Positions 1-63,198 of a stretch of 63,198 bases of DNA are shown here, one piece after another. Made by a program: the position numbers and the translations under genes. The notes under the pieces are model-generated. The model saw nothing but the letters and a program-made list of their open reading frames with translations, made no database searches and had not been told where the DNA came from. The DNA lies in the IMG/VR virus record IMGVR_UViG_3300028146_000011, positions 1 through 63,198 of that record. One strand, written 5' to 3'. Positions within the stretch are counted from its first letter, which is position 1, and the number at the start of each line of letters is the position of its first letter. This DNA is from a virus. Its lineage: Duplodnaviria > Caudoviricetes.

Positions 1-146
1 TGCGCGGTGATGTAGAAGTGTTCATATAGCTACAACTATCTTAAGCTACATGTGCCTATTTGTCAACATGTAATTATTACGTTTTTCGCCTGAGTGCCTT
101 ACGTGCTCTTTCGATCATGGTCTTAGGTGCTGGCCTATGCGCGTCT
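1..146. repeat. Terminal direct repeat / circular overlap, left copy
   Basis: 1..146 is identical to 63052..63198 except for one missing T (gtgttcat vs gtgtttcat). Confidence 0.95.
38..66 (-). promoter_or_regulatory. Sigma70-type promoter TTGACA-17-TAAGAT (duplicate at 63090..63118) for the leftward small-gene block
   Basis: Consensus -35, 17-nt spacer, TAnnnT -10; lies upstream of ORF 62892..63077; palindrome variant adjacent at 69. Confidence 0.75.
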
Positions 147-301
147 ATAAAGGTACACGCTATATTCCACCCGCTGAGCACGGCTGTGTCAAAGTCTGCC
201 ACGATCTTAGATGCGCGTGTACCGTCCGCGTCTATTACCTCCACGTGGTATTTATTGTCGTAGCCGAGAATGATTTGCATAGATTTGATGTGCTGTTTCA
301 T
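77..301 (-). CDS. Hypothetical protein
   Basis: 74-aa ORF with GGAG RBS, last gene of the replication block. Confidence 0.55.
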   Translation of the reverse strand: MKQHIKSMQIILGYDNKYHVEVIDADGTRASKIVADFDTAVLSGWNIACTFIDAHRPAPKTMIERARKALRRKT

Positions 302-317
302 AAAGTCTCCAATTAGG

Positions 318-1805
318 CTACTTTGGCAATAGGCCCCATGAGGTGGCCTTTGCTACACTTGCTTTGATTTCTACCGCGAAGCAGGGGAAGAGTGTTTCAA
401 ACCGATACTTGACCATGCTCCCCAACTCATCGGCCATGTCGTCTCTCACCTCAAATAGTAGCTCATCGTGTACTTGCAGCAGGGGGTGTACCACCTCGTA
501 TATGCTCTCTCCGCAAGCGTCCAGGTCGTCGTCTACTGCTGCCATTGTTATCTTAATGGTGCCCTGTGCTCCACTCTGCATTGGGTGGTTACTGCCTTCA
601 CGCAAGGTATTAGCGACTACCCAATCGTGAACGCTCCTCACTCCCTGTGTGTGCAGGATGCGGCCCCACATATCCACCATGTAGGCATTGCGCCGCATAT
701 AGGCGTGGTCGGCACGCCGCATTGGTATTAGGTAAGAGTACCGTTGGTAGAACTGATTGATTTGATTCTGGCAGGCTGTCTCAATCCAGAGTGGCACAAA
801 CCGATGACATGCTTGTGACTCACCATTTTCTGCGGCCTTAGCTCGGGCCTTCTCTGTGTGTACCTTGCCATCGTGGAAGCAGTTAGCACAGACTACCGGC
901 ATCTGATCCTGTAGTCCCATCGCGGTCACGTCATAGATGCAGGCGAGTACAGAGATTTTAGCCGGTCGCCTGTGCTTCATTTTGTCAACAGTTGGATAGT
1001 GCCAGCCCTCCGCATCCTTATATCTCTGATCTGGCAGCTTGTTGGCGAATGTGGCGAAGTCGCTATAGATGTCCTCTTGATTCTGGTACACACGGATGAG
1101 GTTAGGGTCCTTGCTTCTGTGTGCAGCTATGCGGACTTCGATTTGTGACTCGTCAATGCTGACGATTGACCACCCACTCTTAGTTATGAATCCTTTGCGT
1201 ATCTCTCTGCCTCTGTCTGTGCGAGTGGGCATAGCTAAGAGGTTAGGGTCTTTGCAGGATAGTCTGCCAGAAGTGACGCGGGTGTGATTCAGGTTGGGGA
1301 ACATCCGCCACTCATCATGAGCAACGTGTACAGCAAGTGAGAACATAGGGTCAACGTACGTACCCTTCAGCTTCTCAAACTCTTTGTAGTCCTGTAGATG
1401 GGGTACTACTGGGTGCTCATGCTGTATAGCTGTGAGCACTTCATCAGCCACGCTCTCACGGTCACCGCTGGGAGTCATCTTGCGGCGGGCTTGCTTGAGT
1501 CCCAGCTTCTTAAAGAGAAGGTCTGCTACTTGGTCACCAGATCCAGGGTTGACATAGTAGCCAGTGATAGACCGGATGTCTTCGACGCAGCGCTCCATGT
1601 CGTCAGAGAGCGACTTTTGCATCTTGGCGAAGTGGTCAAGGTCCACTTGCAGCCCAGTGGCCGCCATCCTATTTATCATGGGCAAAGCGCCCATGTCGAT
1701 AAGCTCTACGTTACGTCTGCACGGTCCTAAGCCGTCGATAAGTCTGATGTTGTTGTAGAGCTTCCAGAGGCGTGGATAGACTACTGGCAGGCGAGTCTGG
1801 AGCAT
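318..1805 (-). CDS. polA: DNA polymerase family A, polymerase domain only
   Basis: TSGRLS..PNL, motif A SIDESQIEVR, motif B RRPAKISVLACIYD, NHPMQSGA, motif C LLQVHDELLFE; no N-terminal exonuclease domain. Confidence 0.95.
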   Translation of the reverse strand: MLQTRLPVVYPRLWKLYNNIRLIDGLGPCRRNVELIDMGALPMINRMAATGLQVDLDHFAKMQKSLSDDMERCVEDIRSITGYYVNPGSGDQVADLLFKKLGLKQARRKMTPSGDRESVADEVLTAIQHEHPVVPHLQDYKEFEKLKGTYVDPMFSLAVHVAHDEWRMFPNLNHTRVTSGRLSCKDPNLLAMPTRTDRGREIRKGFITKSGWSIVSIDESQIEVRIAAHRSKDPNLIRVYQNQEDIYSDFATFANKLPDQRYKDAEGWHYPTVDKMKHRRPAKISVLACIYDVTAMGLQDQMPVVCANCFHDGKVHTEKARAKAAENGESQACHRFVPLWIETACQNQINQFYQRYSYLIPMRRADHAYMRRNAYMVDMWGRILHTQGVRSVHDWVVANTLREGSNHPMQSGAQGTIKITMAAVDDDLDACGESIYEVVHPLLQVHDELLFEVRDDMADELGSMVKYRFETLFPCFAVEIKASVAKATSWGLLPK

Positions 1806-1960
1806 GTGTAATGATTACAGTCCTGTGGCCCAGCCCCAGAAGGTTTCCACCACTAGAGTCAGGCCGTAGAGTAAGCAGGCGATACCGAGGACGCAGAGGA
1901 TGCCAACTATCCACACGATAGCTTTGCTGGACCACAGCCAAATGATACGATCAGCCCATT

Positions 1961-2158
1961 TCATGTTTCATACCCGTCCCAAGGTTCCTGCTTGCCGTAA
2001 ATTAGGTTCTCTTGTATGTGCGTCCCACCTGAGAACTCTTCCCTCTCCATCAGTTTTTCAAACAGTGGGTTAGGGCGAACTAGCCACTTGCCAAAGTCTC
2101 TAGCAAATCTTGGTAGTGGTCGCATCTTCTTGCGCTTGTGGTAGAGATTCTTGCGCAT
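1961..2158 (-). CDS. Hypothetical basic protein
   Basis: ORF coupled to the upstream gene by a TAATG overlap. Confidence 0.5.
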   Translation of the reverse strand: MRKNLYHKRKKMRPLPRFARDFGKWLVRPNPLFEKLMEREEFSGGTHIQENLIYGKQEPWDGYET

Positions 2159-2505
2159 TATGGTGTCACCTTGTATGATCCTCTGGTTTGTGCTCTGAAC
2201 CAGTGAGCAAAAGTAGAGCGCTCCTCGTCGGTGAGATCCTTCTGGTTCATGACCATCACGCGGCTGGGTGCCAGTAGTCCACCAAAGTGTAGGATCTCTA
2301 CCAGGACATCGCCGCCCTCTGCTATGATGCGCCGCTGACTCTCCGTCAATTCCAGACGGTAGATTGCGCTTGCTCCATTCTCCCCTGGCAGCGTGCGGAG
2401 TGGATTGTACTTATCCATCTGCTCCAGAGCGTAGATTTTCTCATGATCCTCTAGGCCATCCACAACAGGGCCAATCGAGGGTGATAGATAGTCGAATCGG
2501 CTCAT
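2158..2505 (-). CDS. Hypothetical protein
   Basis: 115-aa ORF with GAGG RBS. Confidence 0.6.
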   Translation of the reverse strand: MSRFDYLSPSIGPVVDGLEDHEKIYALEQMDKYNPLRTLPGENGASAIYRLELTESQRRIIAEGGDVLVEILHFGGLLAPSRVMVMNQKDLTDEERSTFAHWFRAQTRGSYKVTP

Positions 2506-2632
2506 TTTCTACCTCTCTTAATTATCCGTACTGCATCCCAGTAGCAGATTGGGCAGTCTTGTCCTGCTACGGTCCCATAACCAGGACACTGGCCAAGCAT
2601 ATGCGGCACGAACCACTTAAGCCAGACAAGAA

Positions 2633-3013
2633 TCATCCGAGTAGTGACCTACCCAATCCAGTGCTCTGCTCTCTCTTATGCCAAGCAGCGGCCTCTTTCT
2701 TAGCCTCTGCTATCTGCTCTAGAGTGAGTCTGCGCAACGGTCCTGTTGTCTCTCGTTCTGGAGGCTTACGCATAGCTCGTAGCTGTCTGTTGCGCACCTC
2801 CTGTAGCTTCTTTCGTACTGCTGCCTTCATGCTGGGTACCTCAATTCCTGTTAGTGCTGCTGCCTCACACCACCTTACATAGATGCGGTTGCCATACGGC
2901 GTGTACCTCACACTCAGCCTGTCGTCATCACACCAGATGACGCCGTAAGGCTTCACCTCTAGTATGAGAGCGTCCAGTATTCGCTGCCTATATGGTTCTT
3001 CTGGCACTGTCAT
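2633..3013 (-). CDS. Hypothetical protein
   Basis: 126-aa ORF starting 3 nt after the palindrome at 3017. Confidence 0.55.
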   Translation of the reverse strand: MTVPEEPYRQRILDALILEVKPYGVIWCDDDRLSVRYTPYGNRIYVRWCEAAALTGIEVPSMKAAVRKKLQEVRNRQLRAMRKPPERETTGPLRRLTLEQIAEAKKEAAAWHKREQSTGLGRSLLG

Positions 3014-3030
3014 GACTGTAATGATTACAC

Positions 3031-3219
3031 CTACGGAGTCTTCTCCGCATAGATCCTTTCAAGGATCTCTTCTTGCTTAGGTGAGAGACGGCCATTAGCG
3101 TCGAGAGACTCAGTTACACTCTCAACAAATTCGTCTTCCCACGATGTTAGATCTTTTCCGTATCTTTCGATTTGGTTGATCCAGCCTCTAAGGGTTGCTT
3201 CGTCGTATCTTGCAGCCAT
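3031..3219 (-). CDS. Small phage hypothetical protein (LTSWE..F..S...LSPKQ..IL type)
   Basis: Pattern common in phage replication regions; GGAG RBS. Confidence 0.6.
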   Translation of the reverse strand: MAARYDEATLRGWINQIERYGKDLTSWEDEFVESVTESLDANGRLSPKQEEILERIYAEKTP

Positions 3220-3437
3220 TTCTCTCTCCACTCCTTCATTGCCGTAGCGCAGTCCCAAGCCTCTGACTGCTTGGCGTCACACTTCTCGTCTATCTTTAAG
3301 AAAGTGCGTACCATCATCCAATACCGCACTGTCATTTCAGCCGCTTTATCTCTGGCTAGTAGGACGAATACAGGCTCGTCGTCTTTAGCTTTATTGAGAC
3401 AGCTATTAGGGTCGCGTATTTCGTCTATTTTCTTCAT
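3147..3437 (-). CDS. Phage hypothetical protein (DDEPVFVLLARD motif)
   Basis: Recurrent phage small-protein motif; ATGA coupling to the upstream gene. Confidence 0.6.
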   Translation of the reverse strand: MKKIDEIRDPNSCLNKAKDDEPVFVLLARDKAAEMTVRYWMMVRTFLKIDEKCDAKQSEAWDCATAMKEWREKWLQDTTKQPLEAGSTKSKDTEKI

Positions 3438-4819
3438 GCTGCTACCTCTCTCCAAGTCTCTTGTAGACCTTTCCTGATCCTGCTCTCCATATGCATAAGC
3501 ACGTCACGTAGTCTGCGCAATGCGTCAGCGTCACGACAGGCGTAATGTTTCACCTTCTCCCAGTCGTCCTCTGCTGCGTGCGTGATGCACTTCCCCGGCC
3601 ACTCACCCATTCTCTTCTCAATCATCTGGTGGGAGTCCACCCAGTTCTTAGTCCACTGCTCAAAGATGTTGATAGACGGGTCCTTTTCGTACTTAGTAAA
3701 GAACGTTTTGAGCTTGGTCTTCATGCTGTGTGGCTGCTTGTCCTTCCACGAGCCGTCCTTCTGCCGTTCACGTACTGGCTCTGGCTTAGGCCAGTCCTCT
3801 CTTGCTGCATCCCCATAGTAGGCCAGCACACGACGAGTGCTGTGCGGTGCGACGACATCATCAAAGTCCATCATCTCCATGCCTAACTCGCGGAAGGCTA
3901 ACGCTTTAAGGCCCTGTGGTATATTGCCCAAGTTGAAGGCCCTCACCATTGTGTCGATGATCTTATGCTTGGGGAATCGTAGGCCCATCTGCTTGGTGAT
4001 CGGGTAGTCTGCCATCCAGTTGTGCCATAGGATGTCGCCCTCCCATATGTCTAAGTGCTCTTGAAACGCGGCTAGAGCTAACTTGTTCTCTGCTCTGATG
4101 AGCCGTCCACGTCCAGCCCTTGTTGTGTAACTGAGACAGAATGCGAGTCTTTTGCGTGTGAACTCTGTATCACAGGCAAGCGGTTGGTCAGCCTCTCCGT
4201 CGAGATCACGGTGTACGTCTGATGAGGTAATAGACTCTGCGTAGTCTTCCAGACCGGCGTACTCATCAAACCCAAGCTGAAGCCGCCCGTTGATGTACTG
4301 TCGCAGTCGATACCAGTCTGTCCTGATCTGGAGCATCTTCTTCGGCTCATGAATCCCTCCTGCTGGGTGGTACATCGGGAATGTCCAGCCCCATTTAGTC
4401 TGTAGTGGCATCCCGTGGTGTAGTTCAAGGTTGATGTCTGGGTCAATCGCATGGCAGGCGAAGGCTCCCATTGGGATGATTAGAGATGCCGGGTATTGTT
4501 GAAGCTCTGGGTACAGCCGGTGACCGGCACACGTGTACAGCAACTCGCGGTGCGCTGGTTTCTTAAGGTCCAGCTTGTGCTCCGACGTGTCCGGTAGACA
4601 GCCAATAGCATTACCGATTCTAATGTTTCCTCTACGTAGTCCAGCCAAAGGCAGGTATCCATTGTCCACTTCCTTTCCTGTCTTGCCTACGAAACACTCA
4701 CCCTTGCGCTCCTCTTCCCAGCCGGGTGCCTCACCTATGAACTTGTAGGAGCTAGTGCAAGGCCCCATGAATGGGACACATTTATACTTGCCTGGGCAGG
4801 CTGGGCAGCGGTCGCTCAT
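3434..4819 (-). CDS. Uracil-DNA glycosylase family 4-like domain fused to a DnaQ-like 3'-5' exonuclease (N-terminal half of an SPO1-type PolA)
   Basis: FIGEAPG..E...G..FVGKTG and YHPA UDG motifs with N-terminal Cys; ExoI ACDTE, ExoII HNWMAD, ExoIII YACRD. Confidence 0.85.
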   Translation of the reverse strand: MSDRCPACPGKYKCVPFMGPCTSSYKFIGEAPGWEEERKGECFVGKTGKEVDNGYLPLAGLRRGNIRIGNAIGCLPDTSEHKLDLKKPAHRELLYTCAGHRLYPELQQYPASLIIPMGAFACHAIDPDINLELHHGMPLQTKWGWTFPMYHPAGGIHEPKKMLQIRTDWYRLRQYINGRLQLGFDEYAGLEDYAESITSSDVHRDLDGEADQPLACDTEFTRKRLAFCLSYTTRAGRGRLIRAENKLALAAFQEHLDIWEGDILWHNWMADYPITKQMGLRFPKHKIIDTMVRAFNLGNIPQGLKALAFRELGMEMMDFDDVVAPHSTRRVLAYYGDAAREDWPKPEPVRERQKDGSWKDKQPHSMKTKLKTFFTKYEKDPSINIFEQWTKNWVDSHQMIEKRMGEWPGKCITHAAEDDWEKVKHYACRDADALRRLRDVLMHMESRIRKGLQETWREVAA

Positions 4820-4998
4820 AATCTCTTAAGTATCTCGTTTGCAAGAGACTTAGCCTGTTCTACAGTCAGACCAATAGTTCTCTCCCCCTTCCATATGTGA
4901 ACCATTTGGATTTCACCGTTAGGGGCTAAGTCAGTTTTGAATACTACTGTTATTGGACTCTGCTCTGTGTCCTTATTATTGGTTACTTCCCTGTCCAT
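4816..4998 (-). CDS. Hypothetical protein
   Basis: 60-aa ORF overlapping both neighbours. Confidence 0.45.
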   Translation of the reverse strand: MDREVTNNKDTEQSPITVVFKTDLAPNGEIQMVHIWKGERTIGLTVEQAKSLANEILKRL

Positions 4999-5714
4999 AT
5001 CTCCCTCGCAATTCTCTTAGCCGTACGTGGGCTGATCCCGTGTATCTTCACCCAATCAGTCTCATCTGAGTTGCCCATCTCATGCAGACTGCTGAATATG
5101 TCATCCGCTCTACTACTGAGCTTCACACCTAGCCCGTCAATCTGCGCCGCACATCGTCTCACAAGTGTCGGCCTGCCGCCTATCTCAGCAAGTGGGAGTA
5201 GCTGTATCTCAAGCAGGCTCGTGTGGTCATCCCATGCCTTACGGAAGTATTCGTACAACATGCAGACGTTGTAGGCTGTGCCGTACTGATCTCTGCTGGG
5301 TGTAATGATTACACCTGAGAGTGCAACTGAGACTAAATAGTTGAATAGTTTAGAGTAGAGTGGCGGCCTTTGCCTGTAGCGGCACACTCCCCATGATGCT
5401 CCACCCTTGAAGCCCTCCATCAGCGTGCCCTCGTTATCGTGTGGCTTGTACAGCCCTTCGATTGCGAGGAAGCTCAACTGATAGAGGGTACGCATTCCAC
5501 CCCTCTGCACACCGGCATACCGCGCGTCATCTATACAGTGGAGCATGTCATGCAGTGACTTGCGCTCTACACCTATATTGATGACACCCTCTGGACCATT
5601 GCCCTCAAAGGCAAAGTCAGCGTACTTGAGGTTAGCTAACACAGCTTGGTAGCCTATGCGTTGTATGGTGGGCAGCAGTTCCCTACTGCCTGTTTCGTGG
5701 GCGACTAGGATCAT
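4983..5714 (-). CDS. ERCC4/XPF-family structure-specific nuclease with C-terminal HhH-like region
   Basis: L..ADF and GVERKS..D catalytic motifs; IDGLGVK and IHGISPRTA HhH-like segments. Confidence 0.85.
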   Translation of the reverse strand: MILVAHETGSRELLPTIQRIGYQAVLANLKYADFAFEGNGPEGVINIGVERKSLHDMLHCIDDARYAGVQRGGMRTLYQLSFLAIEGLYKPHDNEGTLMEGFKGGASWGVCRYRQRPPLYSKLFNYLVSVALSGVIITPSRDQYGTAYNVCMLYEYFRKAWDDHTSLLEIQLLPLAEIGGRPTLVRRCAAQIDGLGVKLSSRADDIFSSLHEMGNSDETDWVKIHGISPRTAKRIAREIWTGK

Positions 5715-6493
5715 ACTTGTATACAGACTCTTGGCTCGTCCTCTGTACCGCCTACTTCAAGAAACAGGCAAGATTCTCTACCGCGCAATCGTGCGGGCCG
5801 TCCAGCAGTTTTCTCTGCCTCTACTACATCTTTCACCTTCTCTAGCTGCTCGGATGATCGCCACTGCAATGCGCGGACCATAGCCGCCGGTAGGTCGCGT
5901 TTGGCGTCATCCTCCACCATGTCTACGATCTCTTTTGCGAGTGCAGTCTTCAACTCCTTAACTTCTTCATCGGGGGCTAGTAGCACTATCTTGTCAATCC
6001 AAATCTCTAGCGCGTGCCACACCAGATATGGGACGGCGGGATCTGACTTCAAAGAATCCCGTATCTTTCCAGCCATCTCTCTCAGTTGCTTGACAGGGGC
6101 TTTGAGCACAGGCTCCAAACACTCATTGACTGCCGCTTCATATCGGTCGGCCTCATCCTTATCATGTGCAGTAGCCAGCCCAACTAGTAGCCCATGCCAC
6201 CTTTTAACCATTGCGTCCACGTCGATTGGCATCTTTTTCTTCCTTCCCGTATGAGTCTCAGTACATCCTAGCCATAGATAACAACCAAGTTCTCTCGCCC
6301 ACCGCACTGCCGATAGGGACATACGCTGGTGGGGTTGTGTGACGCCCTCACTATAGTGATGTGCTCCTATTGGGTAGGTACTCAATAGCCATGTTCGTAT
6401 GCCTGTGGAAGTGAATACCGCCAGAGCTTTTTCTTCAGCGGCTTGGGCTGCTTCTTCCGTAAGTGGAGTATGCTCCAAGGTATAGTCGATCAT
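5711..6493 (-). CDS. Hypothetical helical protein
   Basis: Long ORF coupled to its neighbours; a second start is possible at 6232. Confidence 0.6.
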   Translation of the reverse strand: MIDYTLEHTPLTEEAAQAAEEKALAVFTSTGIRTWLLSTYPIGAHHYSEGVTQPHQRMSLSAVRWARELGCYLWLGCTETHTGRKKKMPIDVDAMVKRWHGLLVGLATAHDKDEADRYEAAVNECLEPVLKAPVKQLREMAGKIRDSLKSDPAVPYLVWHALEIWIDKIVLLAPDEEVKELKTALAKEIVDMVEDDAKRDLPAAMVRALQWRSSEQLEKVKDVVEAEKTAGRPARLRGRESCLFLEVGGTEDEPRVCIQV

Positions 6494-6954
6494 AGCTCCC
6501 ACACGTCTATGTTATCCGGCAGTGTCTTAACGAACGGCCATACTAACTCACGGCTCAGCCCGCCATTGCCGATGCCGGGGAAGTTGAGTGCAATGCGGTA
6601 CTTCTGCCAGTCGGCATTAGCTAGGATCTCCAGCTTACGTGTGGAGAACTCAATGAGGCTAAGCTCTGCCTGATTCATATAGTGCCACTTGACTTGGAAT
6701 AGTCCAAGGATAGGCTTGCGGCTTGGCAGATACAGCAGACCATACGGCTCGTCAATCATACAGGTGTCGCGGTGGTGCTTGATGAGTCGGCCAAAGTCCA
6801 GGTCGCATCCAGAGAAGATGTCACGGGCACTCTTGGCGGCTCCCCTGCCCATCACGAGAGCACCGTTTTGTTTGAGTGTCGCGTTGCCCGTCACGACTAT
6901 CACGTCGTAGGCGGGAGCGTGCAGTGAGATCATGTTGCCGCGTTTGAGATTCAT
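6490..6954 (-). CDS. Macrodomain (ADP-ribose binding/hydrolase, DarG/TARG1-like)
   Basis: VVTGN....G.LVMGRGAA and IALNFPGIGNGGL signature loops. Confidence 0.8.
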   Translation of the reverse strand: MNLKRGNMISLHAPAYDVIVVTGNATLKQNGALVMGRGAAKSARDIFSGCDLDFGRLIKHHRDTCMIDEPYGLLYLPSRKPILGLFQVKWHYMNQAELSLIEFSTRKLEILANADWQKYRIALNFPGIGNGGLSRELVWPFVKTLPDNIDVWEL

Positions 6955-7817
6955 TAGTACCCCCAATCGGACAGCGGTATGTGCGGATAGACGTGCCTAA
7001 GTATGGACGGCAGATTGCAGTCCTCTCCAGCAAACTCTGTACCGTCTAGGTTGCGATTAGGCTTGCACAGTTCAAGCCGTGCGGCGAACTCACCAGCCTC
7101 CACTAAGTTCCCGTCCTTGTCATACTTGGCATCCATCCTGTAGCAGTTGATCGACAGTTGTAGGCTGTAGTCAATACCATCAAATCCTGCCCGCTCCCAG
7201 TTACCGGACCACGCTCTCTTAGGCTTGCCCTTGTCGTCCATCTCTGGCTCACCATTGGGCTTGTACACCTGCACATACTCCTTGGTCATCTTACTGGTGA
7301 ATATAAGGAACTTGCGGAAGTCGGTTAGTTTGCTGTAGTAGACGCGACGGGCAGCGTTGACACCTACATATAGGTGCGACGGCACTTGGCTGAGCCGCCC
7401 AAACTCAGCCATCCTCTGTATCTCCCAGGTGTCAGAGTCACCGTCTAGGATGACGCTGCGTACCTCTGGCAGTTTGCACACGTCGTAGCTTGTGTCTCTG
7501 ATGAGTGCCCAGTACTGGCCGAACTCAGACTGTTGCTGTCCGTGTACTTGAGCACCAGGGAATAGAGGAGGGTCAATTACTTTCCAGAAGGCGTTAGGGT
7601 TGCGCGTCTTAGGTGGGCTAGGGTTGAGCAGCACGTTGAGGTAGCCGCGATCTACGGTGACTCCGGCAATGAGTCCAGGCGCAGACAGGGCAAGCTCAGT
7701 CTTACCCTCTCCAGGCTTACCGCTGAGATTGATAGCGTGAGGTAGTCCTTTGCTGCCGGTGGGACGCAGCATAGTGCCGCTTGAGGCAAAGCCCAGGCGT
7801 TGTAGTGAGGGGGACAT
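6954..7817 (-). CDS. P-loop ATPase, AAA_24 / Sak4-like recombinase
   Basis: Walker A GKPGEGKT, Walker B VILDG; located between nuclease genes. Confidence 0.7.
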   Translation of the reverse strand: MSPSLQRLGFASSGTMLRPTGSKGLPHAINLSGKPGEGKTELALSAPGLIAGVTVDRGYLNVLLNPSPPKTRNPNAFWKVIDPPLFPGAQVHGQQQSEFGQYWALIRDTSYDVCKLPEVRSVILDGDSDTWEIQRMAEFGRLSQVPSHLYVGVNAARRVYYSKLTDFRKFLIFTSKMTKEYVQVYKPNGEPEMDDKGKPKRAWSGNWERAGFDGIDYSLQLSINCYRMDAKYDKDGNLVEAGEFAARLELCKPNRNLDGTEFAGEDCNLPSILRHVYPHIPLSDWGY

Positions 7818-8005
7818 TAGTTATTCTTACCTTCCTTCCAGCAGAACCATACTATTATGAGCATCAGCGGGCCTATAACGCAGGCTCCAGCCACCGCTAA
7901 CGGGGATGTCTTTTTATCATTGGCTCGGATGGTCAATATCTCGTAACAGACAAAGCCAATGAATATCCAGAACATCCAGCCCCACTCTTCAAACCAGCCG
8001 TCCAT
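7817..8005 (-). CDS. Small two-TM membrane protein
   Basis: Two hydrophobic segments in 62 aa. Confidence 0.55.
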   Translation of the reverse strand: MDGWFEEWGWMFWIFIGFVCYEILTIRANDKKTSPLAVAGACVIGPLMLIIVWFCWKEGKNN

Positions 8006-8006
8006 T

Positions 8007-8702
8007 TCACTCTCCTATCGCGTAGATTCCGTCGTTGTCTTGTGATGCAAGCCAGTGATCCCTATAGTCGCGTAGAGTTGCCCAGTTGTTCTCAAGCTCA
8101 ATGTCCTCAAACTCTAGCTGCCACGCCATGTTTTTGGGCCTGATTGGATACGTGTAGTCTCCGCACACAAACAGCACGTGCAGCACAGCGAACCGTGTCT
8201 TACGCGCCAGACAGTATCCCTTGATCTGAGCCATCCACATCCACTGGCGTTGAATAGCTTGGGCTAACTCCTCCGCTGTGGCGATTACGTAGTCTCTGCC
8301 TGCCACAGTGCGGACACTCTTATATGTGCATTTGACTTCGTGGACTACACACGCCATCCGTGGGCCGGTAGATGTAATGATTACACTCACCGACTCACCA
8401 TCACGGCTCATGTAGACGCCTTCGTGACATATCTCTGGTGGGTGGTCCAGTACGTTGTGGTGACGTGTGAGCACTTCTGGGATATAGTAGCGCTCCCACC
8501 CGATGCCTAAGCCTATGCGGCCTAGAGCTACTGGGTCTGTGATATCCCGTGAGTCAACTAGTGACAACTCCTCCACGGCATCAGGCGTCAGTATGCCGTG
8601 CTCAATAGCTATGTTGCGTATGATGGAGGACTGATGAATACCGGGTGACCGCCCATCAGGTGGTGGGAGTTGCAGGTCAAAAGTAACGGGCGTAACGATC
8701 AC
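8007..8702 (-). CDS. PD-(D/E)XK exonuclease (Cas4/AddB-like)
   Basis: GIHQS, G..WE, SRDG, HEVKCT and Q..GY motifs. Confidence 0.75.
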   Translation of the reverse strand: MIVTPVTFDLQLPPPDGRSPGIHQSSIIRNIAIEHGILTPDAVEELSLVDSRDITDPVALGRIGLGIGWERYYIPEVLTRHHNVLDHPPEICHEGVYMSRDGESVSVIITSTGPRMACVVHEVKCTYKSVRTVAGRDYVIATAEELAQAIQRQWMWMAQIKGYCLARKTRFAVLHVLFVCGDYTYPIRPKNMAWQLEFEDIELENNWATLRDYRDHWLASQDNDGIYAIGE

Positions 8703-9172
8703 ACTGCAAGCTCCACACCGGACAGCGAATCTAGCCACCGAGAGCACTTCTTACGCCACTCTCGTACGAGCTTGGCTGATTCCTTTGTCTCAAACATAGC
8801 AACGGCTGCCGAATCATCTGCGCCTAACATGATGCGGCGCACCGATAAAGCCTCTTTAACCGGATCGCTGCCCAGGCACGCTTGTAGAGCAATACGGGTT
8901 AGTGGCAGTAGAGGCATGTCTACACACACATAAACATGGTAGTTGTTGCCGCCACTCTTACTAGGTACAGTTAGTATTTCCTCAAAATGTCGTAAAGAGT
9001 TGGTAGACAAGACGTTGAGTACGGGGTTGCTTAGATGCTTTGCCACCTGTATTTCATACTCTTCATCGTAGTCCAGTACAAGCTCGTTGGGCAGGGGGAA
9101 GAAACACTCAAGACCAAGGTCAATGGCAGTTAGTTCTGCGTCAGACTGCGTACGTTGGATAACTTCACTCAT
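8699..9172 (-). CDS. Small protein with AEP/prim-pol-like motifs
   Basis: LVLDYD (hhhDhD), SKSGG..HVY and LGSD in the expected order. Confidence 0.4.
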   Translation of the reverse strand: MSEVIQRTQSDAELTAIDLGLECFFPLPNELVLDYDEEYEIQVAKHLSNPVLNVLSTNSLRHFEEILTVPSKSGGNNYHVYVCVDMPLLPLTRIALQACLGSDPVKEALSVRRIMLGADDSAAVAMFETKESAKLVREWRKKCSRWLDSLSGVELAV

Positions 9173-9221
9173 AAATGTTTGTGGGGCTAGCCGTAGCCAG
9201 CCCCTCCCTATTTGTTGTTGG

Positions 9222-10262
9222 TTAGCTCGGCATCACGAATGCACCGGCAACCTTGTAACCCAGGTCACCAAGTACAGTTTCGAGAACACCCGGAGCGTCG
9301 AAGATTTGAGCGATGACAGCCGATGCCACTGCTTCACCCGACTTGGAGGTGAGGTGGTTGAAGGTGTCATTGCGGAGTTGCAAGCGGGCGAGAGTGTTGA
9401 CACCCTTCGCCGCTGAGATACCGAGTATGTCAGCGATGCCGTTAGAGGCGGCTGCACGGATGTCTGCACCGTCCAGTCCGACAGGGGCCGCTGGAGGTGC
9501 AGGAGCGCCATTCACTCTTGGAGCGGGAGCGGCCACGTGGTGAACTGGAGGAGCCGGAGGTGCGCCGTCGATGATGACGGGCTGTGCAGGCCAGCCCCCA
9601 CCACCTTCCCACGGTTTGCCGCCATCTAGGATCTGTCCGACGACAGCAATCTTCCGGTCCACTCGTGCAGCGCCGCCCTGGACTTCGGCGGTCTTGGACT
9701 GGAAGCCCTTGCGCTCCTCTGGTTCGTCAATGTGCTGGATGTAGACCCAGGTGCCCTCGATGGGGTCCACGCGGTTGGTGACGTACCCAATGGGTAAGCC
9801 ACACTCATACAGCGACTTGAGGAAGATGTTCCAGTTCGTCAAGCCTGCAAGAGTAGCCGCTGGTGCGCCAGGGATGGGGACGATACCCTTGCCGTGTGCC
9901 GGATTGGGCATGAAACTCTTGTGAGCGTCTGTGCCCATAGCGTAGAACTGCTGTTTCGCATTTTCCTGTCGCGGATCGTTGAGCGGTACGAGAGTTACGA
10001 CGACGCCCAGCTTGCGCTCGTCTTCTCGCTGCTTCTCGCCCTTGAACATCTGCACAGTTGCGTCTGTGATGACGTAGTTACCCTGCGGCGTGATGAAGCC
10101 TGAGCTATAGAAGCTCAACTCCATGAAGTTGGGGCCTTCAAGCCCTGGTGCTCCCCCCATCGGAGCCGGTGCTGCTGCGGCAGCCGCGTACTGTTGAACT
10201 GGCGGTGGAGGTGGAGGTGCCATAGGGGTTGGTGCTGAAGCCGTCTTTCTAGTGATTGCCAT
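9222..10262 (-). CDS. Pro/Ala-rich protein, candidate ssDNA-binding protein
   Basis: Position next to exonuclease and Sak4-like genes; beta-rich core; strong codon bias and RBS. Confidence 0.4.
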   Translation of the reverse strand: MAITRKTASAPTPMAPPPPPPVQQYAAAAAAPAPMGGAPGLEGPNFMELSFYSSGFITPQGNYVITDATVQMFKGEKQREDERKLGVVVTLVPLNDPRQENAKQQFYAMGTDAHKSFMPNPAHGKGIVPIPGAPAATLAGLTNWNIFLKSLYECGLPIGYVTNRVDPIEGTWVYIQHIDEPEERKGFQSKTAEVQGGAARVDRKIAVVGQILDGGKPWEGGGGWPAQPVIIDGAPPAPPVHHVAAPAPRVNGAPAPPAAPVGLDGADIRAAASNGIADILGISAAKGVNTLARLQLRNDTFNHLTSKSGEAVASAVIAQIFDAPGVLETVLGDLGYKVAGAFVMPS

Positions 10263-10289
10263 CTTGTGTCTTTCTCCAAAGTGTAATGA

Positions 10290-10562
10290 TTACATTTCCT
10301 GTTTTGTCCTAGCGACACTCGCTAGTCCGTTTCGTATCCAAGCTCTCGCGGCTTGGGTCGCTTCAAATCCTGTATCCTCCTCTCCACCATTGCCAAGCGC
10401 CCACCAGTAATAGACATCACGTCGAGTCTCACCTCTGCCTACTGACCCCTTCCACATATAATACTCACCCTTCTTACCGTTGTCTGCTGTGTATGCTACA
10501 CAGACTGCTTCAATTGGCACTCCCTGTGGTCTGGGCTTGTGTGGGATTTCATCCTGGCTCAT
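10290..10562 (-). CDS. Hypothetical protein
   Basis: ATGA overlap with the helicase; stop codon supplied by the palindrome at 10282. Confidence 0.55.
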   Translation of the reverse strand: MSQDEIPHKPRPQGVPIEAVCVAYTADNGKKGEYYMWKGSVGRGETRRDVYYWWALGNGGEEDTGFEATQAARAWIRNGLASVARTKQEM

Positions 10563-12136
10563 GGTAGCCTCGGTGGTGGCGGCGGTACTACTAGCGCCGG
10601 TGTTACCTTGAAGTGTTTGGGTACTAGATGACCTACTCTGTTGAGGAACCAATCTCCATGTCCATCGGCTAGTACCGTCTCGCATTGGTCCTTCTCATCT
10701 CGCATTGGCCTGCCCACCATCTGTACGAGTCGTCGGGCAGCATTGTACACACGGTACTCTCTGTCCTCCGCTTCTCTCGCCTTGAGGATCTTTGATGGCG
10801 GCTCGAATGGAATCTTACAGATGTACTGCCACTCACAGCGCTTGAAGCGGAAGTCATAGCCTGACTCAACGCTTGGGCTAACGAGTATCGCACCAGGATA
10901 GGTACCGTAGAAGCGCTCTAGTGTCTCCGCAACCGGCTCACCCTTATCGTTATAGATCATGTTGTTACCAAAGCGGCTGGCGTTCACGATCTCCTTGCGC
11001 CGCTCATAGCTGACCGTATGCACGACACAGTTGCGGTCTGTGCGTCTAGCGTGGATCTGATCGAACTTGAGCCAAAGGGGAGCTAAGCTATCTGCTCTGC
11101 TATCCACCCGCATTGCAGGTGAGTAGTAGACTGGGCAGCGCTCTGGAGGGAAGGTGGACGGGAACTCTCTAAACTCTGAATCCGCTCTGCCGATACCCAT
11201 CATATATAAGGTCTTGGGGCGAATCGTGGCAGACACAAATATGATATGAGGTACGTGCAGTAGTAGCGTGCTCTCCGCATACCGGCCAATGCGTATCGGG
11301 TCGAACTGATACCCAACGTTATTGATCTGTTCGACTATCCAGTCCTCTGGCCGTGCTGACTTGACTACTGCGAGACGACGCCAGAGATTCCGCATATGTG
11401 TGTAGTGTCTGACGTGAGATGGACGCGGTGAGGAGACGCCAGTTATCCGCGCCCGTGCGATGTTCATCTCGTTCTCTGCAACAGAGGCAGCATGTCTGGC
11501 CCATGTGCGCCATATCTCAATCTCTTCTGCCTCATGTGCTGCTGGGAAGCTAAGCTGTAGGTCCTTCTCTACCTCCTTGAAGTTGAGGACAACTCGCATC
11601 GCTTCTGCGATAGCATCAGGCCCTTCGTCACCTTCGTCGAATACCACCTGCTGAAAGTGGGCCATGCCGGTACCGTACTTGCGGCTGGCCGTCCACTTAG
11701 CATAGTTCGTTACCACTAAAGAGGATGCAGCGGCGGCCATCTCAGCTTGGCTGGAGGCGCACATGACAGTCCCGCGATGTGGGCAGTTAGCTGCGGTGCC
11801 TTCCTCACAGCTATAGTCTTCTCTCAGAGTGCATGGGTAGTTCTGCTTCCCCATGAGAGACACCATTCCACAGTCGCTAAAGTCCTCCATGTACTGTTTT
11901 TGCAAGGCCCTGCTATAAGTAACGATGCAGGTGGGACGGGCACTATACAGAGCACCGCCCACTACGGCGAGAGACTTGCCGAATCCTGTTGGCGCACAAG
12001 CCGCCTTGACTCTTTTGTTGGATGTAATGATTACATCAAGGAACTCTTCTTGGGCAGGACGCCAGCGGTCGAACTTAGCAGGAAGACCTAGCTCTTGGGG
12101 GGTTGGTATGCGGCGAGGTGGCCGGGTGAGTGCCAT
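10559..12136 (-). CDS. DinG/XPD-family SF2 helicase with Fe-S cluster Cys
   Basis: WRPAQ Q-motif, APTGFGKS, four-Cys cluster, VVTNY, FDEGD, VSAT, ESGYDF, KIPF, QMVGRPMR..D. Confidence 0.9.
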   Translation of the reverse strand: MALTRPPRRIPTPQELGLPAKFDRWRPAQEEFLDVIITSNKRVKAACAPTGFGKSLAVVGGALYSARPTCIVTYSRALQKQYMEDFSDCGMVSLMGKQNYPCTLREDYSCEEGTAANCPHRGTVMCASSQAEMAAAASSLVVTNYAKWTASRKYGTGMAHFQQVVFDEGDEGPDAIAEAMRVVLNFKEVEKDLQLSFPAAHEAEEIEIWRTWARHAASVAENEMNIARARITGVSSPRPSHVRHYTHMRNLWRRLAVVKSARPEDWIVEQINNVGYQFDPIRIGRYAESTLLLHVPHIIFVSATIRPKTLYMMGIGRADSEFREFPSTFPPERCPVYYSPAMRVDSRADSLAPLWLKFDQIHARRTDRNCVVHTVSYERRKEIVNASRFGNNMIYNDKGEPVAETLERFYGTYPGAILVSPSVESGYDFRFKRCEWQYICKIPFEPPSKILKAREAEDREYRVYNAARRLVQMVGRPMRDEKDQCETVLADGHGDWFLNRVGHLVPKHFKVTPALVVPPPPPRLP

Positions 12137-12150
12137 GTAGTTGAATACAC

Positions 12151-12179
12151 ATGGTATTACCACTATGCCTATTTGTCAA
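12151..12179 (-). promoter_or_regulatory. Sigma70-type promoter TTGACA-17-TACCAT for the replication operon
   Basis: Consensus spacing, upstream of the helicase ATG. Confidence 0.75.
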
Positions 12180-12205
12180 AGAATTTGTATGCCGGTTGAC
12201 TAACC

Positions 12206-12235
12206 TGTGGAAAACTAGTTGCAGACTGTGGAAAA
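12206..12235 (-). promoter_or_regulatory. Two DnaA-box-like 9-mers (TTTTCCACA) 21 bp apart
   Basis: tgtggaaaa at 12206 and 12227 match TTWTNCACA; non-coding context. Confidence 0.5.
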
Positions 12236-12345
12236 AGTAATGCCCCACGTGGCCGGTGTTGCGCGCCGTGGGGCTGTTGGAAGTCTCTTCGGGATAGATA
12301 AACAAGGGAAGGTCGTGATGTTAGCAACGGCCTTCAATTAAGAGT

Positions 12346-12374
12346 AGTATAACTGGCCGCTGCCTATTTGTCAA
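12346..12374 (-). promoter_or_regulatory. Sigma70-type promoter TTGACA-17-TATACT
   Basis: Near-consensus; fires into the non-coding 12180-12340 region. Confidence 0.8.
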
Positions 12375-12377
12375 TAG

Positions 12378-12614
12378 TTATGCAGCACGTTTGCGGGCGG
12401 CGATGTCTCTCAGCAATTCGTACACATCCACGCCAATTGACTCCGCGATGTGTATGAACACGTCCACGCTGGGCCGTCTCTTCCCGGCCAGAATACGCGA
12501 TAGGTACGTGTTGTCGATGCCGATCGAACGCGCCATAGCTGTCATGTTGACAGCTTTGCCGCACACCACAACTGAGTGCTTGTGAGGTTTCTCATGCACA
12601 AAGGTCGGTGTCAT
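12378..12614 (-). CDS. XRE-family HTH repressor-like protein
   Basis: AMARSIGIDNTYLSRILAGKRRPS....IAESIGV HTH_3 pattern. Confidence 0.85.
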   Translation of the reverse strand: MTPTFVHEKPHKHSVVVCGKAVNMTAMARSIGIDNTYLSRILAGKRRPSVDVFIHIAESIGVDVYELLRDIAARKRAA

Positions 12615-12620
12615 ACCTCT

Positions 12621-12648
12621 ATTGTATAAGGTGCCGTCAGCCTGTCAA
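12621..12648 (-). promoter_or_regulatory. Promoter TTGACA-16-TACAAT, probably leaderless, for the XRE gene
   Basis: ATG lies 6 nt after the -10. Confidence 0.65.
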
Positions 12649-12672
12649 ACAAAATGTAATCATTACAGACTC

Positions 12673-12706
12673 TTTAGTTGTAATTCAGACCAATTACAAC
12701 TAAACT
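12673..12706 (+). promoter_or_regulatory. Promoter TTGTAA-17-TAAACT overlapped by inverted repeat TTTAGTTGTAATT-N5-AATTACAACTAAA (operator-like)
   Basis: 13-bp inverted repeat arms; ATG of the Cro-like gene 6 nt after the -10. Confidence 0.65.
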
Positions 12707-12712
12707 ATATGT

Positions 12713-12937
12713 ATGGGTAGTCGTAGGCAGAGAGCGTTGTCTACCGATGAAATCGTCATCAAGGACTGGATTAAGGCCAACCGTGGTGTGTTGACACTGA
12801 TCGCTCTACAGCATGGAGTATCCCCCCAGTTTGTGCAGTCATACGCTTACGGCAGAGGCACTACCTGTCAGGGTCATCCTGTGGAGAAGAGTTTACATGA
12901 GTTTGGCTGGCCGGGGATAAGGAGACGCAATGTTTGA
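12713..12937 (+). CDS. Cro-like HTH protein
   Basis: LTLIALQHGVSPQFVQSYAYG; divergent from the XRE gene. Confidence 0.65.
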   Translation: MGSRRQRALSTDEIVIKDWIKANRGVLTLIALQHGVSPQFVQSYAYGRGTTCQGHPVEKSLHEFGWPGIRRRNV

Positions 12938-13076
12938 GATGGCGGTGTGCGCGGTGGCTGTAGGTATGACGTGGGCAATTAAATACCACTCGTACCAGGG
13001 TGCCCTCAACGTACTTATCGTGTTCTTGTGGATTTGCTGGTACTGCTGGGCATCTAGTAAAGGAGAAGTAAGATGA
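12930..13076 (+). CDS. Small membrane protein (48 aa, not in the ORF track)
   Basis: MFEMAVCAVAVGMTWAIK...LIVFLWICWYCW; AGGAG RBS. Confidence 0.5.
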   Translation: MFEMAVCAVAVGMTWAIKYHSYQGALNVLIVFLWICWYCWASSKGEVR

Positions 13077-13085
13077 GGAGGAAAC

Positions 13086-13253
13086 ATGCCGAAGTTCCTG
13101 GAAGAGAAGCTGAAGAAGGAATACCCCCGCAACCCCAGAGCGGTGTACGGGACGATGAACAAGATCGGAGCGATGCACGGATCGAAGATCACGGCAAAGG
13201 GCCGGGAGATGGAGCGCAACCACGAAATGAAGCTGGGCAAGAGGACCAAGTAG
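13086..13253 (+). CDS. Small basic protein (55 aa, not in the ORF track)
   Basis: MPKFLEEKLKKEYPRNPRAVYGTMNKIGAMHGSKITAKGREME...; strong GAGGAGG RBS. Confidence 0.65.
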   Translation: MPKFLEEKLKKEYPRNPRAVYGTMNKIGAMHGSKITAKGREMERNHEMKLGKRTK

Positions 13254-13397
13254 CTTGGCGAGGTGTGGTACACGGCATTGAGTACCGTGTAGTACTGCCT
13301 GTCTACCACCCTCTTGGATACGCTCACATCAAACTGGAGCGGCGTATATCGCATCCTCACGAAGAGGAGCAGTGGTCAGTAGAGTGGAGGGGCTGAT

Positions 13398-13589
13398 ATG
13401 TTTTGTGGGTGTTGTGGCCGTGAGATATCATGCTCTGTCCAGAGTGGTGCCGGTGAGTGGTGCTTTGACTGTTGGACTCACCTTGACCACACTCAGAGTG
13501 CGCCGTGGGATCAAACGTGGTTTGCACAGCATGGGACGCCCTGTCCATTTGAGCCTCAACCTGATGGTGGATTGGAAAAGGTGGCATAG
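13398..13589 (+). CDS. Small Cys-rich (Zn-finger-like) protein
   Basis: CxxC...CxxC. Confidence 0.5.
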   Translation: MFCGCCGREISCSVQSGAGEWCFDCWTHLDHTQSAPWDQTWFAQHGTPCPFEPQPDGGLEKVA

Positions 13590-14758
13590 TGAAGTCTTTC
13601 TCTAACCCCTTGTTAATCGTGTCTGATAACCCGGCCCTACCCGGCGGGCTGTCTCGAATGGGCCGCGACTTGGCCTCACTCTGCTGTACGCTGCCTCAGT
13701 TTCGAGTGGGCTACCTTGGCCGGGGTACTGGCAACACCTGCCGTTTCCCCTTTGTTTTGTATCAGTATCCAGAATCAGGGCAGTGGGGCGAAGCATATAT
13801 AAAGGATGCGTGGGATGACTTAGCAGGCTCAGACGAGGGTGTAATCATTACACTAGACGATCCCTCTCGCCGTCACTGGTTTGTCAATCCTACCGGCCTA
13901 CCCACTGAGCTTGCCTCATTCTTAGGCTCCGGCCGTAACTTCAAGCGTTGGGCATACTTCCCCATCGACAGCGTAGGCCCCGGTGGTACGACATTATCAA
14001 TGGCTGGGCGTGACTGTGTAGCCCGCTATGACCGTGTACTTGCAGCGTCAGAGTGGGCCTGCGATGTCCTACGCTGTGGAGGCAGAGCAGACGCAGACTG
14101 GCTACCCCACGGCATCATCCCCACCGTCTTCTATCCTTATAAGAATGCCCAGTCGCTACTTGATTGGACCGGCAAGGTAGTAGTTGGTGCTGTGATGGCC
14201 AACCAATCGCGTAAGGACTTCCCGGCAGCATTCGAGTGCTTCGCTGTGCTCAAGGCGAAGTACGGTAACCGATTCAAGGCGTGGCTCAACACTGACGTAC
14301 TAATGAGGTACTGGAATGTCTACGCATTGGCTGCTGACTATGGCGTGGGCGACTGTCTTGAAGTTAGTACAGGACTTAACGACGATCAGCTTGCTCTGCG
14401 GTACTCTGCTTGTGCTTGCACTGTACTTCCTACTGCCGGAGAGGGGTTCGGCTTCCCAATTGCTGAGAGTCTGGCTTGTGGCACTAGCTGCGTCACTACT
14501 GATTATGCTGCTGGTAAGGACCTTGTACCTGATGACTGCCGTATAAGGCCCATGTGCTTCCGAGTAGACACACAGCATAACGTACTTCGTGCCGTCATCA
14601 GTGGCTACGCTTTCGCACAGGCCGCTATTGGGCAGATTGAGGAGAAGTTAGCGGATTGGGACTACAGGTCAGAGCAGACGGCGGCATCAGTTACTCATCT
14701 ACACTGGCCTAATCTTCGCCACTTGTGGGAACGGTGGCTGTTAGCGGGGTTGAAATGA
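13589..14758 (+). CDS. Glycosyltransferase, GT-B fold (GT4-like)
   Basis: NQSRKDF and EGFGFPIAESLACG (EX7E) motifs. Confidence 0.92.
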   Translation: MKSFSNPLLIVSDNPALPGGLSRMGRDLASLCCTLPQFRVGYLGRGTGNTCRFPFVLYQYPESGQWGEAYIKDAWDDLAGSDEGVIITLDDPSRRHWFVNPTGLPTELASFLGSGRNFKRWAYFPIDSVGPGGTTLSMAGRDCVARYDRVLAASEWACDVLRCGGRADADWLPHGIIPTVFYPYKNAQSLLDWTGKVVVGAVMANQSRKDFPAAFECFAVLKAKYGNRFKAWLNTDVLMRYWNVYALAADYGVGDCLEVSTGLNDDQLALRYSACACTVLPTAGEGFGFPIAESLACGTSCVTTDYAAGKDLVPDDCRIRPMCFRVDTQHNVLRAVISGYAFAQAAIGQIEEKLADWDYRSEQTAASVTHLHWPNLRHLWERWLLAGLK

Positions 14759-15453
14759 CATACGCGATTGCAACTGTGCTGTGTGGTGGTCCAGGTCTTA
14801 AGTTGCCTGAGAGGGACTATCCACCAATCTTCCGAGTGAGCAACACTACCAATGTCATCAGTCCATGTCAGGCTTACTGGCGGATTCACCAGAGAGTACT
14901 GGCCGATGTCATTATCTACATCCACGATGATGTCACCATCCATGATGCAGACTGGATCGACAGGATTATGGAAGTGTTCGAGGAGCATCCTCCAGCCGTG
15001 GCGGTTGGTCTAGGTGGCGCTACCAAGCTGGGCAGCGATGATTTGCTGCGTAAGCCGTACGACATTCGCAATATGGCACGGTCAGGCTACGCTAGTAACC
15101 AGACTGACGCTGAGGTACACGGTGAGCAGTTCACTGGTGTGCGCCGCGTAGCTGTGCTTGACGCCTTCTGTATGGCTGTCAACCGCCGCTGGTTAGAGTG
15201 CCGTGGTGGATGGCCCACCAGTAAGCTGACCCACCACTGCCTTGACTTGTGGTTGGCGTGTGAGGCAGCAAGAGATAACAAGGACATTTACATGGTGGGA
15301 GCAAGCTGTACTCACCACGGGGGCGGCTCTAGCACTAAAGAAGGGTACGCCAAAGCCAGATGGCTACAGGGCGGCACGCTTGAGTCTGACCACCAGCGCC
15401 CACACGAGTGGCTGTACCGCGAGTACAAAGACGTGCTCCCTATCGAGGTGTAA
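14755..15453 (+). CDS. Glycosyltransferase, GT-A fold (GT2-like)
   Basis: YIHDDV, VAVLDAFCM, H.GGGS. Confidence 0.8.
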   Translation: MTYAIATVLCGGPGLKLPERDYPPIFRVSNTTNVISPCQAYWRIHQRVLADVIIYIHDDVTIHDADWIDRIMEVFEEHPPAVAVGLGGATKLGSDDLLRKPYDIRNMARSGYASNQTDAEVHGEQFTGVRRVAVLDAFCMAVNRRWLECRGGWPTSKLTHHCLDLWLACEAARDNKDIYMVGASCTHHGGGSSTKEGYAKARWLQGGTLESDHQRPHEWLYREYKDVLPIEV

Positions 15454-15460
15454 TCATTAC

Positions 15461-16150
15461 ATGACTAACATAGTGATGGCAGTCAAAGATCGCTACTTGC
15501 TCACACGGCAGGCGCTTGAGTCGCTATTCGACAACACGTCAGACTTCACTCTGACTATTGTAGACGATGAGAGCAGAGACTTCCGAGTGCGTAACATGCT
15601 CGATAAATATGCACTGTGGCCCCACGTGCTCCGTGTGAGGCTCACTGGCAGTGGTGGTGTGATCGCCCGCGTCAAGAACATTGGGGTGTTCTCCTCCGAG
15701 GCTGTATTCGTTCGTGGCGAGTGGCTGTACTTGTCTGACTGCGACGTGTGCTTCACAAAGGGATGGCTGGAGACTCTAACAGAGGTGGCGGCTCTCTCTG
15801 AGAAGGATGACTTTGCTCTGTGGGGTGGCCAGTTACACCCTTTCCACCACACTACCTTGATGCCACCGGTGTCAGGGCTGAACGAGTGCAACGTACTTGA
15901 TGGCCCATCATGGCTGATGCGTCACAAGACTTGGCAAGACATTGGTGGTATGGATTCTGGGTGTGCTCCCGGTCCTTGCATGGGAGAGGATGGCGCATTT
16001 TGTGAAGGACTCAAGGCGCAAGGTGGCCACATTGGTGTTGTCGTTCCTCATGTCGTCTACCATACCGGCCTGACACAGACTGATGGCAAGCCCGCACCTG
16101 GAGCAGATCAAAGACGACAACTCATCCCACCTGGAGTCTACTGTGAATAG
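15461..16150 (+). CDS. Glycosyltransferase family 2
   Basis: TIVDDES, KNIG, LSDCD, GEDG. Confidence 0.88.
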   Translation: MTNIVMAVKDRYLLTRQALESLFDNTSDFTLTIVDDESRDFRVRNMLDKYALWPHVLRVRLTGSGGVIARVKNIGVFSSEAVFVRGEWLYLSDCDVCFTKGWLETLTEVAALSEKDDFALWGGQLHPFHHTTLMPPVSGLNECNVLDGPSWLMRHKTWQDIGGMDSGCAPGPCMGEDGAFCEGLKAQGGHIGVVVPHVVYHTGLTQTDGKPAPGADQRRQLIPPGVYCE

Positions 16151-16757
16151 TTTATGCGTGTTCACAACTGGCACTGATCTCACTCTACTGAGACAGTCCT
16201 GTGACCTTGTAGGAGTTCCACTCCAAACGTACGATGTGCCTTGGTCTGGCTATGTCTCAGTCAAGATCAAGGCAGCACGAGACTTCCTGTCAACTAGGGA
16301 TGAGCCATACTCAATGTGGGTAGATGGTAATGACTCACTAATCCTTAAACCCATCACTAGGATACTAGACCAATATACATGGTCAGTTAGCTCCGCTAAG
16401 ATTCTGATCGCAGCTGAGGCTAACTGCTGGCCTGATTCCAGTCTCATGGATCAATACCCATTCGGAGCAGAGCCGCGTTTTATTAACTCTGGAGGTTGGA
16501 TAGGGCCAACGTCTTTACTAGTGGCTATTCTATGCAGGCTATCTACTCTGGCAACTACAGAGGACGATCAGTTGGAGTGGACCAAGCTATTCCTGTCCGG
16601 CGTAAAAGGTATTGCTATAGATCACGGTAGACGAGTGTTTGCTTCTATTAGTGACGGTCAAGCAGCACTGGACTGCGACTCCTGCGTTAAGCACTGGAAT
16701 GGCAGAGTCCCTGGTAGAGAGGAGTACTATGAGCGGTTTGCTGCTCAACATCGGTAG
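16143..16757 (+). CDS. PLOD/LH3-like glycosyltransferase domain protein
   Basis: WVDGNDS, AAEANCWPD, RFINSGGWIG, EDDQ and HWNG resemble the procollagen lysyl-hydroxylase GT domain. Confidence 0.75.
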   Translation: MNSLCVFTTGTDLTLLRQSCDLVGVPLQTYDVPWSGYVSVKIKAARDFLSTRDEPYSMWVDGNDSLILKPITRILDQYTWSVSSAKILIAAEANCWPDSSLMDQYPFGAEPRFINSGGWIGPTSLLVAILCRLSTLATTEDDQLEWTKLFLSGVKGIAIDHGRRVFASISDGQAALDCDSCVKHWNGRVPGREEYYERFAAQHR

Positions 16758-17262
16758 CGGTCAGCGGCCATTTCCTAAACCCTGGATCAACGTAGACAAG
16801 CAGGCTGTGTGGAATCCAGACGTGATATGGGACGCTGGTAATCCAATGGTGAAGTGCCCCTTTGATGATGGGTCAGCCTCTACTATTGTCCTCCATCATG
16901 TACTGGAACACTTCGGCTGTGGCGAAGCATCTAACCTACTGAGGCAGTGTCACTCTCTATTGAAGTCTAGCGGACTACTCTGTGTGTATGTTCCAGACTT
17001 GAGGGAGCTTGCTGACATGTGGATAGAGGGTCTACTATCAGATCAAGTGTACCTCACTAATTTATACGGCGCGTATATGGGCGATGAAGCGGATAGACAT
17101 AAGTGGGGATTCACTAAGTCCTCTCTAGTGGCTACACTTCAGGCTTCTGGATTCAGCAAAGTGCGATTCTTGACTAAGGGGCTAAGGGGGCTAAGGATGT
17201 CCTTACATGGAGCGGACATAGCTGAGGATAGGTGGATTCTAGGAGCGGTCGCATGTCGATAG
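16729..17262 (+). CDS. Class I SAM-dependent methyltransferase
   Basis: LNIGSG, WINVD, HHVLEHF, LKSSGLL..VPD. Confidence 0.88.
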   Translation: MSGLLLNIGSGQRPFPKPWINVDKQAVWNPDVIWDAGNPMVKCPFDDGSASTIVLHHVLEHFGCGEASNLLRQCHSLLKSSGLLCVYVPDLRELADMWIEGLLSDQVYLTNLYGAYMGDEADRHKWGFTKSSLVATLQASGFSKVRFLTKGLRGLRMSLHGADIAEDRWILGAVACR

Positions 17263-17954
17263 CTGTTGTAGTAGCCCGCAACAATCTTCACCTGACCAAG
17301 AAGGCTGTTAACTCTCTTCAGTCCTGTGTAGATAACGTGCTGGTAGTCGATAACCACTCTAGCGACGGCACAGCCGAATGGCTTAGAGCCAAGCGTACGC
17401 TCGCCATGTACCCACAAGTTGTCAAGTCTCTTGCGTGGTGTTGGAATACAGCCCTCAAGCACATATGGAAGGCGGGCTACACTGAGGCTCTAGTCTGCAA
17501 CAACGACATAGAGGTGAGACTAGACACTTACTCTATGCTAGTCTCTACTCCCTACGAGTTTGTGTCCTGTGTGTCGGTTGACTCTAAGTCTCAGGTAGGA
17601 GTGGCAGGCGACAAGAGCACCGAGTATTTAATAAGGTCAGCCCGGCCTCATCCAGACTTTAGCTGTTTCCTGATTCGCAAGACTGTGACTGACGCCATCG
17701 GCTTCTTTAACGAGTCCTACTACCCCGCCTACTGTGAGGACTGTGATTACCATGTCAGGATGCACCGGGCTGGTATCAAGGCTATGTGTGTTGACCTGCC
17801 CTTCCTACATCATGGCGCACAGACTGTGAAGCAAGCCAGCATTGGAGAACAGATCAGGATCAGGCGGGGAGCAGAGGAGAACAGAGAGAGGTTCCGCGTG
17901 AAGTACGGCTGTCTCCCCGGCACTCCTGAGTATTCAAAGCTGTTTGAAGTGTAA
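17253..17954 (+). CDS. Glycosyltransferase family 2
   Basis: VVDNHSSDGT, WN, CNND, GFFNE, EDCDY. Confidence 0.9.
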   Translation: MSIAVVVARNNLHLTKKAVNSLQSCVDNVLVVDNHSSDGTAEWLRAKRTLAMYPQVVKSLAWCWNTALKHIWKAGYTEALVCNNDIEVRLDTYSMLVSTPYEFVSCVSVDSKSQVGVAGDKSTEYLIRSARPHPDFSCFLIRKTVTDAIGFFNESYYPAYCEDCDYHVRMHRAGIKAMCVDLPFLHHGAQTVKQASIGEQIRIRRGAEENRERFRVKYGCLPGTPEYSKLFEV

Positions 17955-17970
17955 TGATTACAGGTGATAT

Positions 17971-18168
17971 ATGGAAGACTGGATGAGTATCTACAAGCCC
18001 TTGAGACTACAGGGCTGGCGTCTTACCTTACAGGATGGTGATGGCTGGTGGACTGCCACACTCACACAGATGAGCAGAGCTATATCAGTACGGTGTGGCT
18101 CAGCTACACCATTTCGGGCTGTGAGAGAAGCCGTGCGGATTGCGCGGGATCGACGGACTAGGGCTTGA
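17971..18168 (+). CDS. Hypothetical protein
   Basis: 65-aa ORF with AGGTG RBS after the palindrome. Confidence 0.45.
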   Translation: MEDWMSIYKPLRLQGWRLTLQDGDGWWTATLTQMSRAISVRCGSATPFRAVREAVRIARDRRTRA

Positions 18169-19417
18169 TCTCGCCATACTTGGGTAGCCGCTTCTGCGAG
18201 TCCATAAAGTCGTACACGTCCCGCATCTGCTCTACAGTCAAGTCTGACCACGACTTCTTACCAAACACATCCTTTGCCAGTTGACTGAGGTTAGCGTGCC
18301 CATTCTTGCCCGCTGGTGACCCTGGTAGCTCTAGCTCTTGGGCACGGGCATGAGCCATCCTATTCATCTCAAACTTGTTGATGGATGGTAGAGTCTTCAT
18401 AGTCTCACTTAATGGTACTGTAGGCTCTGCTGCCTGTGGTGTGGGAGCCTGTGCAATAGGCAGCTGTGCTATGGGCTTGCCCGGTATGCGGCCAGACGGC
18501 AGAGCTTCCACCTTTGGTATGTTCAACTCGGGGCTGGGTTGTGGTGTCGGCTGTGGCATGTCAGCCCACCAAGGACGAGGACGTAATGTGATAGTAGAGG
18601 TTGATTTGGGCGTAGACTCTGGGCGTACGACTTGCCCAGTCTTAGGCCCTGGTGTCCTGCCACTGGGCAGTGGAGTTTGTACCGGCTCCGGTAGTTGCAG
18701 TCCAGGACCCTGACCTGGAATGGGCACATTGCCTACGCCTACAGGTGGCCTTGGAGGTACAGTCTCAGGGTTAATAGGTCTTGGCTCCCACGGGGTCTGC
18801 ACAGGTTGAGGCAACTGTAGTCCAGGCCCAGGTTGCGGTGTAGGTACGCTCTGTGCTGGCAAGTGAGATACTTGCGGCCTTATCCTTAGCTGGGGAAACA
18901 TCGTTAGTAGTGCTTTCTCACCGGCGGCTACGATAGGCTCTAATCTAGATCCTGTGTAGTACCCACCAGCCATAGCTCCCACATCCTGCAAACCTTGTTT
19001 GTACTCAGGCGCTAAGTCACCAGCGTCAGCAGCCGCAGTAGCCGCATAGTGTCCAAGTGCCGCTCCTGGTAGGTAGGTCAAGGCGCGGATAGGATGAGTG
19101 AGTGCAAACGGAGCGGCCACTAAAGGCCCTAGAGATCGAACTACATCTGAGCCGCCGCCAACGATATTCTTGGATATGCTCTCAGTAGCTCCCGTCGGCC
19201 CACCCTTATCACTCTTGATACCCAGCATCTTCTCTACACCTCTGGATGCTCTATCCACAGTGGAGCTTGCAAACTCATCCAGAGTGCCTAGCGGTCCCGG
19301 TAGGCTAGACGTGAATCCAGGATAGCCAAACGTAGCTTTCTTCAAGGGCTGTGACGACACCACAGACAGGCCACTGTTAGTTAACGGCTCGGATTTGGTT
19401 ACAGTTAGGTCGGCCAT
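18158..19417 (-). CDS. Pro-rich putative internal virion/ejection protein
   Basis: Last gene of the virion operon; repeated GPGLQLPxPVQTP and LPSGRxPG units. Confidence 0.5.
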   Translation of the reverse strand: MADLTVTKSEPLTNSGLSVVSSQPLKKATFGYPGFTSSLPGPLGTLDEFASSTVDRASRGVEKMLGIKSDKGGPTGATESISKNIVGGGSDVVRSLGPLVAAPFALTHPIRALTYLPGAALGHYAATAAADAGDLAPEYKQGLQDVGAMAGGYYTGSRLEPIVAAGEKALLTMFPQLRIRPQVSHLPAQSVPTPQPGPGLQLPQPVQTPWEPRPINPETVPPRPPVGVGNVPIPGQGPGLQLPEPVQTPLPSGRTPGPKTGQVVRPESTPKSTSTITLRPRPWWADMPQPTPQPSPELNIPKVEALPSGRIPGKPIAQLPIAQAPTPQAAEPTVPLSETMKTLPSINKFEMNRMAHARAQELELPGSPAGKNGHANLSQLAKDVFGKKSWSDLTVEQMRDVYDFMDSQKRLPKYGEIKP

Positions 19418-21297
19418 TACTGCCTCGTGATATTACCTGTGGCGTCCTTCATCCACTTAGAGCCGTCGCTTAAGGTGTGGATGCCGGGTCCAACACTGGA
19501 GAGAGCTTTGGTCACTTCGGGCGGCACTGTACCGGATGGCGGCAGGTTAGGTGTAATGTTTACACCTTGACCACTCAGAGCTTTTGACAGTGGCTCTTGC
19601 TGACCCTTCAGGGCGGCTATCGAGTTATCGAGTACCCGCCGTGTGATGTCAGGCTTGGCGAGTAGCTGTCCACGCTGAGCTTGCAAAGCCTGCCACGCTT
19701 CAGGCCCTCTAAACCCAGTAGCTCCCATCGGTCCACGCAACAGGTTGATATCTTCCATCATAGTGCGAAAGTCGCCAACGAACTCAGCTTCAGATGGCGT
19801 CAGAGGCATAGCTCTGTTGACGATAGCGCGGATGAGATGATTCGAGTCTGTCTCTAGGGCCAACTTGCCAGAATTGAGCATCGAGTCAAGCAGTGTCAGC
19901 TTGCCCCTAATGTTCTGCATACGGTTGATGGCCAGATTATACTGTTCTAATTGCTGCTGATGCTTAACCATCTGCTCTGGTGTGAAGGGCTTGACGAATG
20001 ACTTCTCACCTGAAGTCTTAGGAGGTGTGACAGGTGACACAGACGGCGTACCTGATGCTTTGGGTGACACTGGTGCTGGTGCTCCACCTTGAGGAGCCAC
20101 TTTGCTGGTGCTTGTCTGCACAGGCTCCAGCCGTGTGACAGGTACACCATTCTCAACTGTTTGCACCATTCTATATGTGTTGGACACTGACGGTAGCATA
20201 GCAGGAGCCACTGCTCCCGGCACAGTTACAGGGCTGATGCCCGCTTGCACTCCAGCGGGCGTGAATTGCTCAACCCCTCCACCAGCGGTAGGAGCCGTCC
20301 GTACAGCATTCATAGATGGCGGCACAGCACCAGTGACGGGAGCCATAGTGTCTCCAGTCAGACGATTACTCACCTGCAATCCACCAGGAGTCTGTGTAAA
20401 TGCTGTTTGAGCTTCGATAGGATACCCAGCCAGAGTACCCATGTGCTCCATGATCCGGTACTCCTTCTTGGGATCAAGAGGCTGACCTGTAGCAGCTTCC
20501 ACTACTCCAGGGTAGTCTTTGCCTACTGCGCGACTGGCTACCAGCCGGGGCAGCATGGCGAATCCAGGCATAGACACTGGAGACATACCAGACGCTTCCG
20601 CTTCATATGCTGCCTTCTGGTATGGCATCAAGTTGTCCCACAACTCTTTGTTAGACTTGAGAGACTGTAGACCGGCTCTTTTGTATGCTAGAGCCGTAGC
20701 CAACTGCTCAGTGCCCTGTCTCAGTGCTTCGTTGTGTGCAATCTCCTGATCCATCAACGGCTTAAGTCTGGCGAATCCTGCCTGTGTCTGCCACTCGGGT
20801 AGAGTGGAATACTTACGGTAGATGTCGGCAACACTCTGCGGCTGAGGAGCACCAACAGGTGGAGTGAACGCCGGCGGCTGCTGAGCTTGAGGTTGTACAG
20901 GAGACGTAGCGGGCTGTGCCGCAACTGGAGACGAGCCTCCAATGGGTGTGAAGTTCGGCGTGCCCGGTGTCTGTCCAGGTGGGGCAGGCCCAGGCTGGGG
21001 CGTAGGCTGTTGGGGTGGACCACCCAACATCTGACCTAAGGCGTGATCGCTCTCAGTATGCGCCTGTAGAGTCTTGATGGCGGCGGGGACGATCTTACTC
21101 ATGTCCTTGCCGCCTAGCAAGTCACTCACATGGCCATACAGTTCAGCTTGCCTCTGTGGATCTACCTCATTAGATGCACGCTGGGCCAGCAGATTGGCGA
21201 ACGAGTTACGCCTCTCTTCAAAGATACCGCGCATCCGCTGACCGTAATCAATCAATGGTCCCGCTGCGCCGCCAATTGCTGCTGCAAAGCCTGCCAT
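19417..21297 (-). CDS. Putative internal virion/ejection protein
   Basis: MAGFAAAIGG N-terminus, Pro/Gln-rich; podovirus position. Confidence 0.55.
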   Translation of the reverse strand: MAGFAAAIGGAAGPLIDYGQRMRGIFEERRNSFANLLAQRASNEVDPQRQAELYGHVSDLLGGKDMSKIVPAAIKTLQAHTESDHALGQMLGGPPQQPTPQPGPAPPGQTPGTPNFTPIGGSSPVAAQPATSPVQPQAQQPPAFTPPVGAPQPQSVADIYRKYSTLPEWQTQAGFARLKPLMDQEIAHNEALRQGTEQLATALAYKRAGLQSLKSNKELWDNLMPYQKAAYEAEASGMSPVSMPGFAMLPRLVASRAVGKDYPGVVEAATGQPLDPKKEYRIMEHMGTLAGYPIEAQTAFTQTPGGLQVSNRLTGDTMAPVTGAVPPSMNAVRTAPTAGGGVEQFTPAGVQAGISPVTVPGAVAPAMLPSVSNTYRMVQTVENGVPVTRLEPVQTSTSKVAPQGGAPAPVSPKASGTPSVSPVTPPKTSGEKSFVKPFTPEQMVKHQQQLEQYNLAINRMQNIRGKLTLLDSMLNSGKLALETDSNHLIRAIVNRAMPLTPSEAEFVGDFRTMMEDINLLRGPMGATGFRGPEAWQALQAQRGQLLAKPDITRRVLDNSIAALKGQQEPLSKALSGQGVNITPNLPPSGTVPPEVTKALSSVGPGIHTLSDGSKWMKDATGNITRQ

Positions 21298-21325
21298 AGA
21301 AATACCTCAGACTGTAATCATTACA

Positions 21326-21934
21326 CTAGTGGAAGATGTTCCCAAACAGACTACCGCCGCCAGTTGTGGGAGCAAGAGCTAAGCCCATAAGGGTCTGCCC
21401 AATCCCACCGAACAACTGATTAGATATCTGCTGTTGCTGCTGGCCAATTTGAGCCAAGTTTGTGTTGACAGCACCAGAGCCAGTGAGTGCGCTGTTGGCT
21501 AGGTTGAACAAGTTAGCCCCCTGCCCAGTCTCCTGTAGCCCAATCTGTGGTAACTGTTGCGCCGCCGCCATCCTCGGCTGATTGAATAGGTTGATGAGAT
21601 CGCCAGTGCTCGACAGGGGTACTCCGTAGTTAGCGCCAAACCTGCCTCCACCTCTGGGCGTCAGCGTGTTAACAGCGGACAGAGTATTGTTGCGGGCCGC
21701 ATTAGCTCTCTCTATGTCGGGCTGTAGCAGCGCTGTCGTATTCGCATTGTTACCGTTGAGGAGAGTGTTGAAGAAGTTGACACCAGATGAAGTGGTGCCA
21801 GCCCCAGTGTTCAGCATATTGCCAGCCGCCGTGTTAAGCTGCGGAAACTGGACATTTTGTAGAGCGTTGGACACACCACCCAAGTTGTTCTCAGCAGTTT
21901 TCGTTGTGTTGCTGGGGCCAAAGGACATAGACAC
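21326..21934 (-). CDS. Putative small ejection protein
   Basis: Gly/Asn/Gln-rich with hydrophobic C-terminus; position after a GNAT-like gene. Confidence 0.5.
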   Translation of the reverse strand: MSMSFGPSNTTKTAENNLGGVSNALQNVQFPQLNTAAGNMLNTGAGTTSSGVNFFNTLLNGNNANTTALLQPDIERANAARNNTLSAVNTLTPRGGGRFGANYGVPLSSTGDLINLFNQPRMAAAQQLPQIGLQETGQGANLFNLANSALTGSGAVNTNLAQIGQQQQQISNQLFGGIGQTLMGLALAPTTGGGSLFGNIFH

Positions 21935-21936
21935 CT

Positions 21937-22422
21937 CTACTGGATACGTTCATCCTCTAACGGCAAGTTCTCTTGCAGTATTGGCTGCAATTCAACAGGT
22001 GACTTGGTAGGCATTTCTGGGTACACGAGTTTACTCAACACAACCCACGGCTCGACTTGCATACCAATCTTAGTCGCCAACTGCGCAACTTTGCCAGCCG
22101 GAGCGAACAGATATACCCACTGTGGGCCGGTCGTTTTGAGTATGTGACTTTCAGCGGCATTGACGAGAGGCAGAAACAAGTCAGAGTGCCCGTCCTCGAT
22201 ATACATAGGCTCAGCGTGTAGCTTAAGTTGCAGCACAACAAAGCCCAGCACTTTACCGTCTTTGACTACTCCAATGAACACAGACACAGAGGTGTTAGGA
22301 AGTGAAGCACCCTGAGCCGTGAAGATATGCTCTACGGACTTGATCTCTTCTGGTGTGAGCACACGGATACCGTCATTGCTGATCTTCTGCTCTGTCGGCT
22401 TCGGTAGCATATCAATGGCCAT
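21937..22422 (-). CDS. GNAT-fold-like virion-region protein
   Basis: VVKDGKVLGFV strand pattern; position like T7 gp13; TATAAT 5 nt before the ATG. Confidence 0.45.
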   Translation of the reverse strand: MAIDMLPKPTEQKISNDGIRVLTPEEIKSVEHIFTAQGASLPNTSVSVFIGVVKDGKVLGFVVLQLKLHAEPMYIEDGHSDLFLPLVNAAESHILKTTGPQWVYLFAPAGKVAQLATKIGMQVEPWVVLSKLVYPEMPTKSPVELQPILQENLPLEDERIQ

Positions 22423-22451
22423 ACTTTATTATACTCCTCTAAGTGTAATAA

Positions 22452-23033
22452 TTACAGAGGCGTAAGCAGCCACAGTGACCCCCAACAGTAGAATGCCGGG
22501 CCAAAGACTAAGGTGTTTAAGGCTCCTCCAGAGTCCTGAAAAGCGTTGAACTCGCAGAAATCTCCCTTGTCCATCATTCTTATAGCTGATACAGGTATCA
22601 CATTAAAGACGGCACTTGGGAGATTGATACTGAATGGGAACGGTATGGGTATGGCTCCGTTGACGTATATCGCAGACCTACGGAATGTGCCTGCCGCACT
22701 ACCCGCAAACCCTACTTGCCCAACTACTAGGTACAGACCCTTGACCGGAGCGGTGAACTTAGACCCAGATACTATGCCGCCCGTGTCTGTATCTACCGCG
22801 TCCATAGTGACTGGTGTGGCTGTGTTGTTTGGTATGGACTGAGGAGCACTTGCGTGAGCTAGGGCGTATGCAGTAGTGGCCTGAGCAGTAGTCTGTGACA
22901 CAGTGCCGGGGGAGGCTTGCAGTCGTGCGAGAGCTTCACTAACCTGCGCCAGCTTGTTATACACGTCTTGTAGAGCCTGATTAGTCTGTGGATCAGGCAG
23001 CGTGTATCGAGTAAAGGGTACAGGAGGTGTCAC
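22452..23033 (-). CDS. Short fibre/needle protein with coiled coil and C1q-like head
   Basis: FTAPVKGLYLV C1q-like motif after a heptad segment. Confidence 0.6.
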   Translation of the reverse strand: MTPPVPFTRYTLPDPQTNQALQDVYNKLAQVSEALARLQASPGTVSQTTAQATTAYALAHASAPQSIPNNTATPVTMDAVDTDTGGIVSGSKFTAPVKGLYLVVGQVGFAGSAAGTFRRSAIYVNGAIPIPFPFSINLPSAVFNVIPVSAIRMMDKGDFCEFNAFQDSGGALNTLVFGPAFYCWGSLWLLTPL

Positions 23034-26000
23034 GCTCTAAATACCGCCAAGTTAATGTAAGACTCTTCCGTCCACTGTTTCGTTTCAATCGTAAAGTCTT
23101 GCGGGAAGAAGGCAAAGTTCTGCCCTTGTCCGTCAAGCTGTAACGCGAAGGCTAAGTCCTTCACTCCATGAGGTAGCATCTGGGGCAGTATCCGGTACTG
23201 CCCACCTGTGCTTGGAATGGTGAATGGGCCGTATGTTCTGTCGTCCTGTGTCTTGATCGTCATCAGTACTGGACTGTTGGATATGATCGCTGGGTACATC
23301 CGTCGCATATGCTTCCATCCAGGGAACGAGAACGGTATGAACTGGGTAACAAAGAACTGTGACAGGTAGGGCTGTAGGAATGCGGACATCTCCCACGCAT
23401 ACAGCCTTGGCCCATCAGGGCCACCAGTCCACGCGAACTTAGCTCCAATATTGCGGTGTAGAGTTAGATCAGCAAGAGATGCAATGTTCTGTAAGAACTG
23501 TTGAATGGAGCCGGTCACGCTGAAGTTAGTCACAGGCGAGAATGATTGAGCATTGTCAAATGAGGCAGCTACAGCAACAGTGCCGTTGCCGTCAGCCTGC
23601 ACCATCTCATCTACATAGAGCTTCTGTGCTCTCTCATCGCCACCGTCAGCAGATGGAGTGAGCACAATCGTGTTGATGACCTTACCGTTATCGGTGTTGC
23701 CGCCAGACTGCATGATGGAGTCTGAGTCAACAGACAACATCAGAATCTCTTGGTCGTTAGGGGCGGATGAGGAGGGCTCTACGAGATAGTGGCGGATGAT
23801 GTTGTTGCCGTAGTTGTTGAGTAGCCATCGCTTCTTGTAAATCTCATACACCAGTGTGTTGAAGTTGCCGCCAGTGTCCTTATAGGAGAAGCGAAGTGAC
23901 TCATCACAATAGGTCAGGTGGAGGAACTGTAACTGCGTCATGTCCACCGGCAGTATGATGTTAGACCCCGAGTTAATAGCTTCAGCGGCCTGTCCATCGT
24001 GCGGAAACAGAGGGTAAAGCCGCTCATCAGTAATGCTCACAGCAGTAGTGTCTGAGGCAATATAGATGCCGTCTCTGCCTAGATAAGCCACTCCAATGGG
24101 GCACGCACAGCACGCCCAGCGACTCCACATGCCAGACGGCGCAGAGACTTTGGACCACTGGTAAGACGTACTACCAGACGCCCCAATCTGTGTGAGGTAG
24201 GAGTAGCGGACAACAAAGATATCCTCTCTACTACCTACGATGGCCATTCCCTTCCACACATCGCCGCTAACTAGGTCCTGTGACGGCGTAGACAACTCCA
24301 GCGTGTTGGCATCAGAGGCTCCGTCGGCATCGCTAAAGTTGGTGAAGTACAGCAGGCCACCGTTGAGTGGGTCACCCAATGCGAAGATGACAGGAGCAAA
24401 TGGCCCCTCTAACGAGCCAAACGCAAACGGTAGCGGCTGACCGGCAAGAGTTGGGGAGGCTAGAGTAAATGAAGCTATGGCTATGTCGCCACCGTCTTGC
24501 GTCAACTGCAACTTGGTAGTGCTCTCTGGATTACCAAAGGTCTGGAATACGGTGCCATTGATGATGATGGCAGAGTTAGTGACTAGAGCCGTGTTGAACT
24601 TAGAACCACTCAGCCACACCACAGAGGTGCCCACCACCTGACAGGTGCCAGTCCAAGGAGACACAAGTAGCGGCCAGGGCTGGAGAGATGTGATAGGGGC
24701 AGCTTGATTAGCCACTAGTACAGAGGTGTCTGGCAGCCCATCAGTGTAACTCGCTGGCGAAGTGGGAGCATTGGTAGCAGTGCCCACATATAGGAGAGAG
24801 GTTATGGTACCCCCTATCCTATATATATCCAAGCTGTCCACACCTGCTTGAGTACTGGCCACAGGTGTAATGATTACACCTTCCCTCAATGGAAATAGCT
24901 GATACCGCGTGATGGGACTAGGCACAGACTTAGCCCCAGTTGACGAGTCCCTATTAGTTGTTGCGTAACTCAAGCCTACTGGCGAGTTAGGCTGCACAAC
25001 AGGGCCGTACGTGCCAAACAAGTACAGCCAATCAAAGCCCCAGTTAGACGCAGCGGACGTAACTACTTGAATGGCAACACCCTGGATACTGGCGAGTGTT
25101 TTAGTCTGATCTGATCCAAATCGCACACCAGACGAGATAGGGACTACGATCTCTACCCAGCTACTTGCACTAGAGCCTAGCACTTGGAGAGCACTGCCGC
25201 TGAGTGTGAAGACGTAGGCGTTACCTGGATCAGTGAAGGAGAACGAGGGCGTAGCATCTAACGCCAGCATTAACTGCACACTGCCGATTACTGCGGCATT
25301 CTGAAAGAACATGCTGATATGCAGGTAGTCGTTAGCCGCGTCAACCGGCCTACCGTTGGCAACTGAGGCATTAACTGCAACAGTGTCAGTCACGCCACCA
25401 GTACCGGCAGCAGCCTGCGTCATCAGAAGGTAATTGACCGTGACTGTCTCAGCGGCGGCATGAGTCTGAGTTGTATATACTCTCCACGACTGGAGGACTG
25501 TGCAGGCATCACCTGGATTGCGAGTGTTGGTTGTGACACAGCGGATACAGTATGTGGTGCCGTCTGGAGACTGGATAACCTCAAGCGCTCTCACAAGCTC
25601 TGTCGGACCACTAAAGCTGAGTAGAGAGTTGCGGTCTACTGGAGGCTGAGATGCCAGCTTGATAGTACATAAGCCGTCACTACCAATGTCATACAGGATG
25701 TCTAGCAGGGTTGTCGCTGACGATCCTGGATGAGACTCACGAATAGTGACACTCTCCTGGTTGCCTCCACCTGAGTTGAGAATCACCTTAGACCGTGGGG
25801 GTGCCCAGCTAACATCAGAGATACTGGCGTGGATACAGCACCAGCCTGTATTACCAGAGTCATAGAGAATGTCTGTAATAGTAACTGCGCTTGGCCTGCG
25901 GTCAGTCTGTGCCGGTCCTGTAGCTATGCCGGTATTCGTCCACCCAGTAGTAGCCTGCCCATCCACTATTAGCGCTTCTGCGGGTGCAGCAAGCTCAATA

Positions 26001-26458
26001 GTGGGTGCAGTGTTAGGGGGAGCAACACCGATAGCCCTCACCACTCCGTCTGGCCTGACCTTGGACATCTTCAACCTATCGTAGACATACATCCACGACT
26101 CAGGAGACTGCTCCGGCCTGAATGGTATAAGAGATAGTGGGTCACCTGAGTAGCCTATGTCCACCTTTGCATAAGAGGTGGACGGGCCAGCATATAGGTT
26201 AGGCCCACCTCCACCAACGTATATGTAGCCAGTTGGTGCAAAGGACTGCGATGGGTCATTCAGACGGCGTACTGAGTTGGGCGGATCTGACAGGGCCATC
26301 AACTGTGTATACCCCGGACGCCCATCAATGCGGCCTTCCTCCAGAATGCGGGCATTAAACAGGTAAGCAAACGACCCCTCTGGCATCCTGTCAATAGGAT
26401 GCACAAGGTCAATGCCCGTGCAGTTCATCCGTAGCGGCAGTCTAGATATGTCAGGCAT
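23030..26458 (-). CDS. Tail nozzle / tubular protein B-like (1142 aa)
   Basis: Large beta-rich protein, N-terminal N..I...G.I..RPG and GVAYLGRDGIY propeller-like motifs. Confidence 0.6.
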   Translation of the reverse strand: MPDISRLPLRMNCTGIDLVHPIDRMPEGSFAYLFNARILEEGRIDGRPGYTQLMALSDPPNSVRRLNDPSQSFAPTGYIYVGGGGPNLYAGPSTSYAKVDIGYSGDPLSLIPFRPEQSPESWMYVYDRLKMSKVRPDGVVRAIGVAPPNTAPTIELAAPAEALIVDGQATTGWTNTGIATGPAQTDRRPSAVTITDILYDSGNTGWCCIHASISDVSWAPPRSKVILNSGGGNQESVTIRESHPGSSATTLLDILYDIGSDGLCTIKLASQPPVDRNSLLSFSGPTELVRALEVIQSPDGTTYCIRCVTTNTRNPGDACTVLQSWRVYTTQTHAAAETVTVNYLLMTQAAAGTGGVTDTVAVNASVANGRPVDAANDYLHISMFFQNAAVIGSVQLMLALDATPSFSFTDPGNAYVFTLSGSALQVLGSSASSWVEIVVPISSGVRFGSDQTKTLASIQGVAIQVVTSAASNWGFDWLYLFGTYGPVVQPNSPVGLSYATTNRDSSTGAKSVPSPITRYQLFPLREGVIITPVASTQAGVDSLDIYRIGGTITSLLYVGTATNAPTSPASYTDGLPDTSVLVANQAAPITSLQPWPLLVSPWTGTCQVVGTSVVWLSGSKFNTALVTNSAIIINGTVFQTFGNPESTTKLQLTQDGGDIAIASFTLASPTLAGQPLPFAFGSLEGPFAPVIFALGDPLNGGLLYFTNFSDADGASDANTLELSTPSQDLVSGDVWKGMAIVGSREDIFVVRYSYLTQIGASGSTSYQWSKVSAPSGMWSRWACCACPIGVAYLGRDGIYIASDTTAVSITDERLYPLFPHDGQAAEAINSGSNIILPVDMTQLQFLHLTYCDESLRFSYKDTGGNFNTLVYEIYKKRWLLNNYGNNIIRHYLVEPSSSAPNDQEILMLSVDSDSIMQSGGNTDNGKVINTIVLTPSADGGDERAQKLYVDEMVQADGNGTVAVAASFDNAQSFSPVTNFSVTGSIQQFLQNIASLADLTLHRNIGAKFAWTGGPDGPRLYAWEMSAFLQPYLSQFFVTQFIPFSFPGWKHMRRMYPAIISNSPVLMTIKTQDDRTYGPFTIPSTGGQYRILPQMLPHGVKDLAFALQLDGQGQNFAFFPQDFTIETKQWTEESYINLAVFRA

Positions 26459-27908
26459 TGATACTCATCCTATCTGGCCGCTCTGCGCTCTCCTTGCGAG
26501 GCTGGCCAAACAGCGGTGCCAAGTATGTAATACGGGCTTTGTTGACACCCGCCCTCAACGACACAGACTTGAGGAACGAGTCATAGTCTGACATGGTGGA
26601 CTTGAACTCATTTCCACCACACTTGAATAGGAGGATATGCTGCACATAGTCGCGGATAGCAGACAGGTCTTCTGGCCCCACTTGGATAAAGTTGGATGAT
26701 ACTGGGGAGCCGCCAAGTAATGTAGGCAGAGGAGCCTTCTGTACTACATCCACAGAAAATCCGTATGGGTTGTCAGTTATGACTGGCGTGTTGCTGGAGT
26801 GGTCATAGATGATACCAAACTGATCCAACAGCAATCCTGGTGTAATGATTACAGTGTCGTAGAGAGCGCCAAACATCTCCGGCAATCCAGTCCTGTTTCT
26901 CCAATTAGGATCGCCAGCGTCAATGGCAGTTATCGAGTCCATCGGTATAGGCTTGCCATTGTACAGGAGGCGAATGACAGAGGTGGCATTCTCAGCCATC
27001 TTTAATGACTGCTGGTACCTCTGCTCGGCATAGTCGGCGCGTAGTGGGTCAGTGATCTGACTGTTAGAGGATAGGATGTCCGCTAAAGCCGCGTACTTGA
27101 TAGCGTGTGCCCACTCGTCAGGCACGTTGAACAACGAGATGGGACTAGTCAAGTCCATCTGCAAGGAGTCAACAGTTAGCACCTCAAGGACACCTGTATT
27201 AACAGGTGGAGGTACAAGCTGTAACTTGAGTGGTGACAGTTCTGCCTCAGAGTACCCATATGGAAGTCCTGGGGATGTAGTCCAGTCAGGTGTGCCCTTG
27301 TCAAACGCCCAAGCATCCTGACGCCATAGAGTTGTCCACCTGTCGGCTAGTGGGAATATAGCGGAGCCTGCCCCCACAGACTTATCCATCCATGAAGCTC
27401 TGTGGACAAACACTGACTGTTGGTCAAGGGTAATCAAGCCGTCAGGTGGGGCTGGAGTGATGTATGGTACGTGGATACTAATGGGAATCTTGAAGTCTTT
27501 AACAAATCGGTCGCGGGCTATCTGGATAGCAGCAAGGATGGTGCCCACCGTTACCTGACCACTCATCTGTTGGCCAGACAGACCATTAGGAGCTTCCAGC
27601 AGCATATACTGGATCTCTCTAACCATCTGATCTAGCGTGTACGAGTACCCTCGCAGGTCTGGAATGGCTACAGGCAGGGACACAACAGGAGAAGGTACGA
27701 AGTCTGCTTGCGCCCCTAACGGCACAGGGGGGTAGAGGGTGAATGCGCCTCTAGTTCTCCAGTAGCTTGTGTACGCGCCCCAGACGTTTAGGGCTTCATA
27801 CGTAGCGAACTGGATCTCTTGACGAGTCCAATATACCGCCGTCGTGTCATCAAGTATGACGCCGATAGATGTAATGAAATCGTCAAGAGTTGTGGTCTGG
27901 TAGGGCAC
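26451..27908 (-). CDS. Head-tail adaptor-like tail protein
   Basis: YWTRQEI and VPDEWAHAIKYAA adaptor-like motifs; position. Confidence 0.5.
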   Translation of the reverse strand: MPYQTTTLDDFITSIGVILDDTTAVYWTRQEIQFATYEALNVWGAYTSYWRTRGAFTLYPPVPLGAQADFVPSPVVSLPVAIPDLRGYSYTLDQMVREIQYMLLEAPNGLSGQQMSGQVTVGTILAAIQIARDRFVKDFKIPISIHVPYITPAPPDGLITLDQQSVFVHRASWMDKSVGAGSAIFPLADRWTTLWRQDAWAFDKGTPDWTTSPGLPYGYSEAELSPLKLQLVPPPVNTGVLEVLTVDSLQMDLTSPISLFNVPDEWAHAIKYAALADILSSNSQITDPLRADYAEQRYQQSLKMAENATSVIRLLYNGKPIPMDSITAIDAGDPNWRNRTGLPEMFGALYDTVIITPGLLLDQFGIIYDHSSNTPVITDNPYGFSVDVVQKAPLPTLLGGSPVSSNFIQVGPEDLSAIRDYVQHILLFKCGGNEFKSTMSDYDSFLKSVSLRAGVNKARITYLAPLFGQPRKESAERPDRMSINA

Positions 27909-28097
27909 TTACTTGTGATAGCTGCGTGCGTGTTCGCTGCAAGGCCCTTCGATCGTTGTCTTGCCTTCGCCCTTGCCCAAGTTACCGCTAGATGGATAGT
28001 GTTTGGTGGGCAGTTTAAGTGCGTCACCCGGCTTGTTGCTGCCGTTGTAGTCGCCTGCCGGAGTCTCGATACCTGTTACGCTCTTGTCCTTTTCCAT
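27909..28097 (-). CDS. Small Gly/Lys-rich protein
   Basis: Strong AAGGAG RBS, 62 aa. Confidence 0.55.
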   Translation of the reverse strand: MEKDKSVTGIETPAGDYNGSNKPGDALKLPTKHYPSSGNLGKGEGKTTIEGPCSEHARSYHK

Positions 28098-28118
28098 GTT
28101 GTCTCCTTACTGTAATGA

Positions 28119-28529
28119 TTACAGTCTGTTCTCTTTGTTTTTGTTATGTACGGCCAGTTCCCAAGCCGCCACGTTGGATGAGAGGTTATCAACCGCCACG
28201 CCAAGCTCATCACTAGACTTGCGCATCTCTTTCACAGCGTCAATCACCGTCGTCATGACTTCGGTGACCTTAGTAGTCATCTCAACAATTCGGGCGTCCT
28301 TCTCTCTCATCGCATTCCATAGGACTCTAACAGCTATAGCTAACACGGCTACAACTGTCAAATGCTCCACTGGAGTCACAAAGGGTGACACGTCGGGGAC
28401 TGTATTCACTGCCGTCTGCATCACTAGGGCCGAAAAGCTGAGGCCAATTAGGGATTTGACTGCCACTACACCGTGGGTCACTGCCACATCTCCCCTCAGC
28501 CGAAAGCCCTCACCCAAGGGATTCGGCAT
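28119..28529 (-). CDS. Membrane protein with C-terminal coiled coil (holin-like candidate)
   Basis: Hydrophobic segments followed by heptads. Confidence 0.45.
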   Translation of the reverse strand: MPNPLGEGFRLRGDVAVTHGVVAVKSLIGLSFSALVMQTAVNTVPDVSPFVTPVEHLTVVAVLAIAVRVLWNAMREKDARIVEMTTKVTEVMTTVIDAVKEMRKSSDELGVAVDNLSSNVAAWELAVHNKNKENRL

Positions 28530-28561
28530 ACCACAAAATCTCCTTACTTATTATCTCATGT

Positions 28562-29851
28562 TTACCCTAGAAGGTATGGCGCATGTTGCTGTTGCCATTG
28601 ACCGTCGAGCCAAGGAGCCGGAGCGTATGGGTATACTTGATAGTCAATCAAGCTAACTCCCACCTCTTCATCGTTTCTCTCCAGGTCAATCAGCATGTCT
28701 CTAACCTTACCCGCGTGATACCCGGCCTGCCTCAAGTCGTGGTACACGTTTGGATGGTCAGCATCCGGTCCTGGATACTCGGCGCACTTCTCAAGCGCCA
28801 TCTCAAGTAGCACCTCTCCACGATTGGCCACGAATGGCGGTAGCATCGGCTGATCGTCAGACAAATCATACTCTTTGGCAATGTATATATAAGGATAGAG
28901 GTAACCACTGAAGGTAGGTGCAGGCCACAACTCATATCTCGGCACACCTACAGACTGTTGATTGAGAGACGGGAAGCACTGGATAAGGAACTGTTGGCCA
29001 GCTATGTACGTGTTTGTGGGATCAGGCGGCCAGAATATCTGCACACCGTATTCTAGAGTAAGTGGATCTGGAGAGGACGCAATACCGGTGTTATTGACAG
29101 CCCCAGGCATACGCTGCCAACTGTACACACAGCTATTGATGCCTCCAGTAGTGATAGTGATGATGTATGACAGAGGTACTGGGAAGGTAAAGCCTGTGTC
29201 AGTTGTAGTCAGGCAGAACTTAGTTGGAGGGAGGCCAGAGGTGCCAGCAAACGGCATAGCTTGGCCTACTACACCATTCTGACTCTGTTGCTGGTAGTCT
29301 CTGAATGCAACAGCGTACGTCTGTCCGAAGTTAGTACGCTGCGGGTCCAACATCGCAAGGTCGGCCTGAGTAATGTTGGTCCATAGTCTAAAGCCATCCT
29401 TAATAGACACCGCCGCATAGAAGCTACCGAAGTCTGACGGCACTGGGTAGTACGCTTGCAGAATCGTGTAGGCTAAGTTGGATACGTCAGGACCGGCCCA
29501 CGGCTGATCTATATATAAGAGGGTAGGCGAGATGACAGCAATGATCGTGTAGAAGGGGTACAGCAGACCACCCACTCTGATCTGTCGGCCTATCATGTTA
29601 ACTGTCCAGTTGGTGTTAGTACCGCTGATCGCCGCTGGATTCCCTATGCCCTGAGCTACATTGGTGGAGGCTGTGCCGGTGGTGTAGATGTCAGGAGGAG
29701 CAAACGTGTTGGATCTACGTCTAAAGCTCCACTCACGGCGGGCTTGCAGGCTGTGCCAGGAGTCGTTGATGAACTGCTTAGCAAGGACAACTCCCACCTG
29801 TGGCGCTCTGTTTAGCAGCCGATTATAAAGGGTGATGAAGTTGTCAGCCAT
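28562..29851 (-). CDS. Head-tail adaptor / tubular protein A-like
   Basis: FIND....L..RREWSF, YPVPSDF, YELWPAP, DLSDD.P.LP motifs. Confidence 0.55.
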   Translation of the reverse strand: MADNFITLYNRLLNRAPQVGVVLAKQFINDSWHSLQARREWSFRRRSNTFAPPDIYTTGTASTNVAQGIGNPAAISGTNTNWTVNMIGRQIRVGGLLYPFYTIIAVISPTLLYIDQPWAGPDVSNLAYTILQAYYPVPSDFGSFYAAVSIKDGFRLWTNITQADLAMLDPQRTNFGQTYAVAFRDYQQQSQNGVVGQAMPFAGTSGLPPTKFCLTTTDTGFTFPVPLSYIITITTGGINSCVYSWQRMPGAVNNTGIASSPDPLTLEYGVQIFWPPDPTNTYIAGQQFLIQCFPSLNQQSVGVPRYELWPAPTFSGYLYPYIYIAKEYDLSDDQPMLPPFVANRGEVLLEMALEKCAEYPGPDADHPNVYHDLRQAGYHAGKVRDMLIDLERNDEEVGVSLIDYQVYPYAPAPWLDGQWQQQHAPYLLG

Positions 29852-29915
29852 ATACAAAATGGGCAGGGCAGCCGCTAGACCACCCTGCCCTGATTCCCCT
29901 ATCCTGTGCCGTCAG

Positions 29916-30125
29916 TTACTTGTGAAAGCTCTTCAATGTCTCTGCCAGTCGCGCCCTCTTGCCTACTTTGCCGCCCATATGCTCTGCCTTCTTGAGCTTG
30001 GACTCTGGAATGCGCTTATTTGCGGGCACGCCTAAGTCTCTGTGAAGTTCACCTTTTCGCTTAATCGCGCCCTTGATCCACTTGCCGGATGATGACTCAC
30101 TGCCCTTGCCCTCAAGGTCTTCCAT
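29916..30125 (-). CDS. Small basic phage protein (KWI..AIK..G.LH..LGVP...IP..KL...GKRARLAETL type)
   Basis: Recurrent motif in environmental phage head regions. Confidence 0.65.
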   Translation of the reverse strand: MEDLEGKGSESSSGKWIKGAIKRKGELHRDLGVPANKRIPESKLKKAEHMGGKVGKRARLAETLKSFHK

Positions 30126-30126
30126 G

Positions 30127-30378
30127 TTAACCTTCTCTTGAGAGCACCATAACGCGGGCCGCCCACGCACCAGCCGTGACAAAAGTGATGACTGCACCAC
30201 CAGCGGGCCATGTCGCACCGACTGCAATCGCTGTCGTCGGTGTAATGATTACATCGCGGATGCCGGGGTTAGGCAGCGTCAACGTGTCGCCATTGTTACC
30301 CGACAGGTCAAAGAACCGGGCAACAAGGTCGCCCATGACGTGACGCTGGGCGATGTTAGTTGGGAGAATTGCTGCCAT
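30127..30378 (-). CDS. Small virion protein
   Basis: AAGGAG RBS, beta-rich, follows the capsid genes. Confidence 0.55.
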   Translation of the reverse strand: MAAILPTNIAQRHVMGDLVARFFDLSGNNGDTLTLPNPGIRDVIITPTTAIAVGATWPAGGAVITFVTAGAWAARVMVLSREG

Positions 30379-30387
30379 GTTAGCTCC

Positions 30388-30969
30388 TTAGTCGAGGAAG
30401 GCGATGTTGACGTTGCACTGTGCCGTGTTGTTGGTGACCGTCGCGGACGTGAAGTAGCCCAACAGTTGAGTCGGCGGCGCAGTGGCAACGGTGTTCGAGA
30501 TCATGCGGGCTGTGTTGGCCGTGGTGTCTGCCGTAGCCGGTCCACCCTGCGTGATGGTGCCGTTGACCTGGACAGTTCCAAGGCCCTGGATAAGCAAGTC
30601 CGTCATGTAAAGCTGGGGCTGACCGTCAGGGCCGTTGACGTTCGGTGACACAGTAGGCACTTGGACGAACACACCGGCCACACGATTGGGCGCACCAGAT
30701 GGGCCGTAGTCGCACTGCTTGGGGTCGTTGGTGACAAGAGCCAGAGAGAAGCTCTTCCAGTATGCCAACTGACCAGATACGATGGCTCCAACTGAGGTGC
30801 TTGACGTAGCGCCAGAGTCCACCTGCACGCGAAGGTATGTCTTGCCGGTGTTCTGATCCGTGAAGGTGCAGCCCAGTTCACCTGGAGCGTAATAGGGCGA
30901 CGGAGCGTTAGTCTTGTCTGGTGTGCCATTCGGCATGTACGGATTCGAGATTTGCTTGTATACCTGCAT
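30388..30969 (-). CDS. Capsid decoration/cement-like protein
   Basis: Directly after the MCP, Thr/Gly-rich, strong codon bias. Confidence 0.55.
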   Translation of the reverse strand: MQVYKQISNPYMPNGTPDKTNAPSPYYAPGELGCTFTDQNTGKTYLRVQVDSGATSSTSVGAIVSGQLAYWKSFSLALVTNDPKQCDYGPSGAPNRVAGVFVQVPTVSPNVNGPDGQPQLYMTDLLIQGLGTVQVNGTITQGGPATADTTANTARMISNTVATAPPTQLLGYFTSATVTNNTAQCNVNIAFLD

Positions 30970-30994
30970 GGTGATCTCCTGTAATGATTACACT

Positions 30995-32194
30995 CTAGCT
31001 CTGGAAGTTGTAGCCGTAGGTCACGTAGCCGGGCAGGATGGACCAATTGTGAGCAAGGAGCACCTTACCCACGAGCTTAGTGTTTCCAGCGGAGGGGATG
31101 AAGCCGTCGTCATCCAAGCTACCGTCGAAGGGCTTGGACTTACTGGTGCGGTACTTCACCATCGGCTTGCGGATGTTCTCGAACCAGATGGTTTCACCGA
31201 AGATGCTGCCACCAACGCCGGCTGCACCTGCACCATTGCCCCACATTGCAGCCGGAGCCGGGTAAGCAGAGGCGTTGTTACCGTTGGCGTAGTTGAACAT
31301 ACGCACCGCAACACGGTCGTTGGTGCCGTTTGAGTTGGGCACGGTCGCCGGGTTGGTAGACGCCACGCTGTTGGCGGGGTTCATCAGGTACGAGCCGGGA
31401 GCGTAGCGGCTGGAGAGAATCGTCGCGCCGTTGTACTCCAGACCACGGAAGCCAGCCTTACCAATGGTGGTGTTCTGGAAGCGCTGCTGGGTCTGGTAGT
31501 TGTTGCGGATAAAGCCGTAGCCAGTGGGCGTAGTCGTGATGACGTTGCACTCGTACTTGCCGGAGCCAAAGTTGACTGACTGATACATCGTCTCCATCTG
31601 AGGCAGAGTGATGACGCCGCCAGCAAAGTTGAAGGGCTTGGGGGCGAACATACGGCCACCGTACAGAGAACGGGTGAGTGTGCCGTAGATGGGGTACGTG
31701 TTGCCGTCCCACCCAGGGTTGACGCCATCGCTAGAGGCTTCAAGCAAGCCGTTCGGGAACTTGACGAAGCTCGCCGTCTGGCCTTGCAGGTAGCGTTGTA
31801 GTGCCGTCTGCGCACCCAGTTGGATGAACGCAGAGTCAACGCGCTCTGTCACCAGATTGATGACCGCCAGCGGGTCGCCCGCCACGTTGAACACGCGGAT
31901 GTCCTCTTTATAGAAGGGGATCATGACAACATTGAACTTGGGCACGAACTGCAATGCCTGTTCAATCTGACGCTGATCCGCAGGAAGGTCCTGACCCTTG
32001 CTGTAGGGGCCACCATCCTGGACATCGTACTCGATGTTGTCATTCCAGTTGAGGCCGCCGCCGATCTCTTCGTGGCAGTTCTCACCAATCATGGACATCG
32101 TTGGATCATGGTTGAAAACCAGATCGCGTAACTCGGGGTTCTCGTCAATGTACCTCCGAGTGGTGACGCTCAACTGTGTGGCGATGTCAGGCAT
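30995..32194 (-). CDS. Major capsid protein
   Basis: 399 aa after a scaffold-like gene; TTRRYI...DLVF..DP, GG, NGL, GF.GLEYNGATI patterns; highest codon bias. Confidence 0.8.
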   Translation of the reverse strand: MPDIATQLSVTTRRYIDENPELRDLVFNHDPTMSMIGENCHEEIGGGLNWNDNIEYDVQDGGPYSKGQDLPADQRQIEQALQFVPKFNVVMIPFYKEDIRVFNVAGDPLAVINLVTERVDSAFIQLGAQTALQRYLQGQTASFVKFPNGLLEASSDGVNPGWDGNTYPIYGTLTRSLYGGRMFAPKPFNFAGGVITLPQMETMYQSVNFGSGKYECNVITTTPTGYGFIRNNYQTQQRFQNTTIGKAGFRGLEYNGATILSSRYAPGSYLMNPANSVASTNPATVPNSNGTNDRVAVRMFNYANGNNASAYPAPAAMWGNGAGAAGVGGSIFGETIWFENIRKPMVKYRTSKSKPFDGSLDDDGFIPSAGNTKLVGKVLLAHNWSILPGYVTYGYNFQS

Positions 32195-32218
32195 TTCTGT
32201 CTCCTGTAATGATTACAC

Positions 32219-33007
32219 TTACTGGACTCCGGCTCCCACCCACTCTTTTGCCAAGTCGCGGGTAAGGGCCGTCTTGTCGAACTTGTCAACCTCAGTCTTG
32301 GTGCGCTGACTGAGAGCACTGGGCGTCATGTCCGCACCAGTGGGGAACTGTGCCGACGCGCCACGCTTCTGAAGCTCCTCATCAACACGGCGCTTGATCT
32401 CAGTCTCGCGGGCGGCAGTCTCGACCTTCTCACGCTCAGGCTTGTCCCACTCATCGTATGCCTGATTTAAGTTGCCGTTGTACTTCTTCTCGGCAAGTTC
32501 AGCGACAACCTTGAAGTCGATGGGCGTCTTGCGACCGGCGAACATGTGGCGCTGTACCAGATCGCCAGTGTTCACGAGAAGATCAGACCAACGTGGAGCG
32601 TAGCCGCTCTGGATGCGCTGATCCACCAAGCGGGCAACCTGATCCTCTGTCAAACCGGCAGTGTTTGGAGGGTTGTTGGGGGCTGCACCATTCTCCATCA
32701 TCTTGTTATATGCGCCATCGCCGTACTTGGCGTCATACTTCTTGATGTCCTCAGAAAGCTTGGCGACAGCGGAGTAGTTCTTGTCGTACCAGTCTTTGTA
32801 CGCCTTGGTGCCGGGCTTGCCGTCCACACCATCTAACTCAGACTGGAGAGCATTGACGCGAGTTTCAAGCTGACCGTACTCATCCTGCGCCTTAAGCGCG
32901 ACCAAACGAGCCTTGTTGCCATCCTTGTTGATCTGCGCCTTCACGATCTCTGCTTGTTCGGGCGTCAAACCCTCTGTCAGCCAGCTTGTCAGTGTGTTGA
33001 TGTCCAC
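32219..33007 (-). CDS. Scaffolding protein
   Basis: Helical and charged, between portal and MCP. Confidence 0.65.
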   Translation of the reverse strand: MDINTLTSWLTEGLTPEQAEIVKAQINKDGNKARLVALKAQDEYGQLETRVNALQSELDGVDGKPGTKAYKDWYDKNYSAVAKLSEDIKKYDAKYGDGAYNKMMENGAAPNNPPNTAGLTEDQVARLVDQRIQSGYAPRWSDLLVNTGDLVQRHMFAGRKTPIDFKVVAELAEKKYNGNLNQAYDEWDKPEREKVETAARETEIKRRVDEELQKRGASAQFPTGADMTPSALSQRTKTEVDKFDKTALTRDLAKEWVGAGVQ

Positions 33008-33031
33008 GTCATGTCTCCTAAACTGTAATGA

Positions 33032-33406
33032 TTACACTCCAGAGGGGCCGCCCACCGGCCCAGTCAGACCACCAGGACCGCCAGGAGGAAGACCACCAGC
33101 GCTAACACCACCTGTTAGACCGCTAGGCTGTAGTGCTTGCTGTGCTGCCATTGGCAGCAATGATACAGCAAGCGCCACGATTTGACCACAAACTTGCTCT
33201 GCGCCAGGAATCGCACCGGACTGAACAACCTGTTTTGCAGCGGCAATGATGTCGTCCACCGCTTTCTTAACAGGTGCTATGCCGGATACGATTGAGGACA
33301 TTGCAGATTGTGGTCCGGCTGACGCACCCTGACTCTCGCCAGCCCCAGAGAGGTTGGGCAGAGGAGGCAGGGGAGCAGCAGCCGGAGATGATGGGGAGGG
33401 GGTCAT
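33032..33406 (-). CDS. Pro/Gly-rich protein
   Basis: 124-aa ORF; stop codon supplied by the palindrome. Confidence 0.55.
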   Translation of the reverse strand: MTPSPSSPAAAPLPPLPNLSGAGESQGASAGPQSAMSSIVSGIAPVKKAVDDIIAAAKQVVQSGAIPGAEQVCGQIVALAVSLLPMAAQQALQPSGLTGGVSAGGLPPGGPGGLTGPVGGPSGV

Positions 33407-33411
33407 GAAGG

Positions 33412-33588
33412 TTACTTGTGGTGAGGACCGGCGATCTCCGACTTCTTGCCGAAACTGTGTTTGCCCAGCTTTGCGCCAAAGCCGTGCTCTTTCTTGCCCA
33501 TGTGACCGGCGTGCTTCATGTGGTGCTTGCCGCCCATGTGCTCCGGCTTCTTGCCCTCATGCTCTGCGCCTTCTTTGTGGTGTGCCAT
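33412..33588 (-). CDS. His/Lys-rich microprotein (58 aa, not in the ORF track)
   Basis: MAHHKEGAEHEGKKPEHMGGKHHMKHAGHMGKKEHGFGAKLGKHSFGKKSEIAGPHHK; AAGGAG RBS; TAATG coupling. Confidence 0.7.
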   Translation of the reverse strand: MAHHKEGAEHEGKKPEHMGGKHHMKHAGHMGKKEHGFGAKLGKHSFGKKSEIAGPHHK

Positions 33589-33791
33589 TATGCTAAGGCT
33601 CCTTTTCCTCGGAGTTTGGACAGTGACTCTGCCTTGGTGCTGGTTTTGCCCAACTTACCAGGGCTACCGGGGTTCTTGCGTTGAAACAGAACACGAGCGC
33701 CCAGAACACGGCGTCCAACAGTGGGGGTAGCATCAGCAAAACCGCTGGGCTGATCCTCATTGCCGGATGTAATTGAGCCGCTGTAAGCCAT
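33588..33791 (-). CDS. Small basic protein
   Basis: First gene after the promoter at 33800..33828. Confidence 0.55.
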   Translation of the reverse strand: MAYSGSITSGNEDQPSGFADATPTVGRRVLGARVLFQRKNPGSPGKLGKTSTKAESLSKLRGKGALA

Positions 33792-33799
33792 CAGCTATC

Positions 33800-33828
33800 A
33801 TCCTACGTCTCAGGTATGCACCCGTCAA
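33800..33828 (-). promoter_or_regulatory. Promoter TTGACG-17-TAGGAT for the head genes
   Basis: ATG lies 8 nt downstream of the -10. Confidence 0.6.
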
Positions 33829-33912
33829 TATAAGTTTTAGATAAGTTGAATGTTGTCAACATATCAGTTGTACATAGTTGTGAAAGGCCCTCACCGAAGT
33901 GTAATGATTACA

Positions 33913-35859
33913 CTAAGTGGTGGTAATTGTCGGGCCGTTGGTATTCTGACCCATAGACGGAGGAGCCGCGTCAGTGGCCTTCCTGCCCTGTGAGTTGGCA
34001 ATCATACCAATACCAAGTGACTGTTGCAGCTTCAAACGGCTAATTTCGTCAGCCGGTATGACAAGAGACGGGGGTGCAAAGTTCTGTATGCCCATCTTCT
34101 CCATAAGGGTGAACACGGACACGTAACCCATCTTAGCCAACAAGAAGTACTTCATTAACTCTGCCTGCGCCGCCGTATTCAACAGAGATGATGGGTCAAA
34201 TTTGCACTCAAACGCCATCAGCATGGCCTTTGCACGCTGAAATAGCGGACGAGGGTTGTCAGACGCAAGTGCAGACTCAGTAGCCGCGATGTCACCCGGC
34301 TCACCATCGGGCACATCGTCAGGCACACCAACCTTCGGGCTATAGTCGAAGTCCTCTTTAGTGGCTCCCTGTGGGCCAAAGATGGCGACACGCTTTGCCA
34401 GTGAGTCAAATTCCCACCAGTTGTACAAGAACTGTCGTGCAAGCTCCTTATAACAGCCCTCCAGTATGCGGGATCGAAGGCGCACACCGGGAGTCATAGC
34501 CTTCATGAGAGCATCAATGGTGTCATCAGAGGGTATTTGGGCAAGCTGAAGCATGGCGCTTGGGTCAGCAGTGCCACTGATCTTCTGCATCATCTCTGTA
34601 CACCACTTGATGACTTCCCATATCAATTGGTCAAGTGGTGGCGGATTGACAATCTGAAGACCCTTGCCGCTGGCCGTGTTGGTACGAATCTTCATACCGG
34701 GAGCACGAGTATTAGCCCTCTGCATCTCAGCTTTAGACACATTGCGGTCGCCAATTAGGGCCGGTTGCGCTACTTGAGCCGCATGGTCATCAATAACTCG
34801 CAAGTTGTCGTTGATTGACTTGTTCAATGGCAGGCAATCCCACACCGGAGCCTTACCAAACCAGCTATTTGGCCACGGGTTGAGCGTCCATTTAGTAACT
34901 GGGAACTCAGAATGCCAGTAAGGAGCAGGGCCATCGTGCAACAGAGCGTTGCCACCCCACACAATCAACCTATTAAAAGGATAGAGAGGAGAGCCGGGAG
35001 TCACTTCATAGGACCAAGTAGACGTGGGGCTGCCGTCTTTCCACGGACCCATGCGAACAGTCTTGCCGGTCTTGTTCACACGGCTATCACGCAGATACAA
35101 GGTGTTCACAAACACGGTATCCGTGAACGGAATGGGCCTGTCTGCCGCCGACTTCTTAGATAACGGGCCACCTCTCCGCGCTGGACTATCAATCACACGC
35201 TGAAGCCAGCCAAAGAAGGACCCTTGTGTCGCCGTATCCGGCTTGACTGTCTTACCGTGCTCCTCTTTAACCCACTCAGGAGTACGCGCACGTCGCAAAA
35301 TGACTCCCGTGCAGTCTTGAAAGCTGTGATAACTCAGAGGGTCGATAGGGAATACGTTGCGAGGGTCCTCCGCTTCAAGCATGAAGTCGTTAATACGGCG
35401 GCAGTAATACAGGTGGGAGACGCCTGTACCGGCCACCGTGTAGTAACGGATCACGTCACCGATGCGAAGGTCAATGTTGCGCGACGTGTACCACTGCTCC
35501 CCACCCTTATTAGATAGACGGCACTGCGGCTCGTACTTAGAGTTGTTGGTGGTGTAGTTCCAGAAGTACCTCACGTCGGTAAGCATTGCAGTCAAGTCCT
35601 CTGCGATCTTAGCAACTAGGTTGACGCGAGTTTGGCTGAGCGGGCGGGAGGTGGGTACGTAGGAAGCGCTTGTCTGCTTCTCGTACGCAAATATCTCGTC
35701 GATGGCGAGAGATATCTTGTCGTAGCCTACCTGAGACTCAACGAACCGAATACCACGACGTAGGCGCTCATCGCACCACTGCACAATAGCGTAGTCGTTA
35801 GTGCCCGGTTTAGCATCATCAGCGGCTATCGGCGGGAGATCATAGTACTCGTCAGCCAT
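33913..35859 (-). CDS. Portal protein
   Basis: 648 aa upstream of scaffold and MCP; NLVAKI, G.G, DP.NVF.DP, PY....FP, PG..I, ISG..D podovirus portal pattern. Confidence 0.8.
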   Translation of the reverse strand: MADEYYDLPPIAADDAKPGTNDYAIVQWCDERLRRGIRFVESQVGYDKISLAIDEIFAYEKQTSASYVPTSRPLSQTRVNLVAKIAEDLTAMLTDVRYFWNYTTNNSKYEPQCRLSNKGGEQWYTSRNIDLRIGDVIRYYTVAGTGVSHLYYCRRINDFMLEAEDPRNVFPIDPLSYHSFQDCTGVILRRARTPEWVKEEHGKTVKPDTATQGSFFGWLQRVIDSPARRGGPLSKKSAADRPIPFTDTVFVNTLYLRDSRVNKTGKTVRMGPWKDGSPTSTWSYEVTPGSPLYPFNRLIVWGGNALLHDGPAPYWHSEFPVTKWTLNPWPNSWFGKAPVWDCLPLNKSINDNLRVIDDHAAQVAQPALIGDRNVSKAEMQRANTRAPGMKIRTNTASGKGLQIVNPPPLDQLIWEVIKWCTEMMQKISGTADPSAMLQLAQIPSDDTIDALMKAMTPGVRLRSRILEGCYKELARQFLYNWWEFDSLAKRVAIFGPQGATKEDFDYSPKVGVPDDVPDGEPGDIAATESALASDNPRPLFQRAKAMLMAFECKFDPSSLLNTAAQAELMKYFLLAKMGYVSVFTLMEKMGIQNFAPPSLVIPADEISRLKLQQSLGIGMIANSQGRKATDAAPPSMGQNTNGPTITTT

Positions 35860-35913
35860 AGTGTAATGATTACACCGAGAAGGCTATTGGGCAATAGCTA
35901 GTTGTAGACTAGA

Positions 35914-37188
35914 TTAGAACGGTGCACAGGGGCCGTAAGACAACACATCACCAGATATAGAGGTGCCTGTGAACGTGACTGATGTGGCATTAGTCGAAGT
36001 CACTCTGAATAGATTACCAGTTGTGCGGTCCGAAATAGGGCAGTTCCATCCATTTGTTGCCACAGTACCAACGAATGTTAGCGATACAACACAAGCACCA
36101 GTTGGTGCACCTGTAAGTGTTCCACTAGTCTGATTACCAACTCCAAATGCCGCACCACACGCACCACCCACAGTAGGAGCACCAGCAATACCATAATCCC
36201 ACAACACTGTGCCAGTCGAGTTGTCATAAGAGTTATTGACCCAAGTACCCTGCGCGTACTGGTGACTAGTCCAGTTGCCGCCAGCACCACCGCAATTCGT
36301 ACAGTCCGCGTCAATAAAGTTGACGCCAACCACCTGATGATTCGCCCCATTTGCGACAATTCCTTTAGCCGTGCTCGTCCACCCTGTATTTGAATTGTGC
36401 TCAAAGTGCCCACCAGTGACCTTCGCACCCTTACCCTCCAGTAGTAGCAGGATAGGGCTTGCTCCTGTGGGGAACTCAAAGTCGTTGTCGTGGATATCCC
36501 ACGACACGCACCCAGAGCACATATGGACACCTTGATTAGTAAACTGGAAGATGTTATTTGGGCCGATAGTCACCCGGTTCACAGTATTAGCGCCTGCATT
36601 ACCGCTAGAGTCAATACCGTTAACGTTGTTAGTGATCGAGCTATTCGATATGGAACCAAAATAGTCGCCGGGACTGGTTTGGCCGTGAAGTAAAACGCCG
36701 GTATTCCAATTAGTCACCTGTAGATTATCTAGAATTCCACCGCCAAGTCCAGCTACATCAATGCCGGTACTCCCTTGAGCACTGGCCTTAGTGATCGTGA
36801 TGTTTCTAAGAGAGATGCGGCCTGTAGTCGAGATAGCAGTACCACTGCCAGTAAATGAGAGCGTGGCACATGTTGTATTACCGGCTCCAATAAGAGACTT
36901 GCCACCAGGGATAGTGACAGTTGTGCTGATATTGAACGACGCGCATGGAATATACACGTCGCCAATCGTGCTGGAGGCAAAGAGAGCGTTGAGGTGTGCA
37001 GCAATATCAGTAGCCGCTAAACCAGGAGAGACAGAGAACGGCGTACCCGTGCCCTGTGGAATCTGAAGTAGTGGGAAGTGAAAGATATGTCCAAATGCCC
37101 TCTCAATCGCCCGTGATGGACTCCACGGCAATGGGTCAGCACTCAAAATGGAACACGTAGAGGCAAGTAGGAGTGCAATATAACGCAT
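35914..37188 (-). CDS. Tailspike-like right-handed beta-helix protein with signal peptide
   Basis: MRYIALLLASTCSILSA|D; VYIPC..FNI.TTVTIPGGKSLIGAG pectate-lyase-like start; Cys pairs. Confidence 0.65.
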   Translation of the reverse strand: MRYIALLLASTCSILSADPLPWSPSRAIERAFGHIFHFPLLQIPQGTGTPFSVSPGLAATDIAAHLNALFASSTIGDVYIPCASFNISTTVTIPGGKSLIGAGNTTCATLSFTGSGTAISTTGRISLRNITITKASAQGSTGIDVAGLGGGILDNLQVTNWNTGVLLHGQTSPGDYFGSISNSSITNNVNGIDSSGNAGANTVNRVTIGPNNIFQFTNQGVHMCSGCVSWDIHDNDFEFPTGASPILLLLEGKGAKVTGGHFEHNSNTGWTSTAKGIVANGANHQVVGVNFIDADCTNCGGAGGNWTSHQYAQGTWVNNSYDNSTGTVLWDYGIAGAPTVGGACGAAFGVGNQTSGTLTGAPTGACVVSLTFVGTVATNGWNCPISDRTTGNLFRVTSTNATSVTFTGTSISGDVLSYGPCAPF

Positions 37189-37199
37189 GGGGGTAGTCC

Positions 37200-38165
37200 T
37201 TATTTGAACTGAGTTACAGACATCACGGATGTGTAATCCGTGGTGCCTCCACCTGGGAAGCATCCAACCGCTCTCAATATATGAGTACCTGATGCAACCC
37301 TTATTGTCATAGTTGTAGTAGTTTCTCGGTTAGACCCACTCTGGCCTGACCCATTCTGCTCACCGTAAGCGTGATTAGCAGTCAGCAGAGCACCGTCATA
37401 TGTGAACCCGGTGGCTGGGTTGATATTGGTGCAGGTAACACACCCTATGAACAACTTTGCTTCCCATGTACCCGTTGTCAGATTCCACCTATCGGGATTA
37501 GTTGTGGTGGAATGCACAGCGCCCGCGAAGTCATCAAAATTGATCTCTGTGCCACCCGCTCCTGTACCGTCAAAGCTAATAACACCAAAGCAAGAGGCCA
37601 CAGACGTGGGTGTTGCGTTGACACCTTCGCCAGCAGACACAGTATTAAGGGATGAGCCACCAGCAGGCCCAGTTGCTCCTGTAGCTCCCGTAGGTCCCGC
37701 TGGGCCAGTTGCACCCGCCGCACCAGCAGGCCCAGTTGCTCCTGTTGCCCCTGCGGCTCCAGTTGAACCAGTCTGCCCCACCCCACCAGAAGTAAGCAGT
37801 AGAGTACCCGTCTTATTCGTGCCAAACGTGACCACAACCTGATACGTGGTTTGGTCCACAGTGATAGTGGCTGAAATGTCATTAGCCGGTGATGCGTTAT
37901 CAAAGATAGCAAGTACACCAACAGGGCCAGTAGACCACGGGTGTGTGTTAGGCGTGCCGGTGGTGCAAGTGCTTCCACCGTTAACTGTCACAGAGGAAAC
38001 GTTAGTGAAAGAGATAGAACAGGCATTAGCTCCCGCTCCACCACCCCCTCCACCACTACCACCTGCAAACGGGCTGGGCACAGGCTGCTGAGCAAACAGT
38101 AGCACTGCGATCAAAAGTGTAATCATTACACTTCTGAGAGCACTCTTGTCGTGTCGGAAGCTCAT
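37200..38165 (-). CDS. Collagen-like fibre protein with signal peptide
   Basis: About 14 G-X-Y triplets (GAT/GPA/GPT); h-region VMITLLIAVLLFA|Q. Confidence 0.75.
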   Translation of the reverse strand: MSFRHDKSALRSVMITLLIAVLLFAQQPVPSPFAGGSGGGGGGAGANACSISFTNVSSVTVNGGSTCTTGTPNTHPWSTGPVGVLAIFDNASPANDISATITVDQTTYQVVVTFGTNKTGTLLLTSGGVGQTGSTGAAGATGATGPAGAAGATGPAGPTGATGATGPAGGSSLNTVSAGEGVNATPTSVASCFGVISFDGTGAGGTEINFDDFAGAVHSTTTNPDRWNLTTGTWEAKLFIGCVTCTNINPATGFTYDGALLTANHAYGEQNGSGQSGSNRETTTTMTIRVASGTHILRAVGCFPGGGTTDYTSVMSVTQFK

Positions 38166-38644
38166 TGCTCACTCCATATAAAGGTGATAACAACCGTGCC
38201 GGTGATTGAGTTGGTGGATATGGAGTAGTTCGTGGCTGATGTGCTTGTCTTAGAGAAATACACCTTCGACAAGTCAATAATGAGCACACCAGCGGCAGGC
38301 ACAGGCAGAGGGTTAGCCCCAATCGTGGTGCCCGCTCCCACATTACTGGCCGTCCATGTCGTTGCTGTAGCTGCTGGGCCGCACGGCTGCACACAAGAAA
38401 TGCTGCCCGCCGTAGACGTGGCCGCTGCGCCGTTCTCAGCTTGCGTCACCTCACAGGCGACAGTGCAGGAAACAGTTGCACCCTCTAGGATTATCTTCTT
38501 ACTGCCAACTGACGCCTGTTGTAGCGTGAAGGTGGTAGCCGCCCCACTGAGCACCACCTTGCCAGTAGAGGAAGAGAAGCGGTTAGGCGTGCCCTGTGCA
38601 GTGCAGAACAGACACAAGACGATACTTATCAGCAGTTTTCTCAT
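38162..38644 (-). CDS. Secreted beta-rich protein
   Basis: MRKLLISIVLCLFCTA|Q; Ser/Thr-rich, paired Cys. Confidence 0.65.
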   Translation of the reverse strand: MRKLLISIVLCLFCTAQGTPNRFSSSTGKVVLSGAATTFTLQQASVGSKKIILEGATVSCTVACEVTQAENGAAATSTAGSISCVQPCGPAATATTWTASNVGAGTTIGANPLPVPAAGVLIIDLSKVYFSKTSTSATNYSISTNSITGTVVITFIWSEQ

Positions 38645-38662
38645 AGGTGCTCCGTGTAATGA

Positions 38663-39094
38663 TTACACCAGATTCTCACCGCCAGTGAACGGGCCAGAAG
38701 CAAATGCAGCCGCCATATCAGTAGCCAGAGACTTGACCACTTCTGGACTCATCTTCGGACGCTCCGGCTCTCTCGACACGCTAGGCTCATTGCCAGAGTT
38801 GAAGTTGGACGCCTCATGAACAGACCCAGACTGTCTCTCCCAGGCCGTCATGGACTGTATCTCATGACGTTCAAAGCCTTGGTCCGCATAGACTTGAGGC
38901 ATGGGCATGTCGGCTCTCGCGGGAGTGCGGTGCTCACCAGTGAGAGAGTTATAGTAGACGACGGCTCTATCCGCTTGCCGCACTTGAGCAAACCGCTCAA
39001 TACGTGGGTGTCCACACTTAACGCACCTCATGTCGTACCGTGTGTTCTTCTCACGGCACGATCCACACCACCACGATTGGAGAGTAGTCCGCAT
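38663..39094 (-). CDS. RanBP2-type Zn-finger protein
   Basis: WxCxxC...N......CxxCG. Confidence 0.55.
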   Translation of the reverse strand: MRTTLQSWWCGSCREKNTRYDMRCVKCGHPRIERFAQVRQADRAVVYYNSLTGEHRTPARADMPMPQVYADQGFERHEIQSMTAWERQSGSVHEASNFNSGNEPSVSREPERPKMSPEVVKSLATDMAAAFASGPFTGGENLV

Positions 39095-39336
39095 TAGTAT
39101 ACGTGACCAATGACAGCCCGCTTGATGATGTTCTCCCACACGTAGCGGTCCAACGACATGGAGTAAGAACGCCGCTTAATGCGCTCTGCTGTTACCTTGT
39201 CAATCTGGAACTGTACGTCAAGAGTGCCATCAGGACACTCATGCACAATGCAGGGGACACCTGACTGAGCAGGCTGGGAGGTAGGCTGTAGGTCTTCAAC
39301 TACAGCGGTATCTGAGTCCTTACGCTTAATGCCCAT
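39094..39336 (-). CDS. Ribbon-helix-helix-like small protein
   Basis: VQFQID.....RIKRRS..MSLDRYV pattern; has its own promoter. Confidence 0.4.
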   Translation of the reverse strand: MGIKRKDSDTAVVEDLQPTSQPAQSGVPCIVHECPDGTLDVQFQIDKVTAERIKRRSYSMSLDRYVWENIIKRAVIGHVY

Positions 39337-39344
39337 ACACACAT

Positions 39345-39373
39345 AGCGTAGGTCAGAGATGCAGAGTTGTCAA
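39345..39373 (-). promoter_or_regulatory. Promoter TTGACA-17-TACGCT
   Basis: ATG 8 nt after the -10, no SD. Confidence 0.65.
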
Positions 39374-39392
39374 TTAGCTGTGTACCGGGCTA

Positions 39393-39740
39393 CTAGTCTC
39401 CGTCGATTAGACCTTCTGGTAGCTTAGGCAATGGAACTGACTTACCAGCAAAAGCATGTGTGCAGTCCGCTTGGAAGTTGAGCACACCAGATGTTAGAAC
39501 ATAGTGGCAAACTACTGGAACTGTAGAGCCGGATGCGTCACGTACCCACTCTCCTGTCCACTTGCCTTTTACGAATACTCTCTTTAAGCACTCATGCTTA
39601 AAGCTAGGGGTGAATGTAGGGCTTTCAAGATTACCGTCAAAATTCCAGCCGTCAGGCAGTGAGTGTGTTTCTTCACAGGCAGGACACCAGTGCGTATAAC
39701 CCCCAACCACTCGACGCAATACACTACTTACTTGCCCCAT
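39393..39740 (-). CDS. DUF6527-like Cys/His protein
   Basis: HWCPAC...H, WNFDGNLESPTFTPS, CHY...G...F..DCTH. Confidence 0.65.
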   Translation of the reverse strand: MGQVSSVLRRVVGGYTHWCPACEETHSLPDGWNFDGNLESPTFTPSFKHECLKRVFVKGKWTGEWVRDASGSTVPVVCHYVLTSGVLNFQADCTHAFAGKSVPLPKLPEGLIDGD

Positions 39741-39759
39741 AACCTAGCTCTCTTATCTA

Positions 39760-39894
39760 CTACTTGACTACGAGTCCAATGCAGATGAGCAGTACTGGAA
39801 TCCACAGCGGCACTTTACCCCAGATGCCGTGAGCTAATGTCAACCCGCCAGCAATCAAGTAGAGAATTAGCGGTACGCTACTGAGAATAGACAT
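39760..39894 (-). CDS. 44-aa two-TM microprotein (holin-like candidate, not in the ORF track)
   Basis: MSILSSVPLILYLIAGGLTLAHGIWGKVPLWIPVLLICIGLVVK. Confidence 0.45.
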   Translation of the reverse strand: MSILSSVPLILYLIAGGLTLAHGIWGKVPLWIPVLLICIGLVVK

Positions 39895-39907
39895 GATTCA
39901 ATCCCTC

Positions 39908-40825
39908 CTAGTCCCATTCTTCCACCATTCGGGACTTCCAGTCTGAGAATGTTTCGTAGTCATCTAGGCCGGGAGCATACCGTTGGTAGTCTTGACTTGG
40001 CTCTGTGGTCACTTTCTCCTCAGTCCTATCCACATTATATGTCCACTTGTGCGCAGCCCAAGTAGCCATACAGAACGCTTGCATCCGGTCGTCATGCATA
40101 CCGTAGCTAGCACGTGCCCTCATCTTATCCATGTCTATCTCGGCATCGGCTAGCTCACCTAAAAGGAAGCGGCTTCTAATAACAGATTGGCGCTGCATTA
40201 GGTGCCGTCTAGAGCGATACCAGAGAATCCGTTGACTCTCTCGCGTAGATCGCCAGCCCATTCTATTGGTAGTTTCGGCAACAGAATCGATGTACTCCCA
40301 CATCCAGAGGTTACCGTAGCCTATCCTCAATAACTCCTGAGTAGCCAGCAGTCCGCATCCAGGCCATGACTCCCATATCAGTTCGCACTGATCGTCATCC
40401 TCACCAGCGTAAATACGGCCTAAGACATTAGCAATTCTGGCAATCTCCACGGCATCAACAGGACCGGCGAACTCGCACACCTGCACATCCTTATATATAC
40501 GCCGCTGTTTGCCGTTAGACAAGTCGATATCAGGGATGCGCTTACCGTTCTCCTCTTTATAGGCGTACTCCCAGGTGCCATCTACCTTAATGATCTCGAT
40601 AGCTCCATTGTCTGTCTTATGGTCGCCGTCTACCTTAGTGGCACGACTCCAGCCTGTGATGCCCTCAGACGAGTCTAATCCTAATACGTACTTGGCAGTC
40701 TTCTCTGGTGGCTCCCACATGAGCACTAGCCCACGAGGGTCGCGCTCAATGTCTTCCCACGACTCTTGTGTATACTCCTCGATGCTACTACCGGAGACGT
40801 GGAGAACTTTGGGGAAGTCGGGCAT
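39908..40825 (-). CDS. terL: Terminase large subunit, nuclease (RNase H-like) domain
   Basis: WEPP....YVLGLDSSEG, WES, GWRST, HDDRMQA. Confidence 0.8.
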   Translation of the reverse strand: MPDFPKVLHVSGSSIEEYTQESWEDIERDPRGLVLMWEPPEKTAKYVLGLDSSEGITGWSRATKVDGDHKTDNGAIEIIKVDGTWEYAYKEENGKRIPDIDLSNGKQRRIYKDVQVCEFAGPVDAVEIARIANVLGRIYAGEDDDQCELIWESWPGCGLLATQELLRIGYGNLWMWEYIDSVAETTNRMGWRSTRESQRILWYRSRRHLMQRQSVIRSRFLLGELADAEIDMDKMRARASYGMHDDRMQAFCMATWAAHKWTYNVDRTEEKVTTEPSQDYQRYAPGLDDYETFSDWKSRMVEEWD

Positions 40826-40836
40826 AACTGTAATGA

Positions 40837-42093
40837 TTACACTCTTGCTACTTGGATCTCATACGGTCGCGGCTGTCGTACATCAAGCTCCATCTGCTCA
40901 ATAAGTTCTACCGGCAACGCACCCTGCGCCCAATTAGTAAAGCTCTGCTCTGGAGTAGCCGGGTAGTTAGCTAAGAAGGACGCAAGTTCACCAGACATTG
41001 CGTGCAGTGCTCTCGTTTTCTCCCACCAGAATAATTGGTCTACCGTCGGCCTATACGTCTTGCCATCGCAGAACTCAGGCGATGTTCGCTCAATCAAGTC
41101 GGCGTGCTTGATCGTGTGCTCCTCCGGTTGCCAGTCATTAGGTGGGTTACCTCGATACTTGAGCGTGTTCATGTACCAAGGAACAAATATGTAAATGTAG
41201 TCCTCGAATCCAACACGACGATGACGGCAACCTTCAGATACTTCCTGCCAATAGCCACCCTTACCAGCACTCGTGCCCTCCTGAATATGGAGAGTGGATA
41301 TAGCTTTCGGGATAGATGGGACAAACGAATATCGTATGCGGTGGGGATAGTTCCAGAGCGGTACTTCTGTGAGGTGACTAACATCCTGCTGACTGCCCGT
41401 ACCAATGCCCTGTTGTTGATTCTCTGCCTGATAGGACAGTCGGGAATCCAGCGGTGACTCAAAGCCTATCTCCTCATCCTTCACATTAGGGTACACAGAC
41501 GGCTTCAGCCAAAAGGGTAAGTTGTTGATAGATATAGTGTCACGCTTATACAACTCACCAGTACCAAGTGGGCCATCCTTCAGTGTTGCAGCAAAGCAGC
41601 GTGTCCCAGGCCAAAATAGCATCCTATGTATAGACGCTGCACGGCTGGTAGCAGTGAACGCCACCTGCCTGCACTTGTGTGCATATACAAGGATACCCGC
41701 AGTGTGTCCATACTTCTTTAGTTCCTGATGACACACTTCCTCCCGCTTACCTACCATCTGTATAAAACGTAGCTGGGATTCAAGCAGCTTGGCAGGGCCA
41801 ATGCCGCCTTCTGTGCCCACACCAGGGTCACGCTCTATAGAGTGGTAGCGAGTAAGGTAGTAGGTGAAGTCAGCACGACAGAGGATGCGCTCAGATGTGA
41901 TGAACTCTTGCTCTCTGTCGTCTAAATCGCGTAGAAGCTGGCCGGATGGGAGAGGATTACCTTTTAGGTCGAATGTGAGCTTTTGGAGACGAGAGGCTAT
42001 CTCAATACTACGGTCACGAGGGAGACGATTGAAGATCAAGCCATCTCTTCTAGCCTTGAACAGACGACGCTCAGTGATCTCAGAGGAGTACAC
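40837..42093 (-). CDS. terL: Terminase large subunit, ATPase domain
   Basis: KCRQVAFT Walker A variant, SHLTE Walker B, EGTSAG motif III, FVPWY, YPATPEQSF. Confidence 0.8.
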   Translation of the reverse strand: MYSSEITERRLFKARRDGLIFNRLPRDRSIEIASRLQKLTFDLKGNPLPSGQLLRDLDDREQEFITSERILCRADFTYYLTRYHSIERDPGVGTEGGIGPAKLLESQLRFIQMVGKREEVCHQELKKYGHTAGILVYAHKCRQVAFTATSRAASIHRMLFWPGTRCFAATLKDGPLGTGELYKRDTISINNLPFWLKPSVYPNVKDEEIGFESPLDSRLSYQAENQQQGIGTGSQQDVSHLTEVPLWNYPHRIRYSFVPSIPKAISTLHIQEGTSAGKGGYWQEVSEGCRHRRVGFEDYIYIFVPWYMNTLKYRGNPPNDWQPEEHTIKHADLIERTSPEFCDGKTYRPTVDQLFWWEKTRALHAMSGELASFLANYPATPEQSFTNWAQGALPVELIEQMELDVRQPRPYEIQVARV

Positions 42094-42094
42094 A

Positions 42095-42382
42095 CTAGTT
42101 GCTCACGAGACGGACAGGACGTACTAGCTTCTCAGCACCCTCAATGATGAAGTCCACGTCATCGCGGCCTAGAAGCTGACGGCACTTGCCCTTGATATAC
42201 TCAACGCCGTCGTCTTGGTCAAGGAAGCACCTCACTTCAGATTTAGCCGGGTCTTCACCAAACTGGGTCTGGCCACTGACGCACGAGCCTACAATCATAC
42301 CGCTGTCGGCGCGGGCGAAGAACACGGCGTCATTCCCGTTCACCTTCGTCTGCCTCATCCTGATCTTCGGTAGTGGTCCCAT
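42095..42382 (-). CDS. Hypothetical protein
   Basis: GGAGG RBS. Confidence 0.55.
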   Translation of the reverse strand: MGPLPKIRMRQTKVNGNDAVFFARADSGMIVGSCVSGQTQFGEDPAKSEVRCFLDQDDGVEYIKGKCRQLLGRDDVDFIIEGAEKLVRPVRLVSN

Positions 42383-42599
42383 CTAAGCCTCCATGAAATA
42401 ACTTAGACAGCGCACTCTTGGGCTTCTCTGGCTCCTCATCGTAGAACACTTCAGTGTCAGTCTTCTTTGGCTTCTCCGTGACTCGTATGATAGGCTTCTC
42501 ACGCTCACGTAGCTCAAGCTCATACAACTCCCTAAGTGCTGTCAACTCGCGGGCGATGACAGCAAAGGGGTTGACGAGAGCTAAGAGCTTATTCCACAT
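42330..42599 (-). CDS. Hypothetical acidic protein
   Basis: Overlaps both neighbours in the operon. Confidence 0.45.
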   Translation of the reverse strand: MWNKLLALVNPFAVIARELTALRELYELELREREKPIIRVTEKPKKTDTEVFYDEEPEKPKSALSKLFHGGLDGTTTEDQDEADEGERE

Positions 42600-43278
42600 C
42601 AGACGAGTCTACGTCAATCGTCATCGGCATTTTGTCATTCATGTCGTCCACAGCACTAGCATGTGACGCACCGCCAAAGTTCTGGATGATGCTGACTCCG
42701 GCCTTATCCTTCTTAATAGTGCCCGCCATCTCTAATATGCGGTCGCGGGCGTGAGCATCACCGGGCTTGCGCATCGTCTTGCTACCTTTGCACGACGGGC
42801 AGGTGCGCACCCACTGGTTATCCCCTATCGCTTTGTACCCAGGCGTGTCAGACGGCAGGCCAGGAGACGCAGCGACAAAGCCCAAGTCATCACACCGGCT
42901 ACACGGGACATCCTTAGACTTGGCGTCCTCTACCATGTCACGTGTAATCATTACACTGCCCATTTGCGCCTCAGCTATGGCACGCTGTGTAGCCTCACGC
43001 TTCCACCACATAGTAAACTCTTGCAAGTCTATGCAGCACGCCTTCGCTATCGTCGCCAAATTGACACGGTTATAGGTGCGAGACTGGATGCGCTCTAAGA
43101 ACTCTTTGAAACGGATGTCCTTTGAGCAGGCAAGAGCAAGTTGAACCTCCATGTTTTCACGGGGATTCAGAGTATCAAGATAAGCGTTGTACACCTTATC
43201 TTTAGCTCCAAATGCCCGTGCAGGCACGTCACCTCGCAGGCCATCCTTCTCCTGCATGACTCTGATTTTCTTGCTCAT
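42589..43278 (-). CDS. Candidate terminase small subunit with CxxC Zn-finger insertion
   Basis: HTH-like LATIAKACCID, CSRC...CPSC, IIQNF tail; upstream of terL. Confidence 0.45.
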   Translation of the reverse strand: MSKKIRVMQEKDGLRGDVPARAFGAKDKVYNAYLDTLNPRENMEVQLALACSKDIRFKEFLERIQSRTYNRVNLATIAKACCIDLQEFTMWWKREATQRAIAEAQMGSVMITRDMVEDAKSKDVPCSRCDDLGFVAASPGLPSDTPGYKAIGDNQWVRTCPSCKGSKTMRKPGDAHARDRILEMAGTIKKDKAGVSIIQNFGGASHASAVDDMNDKMPMTIDVDSSDVE

Positions 43279-43532
43279 GGGTTACGCTTATCCATCATCC
43301 GCCTAACTAGTTCTTTTGGAGAAAGCTCTATTGCCCCAGCCTCCACTGCCTTAGACCGTTTGGAGAGGCAGATATCAAAATGCTCCCAATAGGTACCGGG
43401 TTTTTGAATCCATCTGCGCTGGACGCCAATTTTATCAACCATCGCCAGCAGTTCATCGTGACTGTCTGCGATCATGTGACACATAATCATTCGGCCAAAT
43501 GCGGCCCCATAATTATCCACATAAACCGACAT
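43275..43532 (-). CDS. DUF4031 family protein
   Basis: VYVD...MCHMIADS.DEL..M...IG...WIQ......HFDI..SKR..AV..GA. Confidence 0.85.
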   Translation of the reverse strand: MSVYVDNYGAAFGRMIMCHMIADSHDELLAMVDKIGVQRRWIQKPGTYWEHFDICLSKRSKAVEAGAIELSPKELVRRMMDKRNP

Positions 43533-43538
43533 AAACAG

Positions 43539-43865
43539 CTACTTAGGAGGAACCTGAGCAGATTTCTTGGTGACTAGCCCACTAGCTACATCTATAGCGC
43601 AATTACCAGTTGGACTGTAGACCAAACCGGCCTTAGAGCAGTACTTCTTGACGATCTCGTCATGCTCCATAACAATTGGGCCAGCTTCCGACTGGTAGCG
43701 CAACTGGAGAGCCTGCAACTGAGCTTCTGTGCGCTTCAGAATCTCGCGGTCAATCTGATCGACCACCACAGCAGATGGCTGACTGAACACTTTGCGCAAG
43801 CCAACACCACATAAGATGATGGCGATAGCGGCCAGTACTGGAACAAGAGTGATGCGTGTCTTCAT
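43539..43865 (-). CDS. Membrane-anchored/secreted coiled-coil protein (spanin-like candidate)
   Basis: N-terminal hydrophobic segment, heptads, Cys pair. Confidence 0.45.
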   Translation of the reverse strand: MKTRITLVPVLAAIAIILCGVGLRKVFSQPSAVVVDQIDREILKRTEAQLQALQLRYQSEAGPIVMEHDEIVKKYCSKAGLVYSPTGNCAIDVASGLVTKKSAQVPPK

Positions 43866-43872
43866 AGAAAAC

Positions 43873-43901
43873 ACTGTAACACACTGCTGTACTATTTACA
43901 A
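43873..43901 (-). promoter_or_regulatory. Promoter TTGTAA-17-TACAGT with extended -10, leaderless
   Basis: ATG 7 nt after the -10. Confidence 0.55.
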
Positions 43902-43951
43902 CTAAAAACAACTAAGTGGCTGTGCGTCAGAGTGTAGTGATTACAGTTGCT

Positions 43952-46900
43952 CTAGTTGCAGAAGACTCCAGTGATAAGCCCCTGATAAAGAGTCAGTGAG
44001 CTTACATGCTGACCACCTCCACACGCTTGACTACCCGTGAGCGTGGCTGTGCCGTTGCCCTGGATAGATCCTGTGAAGTTCACAAGAGTAGTAAATGCAG
44101 TGCCACCAGCACCAGCCATAACAAACCCACCTGATCCCGAGAATATGACTGACCCACCAGTAAGAGACAGCCCATTACTGAGGTTCAGGCCAGTGAACGT
44201 ACCATTTCTACTAGAGTCCACAATCACCGTGCCGCCCATCTTATAAGATCCAGAGCCGCCCGTGACATTAAACTGACTCGCAGCGGACACATTGCCATTA
44301 CCATCCACTTGAAAATTGAAGTTAGTCGTTTGGAACCCAATAGATGAGCCGGTCACAGTTGACTGGATAGGACCGGCTGTCACAGAGCCGAATGTCACAT
44401 TAGATGCCAATCCAATAGGTTGCGGTGTGGATAGAGTGATGGTCGAACCACTTGGACTGACTATGATCTCCTGCCCAGTGCCAGCGATAGTGAGTGCCCC
44501 AGTCAAACCATTGAGGCTGCTAACAAGGCCAGCCGCAGTAGTCAGAGAGAGCCACGTAGAGCCGTTAAATACCTTCTCTACTGCTGCCCCAGTGTCCCAG
44601 TACATTGCCCCCGCGTTGAACGTATCACTAGTGCTAACAGTAGGAGTGCCGTTGTTATTACCTGTCTGTATATAGGTAGATGCAGTGAACGAGCGGGCCA
44701 GCATACCGCCAGATGGATTCTGCACAGAGTTGTACTGAGTACTCGCGTTCACGAGCACTCCCTTATCTGTCTGCAAGTACCCATTAGTGATGTTGATGCC
44801 AGCCGTGTTAGTGACAGCAGTGACGCTTAGCAACTGAGTCGAATTGTTCCAAGTGAAGTTACCAGAACCGCCAAATGCACCAGCATTGTTGAACTGAACA
44901 TTAGTGTTAGCTCCACCGGGAGTGCTACCAGAGCCAGCGACACAGGCAAATGCTGAACCATTGTGTACCTCAAGACAGGCATTAGTGGTGTCGTAGTACA
45001 GTGTGCCCGCGTGGAATGTATCTCCACTTGTGGCAGTTGGAGCAGACGTACCGAAGCCCACCTGCACATACTTAGTTGCTGTGAAGCTCTTACCAGCTAC
45101 GCCACCGCCAGGAGCCTGAATGCTGTTATATAAGGTAGCGGTGCCCACTGTCGCAAGGAATCCAGCGTCAGCTTGAACGAAGCCTGTAGCCACAGCTAGA
45201 CCGGCATTGGCAGAGCTAGATGGCGTAAGAGTGAGTAGCCGTGTGGAGGGGTTGTAGAAGAAGAAGCTGTCGCCCCCAAATGATCCACTAGAGTTGAACT
45301 GCACACTCGTATTAGATCCACCAGGACTGGTAGCACCACCAGTAGCCACTGTTACCCATGCAGACCCATTGAACACCTTGAGAGCCGTTGCACCTGTGTC
45401 GTAGTACATAGCCCCAGCATTAAACGTGTCGCCAGTTGTGACAGGGGGTATGCCAGATGAGTTACCAAGCTGCACATAGTTAGTGCCTGTGAATGACAGT
45501 GCAGCCACACCACCATGAGGAGACTGAATAGAGTTGTACTGCAAAGCGGTGGTAGGCGAAGCGTTGTTCTGCGCAAGAAAGCCTGTGTCGGACCTTATAT
45601 AACCATTCAGCACCACGATACCTGGATTCGCACCTAATCCACCCGTGGTCGTCACCTTAATGAACTTGCCGGTATTATCCCATGCGAAGTTGTCAGACCC
45701 GCCGCAAGTACCACCTCCAGCGTTGAACTGCACATCAAATGTAGACCCACCGGGAGTGCAGCCGCCACCTCCACCAGAGCCGATATTGACCCACGCCGAA
45801 CCATTGAATACACGCTCCACACCAAGAGCGGTGTCCCAATAGAGAGCACCGGCATTAAAGCTGTCGCCAGCCGTAAGTGCCGGGATACCAGAGGAGTTAC
45901 CACTCTGTATGTAGTTGATTGAAGTGAACGACTTAGCGAACATGCCAGCATTCGGCGCTTGAAACGAGTTGAACTGACCAGCAGCACAGTTGCCGCCTAC
46001 GTTCGGACACACAGCGAAGCCGCCTGAAGCATTAATAAAGAGGTTAGTGTTCAGTCCAAACGTGATGTCAGCCGCCATCGTGTTGGTAGCGCTCACCCAG
46101 AGTAGAGCAGTGTGATTGCCGAATGCAGACAGGCCAGATAGCGGTAGAGGCTGATTAGCATAGCCCAGTGGCGCAATGTTGATATACCCACCAGTCGTGC
46201 CCGCAACAGTCGGAGCAATATGGGAGCCTCTGAACAACGCACCGTCGGTATTCGTGTTGAATCCCTGCCAACTGTTCGCGGCGCTGAAGATGCCGCCAGC
46301 AGTCTGGATAAAGCCCTGATTGATACGCAGGGCCGGAGTTGAGGTGATACCTGTTATAGATAAGGTCTGTGCTACCCTATCCCACACAAAGTTAGAATCA
46401 CCTGCAAGTGACCCATTGAGGTTGTACTGCACACCACCAGTCACTGGCCCGCCTGGACCGCACCCTATAAAGGATAAGATGCCAACACCATTTGACGCTA
46501 GACAACCGGCTGCGTCCGCTGGCGGCAACGTCCAAGCTGTAGACGCAGTGATAGCAGGAGCCTTGAAGCCTAAAGTAAAGCTGCTACTGCCAGCACCATA
46601 CACACCAATCTCGTTAGTGGCGAAGAAGTTAGTTGGTGCCCATGTGGAGAAGTCAAATAGTGTGATCGCACCAAGCGTAAATGGTGACGTGATGCCGCCG
46701 CCTGTAAACTGCACATCGTACGTGCCGTTATCAGCAAAGAAGCGCCAGTAGCCAGACGTAGTTGCAGTAAAGGGATTTGACAGCGGTGTACCGGCATTAT
46801 CAGAGAAGATGTTGACCCTAGTTGTCGTGCCCGTCTGGTACACAGAGACACTGCAACCAGGATATGACTGCTGGAACTGACGTGTAGTCGGTGTGCCACC

Positions 46901-47923
46901 TGACGAGGACGAAGCATACACAGACACTCCACCCTTCTCACACCAGCCCCATGCGGCCTGTCTACCTAACACAGCGGGCGGGCCAAATAAAAGAGACAGC
47001 GAAGCCAGCCCGAAGACTGACATTTTCAATGGGTTAGTCATAGAGTCTGTAATACCTCCAATAATAGAATTGCGTTGCTGAGTCACTGTCATATAGCCAG
47101 TCAGCCCACCTGAGAACATCTGATTAGCGGTAGGTCCAAAGAAGCCAGAAGGGTTCACAGAGACGTTGACCGGAGAGACGATGTTTGCCCCTGTGAACGG
47201 ATCTGTAATCATTACACGGAAATTGGTAGGAGTGCTTAAGTATGCAGAGAAATTGAAGTTAGCTCCACCATGGGAGTTGACACCAGTGACAGTAATAGGA
47301 GTGCTGACCACATTGAATACTAGTGAGCTACCACTTACTTTGTCGCGGCAGGAGCCAAGAGCACCCACGTTATAACAGTTCACATTCAGTCCATAGTAGA
47401 AGACAACCGTGTTCTGCTCTGTGGCGTTGCCGGGATTCTGTAAGAGTCGATAGAAGCCTACCTCTGGCCCAAACTCATAACAGTTGTCAGTTGAGAAGAA
47501 CATGGACTGAATGAATGTCTGTGTAGACGGCGACGAGTTAGCCCCTAACGAGCCGGTCATAGAGAGGTTAGTGGATAGACCAGACCAATTAGATGTTGGT
47601 GTGGTAGTCGCGTCGAATGTAGTAAAGAAGCCGTACACAGGGCCAGTAACAGGACCACTCCACGTAGCTGACGATGGGTCGTATACAAAGTGGTTGTACT
47701 TCAAATTGGCATAAGTCGAGCAGTTCACAGGAGTTAGCTGGCTACCAGTCGCCTGATTAGGAAATGTAAGAAGAAACTGAGTGCCAATAGGAGGAGTCGG
47801 AGGAGGTACCGGCGAGTAAGAGAAGAAAGTCAATGATGACGGAGGTATCGGGTGCGGCTGCGTGGTGACTGTCTGTGCGTATATAAAGGATACGCAGGTG
47901 AGCACCGCTGCTAATCTCTTCAT
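43952..47923 (-). CDS. Long tail-fibre-like protein (1323 aa) with signal peptide and four internal repeats
   Basis: MKRLAAVLTCVSFIYA|Q; attachment-like VYQTGTT...SD..GTPLSNPF domain; 4x PGG....VQ(F/Y)N and 4x YNS.Q.P.GG...SF...Y.Q.G....T..D.F.AG.LY.DT. Confidence 0.75.
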   Translation of the reverse strand: MKRLAAVLTCVSFIYAQTVTTQPHPIPPSSLTFFSYSPVPPPTPPIGTQFLLTFPNQATGSQLTPVNCSTYANLKYNHFVYDPSSATWSGPVTGPVYGFFTTFDATTTPTSNWSGLSTNLSMTGSLGANSSPSTQTFIQSMFFSTDNCYEFGPEVGFYRLLQNPGNATEQNTVVFYYGLNVNCYNVGALGSCRDKVSGSSLVFNVVSTPITVTGVNSHGGANFNFSAYLSTPTNFRVMITDPFTGANIVSPVNVSVNPSGFFGPTANQMFSGGLTGYMTVTQQRNSIIGGITDSMTNPLKMSVFGLASLSLLFGPPAVLGRQAAWGWCEKGGVSVYASSSSGGTPTTRQFQQSYPGCSVSVYQTGTTTRVNIFSDNAGTPLSNPFTATTSGYWRFFADNGTYDVQFTGGGITSPFTLGAITLFDFSTWAPTNFFATNEIGVYGAGSSSFTLGFKAPAITASTAWTLPPADAAGCLASNGVGILSFIGCGPGGPVTGGVQYNLNGSLAGDSNFVWDRVAQTLSITGITSTPALRINQGFIQTAGGIFSAANSWQGFNTNTDGALFRGSHIAPTVAGTTGGYINIAPLGYANQPLPLSGLSAFGNHTALLWVSATNTMAADITFGLNTNLFINASGGFAVCPNVGGNCAAGQFNSFQAPNAGMFAKSFTSINYIQSGNSSGIPALTAGDSFNAGALYWDTALGVERVFNGSAWVNIGSGGGGGCTPGGSTFDVQFNAGGGTCGGSDNFAWDNTGKFIKVTTTGGLGANPGIVVLNGYIRSDTGFLAQNNASPTTALQYNSIQSPHGGVAALSFTGTNYVQLGNSSGIPPVTTGDTFNAGAMYYDTGATALKVFNGSAWVTVATGGATSPGGSNTSVQFNSSGSFGGDSFFFYNPSTRLLTLTPSSSANAGLAVATGFVQADAGFLATVGTATLYNSIQAPGGGVAGKSFTATKYVQVGFGTSAPTATSGDTFHAGTLYYDTTNACLEVHNGSAFACVAGSGSTPGGANTNVQFNNAGAFGGSGNFTWNNSTQLLSVTAVTNTAGINITNGYLQTDKGVLVNASTQYNSVQNPSGGMLARSFTASTYIQTGNNNGTPTVSTSDTFNAGAMYWDTGAAVEKVFNGSTWLSLTTAAGLVSSLNGLTGALTIAGTGQEIIVSPSGSTITLSTPQPIGLASNVTFGSVTAGPIQSTVTGSSIGFQTTNFNFQVDGNGNVSAASQFNVTGGSGSYKMGGTVIVDSSRNGTFTGLNLSNGLSLTGGSVIFSGSGGFVMAGAGGTAFTTLVNFTGSIQGNGTATLTGSQACGGGQHVSSLTLYQGLITGVFCN

Positions 47924-47986
47924 GCCTTATAGCCTAGAACATAAGACTAGATTAGTCCATAGACACGAAACTCAGTCTATATGCCC

Positions 47987-48403
47987 CTATACAAAGATGA
48001 CTAAGTTAGGCTCTGCCCATAAACCGCGCAGTGTCTCAGCAGTAATAAGCACAGCGTTGATTCCGGCGTCCCTTGCCGCCTGCACATTTTCTATCCTATC
48101 GTCAAAGAAGCTATTAGCTTTTATCTGCACCAACACAGCAGCCTTCCACTTAGCTATCTCCTCACCACTGTGATCCCACGCAATATGCAGAGCAGTGTAA
48201 GGTACACCTAACTCAGCGGCAATAACCGGGTAGGGTTTGCCAGACAATCCTTCTATTTTTGCCTCTGGATCGCCAGTGCCGGAGATGATGTGCACCTCAT
48301 GTCCCTTCTCGTAAACACGATTTGCGTGAGCACGTAACTCTGGAAAAGTATCCAAGCATCCACACCAGTCGTAGGCAAACACTAATCTAGACTTATCTTC
48401 CAT
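47987..48403 (-). CDS. HAD-superfamily hydrolase-like protein
   Basis: FAYDWCGCLD (motif I variant), IISG, K, FFDDR..N. Confidence 0.65.
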   Translation of the reverse strand: MEDKSRLVFAYDWCGCLDTFPELRAHANRVYEKGHEVHIISGTGDPEAKIEGLSGKPYPVIAAELGVPYTALHIAWDHSGEEIAKWKAAVLVQIKANSFFDDRIENVQAARDAGINAVLITAETLRGLWAEPNLVIFV

Positions 48404-48575
48404 ACTGTAATTATTACAGATAAACAAAAAGCCAGCCATAGACACGAAACCCCGGCCACATGACGCGGTAAACGTGTGTAGCCGGGGTTCCGTGGGTTGA
48501 TGCCCAAGGAGTGAACATCTCTACGCTACTACGTCATCTCCTTATTGGCAAGTGTAATCATTACACACACCTCCA

Positions 48576-49076
48576 TTACTGCGGAGTGGGTGTACCGAAC
48601 GTGAACACGATTGAGGCAGCAACCGGAGGAGGCGGCGGCGGTGCAGCAGTGGTGACGATAGTTGCTACACCCTGAACCTTCTCCGTCGTGCTGCCGTCCG
48701 GCTCTGTCGCAATTGCTACCTCTGTTAGAGTCGCTGTACCAACTCCAACGCCAGTGATGATCGCGCCGCCCGGTACATTCGGGTCAGCCGCGACAGTAAA
48801 GATAGTGTTGTCGGATGAGGTGTACTGTTGACCTGACAGCTTGGCCGCACTCGGGATTGGTAACCCGTCTGGACCCAACTGTGCTGTCACAGCATTACCA
48901 ACTACCGACGCCTTCTCTGTTGAAAGCATTGTGAACTGCATGAAGTCTCCTGATATTTGGTTTTGGTTTACTGAAAACGTGAACCGTAGTCGGTGAGCAC
49001 GGTGATGATGCCGCCACTCACGCTCCCATAGTTCATGAAAGAGTTTGTCAATGTCGTGGAGTGTTAGTCGCTCCAT
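48576..49076 (-). CDS. Ig-like (Big_2-type) domain protein
   Basis: YTSSD..IFTV......ITGVGVGTATLT; second RBS/start at 48941. Confidence 0.55.
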   Translation of the reverse strand: MERLTLHDIDKLFHELWEREWRHHHRAHRLRFTFSVNQNQISGDFMQFTMLSTEKASVVGNAVTAQLGPDGLPIPSAAKLSGQQYTSSDNTIFTVAADPNVPGGAIITGVGVGTATLTEVAIATEPDGSTTEKVQGVATIVTTAAPPPPPPVAASIVFTFGTPTPQ

Positions 49077-49100
49077 ACCACCTCCAGGGTACCACAAGTA

Positions 49101-49406
49101 CTAAGTGGTGCCCGACTTCTTAGCAGCGAGTGTAATCGTTACAGTCGCCCCGTCTAACCTATCCAACAGGACAGAGAGTTGGGGCACTAAGTTAGCTACC
49201 ACTTCTCGTAGCTTATCCACTTCAGTGAGTAGAGGCTGCTCAGCCTGTTGAATAGATGTGAGTGCGTCTGCAATCACCCTAGATAGAACAGGAGTGAGTT
49301 GTGTAATAAGGTGGTCCTCAAGCTGAATACCAGCAGACTGCGCCTGTACCAAGCCGTCAGACACTACCTTATTAAGATCCAAGCCAGCGACACTCAGCAG
49401 ACTCAT
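49101..49406 (-). CDS. Hypothetical helical protein
   Basis: ATGA-coupled to the upstream gene. Confidence 0.55.
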   Translation of the reverse strand: MSLLSVAGLDLNKVVSDGLVQAQSAGIQLEDHLITQLTPVLSRVIADALTSIQQAEQPLLTEVDKLREVVANLVPQLSVLLDRLDGATVTITLAAKKSGTT

Positions 49407-49918
49407 GACACCTTCACCCCAGGCACAGTCAGAAGCAGACCGTATAGCTTGGCCAGCTTGTTGTCGATCCCATCGAGTCTCGCCGCCAGTGCCGGATCAA
49501 GTGGAGACTGAGTGCGATTCGGATTGTCTGGACCAAGGCCGCCCTGAGTCGGCAATACGTTAGGAGCGGGTTGAAGCGTCAGTAGTGTGCCTGCTGGGAA
49601 GTTGGCGGTGTGTATTGGAAGCACTGGGTCGTCTGGCCACACCTGCATCTGAGGCAGAGGCGGTAAGCTGCTCACAGCATCCGCGATTGGCTTACCGTTG
49701 AACTGTGGCTCACCAGCGTCGATGGCACGCTGTACTGACGAGACGTAGCCGTTGTACTCGCTTACGGCTTTGAGATTGGTTGCGTTGCCGTCTGCCTGCT
49801 CACTGATCCTACGTGATGCAGCGGCGTACTTCTTTGAATCATCAAAGATGCTGAGTGCTACCTGCTTACCAGAGGCATCAATGTACCTGATAGTTCCATC
49901 TGGAGACTCTGTAATCAT
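49403..49918 (-). CDS. Hypothetical protein, first gene of the late operon
   Basis: GAGG RBS just after the palindrome at 49936. Confidence 0.6.
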   Translation of the reverse strand: MITESPDGTIRYIDASGKQVALSIFDDSKKYAAASRRISEQADGNATNLKAVSEYNGYVSSVQRAIDAGEPQFNGKPIADAVSSLPPLPQMQVWPDDPVLPIHTANFPAGTLLTLQPAPNVLPTQGGLGPDNPNRTQSPLDPALAARLDGIDNKLAKLYGLLLTVPGVKVS

Positions 49919-50077
49919 GTGTCCTCTCTTCTGAGTGTAATCATTACACCCAAGAACAGAGTATCACGACTGCCCCTTCTTATATGGTCGCTACATACTA
50001 CCATCTATATATGACACGCTTCGCGCGTCACACATATCTGGTGTACGTAGCTCCCATCCGCTCAGCTTTTGGACAAT

Positions 50078-50111
50078 AAAAAAGGCCAGTCGCCGCGTAG
50101 ACGAACTGGCC
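50078..50111 (-). terminator. Rho-independent terminator
   Basis: GGCCAGT...ACTGGCC stem followed by TTTTTT on the minus strand. Confidence 0.65.
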
Positions 50112-50219
50112 AATCTCTCCTGTAGGAAGACTACTGAACCGCCCCCCTTATCGGTATCTGCTGCCTCGCCAGTGGCTCGGCAGCATCTACCTACCCCAAA
50201 TAAGGAAGGGATGTCTTAT

Positions 50220-50249
50220 ACTTTAATGCTTGTCAAGTGGGTTTGTCAA
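50220..50249 (-). promoter_or_regulatory. Candidate promoter TTGACA-18-TAAAGT
   Basis: AT-rich upstream tract; second TTGACA nested at 50231. Confidence 0.45.
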
Positions 50250-51457
50250 TAGTTTTACAATCTTTTTTTATCCTTATTTTTACAGCTATTTTTGACTGTA
50301 TCTAAATGTAATTATTACACTTGGTAGTCTGCGCACATAGTGTATTTTGCTCAGCTATAAATGTAGTTACAAAAAGCTGTGTTATACTCTCTGCCGAGGT
50401 GACCCATGTGTATGACGATGACCCTATGCCACCGTTGCGGTCGCCCCGTAAACGGTAATTTGGACATGTGTGTTCTATGTGGTGCATCACTCGGTGAAGT
50501 GTATAGCCAACTTTTTGTAGTGCGCCAGTCTAACCCGCCTACTCATAGACCACTCACTCCTCAACATAGCCCCGAGCCGAGCGTACTAGGGGCCGCGAAG
50601 CGGACCCGTACGCGAGGCGAGGGGGAAATATTAACACACCACAATATAACTATGCGTGTGTCGGCTTAGTTGAACGTGTTCAGAGTGTAATGATTACACT
50701 ACACCCCATGTTGCAACTGTCTAATAAAGGGCTAACTGATGCAGCGGTACGCTCTGCCTGTCAAGATATCGAGCAAGCTGAGCAAGAATCTAAGAACTAC
50801 GCACTTTACTATGTGCAGACGTTTGAGAAACCTTGTTTGCTTGGCCCTTTTAACTGGGGGTATGGTAGTCCAGATCTACCTGAAGACGATTATTAGTTAG
50901 TTTTACAACTGTCCACTTTCATTTTTTATTCAGCTGTACTCACCCGGCGCCTCTCCCCCGCACATCCCCCCACCCACCCCTTAAACAATGGATTCAATCA
51001 ATCGTTTGAAAGTGTAATGATTACACTGCGCCTCGCATGGCAGGCAGGCTAGACGGTGACACGCCGGACTGCCTGACAGACCATCCCAATCTGGCCAGCC
51101 TATGCCGTCATACGCTCGCGTAGCGAGCGGATGGCGAGCATACACTACGTAGTAGTGTATGCGAGCAGGCATATAAGAACGGTCGCAGCGAATGAATGGC
51201 GAACAAATCGAGTCAGGATCTTGCAGACTCATTGCAGAGTTGTTGCAGCAAGCGGTTGCACACAGGTTGATAGCCATTCTCACGACAGGCAGGTGGACAT
51301 ATCACGGCATACCCTACCGATCGGACGCAGTACAGCGCGTCTACGTGCGATTGCGGGCATGTTTCGTGCTGCGCCTGACTGGTAACTGGCCAGCAAACGT
51401 GGCGCACACGAATTTACATGCTGTTCGCGTAGTGTTCTCCAGTGTAATAATTACAGT

Positions 51458-51655
51458 ATGCCACTTGGCCAACGTGACGATGACTGGCGCTGTCCCGCAT
51501 GCTACAGACGCGGTGTGACACGCTACTTCCGTGCAAAGCTCAACCGCTGCCCGGTGTGTGGCGACATCCCCCGCAATCGTCGCACTCGCAAAATGCTGAG
51601 GGAGAGACACGGCCAAACGTTCATCATGCGCCACCTCAAAAAGTACGATCAGTAG
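51458..51655 (+). CDS. Small Zn-finger protein
   Basis: WRCPAC...RCPVCG; ATG 2 nt after the palindrome. Confidence 0.5.
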   Translation: MPLGQRDDDWRCPACYRRGVTRYFRAKLNRCPVCGDIPRNRRTRKMLRERHGQTFIMRHLKKYDQ

Positions 51656-52355
51656 ACCTATTGTATATAGGGCTTTGGGTGGTGGTGGTTATCGTCCATG
51701 TGTGGTGGATATAAACCAGGGTACATTTCCCTTTATTCTCAACAGTTTAGATAAGCACAAACTAAACGTGTCAGGTGTATACCCTGGTTGAAAACCACCA
51801 AACTGTAATCATTACAGTGAGGCAAAGTGAAGCAAACAAAGACTAGTTGAGATGTTGCCTATTTGGCAACGATATTGCTCTATATGTCCCCGTAGTCAGA
51901 TAGAGCGGTACCTAAACGGTAGGTTGAGCGTAGCGGGTAGTACCCCGTAGCGTGGTGTGATGAGCATCACGTGGGAATCGGGGAATACGCCTTGCCGGAC
52001 CTACCCTTGAATGCGTCTGAATCACTCGTGATGGACGCAGGGGAGTATCTATCTGTGTGGTGCACGTCTTAACTGACACTATGCACTGCTCCAAGTCTGT
52101 ATAACAGACGAACACGCGATAGGCTGGATAGGCCAACACGAGCTAACAAATGTCGTTTGTGCCTCAGTAGTAACAGCTAATAGACGGGTGTCCCCCATCG
52201 AAAGCGTAAGTAGACGGAAAACAGACTATATTGACAGTCCCCACTACACGGATGGTAGATCGGCTAGTATGGCCGAAATTACATATGGATTCGCTCACTT
52301 ACTCTTGGAAAGTGGGCAGGTACAGTGCTTATGCTGTCTGTGAGGTACTCAAACG

Positions 52356-52604
52356 ATGGCCAAACAGAGGCGTTACACCTACTCCGTGTCCGGTTTCGGA
52401 CTGTTCCCGTTCGACATGCTACGCTATGACTCCTGCCACCCCGCACACGAAAGCGAAACCCCACTGATGGGGTATTGCAGAGTGTGTGACGGTAAGGAGA
52501 CGATACCGCGTATGATCCACCTACGCTCCAATCAACCACCTACACCTGAACGGTGGAAGTCTTTTGGCTGGGTAGTTCGAGACACCACGGAGAGTGCGGT
52601 ATGA
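52356..52604 (+). CDS. Phage hypothetical protein (FPFDMLRYD.C.P...PT.ERW.SFGW type)
   Basis: GAGGT RBS; recurrent phage motif. Confidence 0.65.
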   Translation: MAKQRRYTYSVSGFGLFPFDMLRYDSCHPAHESETPLMGYCRVCDGKETIPRMIHLRSNQPPTPERWKSFGWVVRDTTESAV

Positions 52605-52970
52605 GTACCGCACAGACAGCATAAGCTAACGTAGACGCTGCTCGGCACACTCCCAACGATAGCCCAAGGGCTTAGGGTATGACGTGTCTTAGCGGTGCAA
52701 TTCCGCGTATGTGGCTAATACGTACTGTACTGAGTAATTCAGCCTATCCCCTGCCTTGTGTAGAGATACATGGAGCAGGGGAATGGCTATCGTGAAACTC
52801 TACATGTACAAGCTGGGCGAACTAACCGGCGTCGAATTGAGTAGCCTGTCAGAAGGCTATGATGCCGCTGAGGACGCCTGCAAGCGTATTGCGAGTTTGA
52901 GCTTGGACACAACAAGCGCGGTGTGAGATTCCACCTAGGAGCAGTTATGCTGCTCCGAATGGAGGTTCAC

Positions 52971-53183
52971 ATGACTCTGATTGATGACGATGTATGGATG
53001 ACGAAACAGAGAATCGCGTCCGTGCTGGTATCGCGGCCATCAAGGGATACGCAGTCTGCAACGATCAGGGTGACGATGAGGAGTTCAGCCGTAGAAGGTG
53101 TGACATCTGTGGGTCTCATCTCGCAGGGTCACGGCATCACATGGCGATACTCGGGGATTGAGGCTCTTTACACTGCTCTGTGA
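52971..53183 (+). CDS. Hypothetical early protein
   Basis: GGAGGT RBS in a hairpin. Confidence 0.5.
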   Translation: MTLIDDDVWMTKQRIASVLVSRPSRDTQSATIRVTMRSSAVEGVTSVGLISQGHGITWRYSGIEALYTAL

Positions 53184-53210
53184 CAGAGGGCAGTAATGGA
53201 GGTTCACCCT

Positions 53211-53441
53211 ATGACCAAAAAGCATTTCATTGCAATGGCTGATGCTATGCGGGAAGCATCCCGTAAGGTGTGGCAATTGCATCGTGATGGCGTGCTGACT
53301 GAAGAGCAAGCGGCTCTTGTGGTCACCTGCTATGAGACTGAGTTAGCCGACTTCTGCAAACAGGAGAACGGCGCATTCAATCGGCACCGCTGGATGGGCT
53401 ACATTCACGGTGAGTGCGGACCGAATGGAGGTGCTATCTGA
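53211..53441 (+). CDS. Hypothetical early protein (MTKKHFIAMAD...LADF....N..FN..R type)
   Basis: GGAGGT RBS; recurrent phage motif. Confidence 0.65.
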   Translation: MTKKHFIAMADAMREASRKVWQLHRDGVLTEEQAALVVTCYETELADFCKQENGAFNRHRWMGYIHGECGPNGGAI

Positions 53442-53631
53442 AGAGACAGCATCCCTACTCGCCCAAATGCAGGTGCCACCGCTGCCAAGCTGTGAAGCGC
53501 CTGCTAACTCCTGTGTCTAAGCTCATGCGTCAGATGCGTGGGCTTCAGATCATGCTGTCTGTGCGCAGAACGCCGCTGTTCAAGTAGTCTGACATATCCC
53601 GCTCGTGACAGGAGCGGGTGGTGAGGTGACT

Positions 53632-54102
53632 ATGAAACACTACAAAGGCTTCCGTGATCTAGAGAAGCACGGAATAGACGCACTGACAGGTGAAGCGTGC
53701 GGATACGGCTATCGTATCCTCTGCGATCTAACAGAGCGCGGCCTGAAGCTGGTGGCCGAATGCTTTGGTATGGACGCAGAACTGATGCGGGTTGCACTGC
53801 CGTCCAACTGGAATAGCAAGGGTGTGCGTAGCATCATGCTCGCACCTCAGATGCTCATTCCACTTGCAGTCTTCGCGTGCTTCGAGTCCAACTGTTCTAA
53901 GGTCTACATCATGTACGACGACTCTGTGGTCGGTATTGAGACAACCGACAAGCCAGAGGATGTAGAGATGTGGCTCAGTTGGAATCAGGGCAAGTACTGT
54001 GAAGAGTGCAGACGTTACGGTGCTGGCGGCGGCGTCTGTTTCCAGTACACCAACACCCACACATCCCGCAACATGCACCAGATGAGTGGGCGCACAACGT
54101 AG
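53632..54102 (+). CDS. Hypothetical early protein
   Basis: GAGGTG RBS; LTGEAC.Y.R.LCDL and RN.HQMSGR motifs. Confidence 0.65.
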   Translation: MKHYKGFRDLEKHGIDALTGEACGYGYRILCDLTERGLKLVAECFGMDAELMRVALPSNWNSKGVRSIMLAPQMLIPLAVFACFESNCSKVYIMYDDSVVGIETTDKPEDVEMWLSWNQGKYCEECRRYGAGGGVCFQYTNTHTSRNMHQMSGRTT

Positions 54103-54147
54103 TCTGACATACCCGTCCCTGTGACAGAGGGGCGGCATGAGGTGACT

Positions 54148-54345
54148 ATGTTCATTATTAAAGAGGGTTGGGGCTATTGGGATGTTACACGCTTGTCTAC
54201 TGGTGTGTTCCATCGCGCAACAAAGGATATCCCAGTAGACATCATTGCGTATCTGTCTCCCACGGAGTCAAAGGTGCGCATTCATGGCACAGGTGAGATA
54301 TGCCGCGTATCTAAGCGGTCACTTGCCGAGGTGCCGGAGAAGTAG
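54148..54345 (+). CDS. Hypothetical early protein
   Basis: GAGGTG RBS. Confidence 0.55.
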   Translation: MFIIKEGWGYWDVTRLSTGVFHRATKDIPVDIIAYLSPTESKVRIHGTGEICRVSKRSLAEVPEK

Positions 54346-54471
54346 GGCAGCCGGTGTGCTGCCTGAACTGCACTTGCTCTGCTACTGCCAGAGGGTGAAC
54401 TGGTACAGGCGGATGTTAGTGCAGTTCAGCCAGCATACCTGTAATGATTACACATGCTGAAGAGGAGTAAA

Positions 54472-54582
54472 ATGACTGCTTATGCTGCTGCTGATGCTGC
54501 TTATGCTGATGCTGCACGCGACAAAGCTCAATCTCAGATGTGCGATATTATTCGCAGTCTGATTCAGTTTCCCGGTATTTAG
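54472..54582 (+). pseudogene. 36-aa remnant of an AAYAAADAA-repeat protein
   Basis: MTAYAAADAAYADAARDKAQSQMCDIIRSLI; GAGGAG RBS. Confidence 0.35.
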
Positions 54583-54674
54583 GGTGCTCTAACGGTCCTC
54601 TGCCTACACGGTGGAGCGCCGCCAGTGCATCAAGTGTAGTCATTACAGATGTTGCATTGGAGAATCGAGCAACT

Positions 54675-55835
54675 ATGAGAAGTAAAACGAACCTGATGGC
54701 GGCGTCCCGGCAGTGGGCCGAACGTCCGGCAGATCAACGGTTTTGGACCCTGCAAGACTTGCTTGACAGGACAAAGCTGTATGCAGAGCAATGCGTTATT
54801 AAACCCGTCGCACTTGGCGAGTGCAGCGTCATCCCAAATGGCGATGACTTGCGGCTTGTTGGGCCGGAGGGTCATAGCGCAGAGTTCATGCACTACAGTT
54901 TTGGTCAGGTCGCAGGTCTGGCGCAGGCCCCAGCGTCCTACCTTCGTGCGCTCCCCGCGCCTCTGGCATCCCAATGCCTGAATCACGGGCTGGCTCATGT
55001 TGGCGGCGAACAATCGTTGATGTTCCACAAGAATGGAGGGTTACACCTCCGCTGTGTCACGAGTGACAAGTACGCACGCATCTGGAACTGGGAGGTAGCC
55101 GAACTTGCGCTAGCTCTCCAGGAACAAGAAGGCTGGCGTACACCTCCTGCACGTCCTTGTGGACTGCCCAACATCGAAGTCCGTACGGCGACTAAAGAGG
55201 ATGTACTGCGCAATTCGGCGCACCCTAGCATGGGGATCAAGGTGGGTGACTCCATCTCCCCTGCCGGGCTGTATGCGTCGGATCACGACTTGTTCATCTT
55301 CCAGGTCAATGAGGACTATCCGGTTGAAGCTGGGGACGGCGAGACATTGTACCGTGGCGTATTCTGGCGCAACTCAGAAGTGGGTGAGTGCAAATGGCGC
55401 GGTACCTTCTTCCTCTATGACTCGGTGTGCGGAAATCACATCGTCTGGGGGGCGAAGGTGCTGGCTGAGATTGCTATCACTCACACGGGTAGCGCACGGG
55501 AGCGCTTTGCGGAAGCAATGGCAAGCTGTCATGCCTACATCAGCCACGCGGCCAGCGATGACGAGAAGCGTATCGAAGTCGCTAAGGGGACCATACTGGG
55601 CAGCACCCAGGTTGAAGTCGTTGAAACGGTGTTCAAGAAGCAGTTTGGCTTGAGCAAACGTGAATGCGAGGACAGCTATGTGCTGGCAGTGCGGCACGCT
55701 GACGACCACGGTAACAATCCTCATTCAGCATGGGGATACGCGGCGGGTGTCACTCGGCTCTCACAAGGCCGATACACTGACGAGCGTGACCGGATGGACC
55801 GAGCAGCGGGCAAGATACTCAGCTTGGCCCTGTAA
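54675..55835 (+). CDS. DUF932-like plasmid/phage protein
   Basis: SRQWAERPADQRF, LYASD.D.F.F, RG.F..NSEVG, VC.NH.VWG. Confidence 0.7.
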   Translation: MRSKTNLMAASRQWAERPADQRFWTLQDLLDRTKLYAEQCVIKPVALGECSVIPNGDDLRLVGPEGHSAEFMHYSFGQVAGLAQAPASYLRALPAPLASQCLNHGLAHVGGEQSLMFHKNGGLHLRCVTSDKYARIWNWEVAELALALQEQEGWRTPPARPCGLPNIEVRTATKEDVLRNSAHPSMGIKVGDSISPAGLYASDHDLFIFQVNEDYPVEAGDGETLYRGVFWRNSEVGECKWRGTFFLYDSVCGNHIVWGAKVLAEIAITHTGSARERFAEAMASCHAYISHAASDDEKRIEVAKGTILGSTQVEVVETVFKKQFGLSKRECEDSYVLAVRHADDHGNNPHSAWGYAAGVTRLSQGRYTDERDRMDRAAGKILSLAL

Positions 55836-55957
55836 GCGAGCGTAGCGAAGCGGATACGAGACATACAGCGCGAAGCGCTGGATGTTGAGTATACGCGAGC
55901 GTCTACCGCTTCCACATAGGAGCCGTGGTCAATACGCGGCTCCGAATGGAGGTGCCC

Positions 55958-56221
55958 ATGAGTGTAATCATTACAGTGGACCGGGATGGTAACCCAGTCA
56001 GCCGTGAGGACACCATACGAATGATGGAGGAAGCAGAGCATCATGCAGATGAGCGCTGCCCGTCCTGTCATCACTTATGGGAAGATCACGTAGAGGATAC
56101 AGACGACGGCGAGAGCTACTGTGTCGGTAACCTACGTGAGAACTCAACCCAGTTACCAACAATCGGATATGCACCGCTGTGTGTTTGTAGGCAGCGCTAT
56201 AGTGTCACAGATCAAATGTGA
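55958..56221 (+). CDS. Small Cys/His protein
   Basis: CPSCHH...H...C...C.C; GGAGGT RBS. Confidence 0.55.
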   Translation: MSVIITVDRDGNPVSREDTIRMMEEAEHHADERCPSCHHLWEDHVEDTDDGESYCVGNLRENSTQLPTIGYAPLCVCRQRYSVTDQM

Positions 56222-56497
56222 ATACACTACGCTGTCGAAGCAGGTGGGCTGGATTCAGGATGCTGTAAGCATCCTTCCAGACCATTATACACATTTAAGT
56301 CAAGTGAAATCAACGACTTAGATGGGTTCTTTACAATTCTTTACAATCTGGGGTGGTCCTAGACGTTGGTAGGGGTGTCCGATCGCGGTGTAATGACCCC
56401 GTAATAGGCCAAAAAAACACCCATTTCTGACCCATTTCGGCCCGATGTAATCATTACAGTCGGTCCAAACATTAAGGCTTTGTTAATCCGATTTCCC

Positions 56498-56526
56498 TTG
56501 CGTTCAGACGTAAGCGGGCTTAGTCT
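56498..56526 (+). promoter_or_regulatory. Promoter TTGCGT-17-TAGTCT for the ParB-like gene
   Basis: Spacing and position. Confidence 0.55.
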
Positions 56527-56581
56527 GGAATGGCGAGGGTCACGCATTATGACCCGCACAACACAGAGAGGAACATAACGT

Positions 56582-57904
56582 ATGGCAAAGAAACAGACAG
56601 CAGAAGCGGTGAGTCCCGACGTGATTCAGCGCGTACCCCCGTCAGTGCTGATCGGTGACGAAAACAGCCGATTTGGACTGAAGGCCAACCGCATTGAGAC
56701 GATGAAGCAGGCGATTCTGGCGCAGGGTGGCATCTTAGTGCCGCTCGAAGTCGTTGCCCTGGCGAGTGCCGTCAATGGTGCAAAGTACCGCATCGAGGAC
56801 GGCCACTACCGGCACGCGGCTGCGTTGGAGTTGTCCAAAGAGTTTGACGGTATTGACTGTCCGGTTATCGTTCGGACACCTCAAGCCGATGAGACTCCGC
56901 TGAAACGGCTCATGCGGCAGACGGCCATCAACATGGAACGTGAAGCGCTCTCCCCGATGGATATCGCAGTCGCCATCAAACAGATGTACGACGGCGGCAT
57001 CCCCCGGCAGGAGATCCGCAACTTGTTCCAGCGTCCTGGTGGTCGCAAGGGCAATAAGGTCCAGCAACTCAGCAACTCGATGATGAACATCTACATGTCT
57101 TTCCTGGACTTCCCCAAGGACATCCAGGCGAAGATTCACGATGGCATCATCGGCGTTGCGGCGGCGTACAAGCTGTCAACAAAGCCTGCTGAGAAGTGGG
57201 CTGAGATCGTGGCCGAATGTGAGGCAGAGCGTGAAGAGGAACTGAAGGCAGACGAGCAGCGTGAAGAACGCTATCTGTCTGAAGTCAAGAAGGGCGAGGA
57301 GCGCGAAGCCAAGCAGAAGGAGTTGGAGCTTGCCGCCGTCGCTGCGCAAACCGCTGTGGACGAGAAGGCTAAGCTGGCCGACGAGAAGATCAAGGCTGAG
57401 GCTGATGCGTTGGCCGCTCTCCGCAAGGGCGCTGCTGACAATGAGGCCAAGAAGAAGCTGGAGGAACACTCGGCGGCAGCTAAGGCTGATTCGGTCGCGG
57501 CGGTGAAGGCGCTCGAAGACGCCAAGAAGGAAGCGGAGAAGGCTGCTAAGAAGCTGGAGACTGTCCGCGAGGAAGCCGCGAAGCGTGCGGCTAAGCTGGC
57601 GGAAGCTCGTGCGGCGGCGGCCAACAAGAAGGCTCCGGCTCCTGACAAGGCTCCGGCTCCCATCGGTGCTGGGCAAGTGGACCGTGCGGCTAACAAGCTG
57701 GGCGGCTCTACTCTGGTGAAGCTCACTGCTCAGCAGATGCGGCAAGCGGTACACGACTGGACGCTGCCCGGCTCCTTCCCCAAGGTGCAGGCACTCGCCC
57801 AGGTCATTATGAAGTGCTTCGACTCCGAGTTGACCCCGGCTCAGGCGTACACTGAGTTGGGCAAGCTCACGGGCGAAGCGAAACCCACAACCAAAAAGAA
57901 GTAG
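56582..57904 (+). CDS. ParB/Srx-domain protein with HTH-like region and long Ala/Lys/Glu coiled coil
   Basis: N.RF, AI..QGGILVPL.V, YRIEDGHYRHAA (GxxR motif), N..RE.LSPMD.A; monocistronic. Confidence 0.85.
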   Translation: MAKKQTAEAVSPDVIQRVPPSVLIGDENSRFGLKANRIETMKQAILAQGGILVPLEVVALASAVNGAKYRIEDGHYRHAAALELSKEFDGIDCPVIVRTPQADETPLKRLMRQTAINMEREALSPMDIAVAIKQMYDGGIPRQEIRNLFQRPGGRKGNKVQQLSNSMMNIYMSFLDFPKDIQAKIHDGIIGVAAAYKLSTKPAEKWAEIVAECEAEREEELKADEQREERYLSEVKKGEEREAKQKELELAAVAAQTAVDEKAKLADEKIKAEADALAALRKGAADNEAKKKLEEHSAAAKADSVAAVKALEDAKKEAEKAAKKLETVREEAAKRAAKLAEARAAAANKKAPAPDKAPAPIGAGQVDRAANKLGGSTLVKLTAQQMRQAVHDWTLPGSFPKVQALAQVIMKCFDSELTPAQAYTELGKLTGEAKPTTKKK

Positions 57905-57920
57905 CACAGACCGACCGACT

Positions 57921-57951
57921 AGGGGCGGCTCAGAGATGGGCCGCCCTTTTT
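57921..57951 (+). terminator. Rho-independent terminator after the ParB-like gene
   Basis: GGGCGGCTC...GGGCCGCCC followed by TTTTT. Confidence 0.85.
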
Positions 57952-58026
57952 GTTTCCTAATGCGGCCACTGTAATGATTACGGTGAGTGTTCCTAAGCCA
58001 CTAACGCAGAAGGGGAAAGAGGTGTT

Positions 58027-58302
58027 ATGTATTTGACATCAGGTCAAGTCTTACTGTTCTGTGCGCTCCTCTGGGCCGTGTTGCTCCTGTGGCCTAAGAT
58101 GGGTGCTGCATTTGGGTCGCTGCTAACACGCCACTCGTGGGCCTTGCAGCGGCTCTACGCTCATCTGGGGCGTGGTCTGGCCGCGTACAGTGAGCGTATC
58201 CAGCGGAGGATCAACTATCCCGAGGTGTCATTTGAGTATGACCTGGAGGGTGAGAACCGTGTGGATGCAGCACTTAAGGAGGTGACCAGACGGGGACTGT
58301 AA
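58027..58302 (+). CDS. Small membrane-anchored protein
   Basis: GAGGT RBS; N-terminal hydrophobic helix. Confidence 0.55.
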   Translation: MYLTSGQVLLFCALLWAVLLLWPKMGAAFGSLLTRHSWALQRLYAHLGRGLAAYSERIQRRINYPEVSFEYDLEGENRVDAALKEVTRRGL

Positions 58303-58305
58303 TGA

Positions 58306-58671
58306 TTACACGCCGTCAGGTGGGGGGCTAAACAGCTTGCGGTCTGCAATCTGCTTGTTTAGCTCCTCGCGTGTCTTAGTGGTCGTTAGTCTGTTGCGCT
58401 CTCCCACGATGTTTCGTAGAGCACAGAACAGTAGATCCCATAGACCGCGAGTGGTTCTGTTGAACCCCTGCACGTTCCCAGTGCGCCACGTATTACCTTT
58501 TGGCCAGTAGTGACCGCCGTACACTCCACCCCACAGTCTTACCTCATAGTCACCGAGATCCCCGCTACTCTGCACAGTAGTTCGCACGGTGTTGTTGATC
58601 TCTGCTCGTGCAAACTCTTGTGCTCGTGACTCATCCCCACCCGGCCACATCTCCACTTTAATAACGATCAT
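58306..58671 (-). CDS. Phage hypothetical protein (MIVIKVEMWP.G type)
   Basis: Recurrent phage motif. Confidence 0.6.
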   Translation of the reverse strand: MIVIKVEMWPGGDESRAQEFARAEINNTVRTTVQSSGDLGDYEVRLWGGVYGGHYWPKGNTWRTGNVQGFNRTTRGLWDLLFCALRNIVGERNRLTTTKTREELNKQIADRKLFSPPPDGV

Positions 58672-58981
58672 GGTCGTCTCTTCTCTGTGCGTGCCTACCT
58701 TTGCCGTCCCCGCTCTTTCTCTCTCCTCTCGGCTTGTCCACAGCGATTCTCGCCGCAATGGGCCGCCCCATAAACTCCATACCGTTGATCCTGTCAATGC
58801 ACTCGTCCCTACCCTCATCGGACGAGAACTCCACGAATCCAAAGCCCTTAGACCGTCCATTATCCTTGTCAGTCACGATGCTAACCTTGGTGGGCCGTGC
58901 TGTCACGTTCCGCATAACAAGGTCTGTGATGTCGTCTGCCGTCGCTCTGTACGACAGGTTTGCGATAAACACTTGGCTCAT
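58658..58981 (-). CDS. RRM (RNP-1) RNA-binding protein
   Basis: RNP2 VFIANL, RNP1 KGFGFVEF, ING.EFMGR.I. Confidence 0.92.
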   Translation of the reverse strand: MSQVFIANLSYRATADDITDLVMRNVTARPTKVSIVTDKDNGRSKGFGFVEFSSDEGRDECIDRINGMEFMGRPIAARIAVDKPRGERKSGDGKGRHAQRRDDHDRY

Positions 58982-59163
58982 TGTTGTCTCTCCGGTTGTC
59001 TAACTACACTTATCTCAATTGTCCCGTGAACTGATACCGCCCGTATTGAGTGCTGTTCGCATTGGTCACATGTGAACCCAAATCTCTGATACATGTTGGA
59101 CCAAATCACGTACACCTTGTGACCTAGTGGGCATGTGATGTACTCCGCTTTCTCATTCGGCAT
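58978..59163 (-). CDS. Small Zn-ribbon-like protein
   Basis: CPLGH...CDQC. Confidence 0.5.
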   Translation of the reverse strand: MPNEKAEYITCPLGHKVYVIWSNMYQRFGFTCDQCEQHSIRAVSVHGTIEISVVRQPERQQ

Positions 59164-59408
59164 AGTGTCACCTGTAATCATTACACTTTGGCAAGTTCCC
59201 ACGGCTATGTGCTGTGGAGGTTGTGAAGACGCCCCCAGCGGCCCCGAGGCCAGCGTGCAATCTTGCCCTCATTTATAAGTGCAACCGGCCTCATGATTTA
59301 CCCAATCACGTTATTTGTAAGTGGCCGGTTGGTACGCAGACAGTGCTCTGTAGTCCTCGGTGGCACGCCGTTACCGTTGCTTCCCGCCGTTAGACGCCCA
59401 CCTCATAG

Positions 59409-59933
59409 CTAACTCTCCTCTCTAGACGGCTGAATAGGTACAGCAACCGTCAGCAGCTTTGAAAGTAGTTCGCGTAGTCGGCTGGCGTGTGGAGTTTGGC
59501 TGTCAAGAGCGTCTAACACACTCCAAGACCACCTGCACACTACAACACCCTGCAACCTTAGTCTGGGCACTTGGAAGGTGGCTAGTCCAATCACACACAT
59601 CACGCATACCACGACAACCAATGTCCCAAGCATTATGCGCTGGAATCTACCAAGTGGTTCAATACGGCGGATGTTTCTTACCCCCTCTGCACTTCGTGTA
59701 GAGTAATCAGGTAGAGAGAAGAACACCCTCGCCACTGATGTTAGTAGGCACATGCCAGCTAACCAGTAGAAGGATTTAGCTCTCGCTGAGTCGAGAGTAT
59801 AAGTGAACCAGCACACAGCGCAGACTGCGGCGGATATTCTAGCCTGTTGGTCAGCATTGAGTCCCACTAGTGAGTGTACCCAGTCAGATACGATCTGCAT
59901 TCTATCTAGAATCCAGTCATCTATGGCTGTCAT
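59409..59933 (-). CDS. Multi-pass membrane protein
   Basis: Three to four hydrophobic segments. Confidence 0.5.
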   Translation of the reverse strand: MTAIDDWILDRMQIVSDWVHSLVGLNADQQARISAAVCAVCWFTYTLDSARAKSFYWLAGMCLLTSVARVFFSLPDYSTRSAEGVRNIRRIEPLGRFQRIMLGTLVVVVCVMCVIGLATFQVPRLRLQGVVVCRWSWSVLDALDSQTPHASRLRELLSKLLTVAVPIQPSREES

Positions 59934-60069
59934 TTTATGACTCCCCATTGAAACATTTGATCCTCAGTCCAGCCGGGAAACATCCGGCTCAATTCTGACC
60001 GTGGAACCTGTACACAGTAGTCTGGATATGTGGGCGAACAGTACGTCACGGTCGTCGTAGTCGCCACCA

Positions 60070-60477
60070 CTAAAAAGTCCCTGTCTGTTGTGGAAACGGC
60101 CCACTCGGGTTAGATCCACTGACAGTGAACGGGCACAAGCTATTAGCACACGGACCTATCAGTATCGTGACCGTGTAGCCTAGACGCGACCAATTGACAG
60201 CGGTGAGTCCCGCAGTTGGTATCGGATTGGTAGGCGAGATGATGTACGTGTTTACTGGGTCGCTCCAGTTCCACGTTGACCAAGGTGCAGCGAGAGTAAA
60301 CAGGATGTTCTTGGATGCAGTTGGTGCTGCGTCACCTCTCACTGTTAGTATGAACGGCCCTGACTGCACGGTTACGCTTGTGGCGCTACCGGCTGTAGGC
60401 TGTACTCCAGGTACGATCGTGATGCCGTCAGCGGCCCAAGCTGACATGGAAAGGGCTAAAACTATGACTAGTTTCAT
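60070..60477 (-). CDS. Secreted protein with signal peptide
   Basis: MKLVIVLALSMSAWA|AD; Cys pair. Confidence 0.65.
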   Translation of the reverse strand: MKLVIVLALSMSAWAADGITIVPGVQPTAGSATSVTVQSGPFILTVRGDAAPTASKNILFTLAAPWSTWNWSDPVNTYIISPTNPIPTAGLTAVNWSRLGYTVTILIGPCANSLCPFTVSGSNPSGPFPQQTGTF

Positions 60478-60486
60478 CTGTTTACC

Positions 60487-60762
60487 TCAATCGGTTGATA
60501 TGCACTGAAAGAACTTTAGGCTGTCTGGGCACTCGTCCCACCCTCCACGCCCTATGACTCTAGTTGCCGCCTCTATGAACGCTTCACGGCTGGTGTAGCC
60601 GGTGACTACAAACCACTGACCTGCCATTTGGAATCTATGGCCGATTGGCTCTTGTTCTGGACCGACTGATGTAGGCACGATGCCTACGGCTGCCATCTCT
60701 TTGGCATATGATAACCCCACGTCATTAGGGCTGTCGAAATGTACACCCACTTGTAAGATCAT
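60487..60762 (-). CDS. Hypothetical protein
   Basis: GAGG RBS. Confidence 0.5.
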   Translation of the reverse strand: MILQVGVHFDSPNDVGLSYAKEMAAVGIVPTSVGPEQEPIGHRFQMAGQWFVVTGYTSREAFIEAATRVIGRGGWDECPDSLKFFQCISTD

Positions 60763-61082
60763 GCGTTCCTCTTCTCGAACTCCTCAATGAACCTCTCAGC
60801 GGCATTGAAGGCTGTAGGTGTGTCGTGTACTGGATTGCGCAGCTTGAATAACAAGGCTACAATTCCAATGACATACGGTCGCGCCTCTTTAAACGTCTTC
60901 TTGTCGGCTTCAGTCATTGCTTACCCTCACATTCTCTGCATCTCAGCATCCAGTACGTAGGCTCTTTGTCGTCTAGTATCCGCTGGATGTGTCCGCATTC
61001 AAGGGTCACATCATAGTGGTCAACGTCCACCTGCACTACGTTGACTACTCTACGGCTTACATAGACTTCTGGCATACAGCCT

Positions 61083-61268
61083 TTACAGGTCGCCTAACTC
61101 AACGGTGAGCTTAGATGTGCCCACATTATTAAAGGTGTACTCCCAGCACTTCATGCCATCAGGAGGAAAGGGGCCAAAAAGCACTTCCTCTTTCTTCTCT
61201 CCTAGCTCATCTTCTCGCTCCACCCATAAGTAGATCTTATTGGGTGGTGTAAACTCAGTATTCGCCAT
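61083..61268 (-). CDS. Hypothetical protein
   Basis: Overlaps the upstream gene. Confidence 0.5.
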   Translation of the reverse strand: MANTEFTPPNKIYLWVEREDELGEKKEEVLFGPFPPDGMKCWEYTFNNVGTSKLTVELGDL

Positions 61269-61788
61269 TCTCGTCCTCTTCCTTCTCGTCGGGCTTCTGA
61301 ATGCGCAGTGTATAGCTGGGCTTGCCGTACTTCACACAGGCGCTCTTAATGCTGTGGATCTGCTCATCCTTCAGCCCTGCCGCAAGTAGAGCGTTAACTA
61401 GGTCAATCTCTTTGATGGTGACGCGGCCATCTGTGGCATAGTAGTTGATCGTCCAGCCTTCCCACAGTGCTCTGCTCACCTTGTTCTTACCAAGTATGTC
61501 CTTGATTCTCCGCGTGAGGGGCTTGCGCTCTCGTTTTGCTACTATCTCGGCTTCGGCCAGTTCACGCTCCTTAGTCAAATAGCGCACTAGCTCAAGCTGA
61601 GTCTTGCGGTCAGTGATGATAGCCGTAAGCTCCGGTACCGTCTCCTCTTCCTTAGAGGGTGGCGGCGTAATGGGTGGCTCTGGTGGCTTGACTCTCTTCA
61701 CTGACGCTTTGAGCCGGTCCTCAATGCTCATCTCATGGGGCACAGGAGGAGGTGTAGGTGGTTCGGGAATAGTCTTGCGCGTAATCAT
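61255..61788 (-). CDS. Hypothetical protein with Pro-rich N-terminus
   Basis: Start ATG supplied by the palindrome variant at 61780. Confidence 0.6.
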   Translation of the reverse strand: MITRKTIPEPPTPPPVPHEMSIEDRLKASVKRVKPPEPPITPPPSKEEETVPELTAIITDRKTQLELVRYLTKERELAEAEIVAKRERKPLTRRIKDILGKNKVSRALWEGWTINYYATDGRVTIKEIDLVNALLAAGLKDEQIHSIKSACVKYGKPSYTLRIQKPDEKEEDENGEY

Positions 61789-62216
61789 TACACTTCTCCT
61801 TGTGGTAACGCAGCAGGCTCCTGCACGATTGGGGTAAATGTGGGCAGCCGTTTGACAACTGCCGCCATTACTTCCTCGATATCAAGGCCATCCCCTCGGT
61901 TGTCAATTGCGTGGTTGAGTGCTGCGATGCTCCCCAGCCCCAGTTGTACCCACCTCAAGCAGGCGAGAGCCACGTCAGCCCTTCTGTTGCACACGTCTGA
62001 AAATAGCATCCAGATGCGTGGACCATAGATAGCGTGGGTATCAAGTGACAATAGAGGTGCTACGGCCCCCAGCATAGACTGCGGGTCAACGGTAGGGTTT
62101 GCCATTGCCATCTCCATGCAGGCACTCACCGCTCCTGGGTTGCCTTCAGATATCTTCTCGATTGCAGAAATAGGCGTGTCGCTCAATTCGATTCGTTCAT
62201 GGTGTCTCACGTTCAC
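61788..62216 (-). CDS. Phage hypothetical protein (SEGNPGA...IYG..IW.L..DVC type)
   Basis: Recurrent phage motif; AAGGAG RBS. Confidence 0.65.
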   Translation of the reverse strand: MNVRHHERIELSDTPISAIEKISEGNPGAVSACMEMAMANPTVDPQSMLGAVAPLLSLDTHAIYGPRIWMLFSDVCNRRADVALACLRWVQLGLGSIAALNHAIDNRGDGLDIEEVMAAVVKRLPTFTPIVQEPAALPQGEV

Positions 62217-62222
62217 TCTCCT

Positions 62223-62741
62223 TTATGCTTTTTCTTTCGATAGTTGAGACTTGAGAGCGTGGTCGTGCATAAGCTCATCAAGAGCCTCTGAGTAGTTGGC
62301 TAGTTCAAGTCGGCCAAAGCCTTTAGTGCTCAGCTTTAGTTCCTCTAGCTGTTTGGTTGCCTTCTCCATCTGCTTCCTAGCTGCAATGAACGCCTCCAGC
62401 ACAGCACGGCATCCAGGAGTGTCAGGTACGACGTGCCTTAGAATTTTATCTTTGGGTATTCCAGTCAGTAGGAAGTCTTTGCTTGTACGGTTGATGCCGG
62501 TGAGGACGGCTTTATGCACTGTATTACCGTCCTCGTCACTACTAAAGTATGATTGCTTGGTCATGAGTCCAAGCACAGGGAGTGACAGCTTGCGCTTAGC
62601 TTCTGGAGTGAGAGCCTTGTCGATGAGGAGCTTCACAGCATCCAGACTGTCAGCAGATACAGTAGCCTCTTCGAGTACGCCAACAAACTTACCGCTGCTC
62701 TCTACCTGGATCTCGATGCCTTTATGTGTGAACAGTGCCAT
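62223..62741 (-). CDS. Hypothetical protein
   Basis: AAGGA RBS. Confidence 0.6.
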   Translation of the reverse strand: MALFTHKGIEIQVESSGKFVGVLEEATVSADSLDAVKLLIDKALTPEAKRKLSLPVLGLMTKQSYFSSDEDGNTVHKAVLTGINRTSKDFLLTGIPKDKILRHVVPDTPGCRAVLEAFIAARKQMEKATKQLEELKLSTKGFGRLELANYSEALDELMHDHALKSQLSKEKA

Positions 62742-62895
62742 TACTTTCTTCCTTATTTAATGTCAACTTCCCAGGCTCCTCAACTGTAATGATTACACGG
62801 TCGCCTTCCTTCAGACCTGATGCAGCTAACACCTGTGCTGTCAGCGTAACCACTACGCTGCATGAGGAGCGGCGAACTTTGACGATTGCTCTCAC
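62722..62895 (-). CDS. AbrB/MazE/SpoVT-like swapped-hairpin DNA-binding protein
   Basis: VKVRRSSCSVVVTLTAQVLAASGLKEGDRVIITVEEPGKLTL. Confidence 0.7.
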   Translation of the reverse strand: MRAIVKVRRSSCSVVVTLTAQVLAASGLKEGDRVIITVEEPGKLTLNKEESNGTVHT

Positions 62896-63077
62896 CGCTG
62901 TCCTGGTGCCTCCACAACGCCCTCGATAGATGCCGCAAGCCATCCAGGACGTCTCAGTCGGAGATTGTTGAAGTAGTTAAGAGCATTGTCCCGTGACGTG
63001 GCGTATACGTCTTCCGTGTGCCATCCAGTCACGGAGTAGGCTTGACTGCACTGCGCGGTGATGTAGAAGTGTTTCAT
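62892..63077 (-). CDS. Hypothetical protein, first gene after the 63090..63118 promoter
   Basis: GTGA overlap with the AbrB-like gene. Confidence 0.5.
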   Translation of the reverse strand: MKHFYITAQCSQAYSVTGWHTEDVYATSRDNALNYFNNLRLRRPGWLAASIEGVVEAPGQR

Positions 63078-63198
63078 ATAGCTACAACTATCTTAAGCTA
63101 CATGTGCCTATTTGTCAACATGTAATTATTACGTTTTTCGCCTGAGTGCCTTACGTGCTCTTTCGATCATGGTCTTAGGTGCTGGCCTATGCGCGTCT
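63052..63198. repeat. Terminal direct repeat / circular overlap, right copy
   Basis: Matches 1..146; this copy keeps ORF 62892..63077 in frame. Confidence 0.95.

Follow-up and report, generated by a model that had tools for sequence, protein, structure and literature searches.

A dispersed 13-bp palindrome in the genome of an uncultured soil phage and a phage-encoded ParB/Noc/KorB-fold protein as its proposed reader

The KorB operator, OB, is described as a 13-bp palindrome, TTTAGC-G-GCTAAA, in which two half-sites of six bases flank a single central base (PMC11790492), and twelve OB sites are reported on the approximately 60 kb of plasmid RK2 (PMC13768133). In ParB, the SMGHAR stretch is described as including both position 201, a ParB/Noc specificity position, and the DNA contact R204 (PMC7383237). 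The marking or control of an entire viral genome by dispersed sites has hardly been studied so far. Here, we describe a computational analysis of such a set of sites in the 63,198-nt record IMGVR_UViG_3300028146_000011 (hereafter the window, meaning this whole stretch), which derives from an uncultured soil phage (Duplodnaviria; Caudoviricetes).

An exact count over the whole window found 40 perfect copies of TGTAAT-N-ATTACA (TGTAATNATTACA), the number given in a preliminary description of this DNA. Allowing up to two mismatches raised the whole-window total to 49, with a lone two-mismatch copy at 43888 and eight one-mismatch copies starting at 69, 19552, 43933, 49131, 54635, 57970, 61780 and 63121, where only six had been listed before; the eight include a duplicated terminal site. 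The termini of the window duplicate each other (21-146 = 63073-63198, and the match also takes in bases 2-20 with a one-T indel), so that the sites at 69 and 63121 are one and the same, and the unit is therefore about 63,052 bp long with 47 unique perfect and one-mismatch sites. The earlier estimate of about 46 non-random copies is thus borne out: against the 40 perfect copies observed, 100 dinucleotide shuffles yielded a mean of 0.01 (maximum 1) and 200 codon-preserving shuffles a mean of 0.125 (maximum 2). The palindrome extends beyond its core, as had also been noticed, with G or C at flank position -1 in 71 of 80 half-sites (G 46, C 25, A 9, T 0); position -2 is A in 45/80 half-sites, and the central base is G or C in 36/40 perfect sites. 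All 16 occurrences of the peptides VIIT, VMIT and CNNY in called proteins are encoded by the motif. The palindrome is a real feature under selection.

Successive sites lie on average 1342 bp apart and at most 3271 bp, close to the 1.4 and 3.3 kb first estimated, and they are more evenly spaced than chance. The coefficient of variation (CV) of the gaps in the window is 0.61 vs about 0.96 under random placement (P=0.0002), the even spacing persists when the null takes gene junctions into account (P=0.0002), and a gap CV of about 0.6 recurs in 6/6 genomes. With gene boundaries taken from a simple purpose-made caller, which called 93 ORFs, 28 of the 47 sites (60%) fall outside called genes vs 14% of random positions, and 16 lie no more than 30 nt upstream of a called start vs 5.7% of random positions. 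Five of the 19 nominally intragenic sites fall within the first 10% of the ORF, and roughly 9-12 sites are truly deep within a gene. Palindromes therefore prefer gene junctions, and the earlier statement that many lie deep inside genes was overstated.

G010, a record only 52% complete, shares only the structural module with the window (capsid 89% identical) and has 0 motif copies. At eight comparable orthologous junctions G010 simply lacks the palindrome (sites here and below are perfect unless stated; gene strand in brackets). These sites lie 15 nt upstream of ORF 19417-21297 (-) at 21313..21325; 21 nt upstream of ORF 21937-22422 (-) at 22444..22456, where the central base is A; 13 nt upstream of ORF 27909-28097 (-) at 28111..28123; between an upstream stop codon and the SD of ORF 30388-30969 (-) at 30980..30992, where G010 has the same stop-SD-start arrangement, and likewise of the major capsid gene 30995-32194 (-) at 32205..32217; 16 nt upstream of ORF 32219-33007 (-) at 33024..33036; 2 nt upstream of the ATG of the portal gene 33913-35859 (-), with no SD, at 35862..35874; and 10 nt upstream of ORF 38162-38644 (-) at 38655..38667.

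Other sites abut gene starts as closely. The site at 1807..1819 precedes by 1 nt, with no SD between, the ATG of 318-1805 (-), which encodes the C-terminal part of the DNA polymerase; ORF 2633-3013 (-) starts 3 nt past 3017..3029; 10282..10294 is 19 nt upstream of ORF 9222-10262 (-) and 17950..17962 sits where ORF 17232-17954 ends and an ATG follows at 17971 (+), in both cases with an SD between site and start. Further to the right, 40829..40841 includes the stop codon that ends ORF 40837-42093, with ORF 39908-40825 (-) starting 3 nt downstream of the site, 48406..48418 (central T) precedes an in-frame ATG of ORF 47987-48445 (-) by 2 nt, 49936..49948 is 17 nt upstream of ORF 49403-49918 (-), the internal TAATG of 50686..50698 supplies the ATG of ORF 50690-50896 (+), and 51443..51455 (central A) ends 2 nt before the ATG at 51458 (+). 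One-mismatch sites lie between ORFs 43952-47923 and 43539-43874 (-) at 43933..43945 and where ORFs 61788-62216 and 61255-61788 (-) meet, at 61780..61792. Sites also follow genes: 15449..15461 is at the 3' end of ORF 14725-15453 (+), 33900..33912 comes immediately past the portal stop codon, 48553..48565 is intergenic and directly past the end of ORF 48576-49097 (-), and 58298..58310, which has no gene start near it, contains both stop codons of the convergent ORFs 58027-58302 (+) and 58306-58860 (-). The sites at 51013..51025, 51804..51816 and 54440..54452 are intergenic, the last upstream of the DUF932 gene 54540-55835 (+).

Among sites within called genes, 5301..5313 encodes VIIT in an ERCC4/XPF-like nuclease gene, 4983-5714 (-), and 8373..8385 is in the middle of ORF 8007-8747 (-); the former has a counterpart at the same relative position, and the latter orthologous sites, in G001, G002, G003 and G007. 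Such orthologous intragenic sites are kept where the proteins are only 38-48% identical, and palindromes are conserved at orthologous positions while their flanks diverge. Near gene starts, 12023..12035 lies within the opening 8% of ORF 10559-12163 (-), the helicase ORF, whose start in four relatives could be an ATG within the palindrome; 38118..38130, which encodes VMIT, lies in the first 4% of ORF 37200-38165 (-), the true start of which may be the ATG inside the site; a one-mismatch site at 54635..54647 falls in the first 7% of ORF 54540-55835 (+); and 55963..55975 and 59173..59185 lie shortly past the start of ORF 55925-56221 (+) and near the start of the small ORF 58978-59202 (-). One-mismatch sites occur near the 3' ends of ORFs 19417-21297 (-) and 49101-49406 (-), at 19552..19564 and 49131..49143. 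The remainder lie within a glycosyltransferase gene, 13589-14758 (+), at 13840..13852; in the middle of the 1142-aa ORF 23030-26458 (-) at 24866..24878; in ORF 26451-27908 (-) at 26841..26853; in the small ORF 30127-30378 (-) at 30241..30253; in ORF 42589-43278 (-) at 42943..42955; in the 1323-aa ORF 43952-47923 (-) at 47204..47216; and in weakly supported small ORFs at 62785..62797.

The motif occurs in nine IMG/VR records, with 7-33 copies each. When the window was compared with G001, G002, G003, G006 and G007 over the full record, only the replication module, an XRE gene and, in four of the five, a ParB-like gene proved common. A scan of 185,579 species genomes for the extended motif, a 17-mer, returned 43 stretches, all single-copy except two that belong to one 45-kb phage-like contig; every one of the 20 copies in its 1.4-Mb MAG lies on this contig, and no other bacterial genome in the scan held more than one extended 17-mer. 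The motif or a variant is present on contigs of the ParB-like family at 8/8 viral loci, at 19/21 metagenome loci (the two without it being 2-kb contigs), on the MAG contig, and in G014 and G015. The motif or a lineage-specific variant marks an uncultured phage clade that has in common a replication module and a ParB/Noc/KorB-fold protein of 420-450 aa, and it is an overlay tied to that one clade and not to the structural genes. Presence and absence do not tell the ParB-like gene apart from the other parts of the common replication module, and all 21 helicase-bearing loci have some motif variant; the records with no ParB-like match (G005, G006, G008, G009, G016, G017 and G018) are only 26-59% complete.

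The ParB-like gene of the window (56582..57904, +; 440 aa), whose product we propose as reader of the palindromes, has a site 123 nt upstream (56446..56458), and a palindrome lies within 250 nt upstream of this gene in 7/7 genomes examined. A terminator-like hairpin (57921..57948, +) follows the gene, and directly beyond it, 66 nt past the stop codon, is a one-mismatch site (57970..57982). The protein comprises a ParB N-terminal domain and an HTH DNA-binding domain (about residues 15-200), followed by a long hairpin of helices (203-347) and a helical domain at the C-terminus. Profile searches matched Spo0J (8e-9), ParB and Noc, and the best Foldseek matches of its AF2 model (pLDDT 83.9) were Noc, ParB and KorB (KorB 8qa9_B, TM 0.53 over 196 columns); the phage protein is a genuine case of the ParB/Noc/KorB fold. 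Its nucleotide-binding box II, however, is degenerate, with G-(F/H)-Y-R in place of GERR, which makes clamp behaviour uncertain. A scan of 56 of the 93 called ORFs revealed no ParA partner.

An alternative reader, or a possible partner of the ParB-like protein, is a 78-aa XRE-type HTH protein (12378..12614, -). Its gene has a sigma70-like promoter, TTGACA-16-TACAAT (12621..12648, -), predicted to yield a leaderless transcript, and the site at 12655..12667, in the divergent control region, is centred at -47 of this promoter. In a second inverted repeat, AGTTGTAATT-N6-AATTACAACT (12676..12701), the same TGTAAT/ATTACA half-sites stand 8 nt apart. The XRE recognition helix varies among genomes with an identical motif (DNTY, DQSW, STSH, SKSY, SISH). 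The preliminary description had proposed to look for co-variation of the palindrome with a candidate reader, and such co-variation was seen for the ParB-like protein. In this protein, the segment GVAAAY aligns with SMGHAR of ParB, and Ala at the 201-equivalent residue goes with TGTAAT kept on both arms around a central G or C. It is present in 12/12 homologues with at least three canonical sites, some of them near-duplicates but the divergent G000, G002 and C89 among them, and also in G014, where the half-site is kept with a 2-nt spacer; in 9/9 variant-motif lineages the residue has changed (K, H, Q, G, S, S, L, T, T). The correspondence falls short of a clean code. In L192 the half-site is retained, but with Leu and a central A/T; the segment reads SVDGAY in L208, despite a single canonical site; and L209 has Ser with one canonical and one CGTAAT site. 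The co-variation involves few independent lineages, the tree needing at least four motif-label changes, and points to the ParB-like protein over the XRE protein as reader. The AbrB-like, RHH-like and TerS readers suggested earlier found no Pfam or PHROGs match among the same 56 of 93 scanned ORFs. A role as operator is also possible for sites at promoters, since, among the five strong intergenic sigma70-like promoters, there are two with a palindrome centred at -44 or -47: that of the XRE gene, and a minus-strand promoter, TTGACA-17-TAAGAT, whose -35 box has the one-mismatch terminal site TGTAATTATTACG (69..81 = 63121..63133) 2 nt upstream, centred at -44. In a second divergent control region, the site at 50307..50319 (central T) covers part of a rightward sigma70-like match, at its spacer and -10 box, and has its centre at -100 relative to the leftward promoter.

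The motif is strictly dyad-symmetric, non-random, evenly dispersed and conserved at orthologous positions, which fits recognition by a dimeric DNA-binding protein acting genome-wide; this part of the preliminary description stands, without its picture of many sites deep in genes. We lean, with moderate confidence, towards the view that the phage's own ParB/Noc/KorB-fold protein (56582-57904) uses the palindromes as its specific sites for binding or loading, on the grounds of the motif statistics, the restriction to one clade, the protein fold and the co-variation. For the binding, we infer that a dimer would read the two TGTAAT half-sites through its HTH domain and the next helix. On the model of ParB, Noc and KorB, the dimer might then close as a nucleotide-dependent clamp and slide, and one site per approximately 1.3 kb (largest gap 3.3 kb) would allow it to reach the entire 63-kb genome. 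The likely outcome would be that phage DNA is controlled or organised along its whole length, for example with transcription from the few sigma70-type promoters damped or timed in a KorB-like way.

Among known systems, the phage palindrome resembles in form the 13-bp OB sites of KorB on plasmid RK2, both being 6-1-6. The closest phage precedent is the set of 17-bp palindromes of Cluster O mycobacteriophages, which are unexplained.

The window carries 40 perfect copies of the palindrome TGTAAT-N-ATTACA, against 0.01 expected from dinucleotide shuffles, together with eight further copies bearing one mismatch and one bearing two. This bears out the genome-wide enrichment claimed in the preliminary description, and the enrichment holds when protein sequences and codon usage are kept: codon-preserving shuffles (n = 200) yielded a mean of 0.125 perfect copies and a maximum of 2. 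Together these two controls rule out chance or codon effects as the origin of the motif. Bases 21-146 of the window are identical to bases 63073-63198, and bases 2-20 match as well, save for one extra T. Because the ends repeat each other in this way, the genome appears to be circularly closed or terminally redundant, with a length of ~63,052 bp; since the site at 69 is the same site as that at 63121, the number of unique sites is 47. The sites are perfect palindromes whose central base is the sole asymmetric position. Among the perfect sites of the window, half-site position -1 is occupied by G or C 71 times out of 80 and not once by T, position -2 is A in 45 of 80, and the centre is G or C at 36 of 40 sites (153 of 157 over six genomes). 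The sense-strand central base is C in some genomes and G in others, and a consistent polarity of this base with transcription was not found, its sign differing between genomes. TAA is present on both strands of the motif, and a TAATG overlap is present if the centre is G; in three motif-bearing IMG/VR records (G001, G003 and G007) the sense-G form often provides such a stop/start overlap. The idea that a sense-strand C avoids spurious ATG codons fails in these same genomes.

Site placement was scored on 93 open reading frames (ORFs) called with our own simple gene caller. Of the 47 sites, 16 fall in the 30 nt preceding a called start (5.7% of random positions) and 12 in other intergenic DNA (8% of random positions); 19 lie inside called genes, compared with 86% of random positions, and 28 of 47 outside. 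The bias away from gene interiors is also present in five relatives. Several genes start or stop within the motif, and at site 58298 both convergent genes have their stop codons in it. Over six genomes, 55 of the 68 sites scored as intragenic read V-(I/M)-I-T and 13 read C-N-x-Y; 20 of the 68 fall within the first tenth of the ORF, the true start of which may lie downstream of the site. Truly gene-internal sites in the window number about 9-12, and the earlier statement that many sites are deep inside genes was therefore overstated. The truly internal sites are informative, because those in the ERCC4-like nuclease gene and in the gene at 8007-8747 keep the same relative positions in G001, G002, G003 and G007, in proteins only about 44-48% identical.

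Gaps between sites in the window average 1342 bp, the largest being 3271 bp, and their CV is 0.61, against 0.97 for random placement (P = 0.0002); the spacing is more even than chance, in keeping with the regular intervals first suspected. The gap CV is 0.60-0.68 in all six genomes. A junction-aware null, in which extragenic sites were placed at randomly chosen gene starts and the remainder inside genes, gave a CV of 0.96, with P = 0.0002 for the window and P < 0.03 in five of the six genomes, a result that excludes gene lengths as the source of the regularity. The evenness with which the sites cover the genome is real. The crowding of 9 sites into 3.5 kb at 48.4-51.8 kb, considered as a place of nucleation, is not significant (P = 0.068); it is unseen in G001, G002 and G007.

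An exact 15-mer scan of IMG/VR returned at least 116 stretches, and nine records among the matches listed carry the 13-mer at one per 1.5-2.2 kb: 33 copies in 49.5 kb (G001), 25 in 55 kb (G002), 19 (G003), 18 (G004), 14 (G005), 15 (G006), 25 (G007), 7 (G008) and 10 (G009). Five of the nine (G001, G002, G003, G006 and G007) were compared with the window over the whole genome. Common to the window and these five are only the replication module, consisting of a split family-A polymerase, four further ORFs and a helicase, a weak homologue of the 78-aa XRE-type HTH protein (12378-12614, minus strand) and, in four of the five, the gene for the 440-aa ParB-like protein (56582-57904, plus strand); their structural genes are unrelated to those of the window. 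The structural module of the window is shared instead by another relative, G010 (capsid 89% and portal 72% identical), and G010, which is 52% complete, contains no copy of the 13-mer and no other enriched palindrome. At eight comparable orthologous junctions G010 reads stop-SD-start where the window reads stop-palindrome-SD-start. Since these junctions are intact without the palindrome, the sites appear to be an add-on dispensable to the structural operon. The sites follow the replication/ParB backbone.

A helicase-profile search yielded 21 loci, and all 13 that had not already been analysed, with GC contents of 45-63%, have a related enriched palindrome. Variants among them include TGTAAC-N-GTTACA, (C)GTAGT-N-ACTAC(G) and TGTAAT-NN-ATTACA; two further relatives, G015 and G014, carry 19 and 21 copies, respectively, of their own palindrome variant. 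The window's family-A DNA polymerase is divided over two minus-strand ORFs, 318-1805 and 3434-4819, which match consecutive stretches of a single PHROG profile and have ~1.6 kb of small ORFs between them; the relatives have the same division. An ERCC4/XPF/Hef-like nuclease with a C-terminal helix-hairpin-helix (4983-5714, minus strand; profile against the Hef nuclease domain, 3e-4) is kept in all replication-module relatives. The helicase (10559-12163, minus strand) has invariant cysteines C111, C119, C127 and C135, a pattern that we take to have the look of XPD/DinG-type iron-sulphur helicases.

Bacterial and archaeal genomes present a different picture from the phages. A 17-mer scan of one genome per species returned 43 stretches, against about 70 expected by our own estimate, all of them single-copy save two on one 45-kb contig of a metagenome-assembled genome (MAG). 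All 20 copies of the 13-mer in that 1.4-Mb MAG are on this contig; elsewhere in the MAG, and in two further genomes of 7.3 and 8.4 Mb, the count is 0-1. Because the contig holds all of the MAG's copies together with a ParB-like homologue, it appears to be a phage of this clade. The contig (C89 of G011, 45.3 kb), with 20 motif copies and a ParB-like gene, accounts for loci L147, L179 and L189-L191; it is binned in a MAG labelled Patescibacteria, and is probably mis-binned because the remainder of the MAG is without a motif copy. A host-wide repeat of the HIP1-like or uptake-sequence-like kind is rejected, as the bacterial genomes scanned have the 17-mer at most once, save for the phage-like contig. 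The MAGs into which motif-bearing contigs were binned bear unrelated labels, and binning does not identify the host. All sequencing runs containing the window's stretch are labelled soil metagenome, with no RNA run listed. Megablast of 25 kb of the window against GenBank phages gave no match. The capsid protein matches only Tunturiibacter phages, weakly (24.8% identity over 54% of the query), which is at most a faint hint of the host; the first 50 kb of Tunturi_1, taken as a negative control, has no enriched palindrome.

Pfam and PHROGs, covering 56 of the 93 called ORFs, gave only two DNA-binding candidates, the XRE-type protein and the ParB-like protein. The profile of the latter matched Spo0J (8.4e-9), ParB and Noc (about 1e-8) and KorB (0.0017) in the PDB. 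With its AF2 model (mean pLDDT 83.9), Foldseek placed Noc at the top (E 3.5e-8) and matched Noc, ParB and KorB with E values between 1e-8 and 1e-5, the alignments taking in the N-terminal and HTH domains over about 200 residues, and a HMMER alignment to M. xanthus ParB extends over profile positions 9-233, the HTH and the GHAR helix included. PF02195 is precomputed in 10 of the 31 members of the family, and the neighbour clusters in the ESM Atlas, which are mostly viral, are ParB_N, HTH_ParB and KorB. Judged by profile and predicted structure, the protein is a true member of the ParB/Noc/KorB fold, with a putative ParB/Srx CTPase-type N-terminal fold and, directly behind it, a predicted HTH DNA-binding domain. 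After the HTH the model has a long two-helix hairpin (203-347) and then a small helical C-terminal domain. In the nucleotide pocket box III is kept (ENMERE aligned to ENLQRA; reference ENLQR), and box II reads G-(F/H)-Y-R against GERRxRA, the last Arg alone being kept. The gene for a DUF932-family protein (54540-55835, plus strand) is just upstream; in certain integrative and conjugative elements, DUF932 genes adjoin ParB-like ones. No ParA-type family was found by Pfam or PHROGs among the same 56 ORFs, the other 37 being mostly small, which speaks against a ParABS partition system. Elsewhere, the predicted structure of ORF 9222-10262 (pLDDT 47) was too low in confidence for use, single-sequence PDB searches with three proteins gave nothing useful, and the profile of A1 had no match in the PDB.

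The ParB-like family is small, comprising 31 proteins among 5.8 billion, and tblastn against 50,697 GenBank phage records gave no match. Of the loci encoding the family, all eight viral ones and 19 of the 21 from metagenomes have the motif or a variant, and the two without it are on contigs of 2 kb; a motif or variant also accompanies the family on the MAG contig and in G014 and G015. All seven genomes compared have a site no more than 250 nt upstream of the ParB-like gene, but this is weak evidence, given that sites gather in intergenic DNA anyway and that several of these genomes are relatives of one another. In the HMMER alignment the segment GVAAAY is opposite SMGHAR of ParB, a stretch described as holding G201 and R204 in Caulobacter ParB numbering (PMC7383237). 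In that account, position 201 is one of four residues that switch parS/NBS specificity and reads an outer half-site base (PMC7383237). Its equivalent is Ala in all 12 aligned homologues with at least three canonical sites; some of these are near-duplicates, and the divergent G000, G002 and C89 are among them. It is also Ala in G014, where the half-site is kept and the spacer alone is changed, and where the ParB-like protein has a two-residue insertion in the loop preceding the GVAAAY segment. In nine altered-motif lineages the residue is K, H, Q, G, S, S, L, T or T. Three loci are exceptions: L192 has Leu with the half-site kept, L208 has a different segment and one canonical site, and L209 has Ser and mixed sites. 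The protein tree calls for no fewer than four changes of motif label; in it the window's protein clusters with lineages of variant motif, although both the canonical motif and Ala are retained. The recognition helix of the XRE protein, by comparison, differs among genomes with identical motifs, at an overall identity of only 27-31%. The expectation that relatives would each carry a palindrome covarying with one encoded reader thus stands for the 201-equivalent of the ParB-like protein, with L192, L208 and L209 running against it, and does not stand for the XRE helix.

The phage has sigma70-type promoters and intrinsic terminators, and strong intergenic sigma70-like promoter matches in the window number only five. 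At two of these a site is centred at -44 or -47, one being the leaderless XRE promoter, and at one other a site lies at -100; these three are the only sites within ~100 nt of a strong sigma70-like promoter. By analogy with the operator OB of KorB, the palindrome could act as an operator at some promoters. In G001, G003 and G007 the ParB-like gene has a separate TTGACA-17-(T/A)AnAAT promoter 18-42 nt beyond the site, so that the palindrome appears not to be the promoter itself. The XRE gene appears leaderless in that its -10 box, TACAAT, ends 6 nt before the ATG (12614-12648, minus strand), and ORF 12215-12337 begins 2 nt past a predicted transcription start. The divergent control region contains, at 12676-12701, a second inverted repeat, AGTTGTAATT-N6-AATTACAACT, with motif half-sites 8 nt apart. 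A repeated 14-mer, TGCCTATTTGTCAA (reverse complement TTGACAAATAGGCA), occurs at 53-66, 12166-12179, 12361-12374 and 63105-63118 and marks three leftward sigma70-like promoters. In G001 the motif at 17744-17774 is the core of a perfect 31-bp palindrome, GTGACACAC-TGTAATGATTACA-GTGTGTCAC, and in G007 that near 43881 is the core of a longer palindrome, both in non-coding control regions.

The likeliest explanation, which we hold with moderate confidence, is that the phage encodes a ParB/KorB-like protein and that the sites, evenly spaced across the genome and co-evolving with the protein, are the places where it binds or loads. Co-occurrence and covariation at the equivalent of ParB position 201 suggest that the ParB-like protein binds or loads at the palindromes; its fold suggests that a clamp might then close in a nucleotide-dependent manner and slide from the site, and the regular spacing is compatible with such sliding. 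We consider it unlikely that the sites are stoperator-like operators from which a dimer of the XRE protein, or of another phage repressor, silences the genome at about 47 positions as the L5 repressor does at Cluster A stoperators. The XRE gene does lie in a divergent control region, one site has its centre at -47 of the gene's own promoter, weak XRE homologues adjoin the helicase gene in G001, G002, G003 and G007, and most sites are in short intergenic gaps, as stoperators are described to be (PMC4351075). Nevertheless, the XRE recognition helix and sequence diverge under an unchanged motif, the sites are symmetric with a central base that keeps no consistent polarity to transcription across genomes, site 58298 lies between convergent genes, and no integrase or other lysogeny gene was found among the 56 ORFs scanned. 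A service to the replication/recombination module, with a site required every 1-3 kb by a nuclease, a nickase or a factor for priming or initiation, seems quite improbable to us. The motif family tracks that module at 21 of 21 helicase-bearing loci, the spacing is regular on the kilobase scale, and the module encodes the ERCC4/XPF-like nuclease and several uncharacterised proteins, with no primase recognised in it. ERCC4-type nucleases, however, are structure-specific rather than sequence-specific; among the module's proteins a sequence-reading domain was identified only in the ParB-like and XRE proteins, double-strand cutting at the palindromes would break the genome, and the covariation observed sits in the ParB-like protein.

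The position of many sites also calls to mind a promoter, namely an extended -10-like element that is symmetric (each strand reading TGT-AATNAT) and perhaps used late together with a phage factor, giving leaderless or short-leader transcripts. Genes start 1-3 nt past a site without an SD at 1807, 3017, 35862, 40829, 48406 and 51443, the excess of sites within 30 nt upstream of called starts is pronounced (16 of 47), and about five strong sigma70-like promoters are few for a 63-kb genome. We regard this reading as very unlikely all the same: G010 runs the same structural operon without the element, the palindrome being an extra insert between the stop and an intact SD; sites are conserved inside genes, and one lies between convergent genes, so that the motif seems not to belong with sigma70-type extended -10 elements; the ParB-like gene has its separate TTGACA-17-TAnnnT promoter at a variable distance downstream of the site; the -12 position would be a non-consensus A at every site; and the regular spacing is left unexplained. 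Finally, that a host protein such as a Fur-family regulator or nucleoid protein reads the sites, or that the motif mimics a repeat of the host genome, is to us barely credible. The flanks extend the motif to a 7-1-7 form, which is Fur-family-like, and the stretch is found in soil-metagenome runs only. Against it, repetition of the 17-mer in the bacterial genomes scanned is confined to the one phage-like contig, and the motif variants differ between related phages, whose GC contents extend from 44 to 63%, and covary with a phage protein.

Several further features of the window accompany this picture. Fourteen of the 64 palindromic hexamers are absent, where 14-21 copies of each are expected, including GGATCC, CTGCAG, CTCGAG, GTCGAC, TTCGAA and TGATCA; strong restriction-site avoidance and the extreme abundance of a single 13-bp palindrome occur side by side. 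On the plus strand, four glycosyltransferase-like genes form a cluster at 13589-14758, 14725-15453, 16083-16757 (PLOD GT domain) and 17232-17954; glycosyltransferases are common to the window and the Cluster O mycobacteriophages as described (PMC4351075). On the minus strand are a probable tail fibre gene (37200-38165), with collagen-like Gly-X-Y repeats of 9-bp periodicity at 37658-37783, and a 1323-aa ORF (43952-47923), which contains three divergent repeats ~400 bp apart (44592-45759, families D10 and D11) and has no Pfam family match. No RNA families or tRNAs were found in the window.

A ParB/KorB-like reader would have wider meaning. More tentatively, we propose that a clade of as yet uncultured soil phages may coat or patrol its whole chromosome by means of a self-encoded nucleotide-switch clamp of the ParB/KorB type, loaded at 20-47 evenly spaced palindromes, with protein and site co-evolving at the position that separates ParB from Noc; this would constitute a virus-wide self-marking chromatin for global transcription timing, silencing or protection. 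The site density of such a system, if confirmed, would be the highest known to us. If the proposal is true, the KorB/Noc principle of a sliding clamp with many loading sites extends to whole viral genomes, and orthogonal ParB/site pairs could serve as DNA-labelling tools. Within the clade one protein family can be matched to its sites in a concrete and testable way, nature supplies specificity variants (TGTAAT, TGTAAC, TGTATA and CGTAGT, with a spacer of 1 or 2 nt), and one candidate specificity residue is open to direct test. ParB-fold proteins are described as common phage orphans without an assigned role (PMC12704722), and dispersed phage palindromes have been reported, in Cluster O, and never explained. 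Our literature searches, to which supplementary tables might add, turned up no report that ties a phage ParB-fold protein to genome-wide palindromes; on phage ParB proteins with dispersed sites they gave the Cluster O paper and general ParB surveys, and for the literal motif incidental primer matches only.

Among known systems, the Cluster A stoperators are asymmetric and oriented with transcription, and their reader is the immunity repressor of a temperate phage; the sites of the window, in contrast, are symmetric and without consistent polarity. Like those of the window, stoperators are 13-bp sites present in dozens, mostly in short intergenic gaps, and through them a phage repressor (gp71 of L5) is described as silencing the genome (PMC4351075). 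Noc/NBS and ParB/parS share the fold of the window protein, and in both the palindrome is read by the HTH domain and helix alpha6, with specificity set in part by position 201, the equivalent of which covaries in this clade (PMC7383237). They differ in being chromosomal, with 16-bp sites at a far lower density than in the window, where neither membrane tethering, as by Noc, nor ParB/ParA segregation is indicated. The nearest phage precedent is Cluster O (Corndog and relatives), whose genomes harbour over 30 copies of one dyad-symmetric repeat throughout, 14 of 34 being intergenic, 10 near gene 5' ends and 10 intragenic (PMC4351075). Tens of dispersed dyad repeats, partly intragenic and mostly off promoters, are likewise what the window presents. 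The Cluster O authors predicted a dimeric binding protein and gave the function of the repeats as not known; among the products of these phages are glycosyltransferases and a protein with a ParB-like domain, neither an integrase nor parAB is reported, and the authors drew no link between the repeats and the ParB-like protein (PMC4351075). The likeness is one of kind only, since the repeat, compared by description, is a different one (TGTTCGG-N3-CCGAACA, 17 bp) and host and phages are unrelated; the same principle may explain the Cluster O palindromes.

The nearest mechanistic analogue, by analogy of a ParB-family clamp acting over up to kilobase distances, would be KorB of the IncP-1 plasmid RK2, a ParB-family protein whose chains are among the Foldseek matches of the window protein. 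We know of no counterpart in KorB to the long helical hairpin of the window protein, which also differs from it in its degenerate box II and weak sequence similarity (E 0.0017). KorB acts on a plasmid rather than a phage, from 12 OB sites on RK2 as opposed to 47 in the window, and with IncC (ParA) and the clamp-locking KorA and TrbA as partners, whereas ParA was not found among 56 of the 93 ORFs of the window. Its operator is likewise a 13-bp 6-1-6 palindrome with a G/C centre and the core TTTAGCGGCTAAA (PMC11790492), and the OB sites are described as dispersed over ~60 kb of RK2, from promoter-adjacent positions to more than 1 kb away (PMC13768133). The system proposed for the window would fall within known classes, namely the multi-site systems of the ParB family and the dispersed palindromes of phages.
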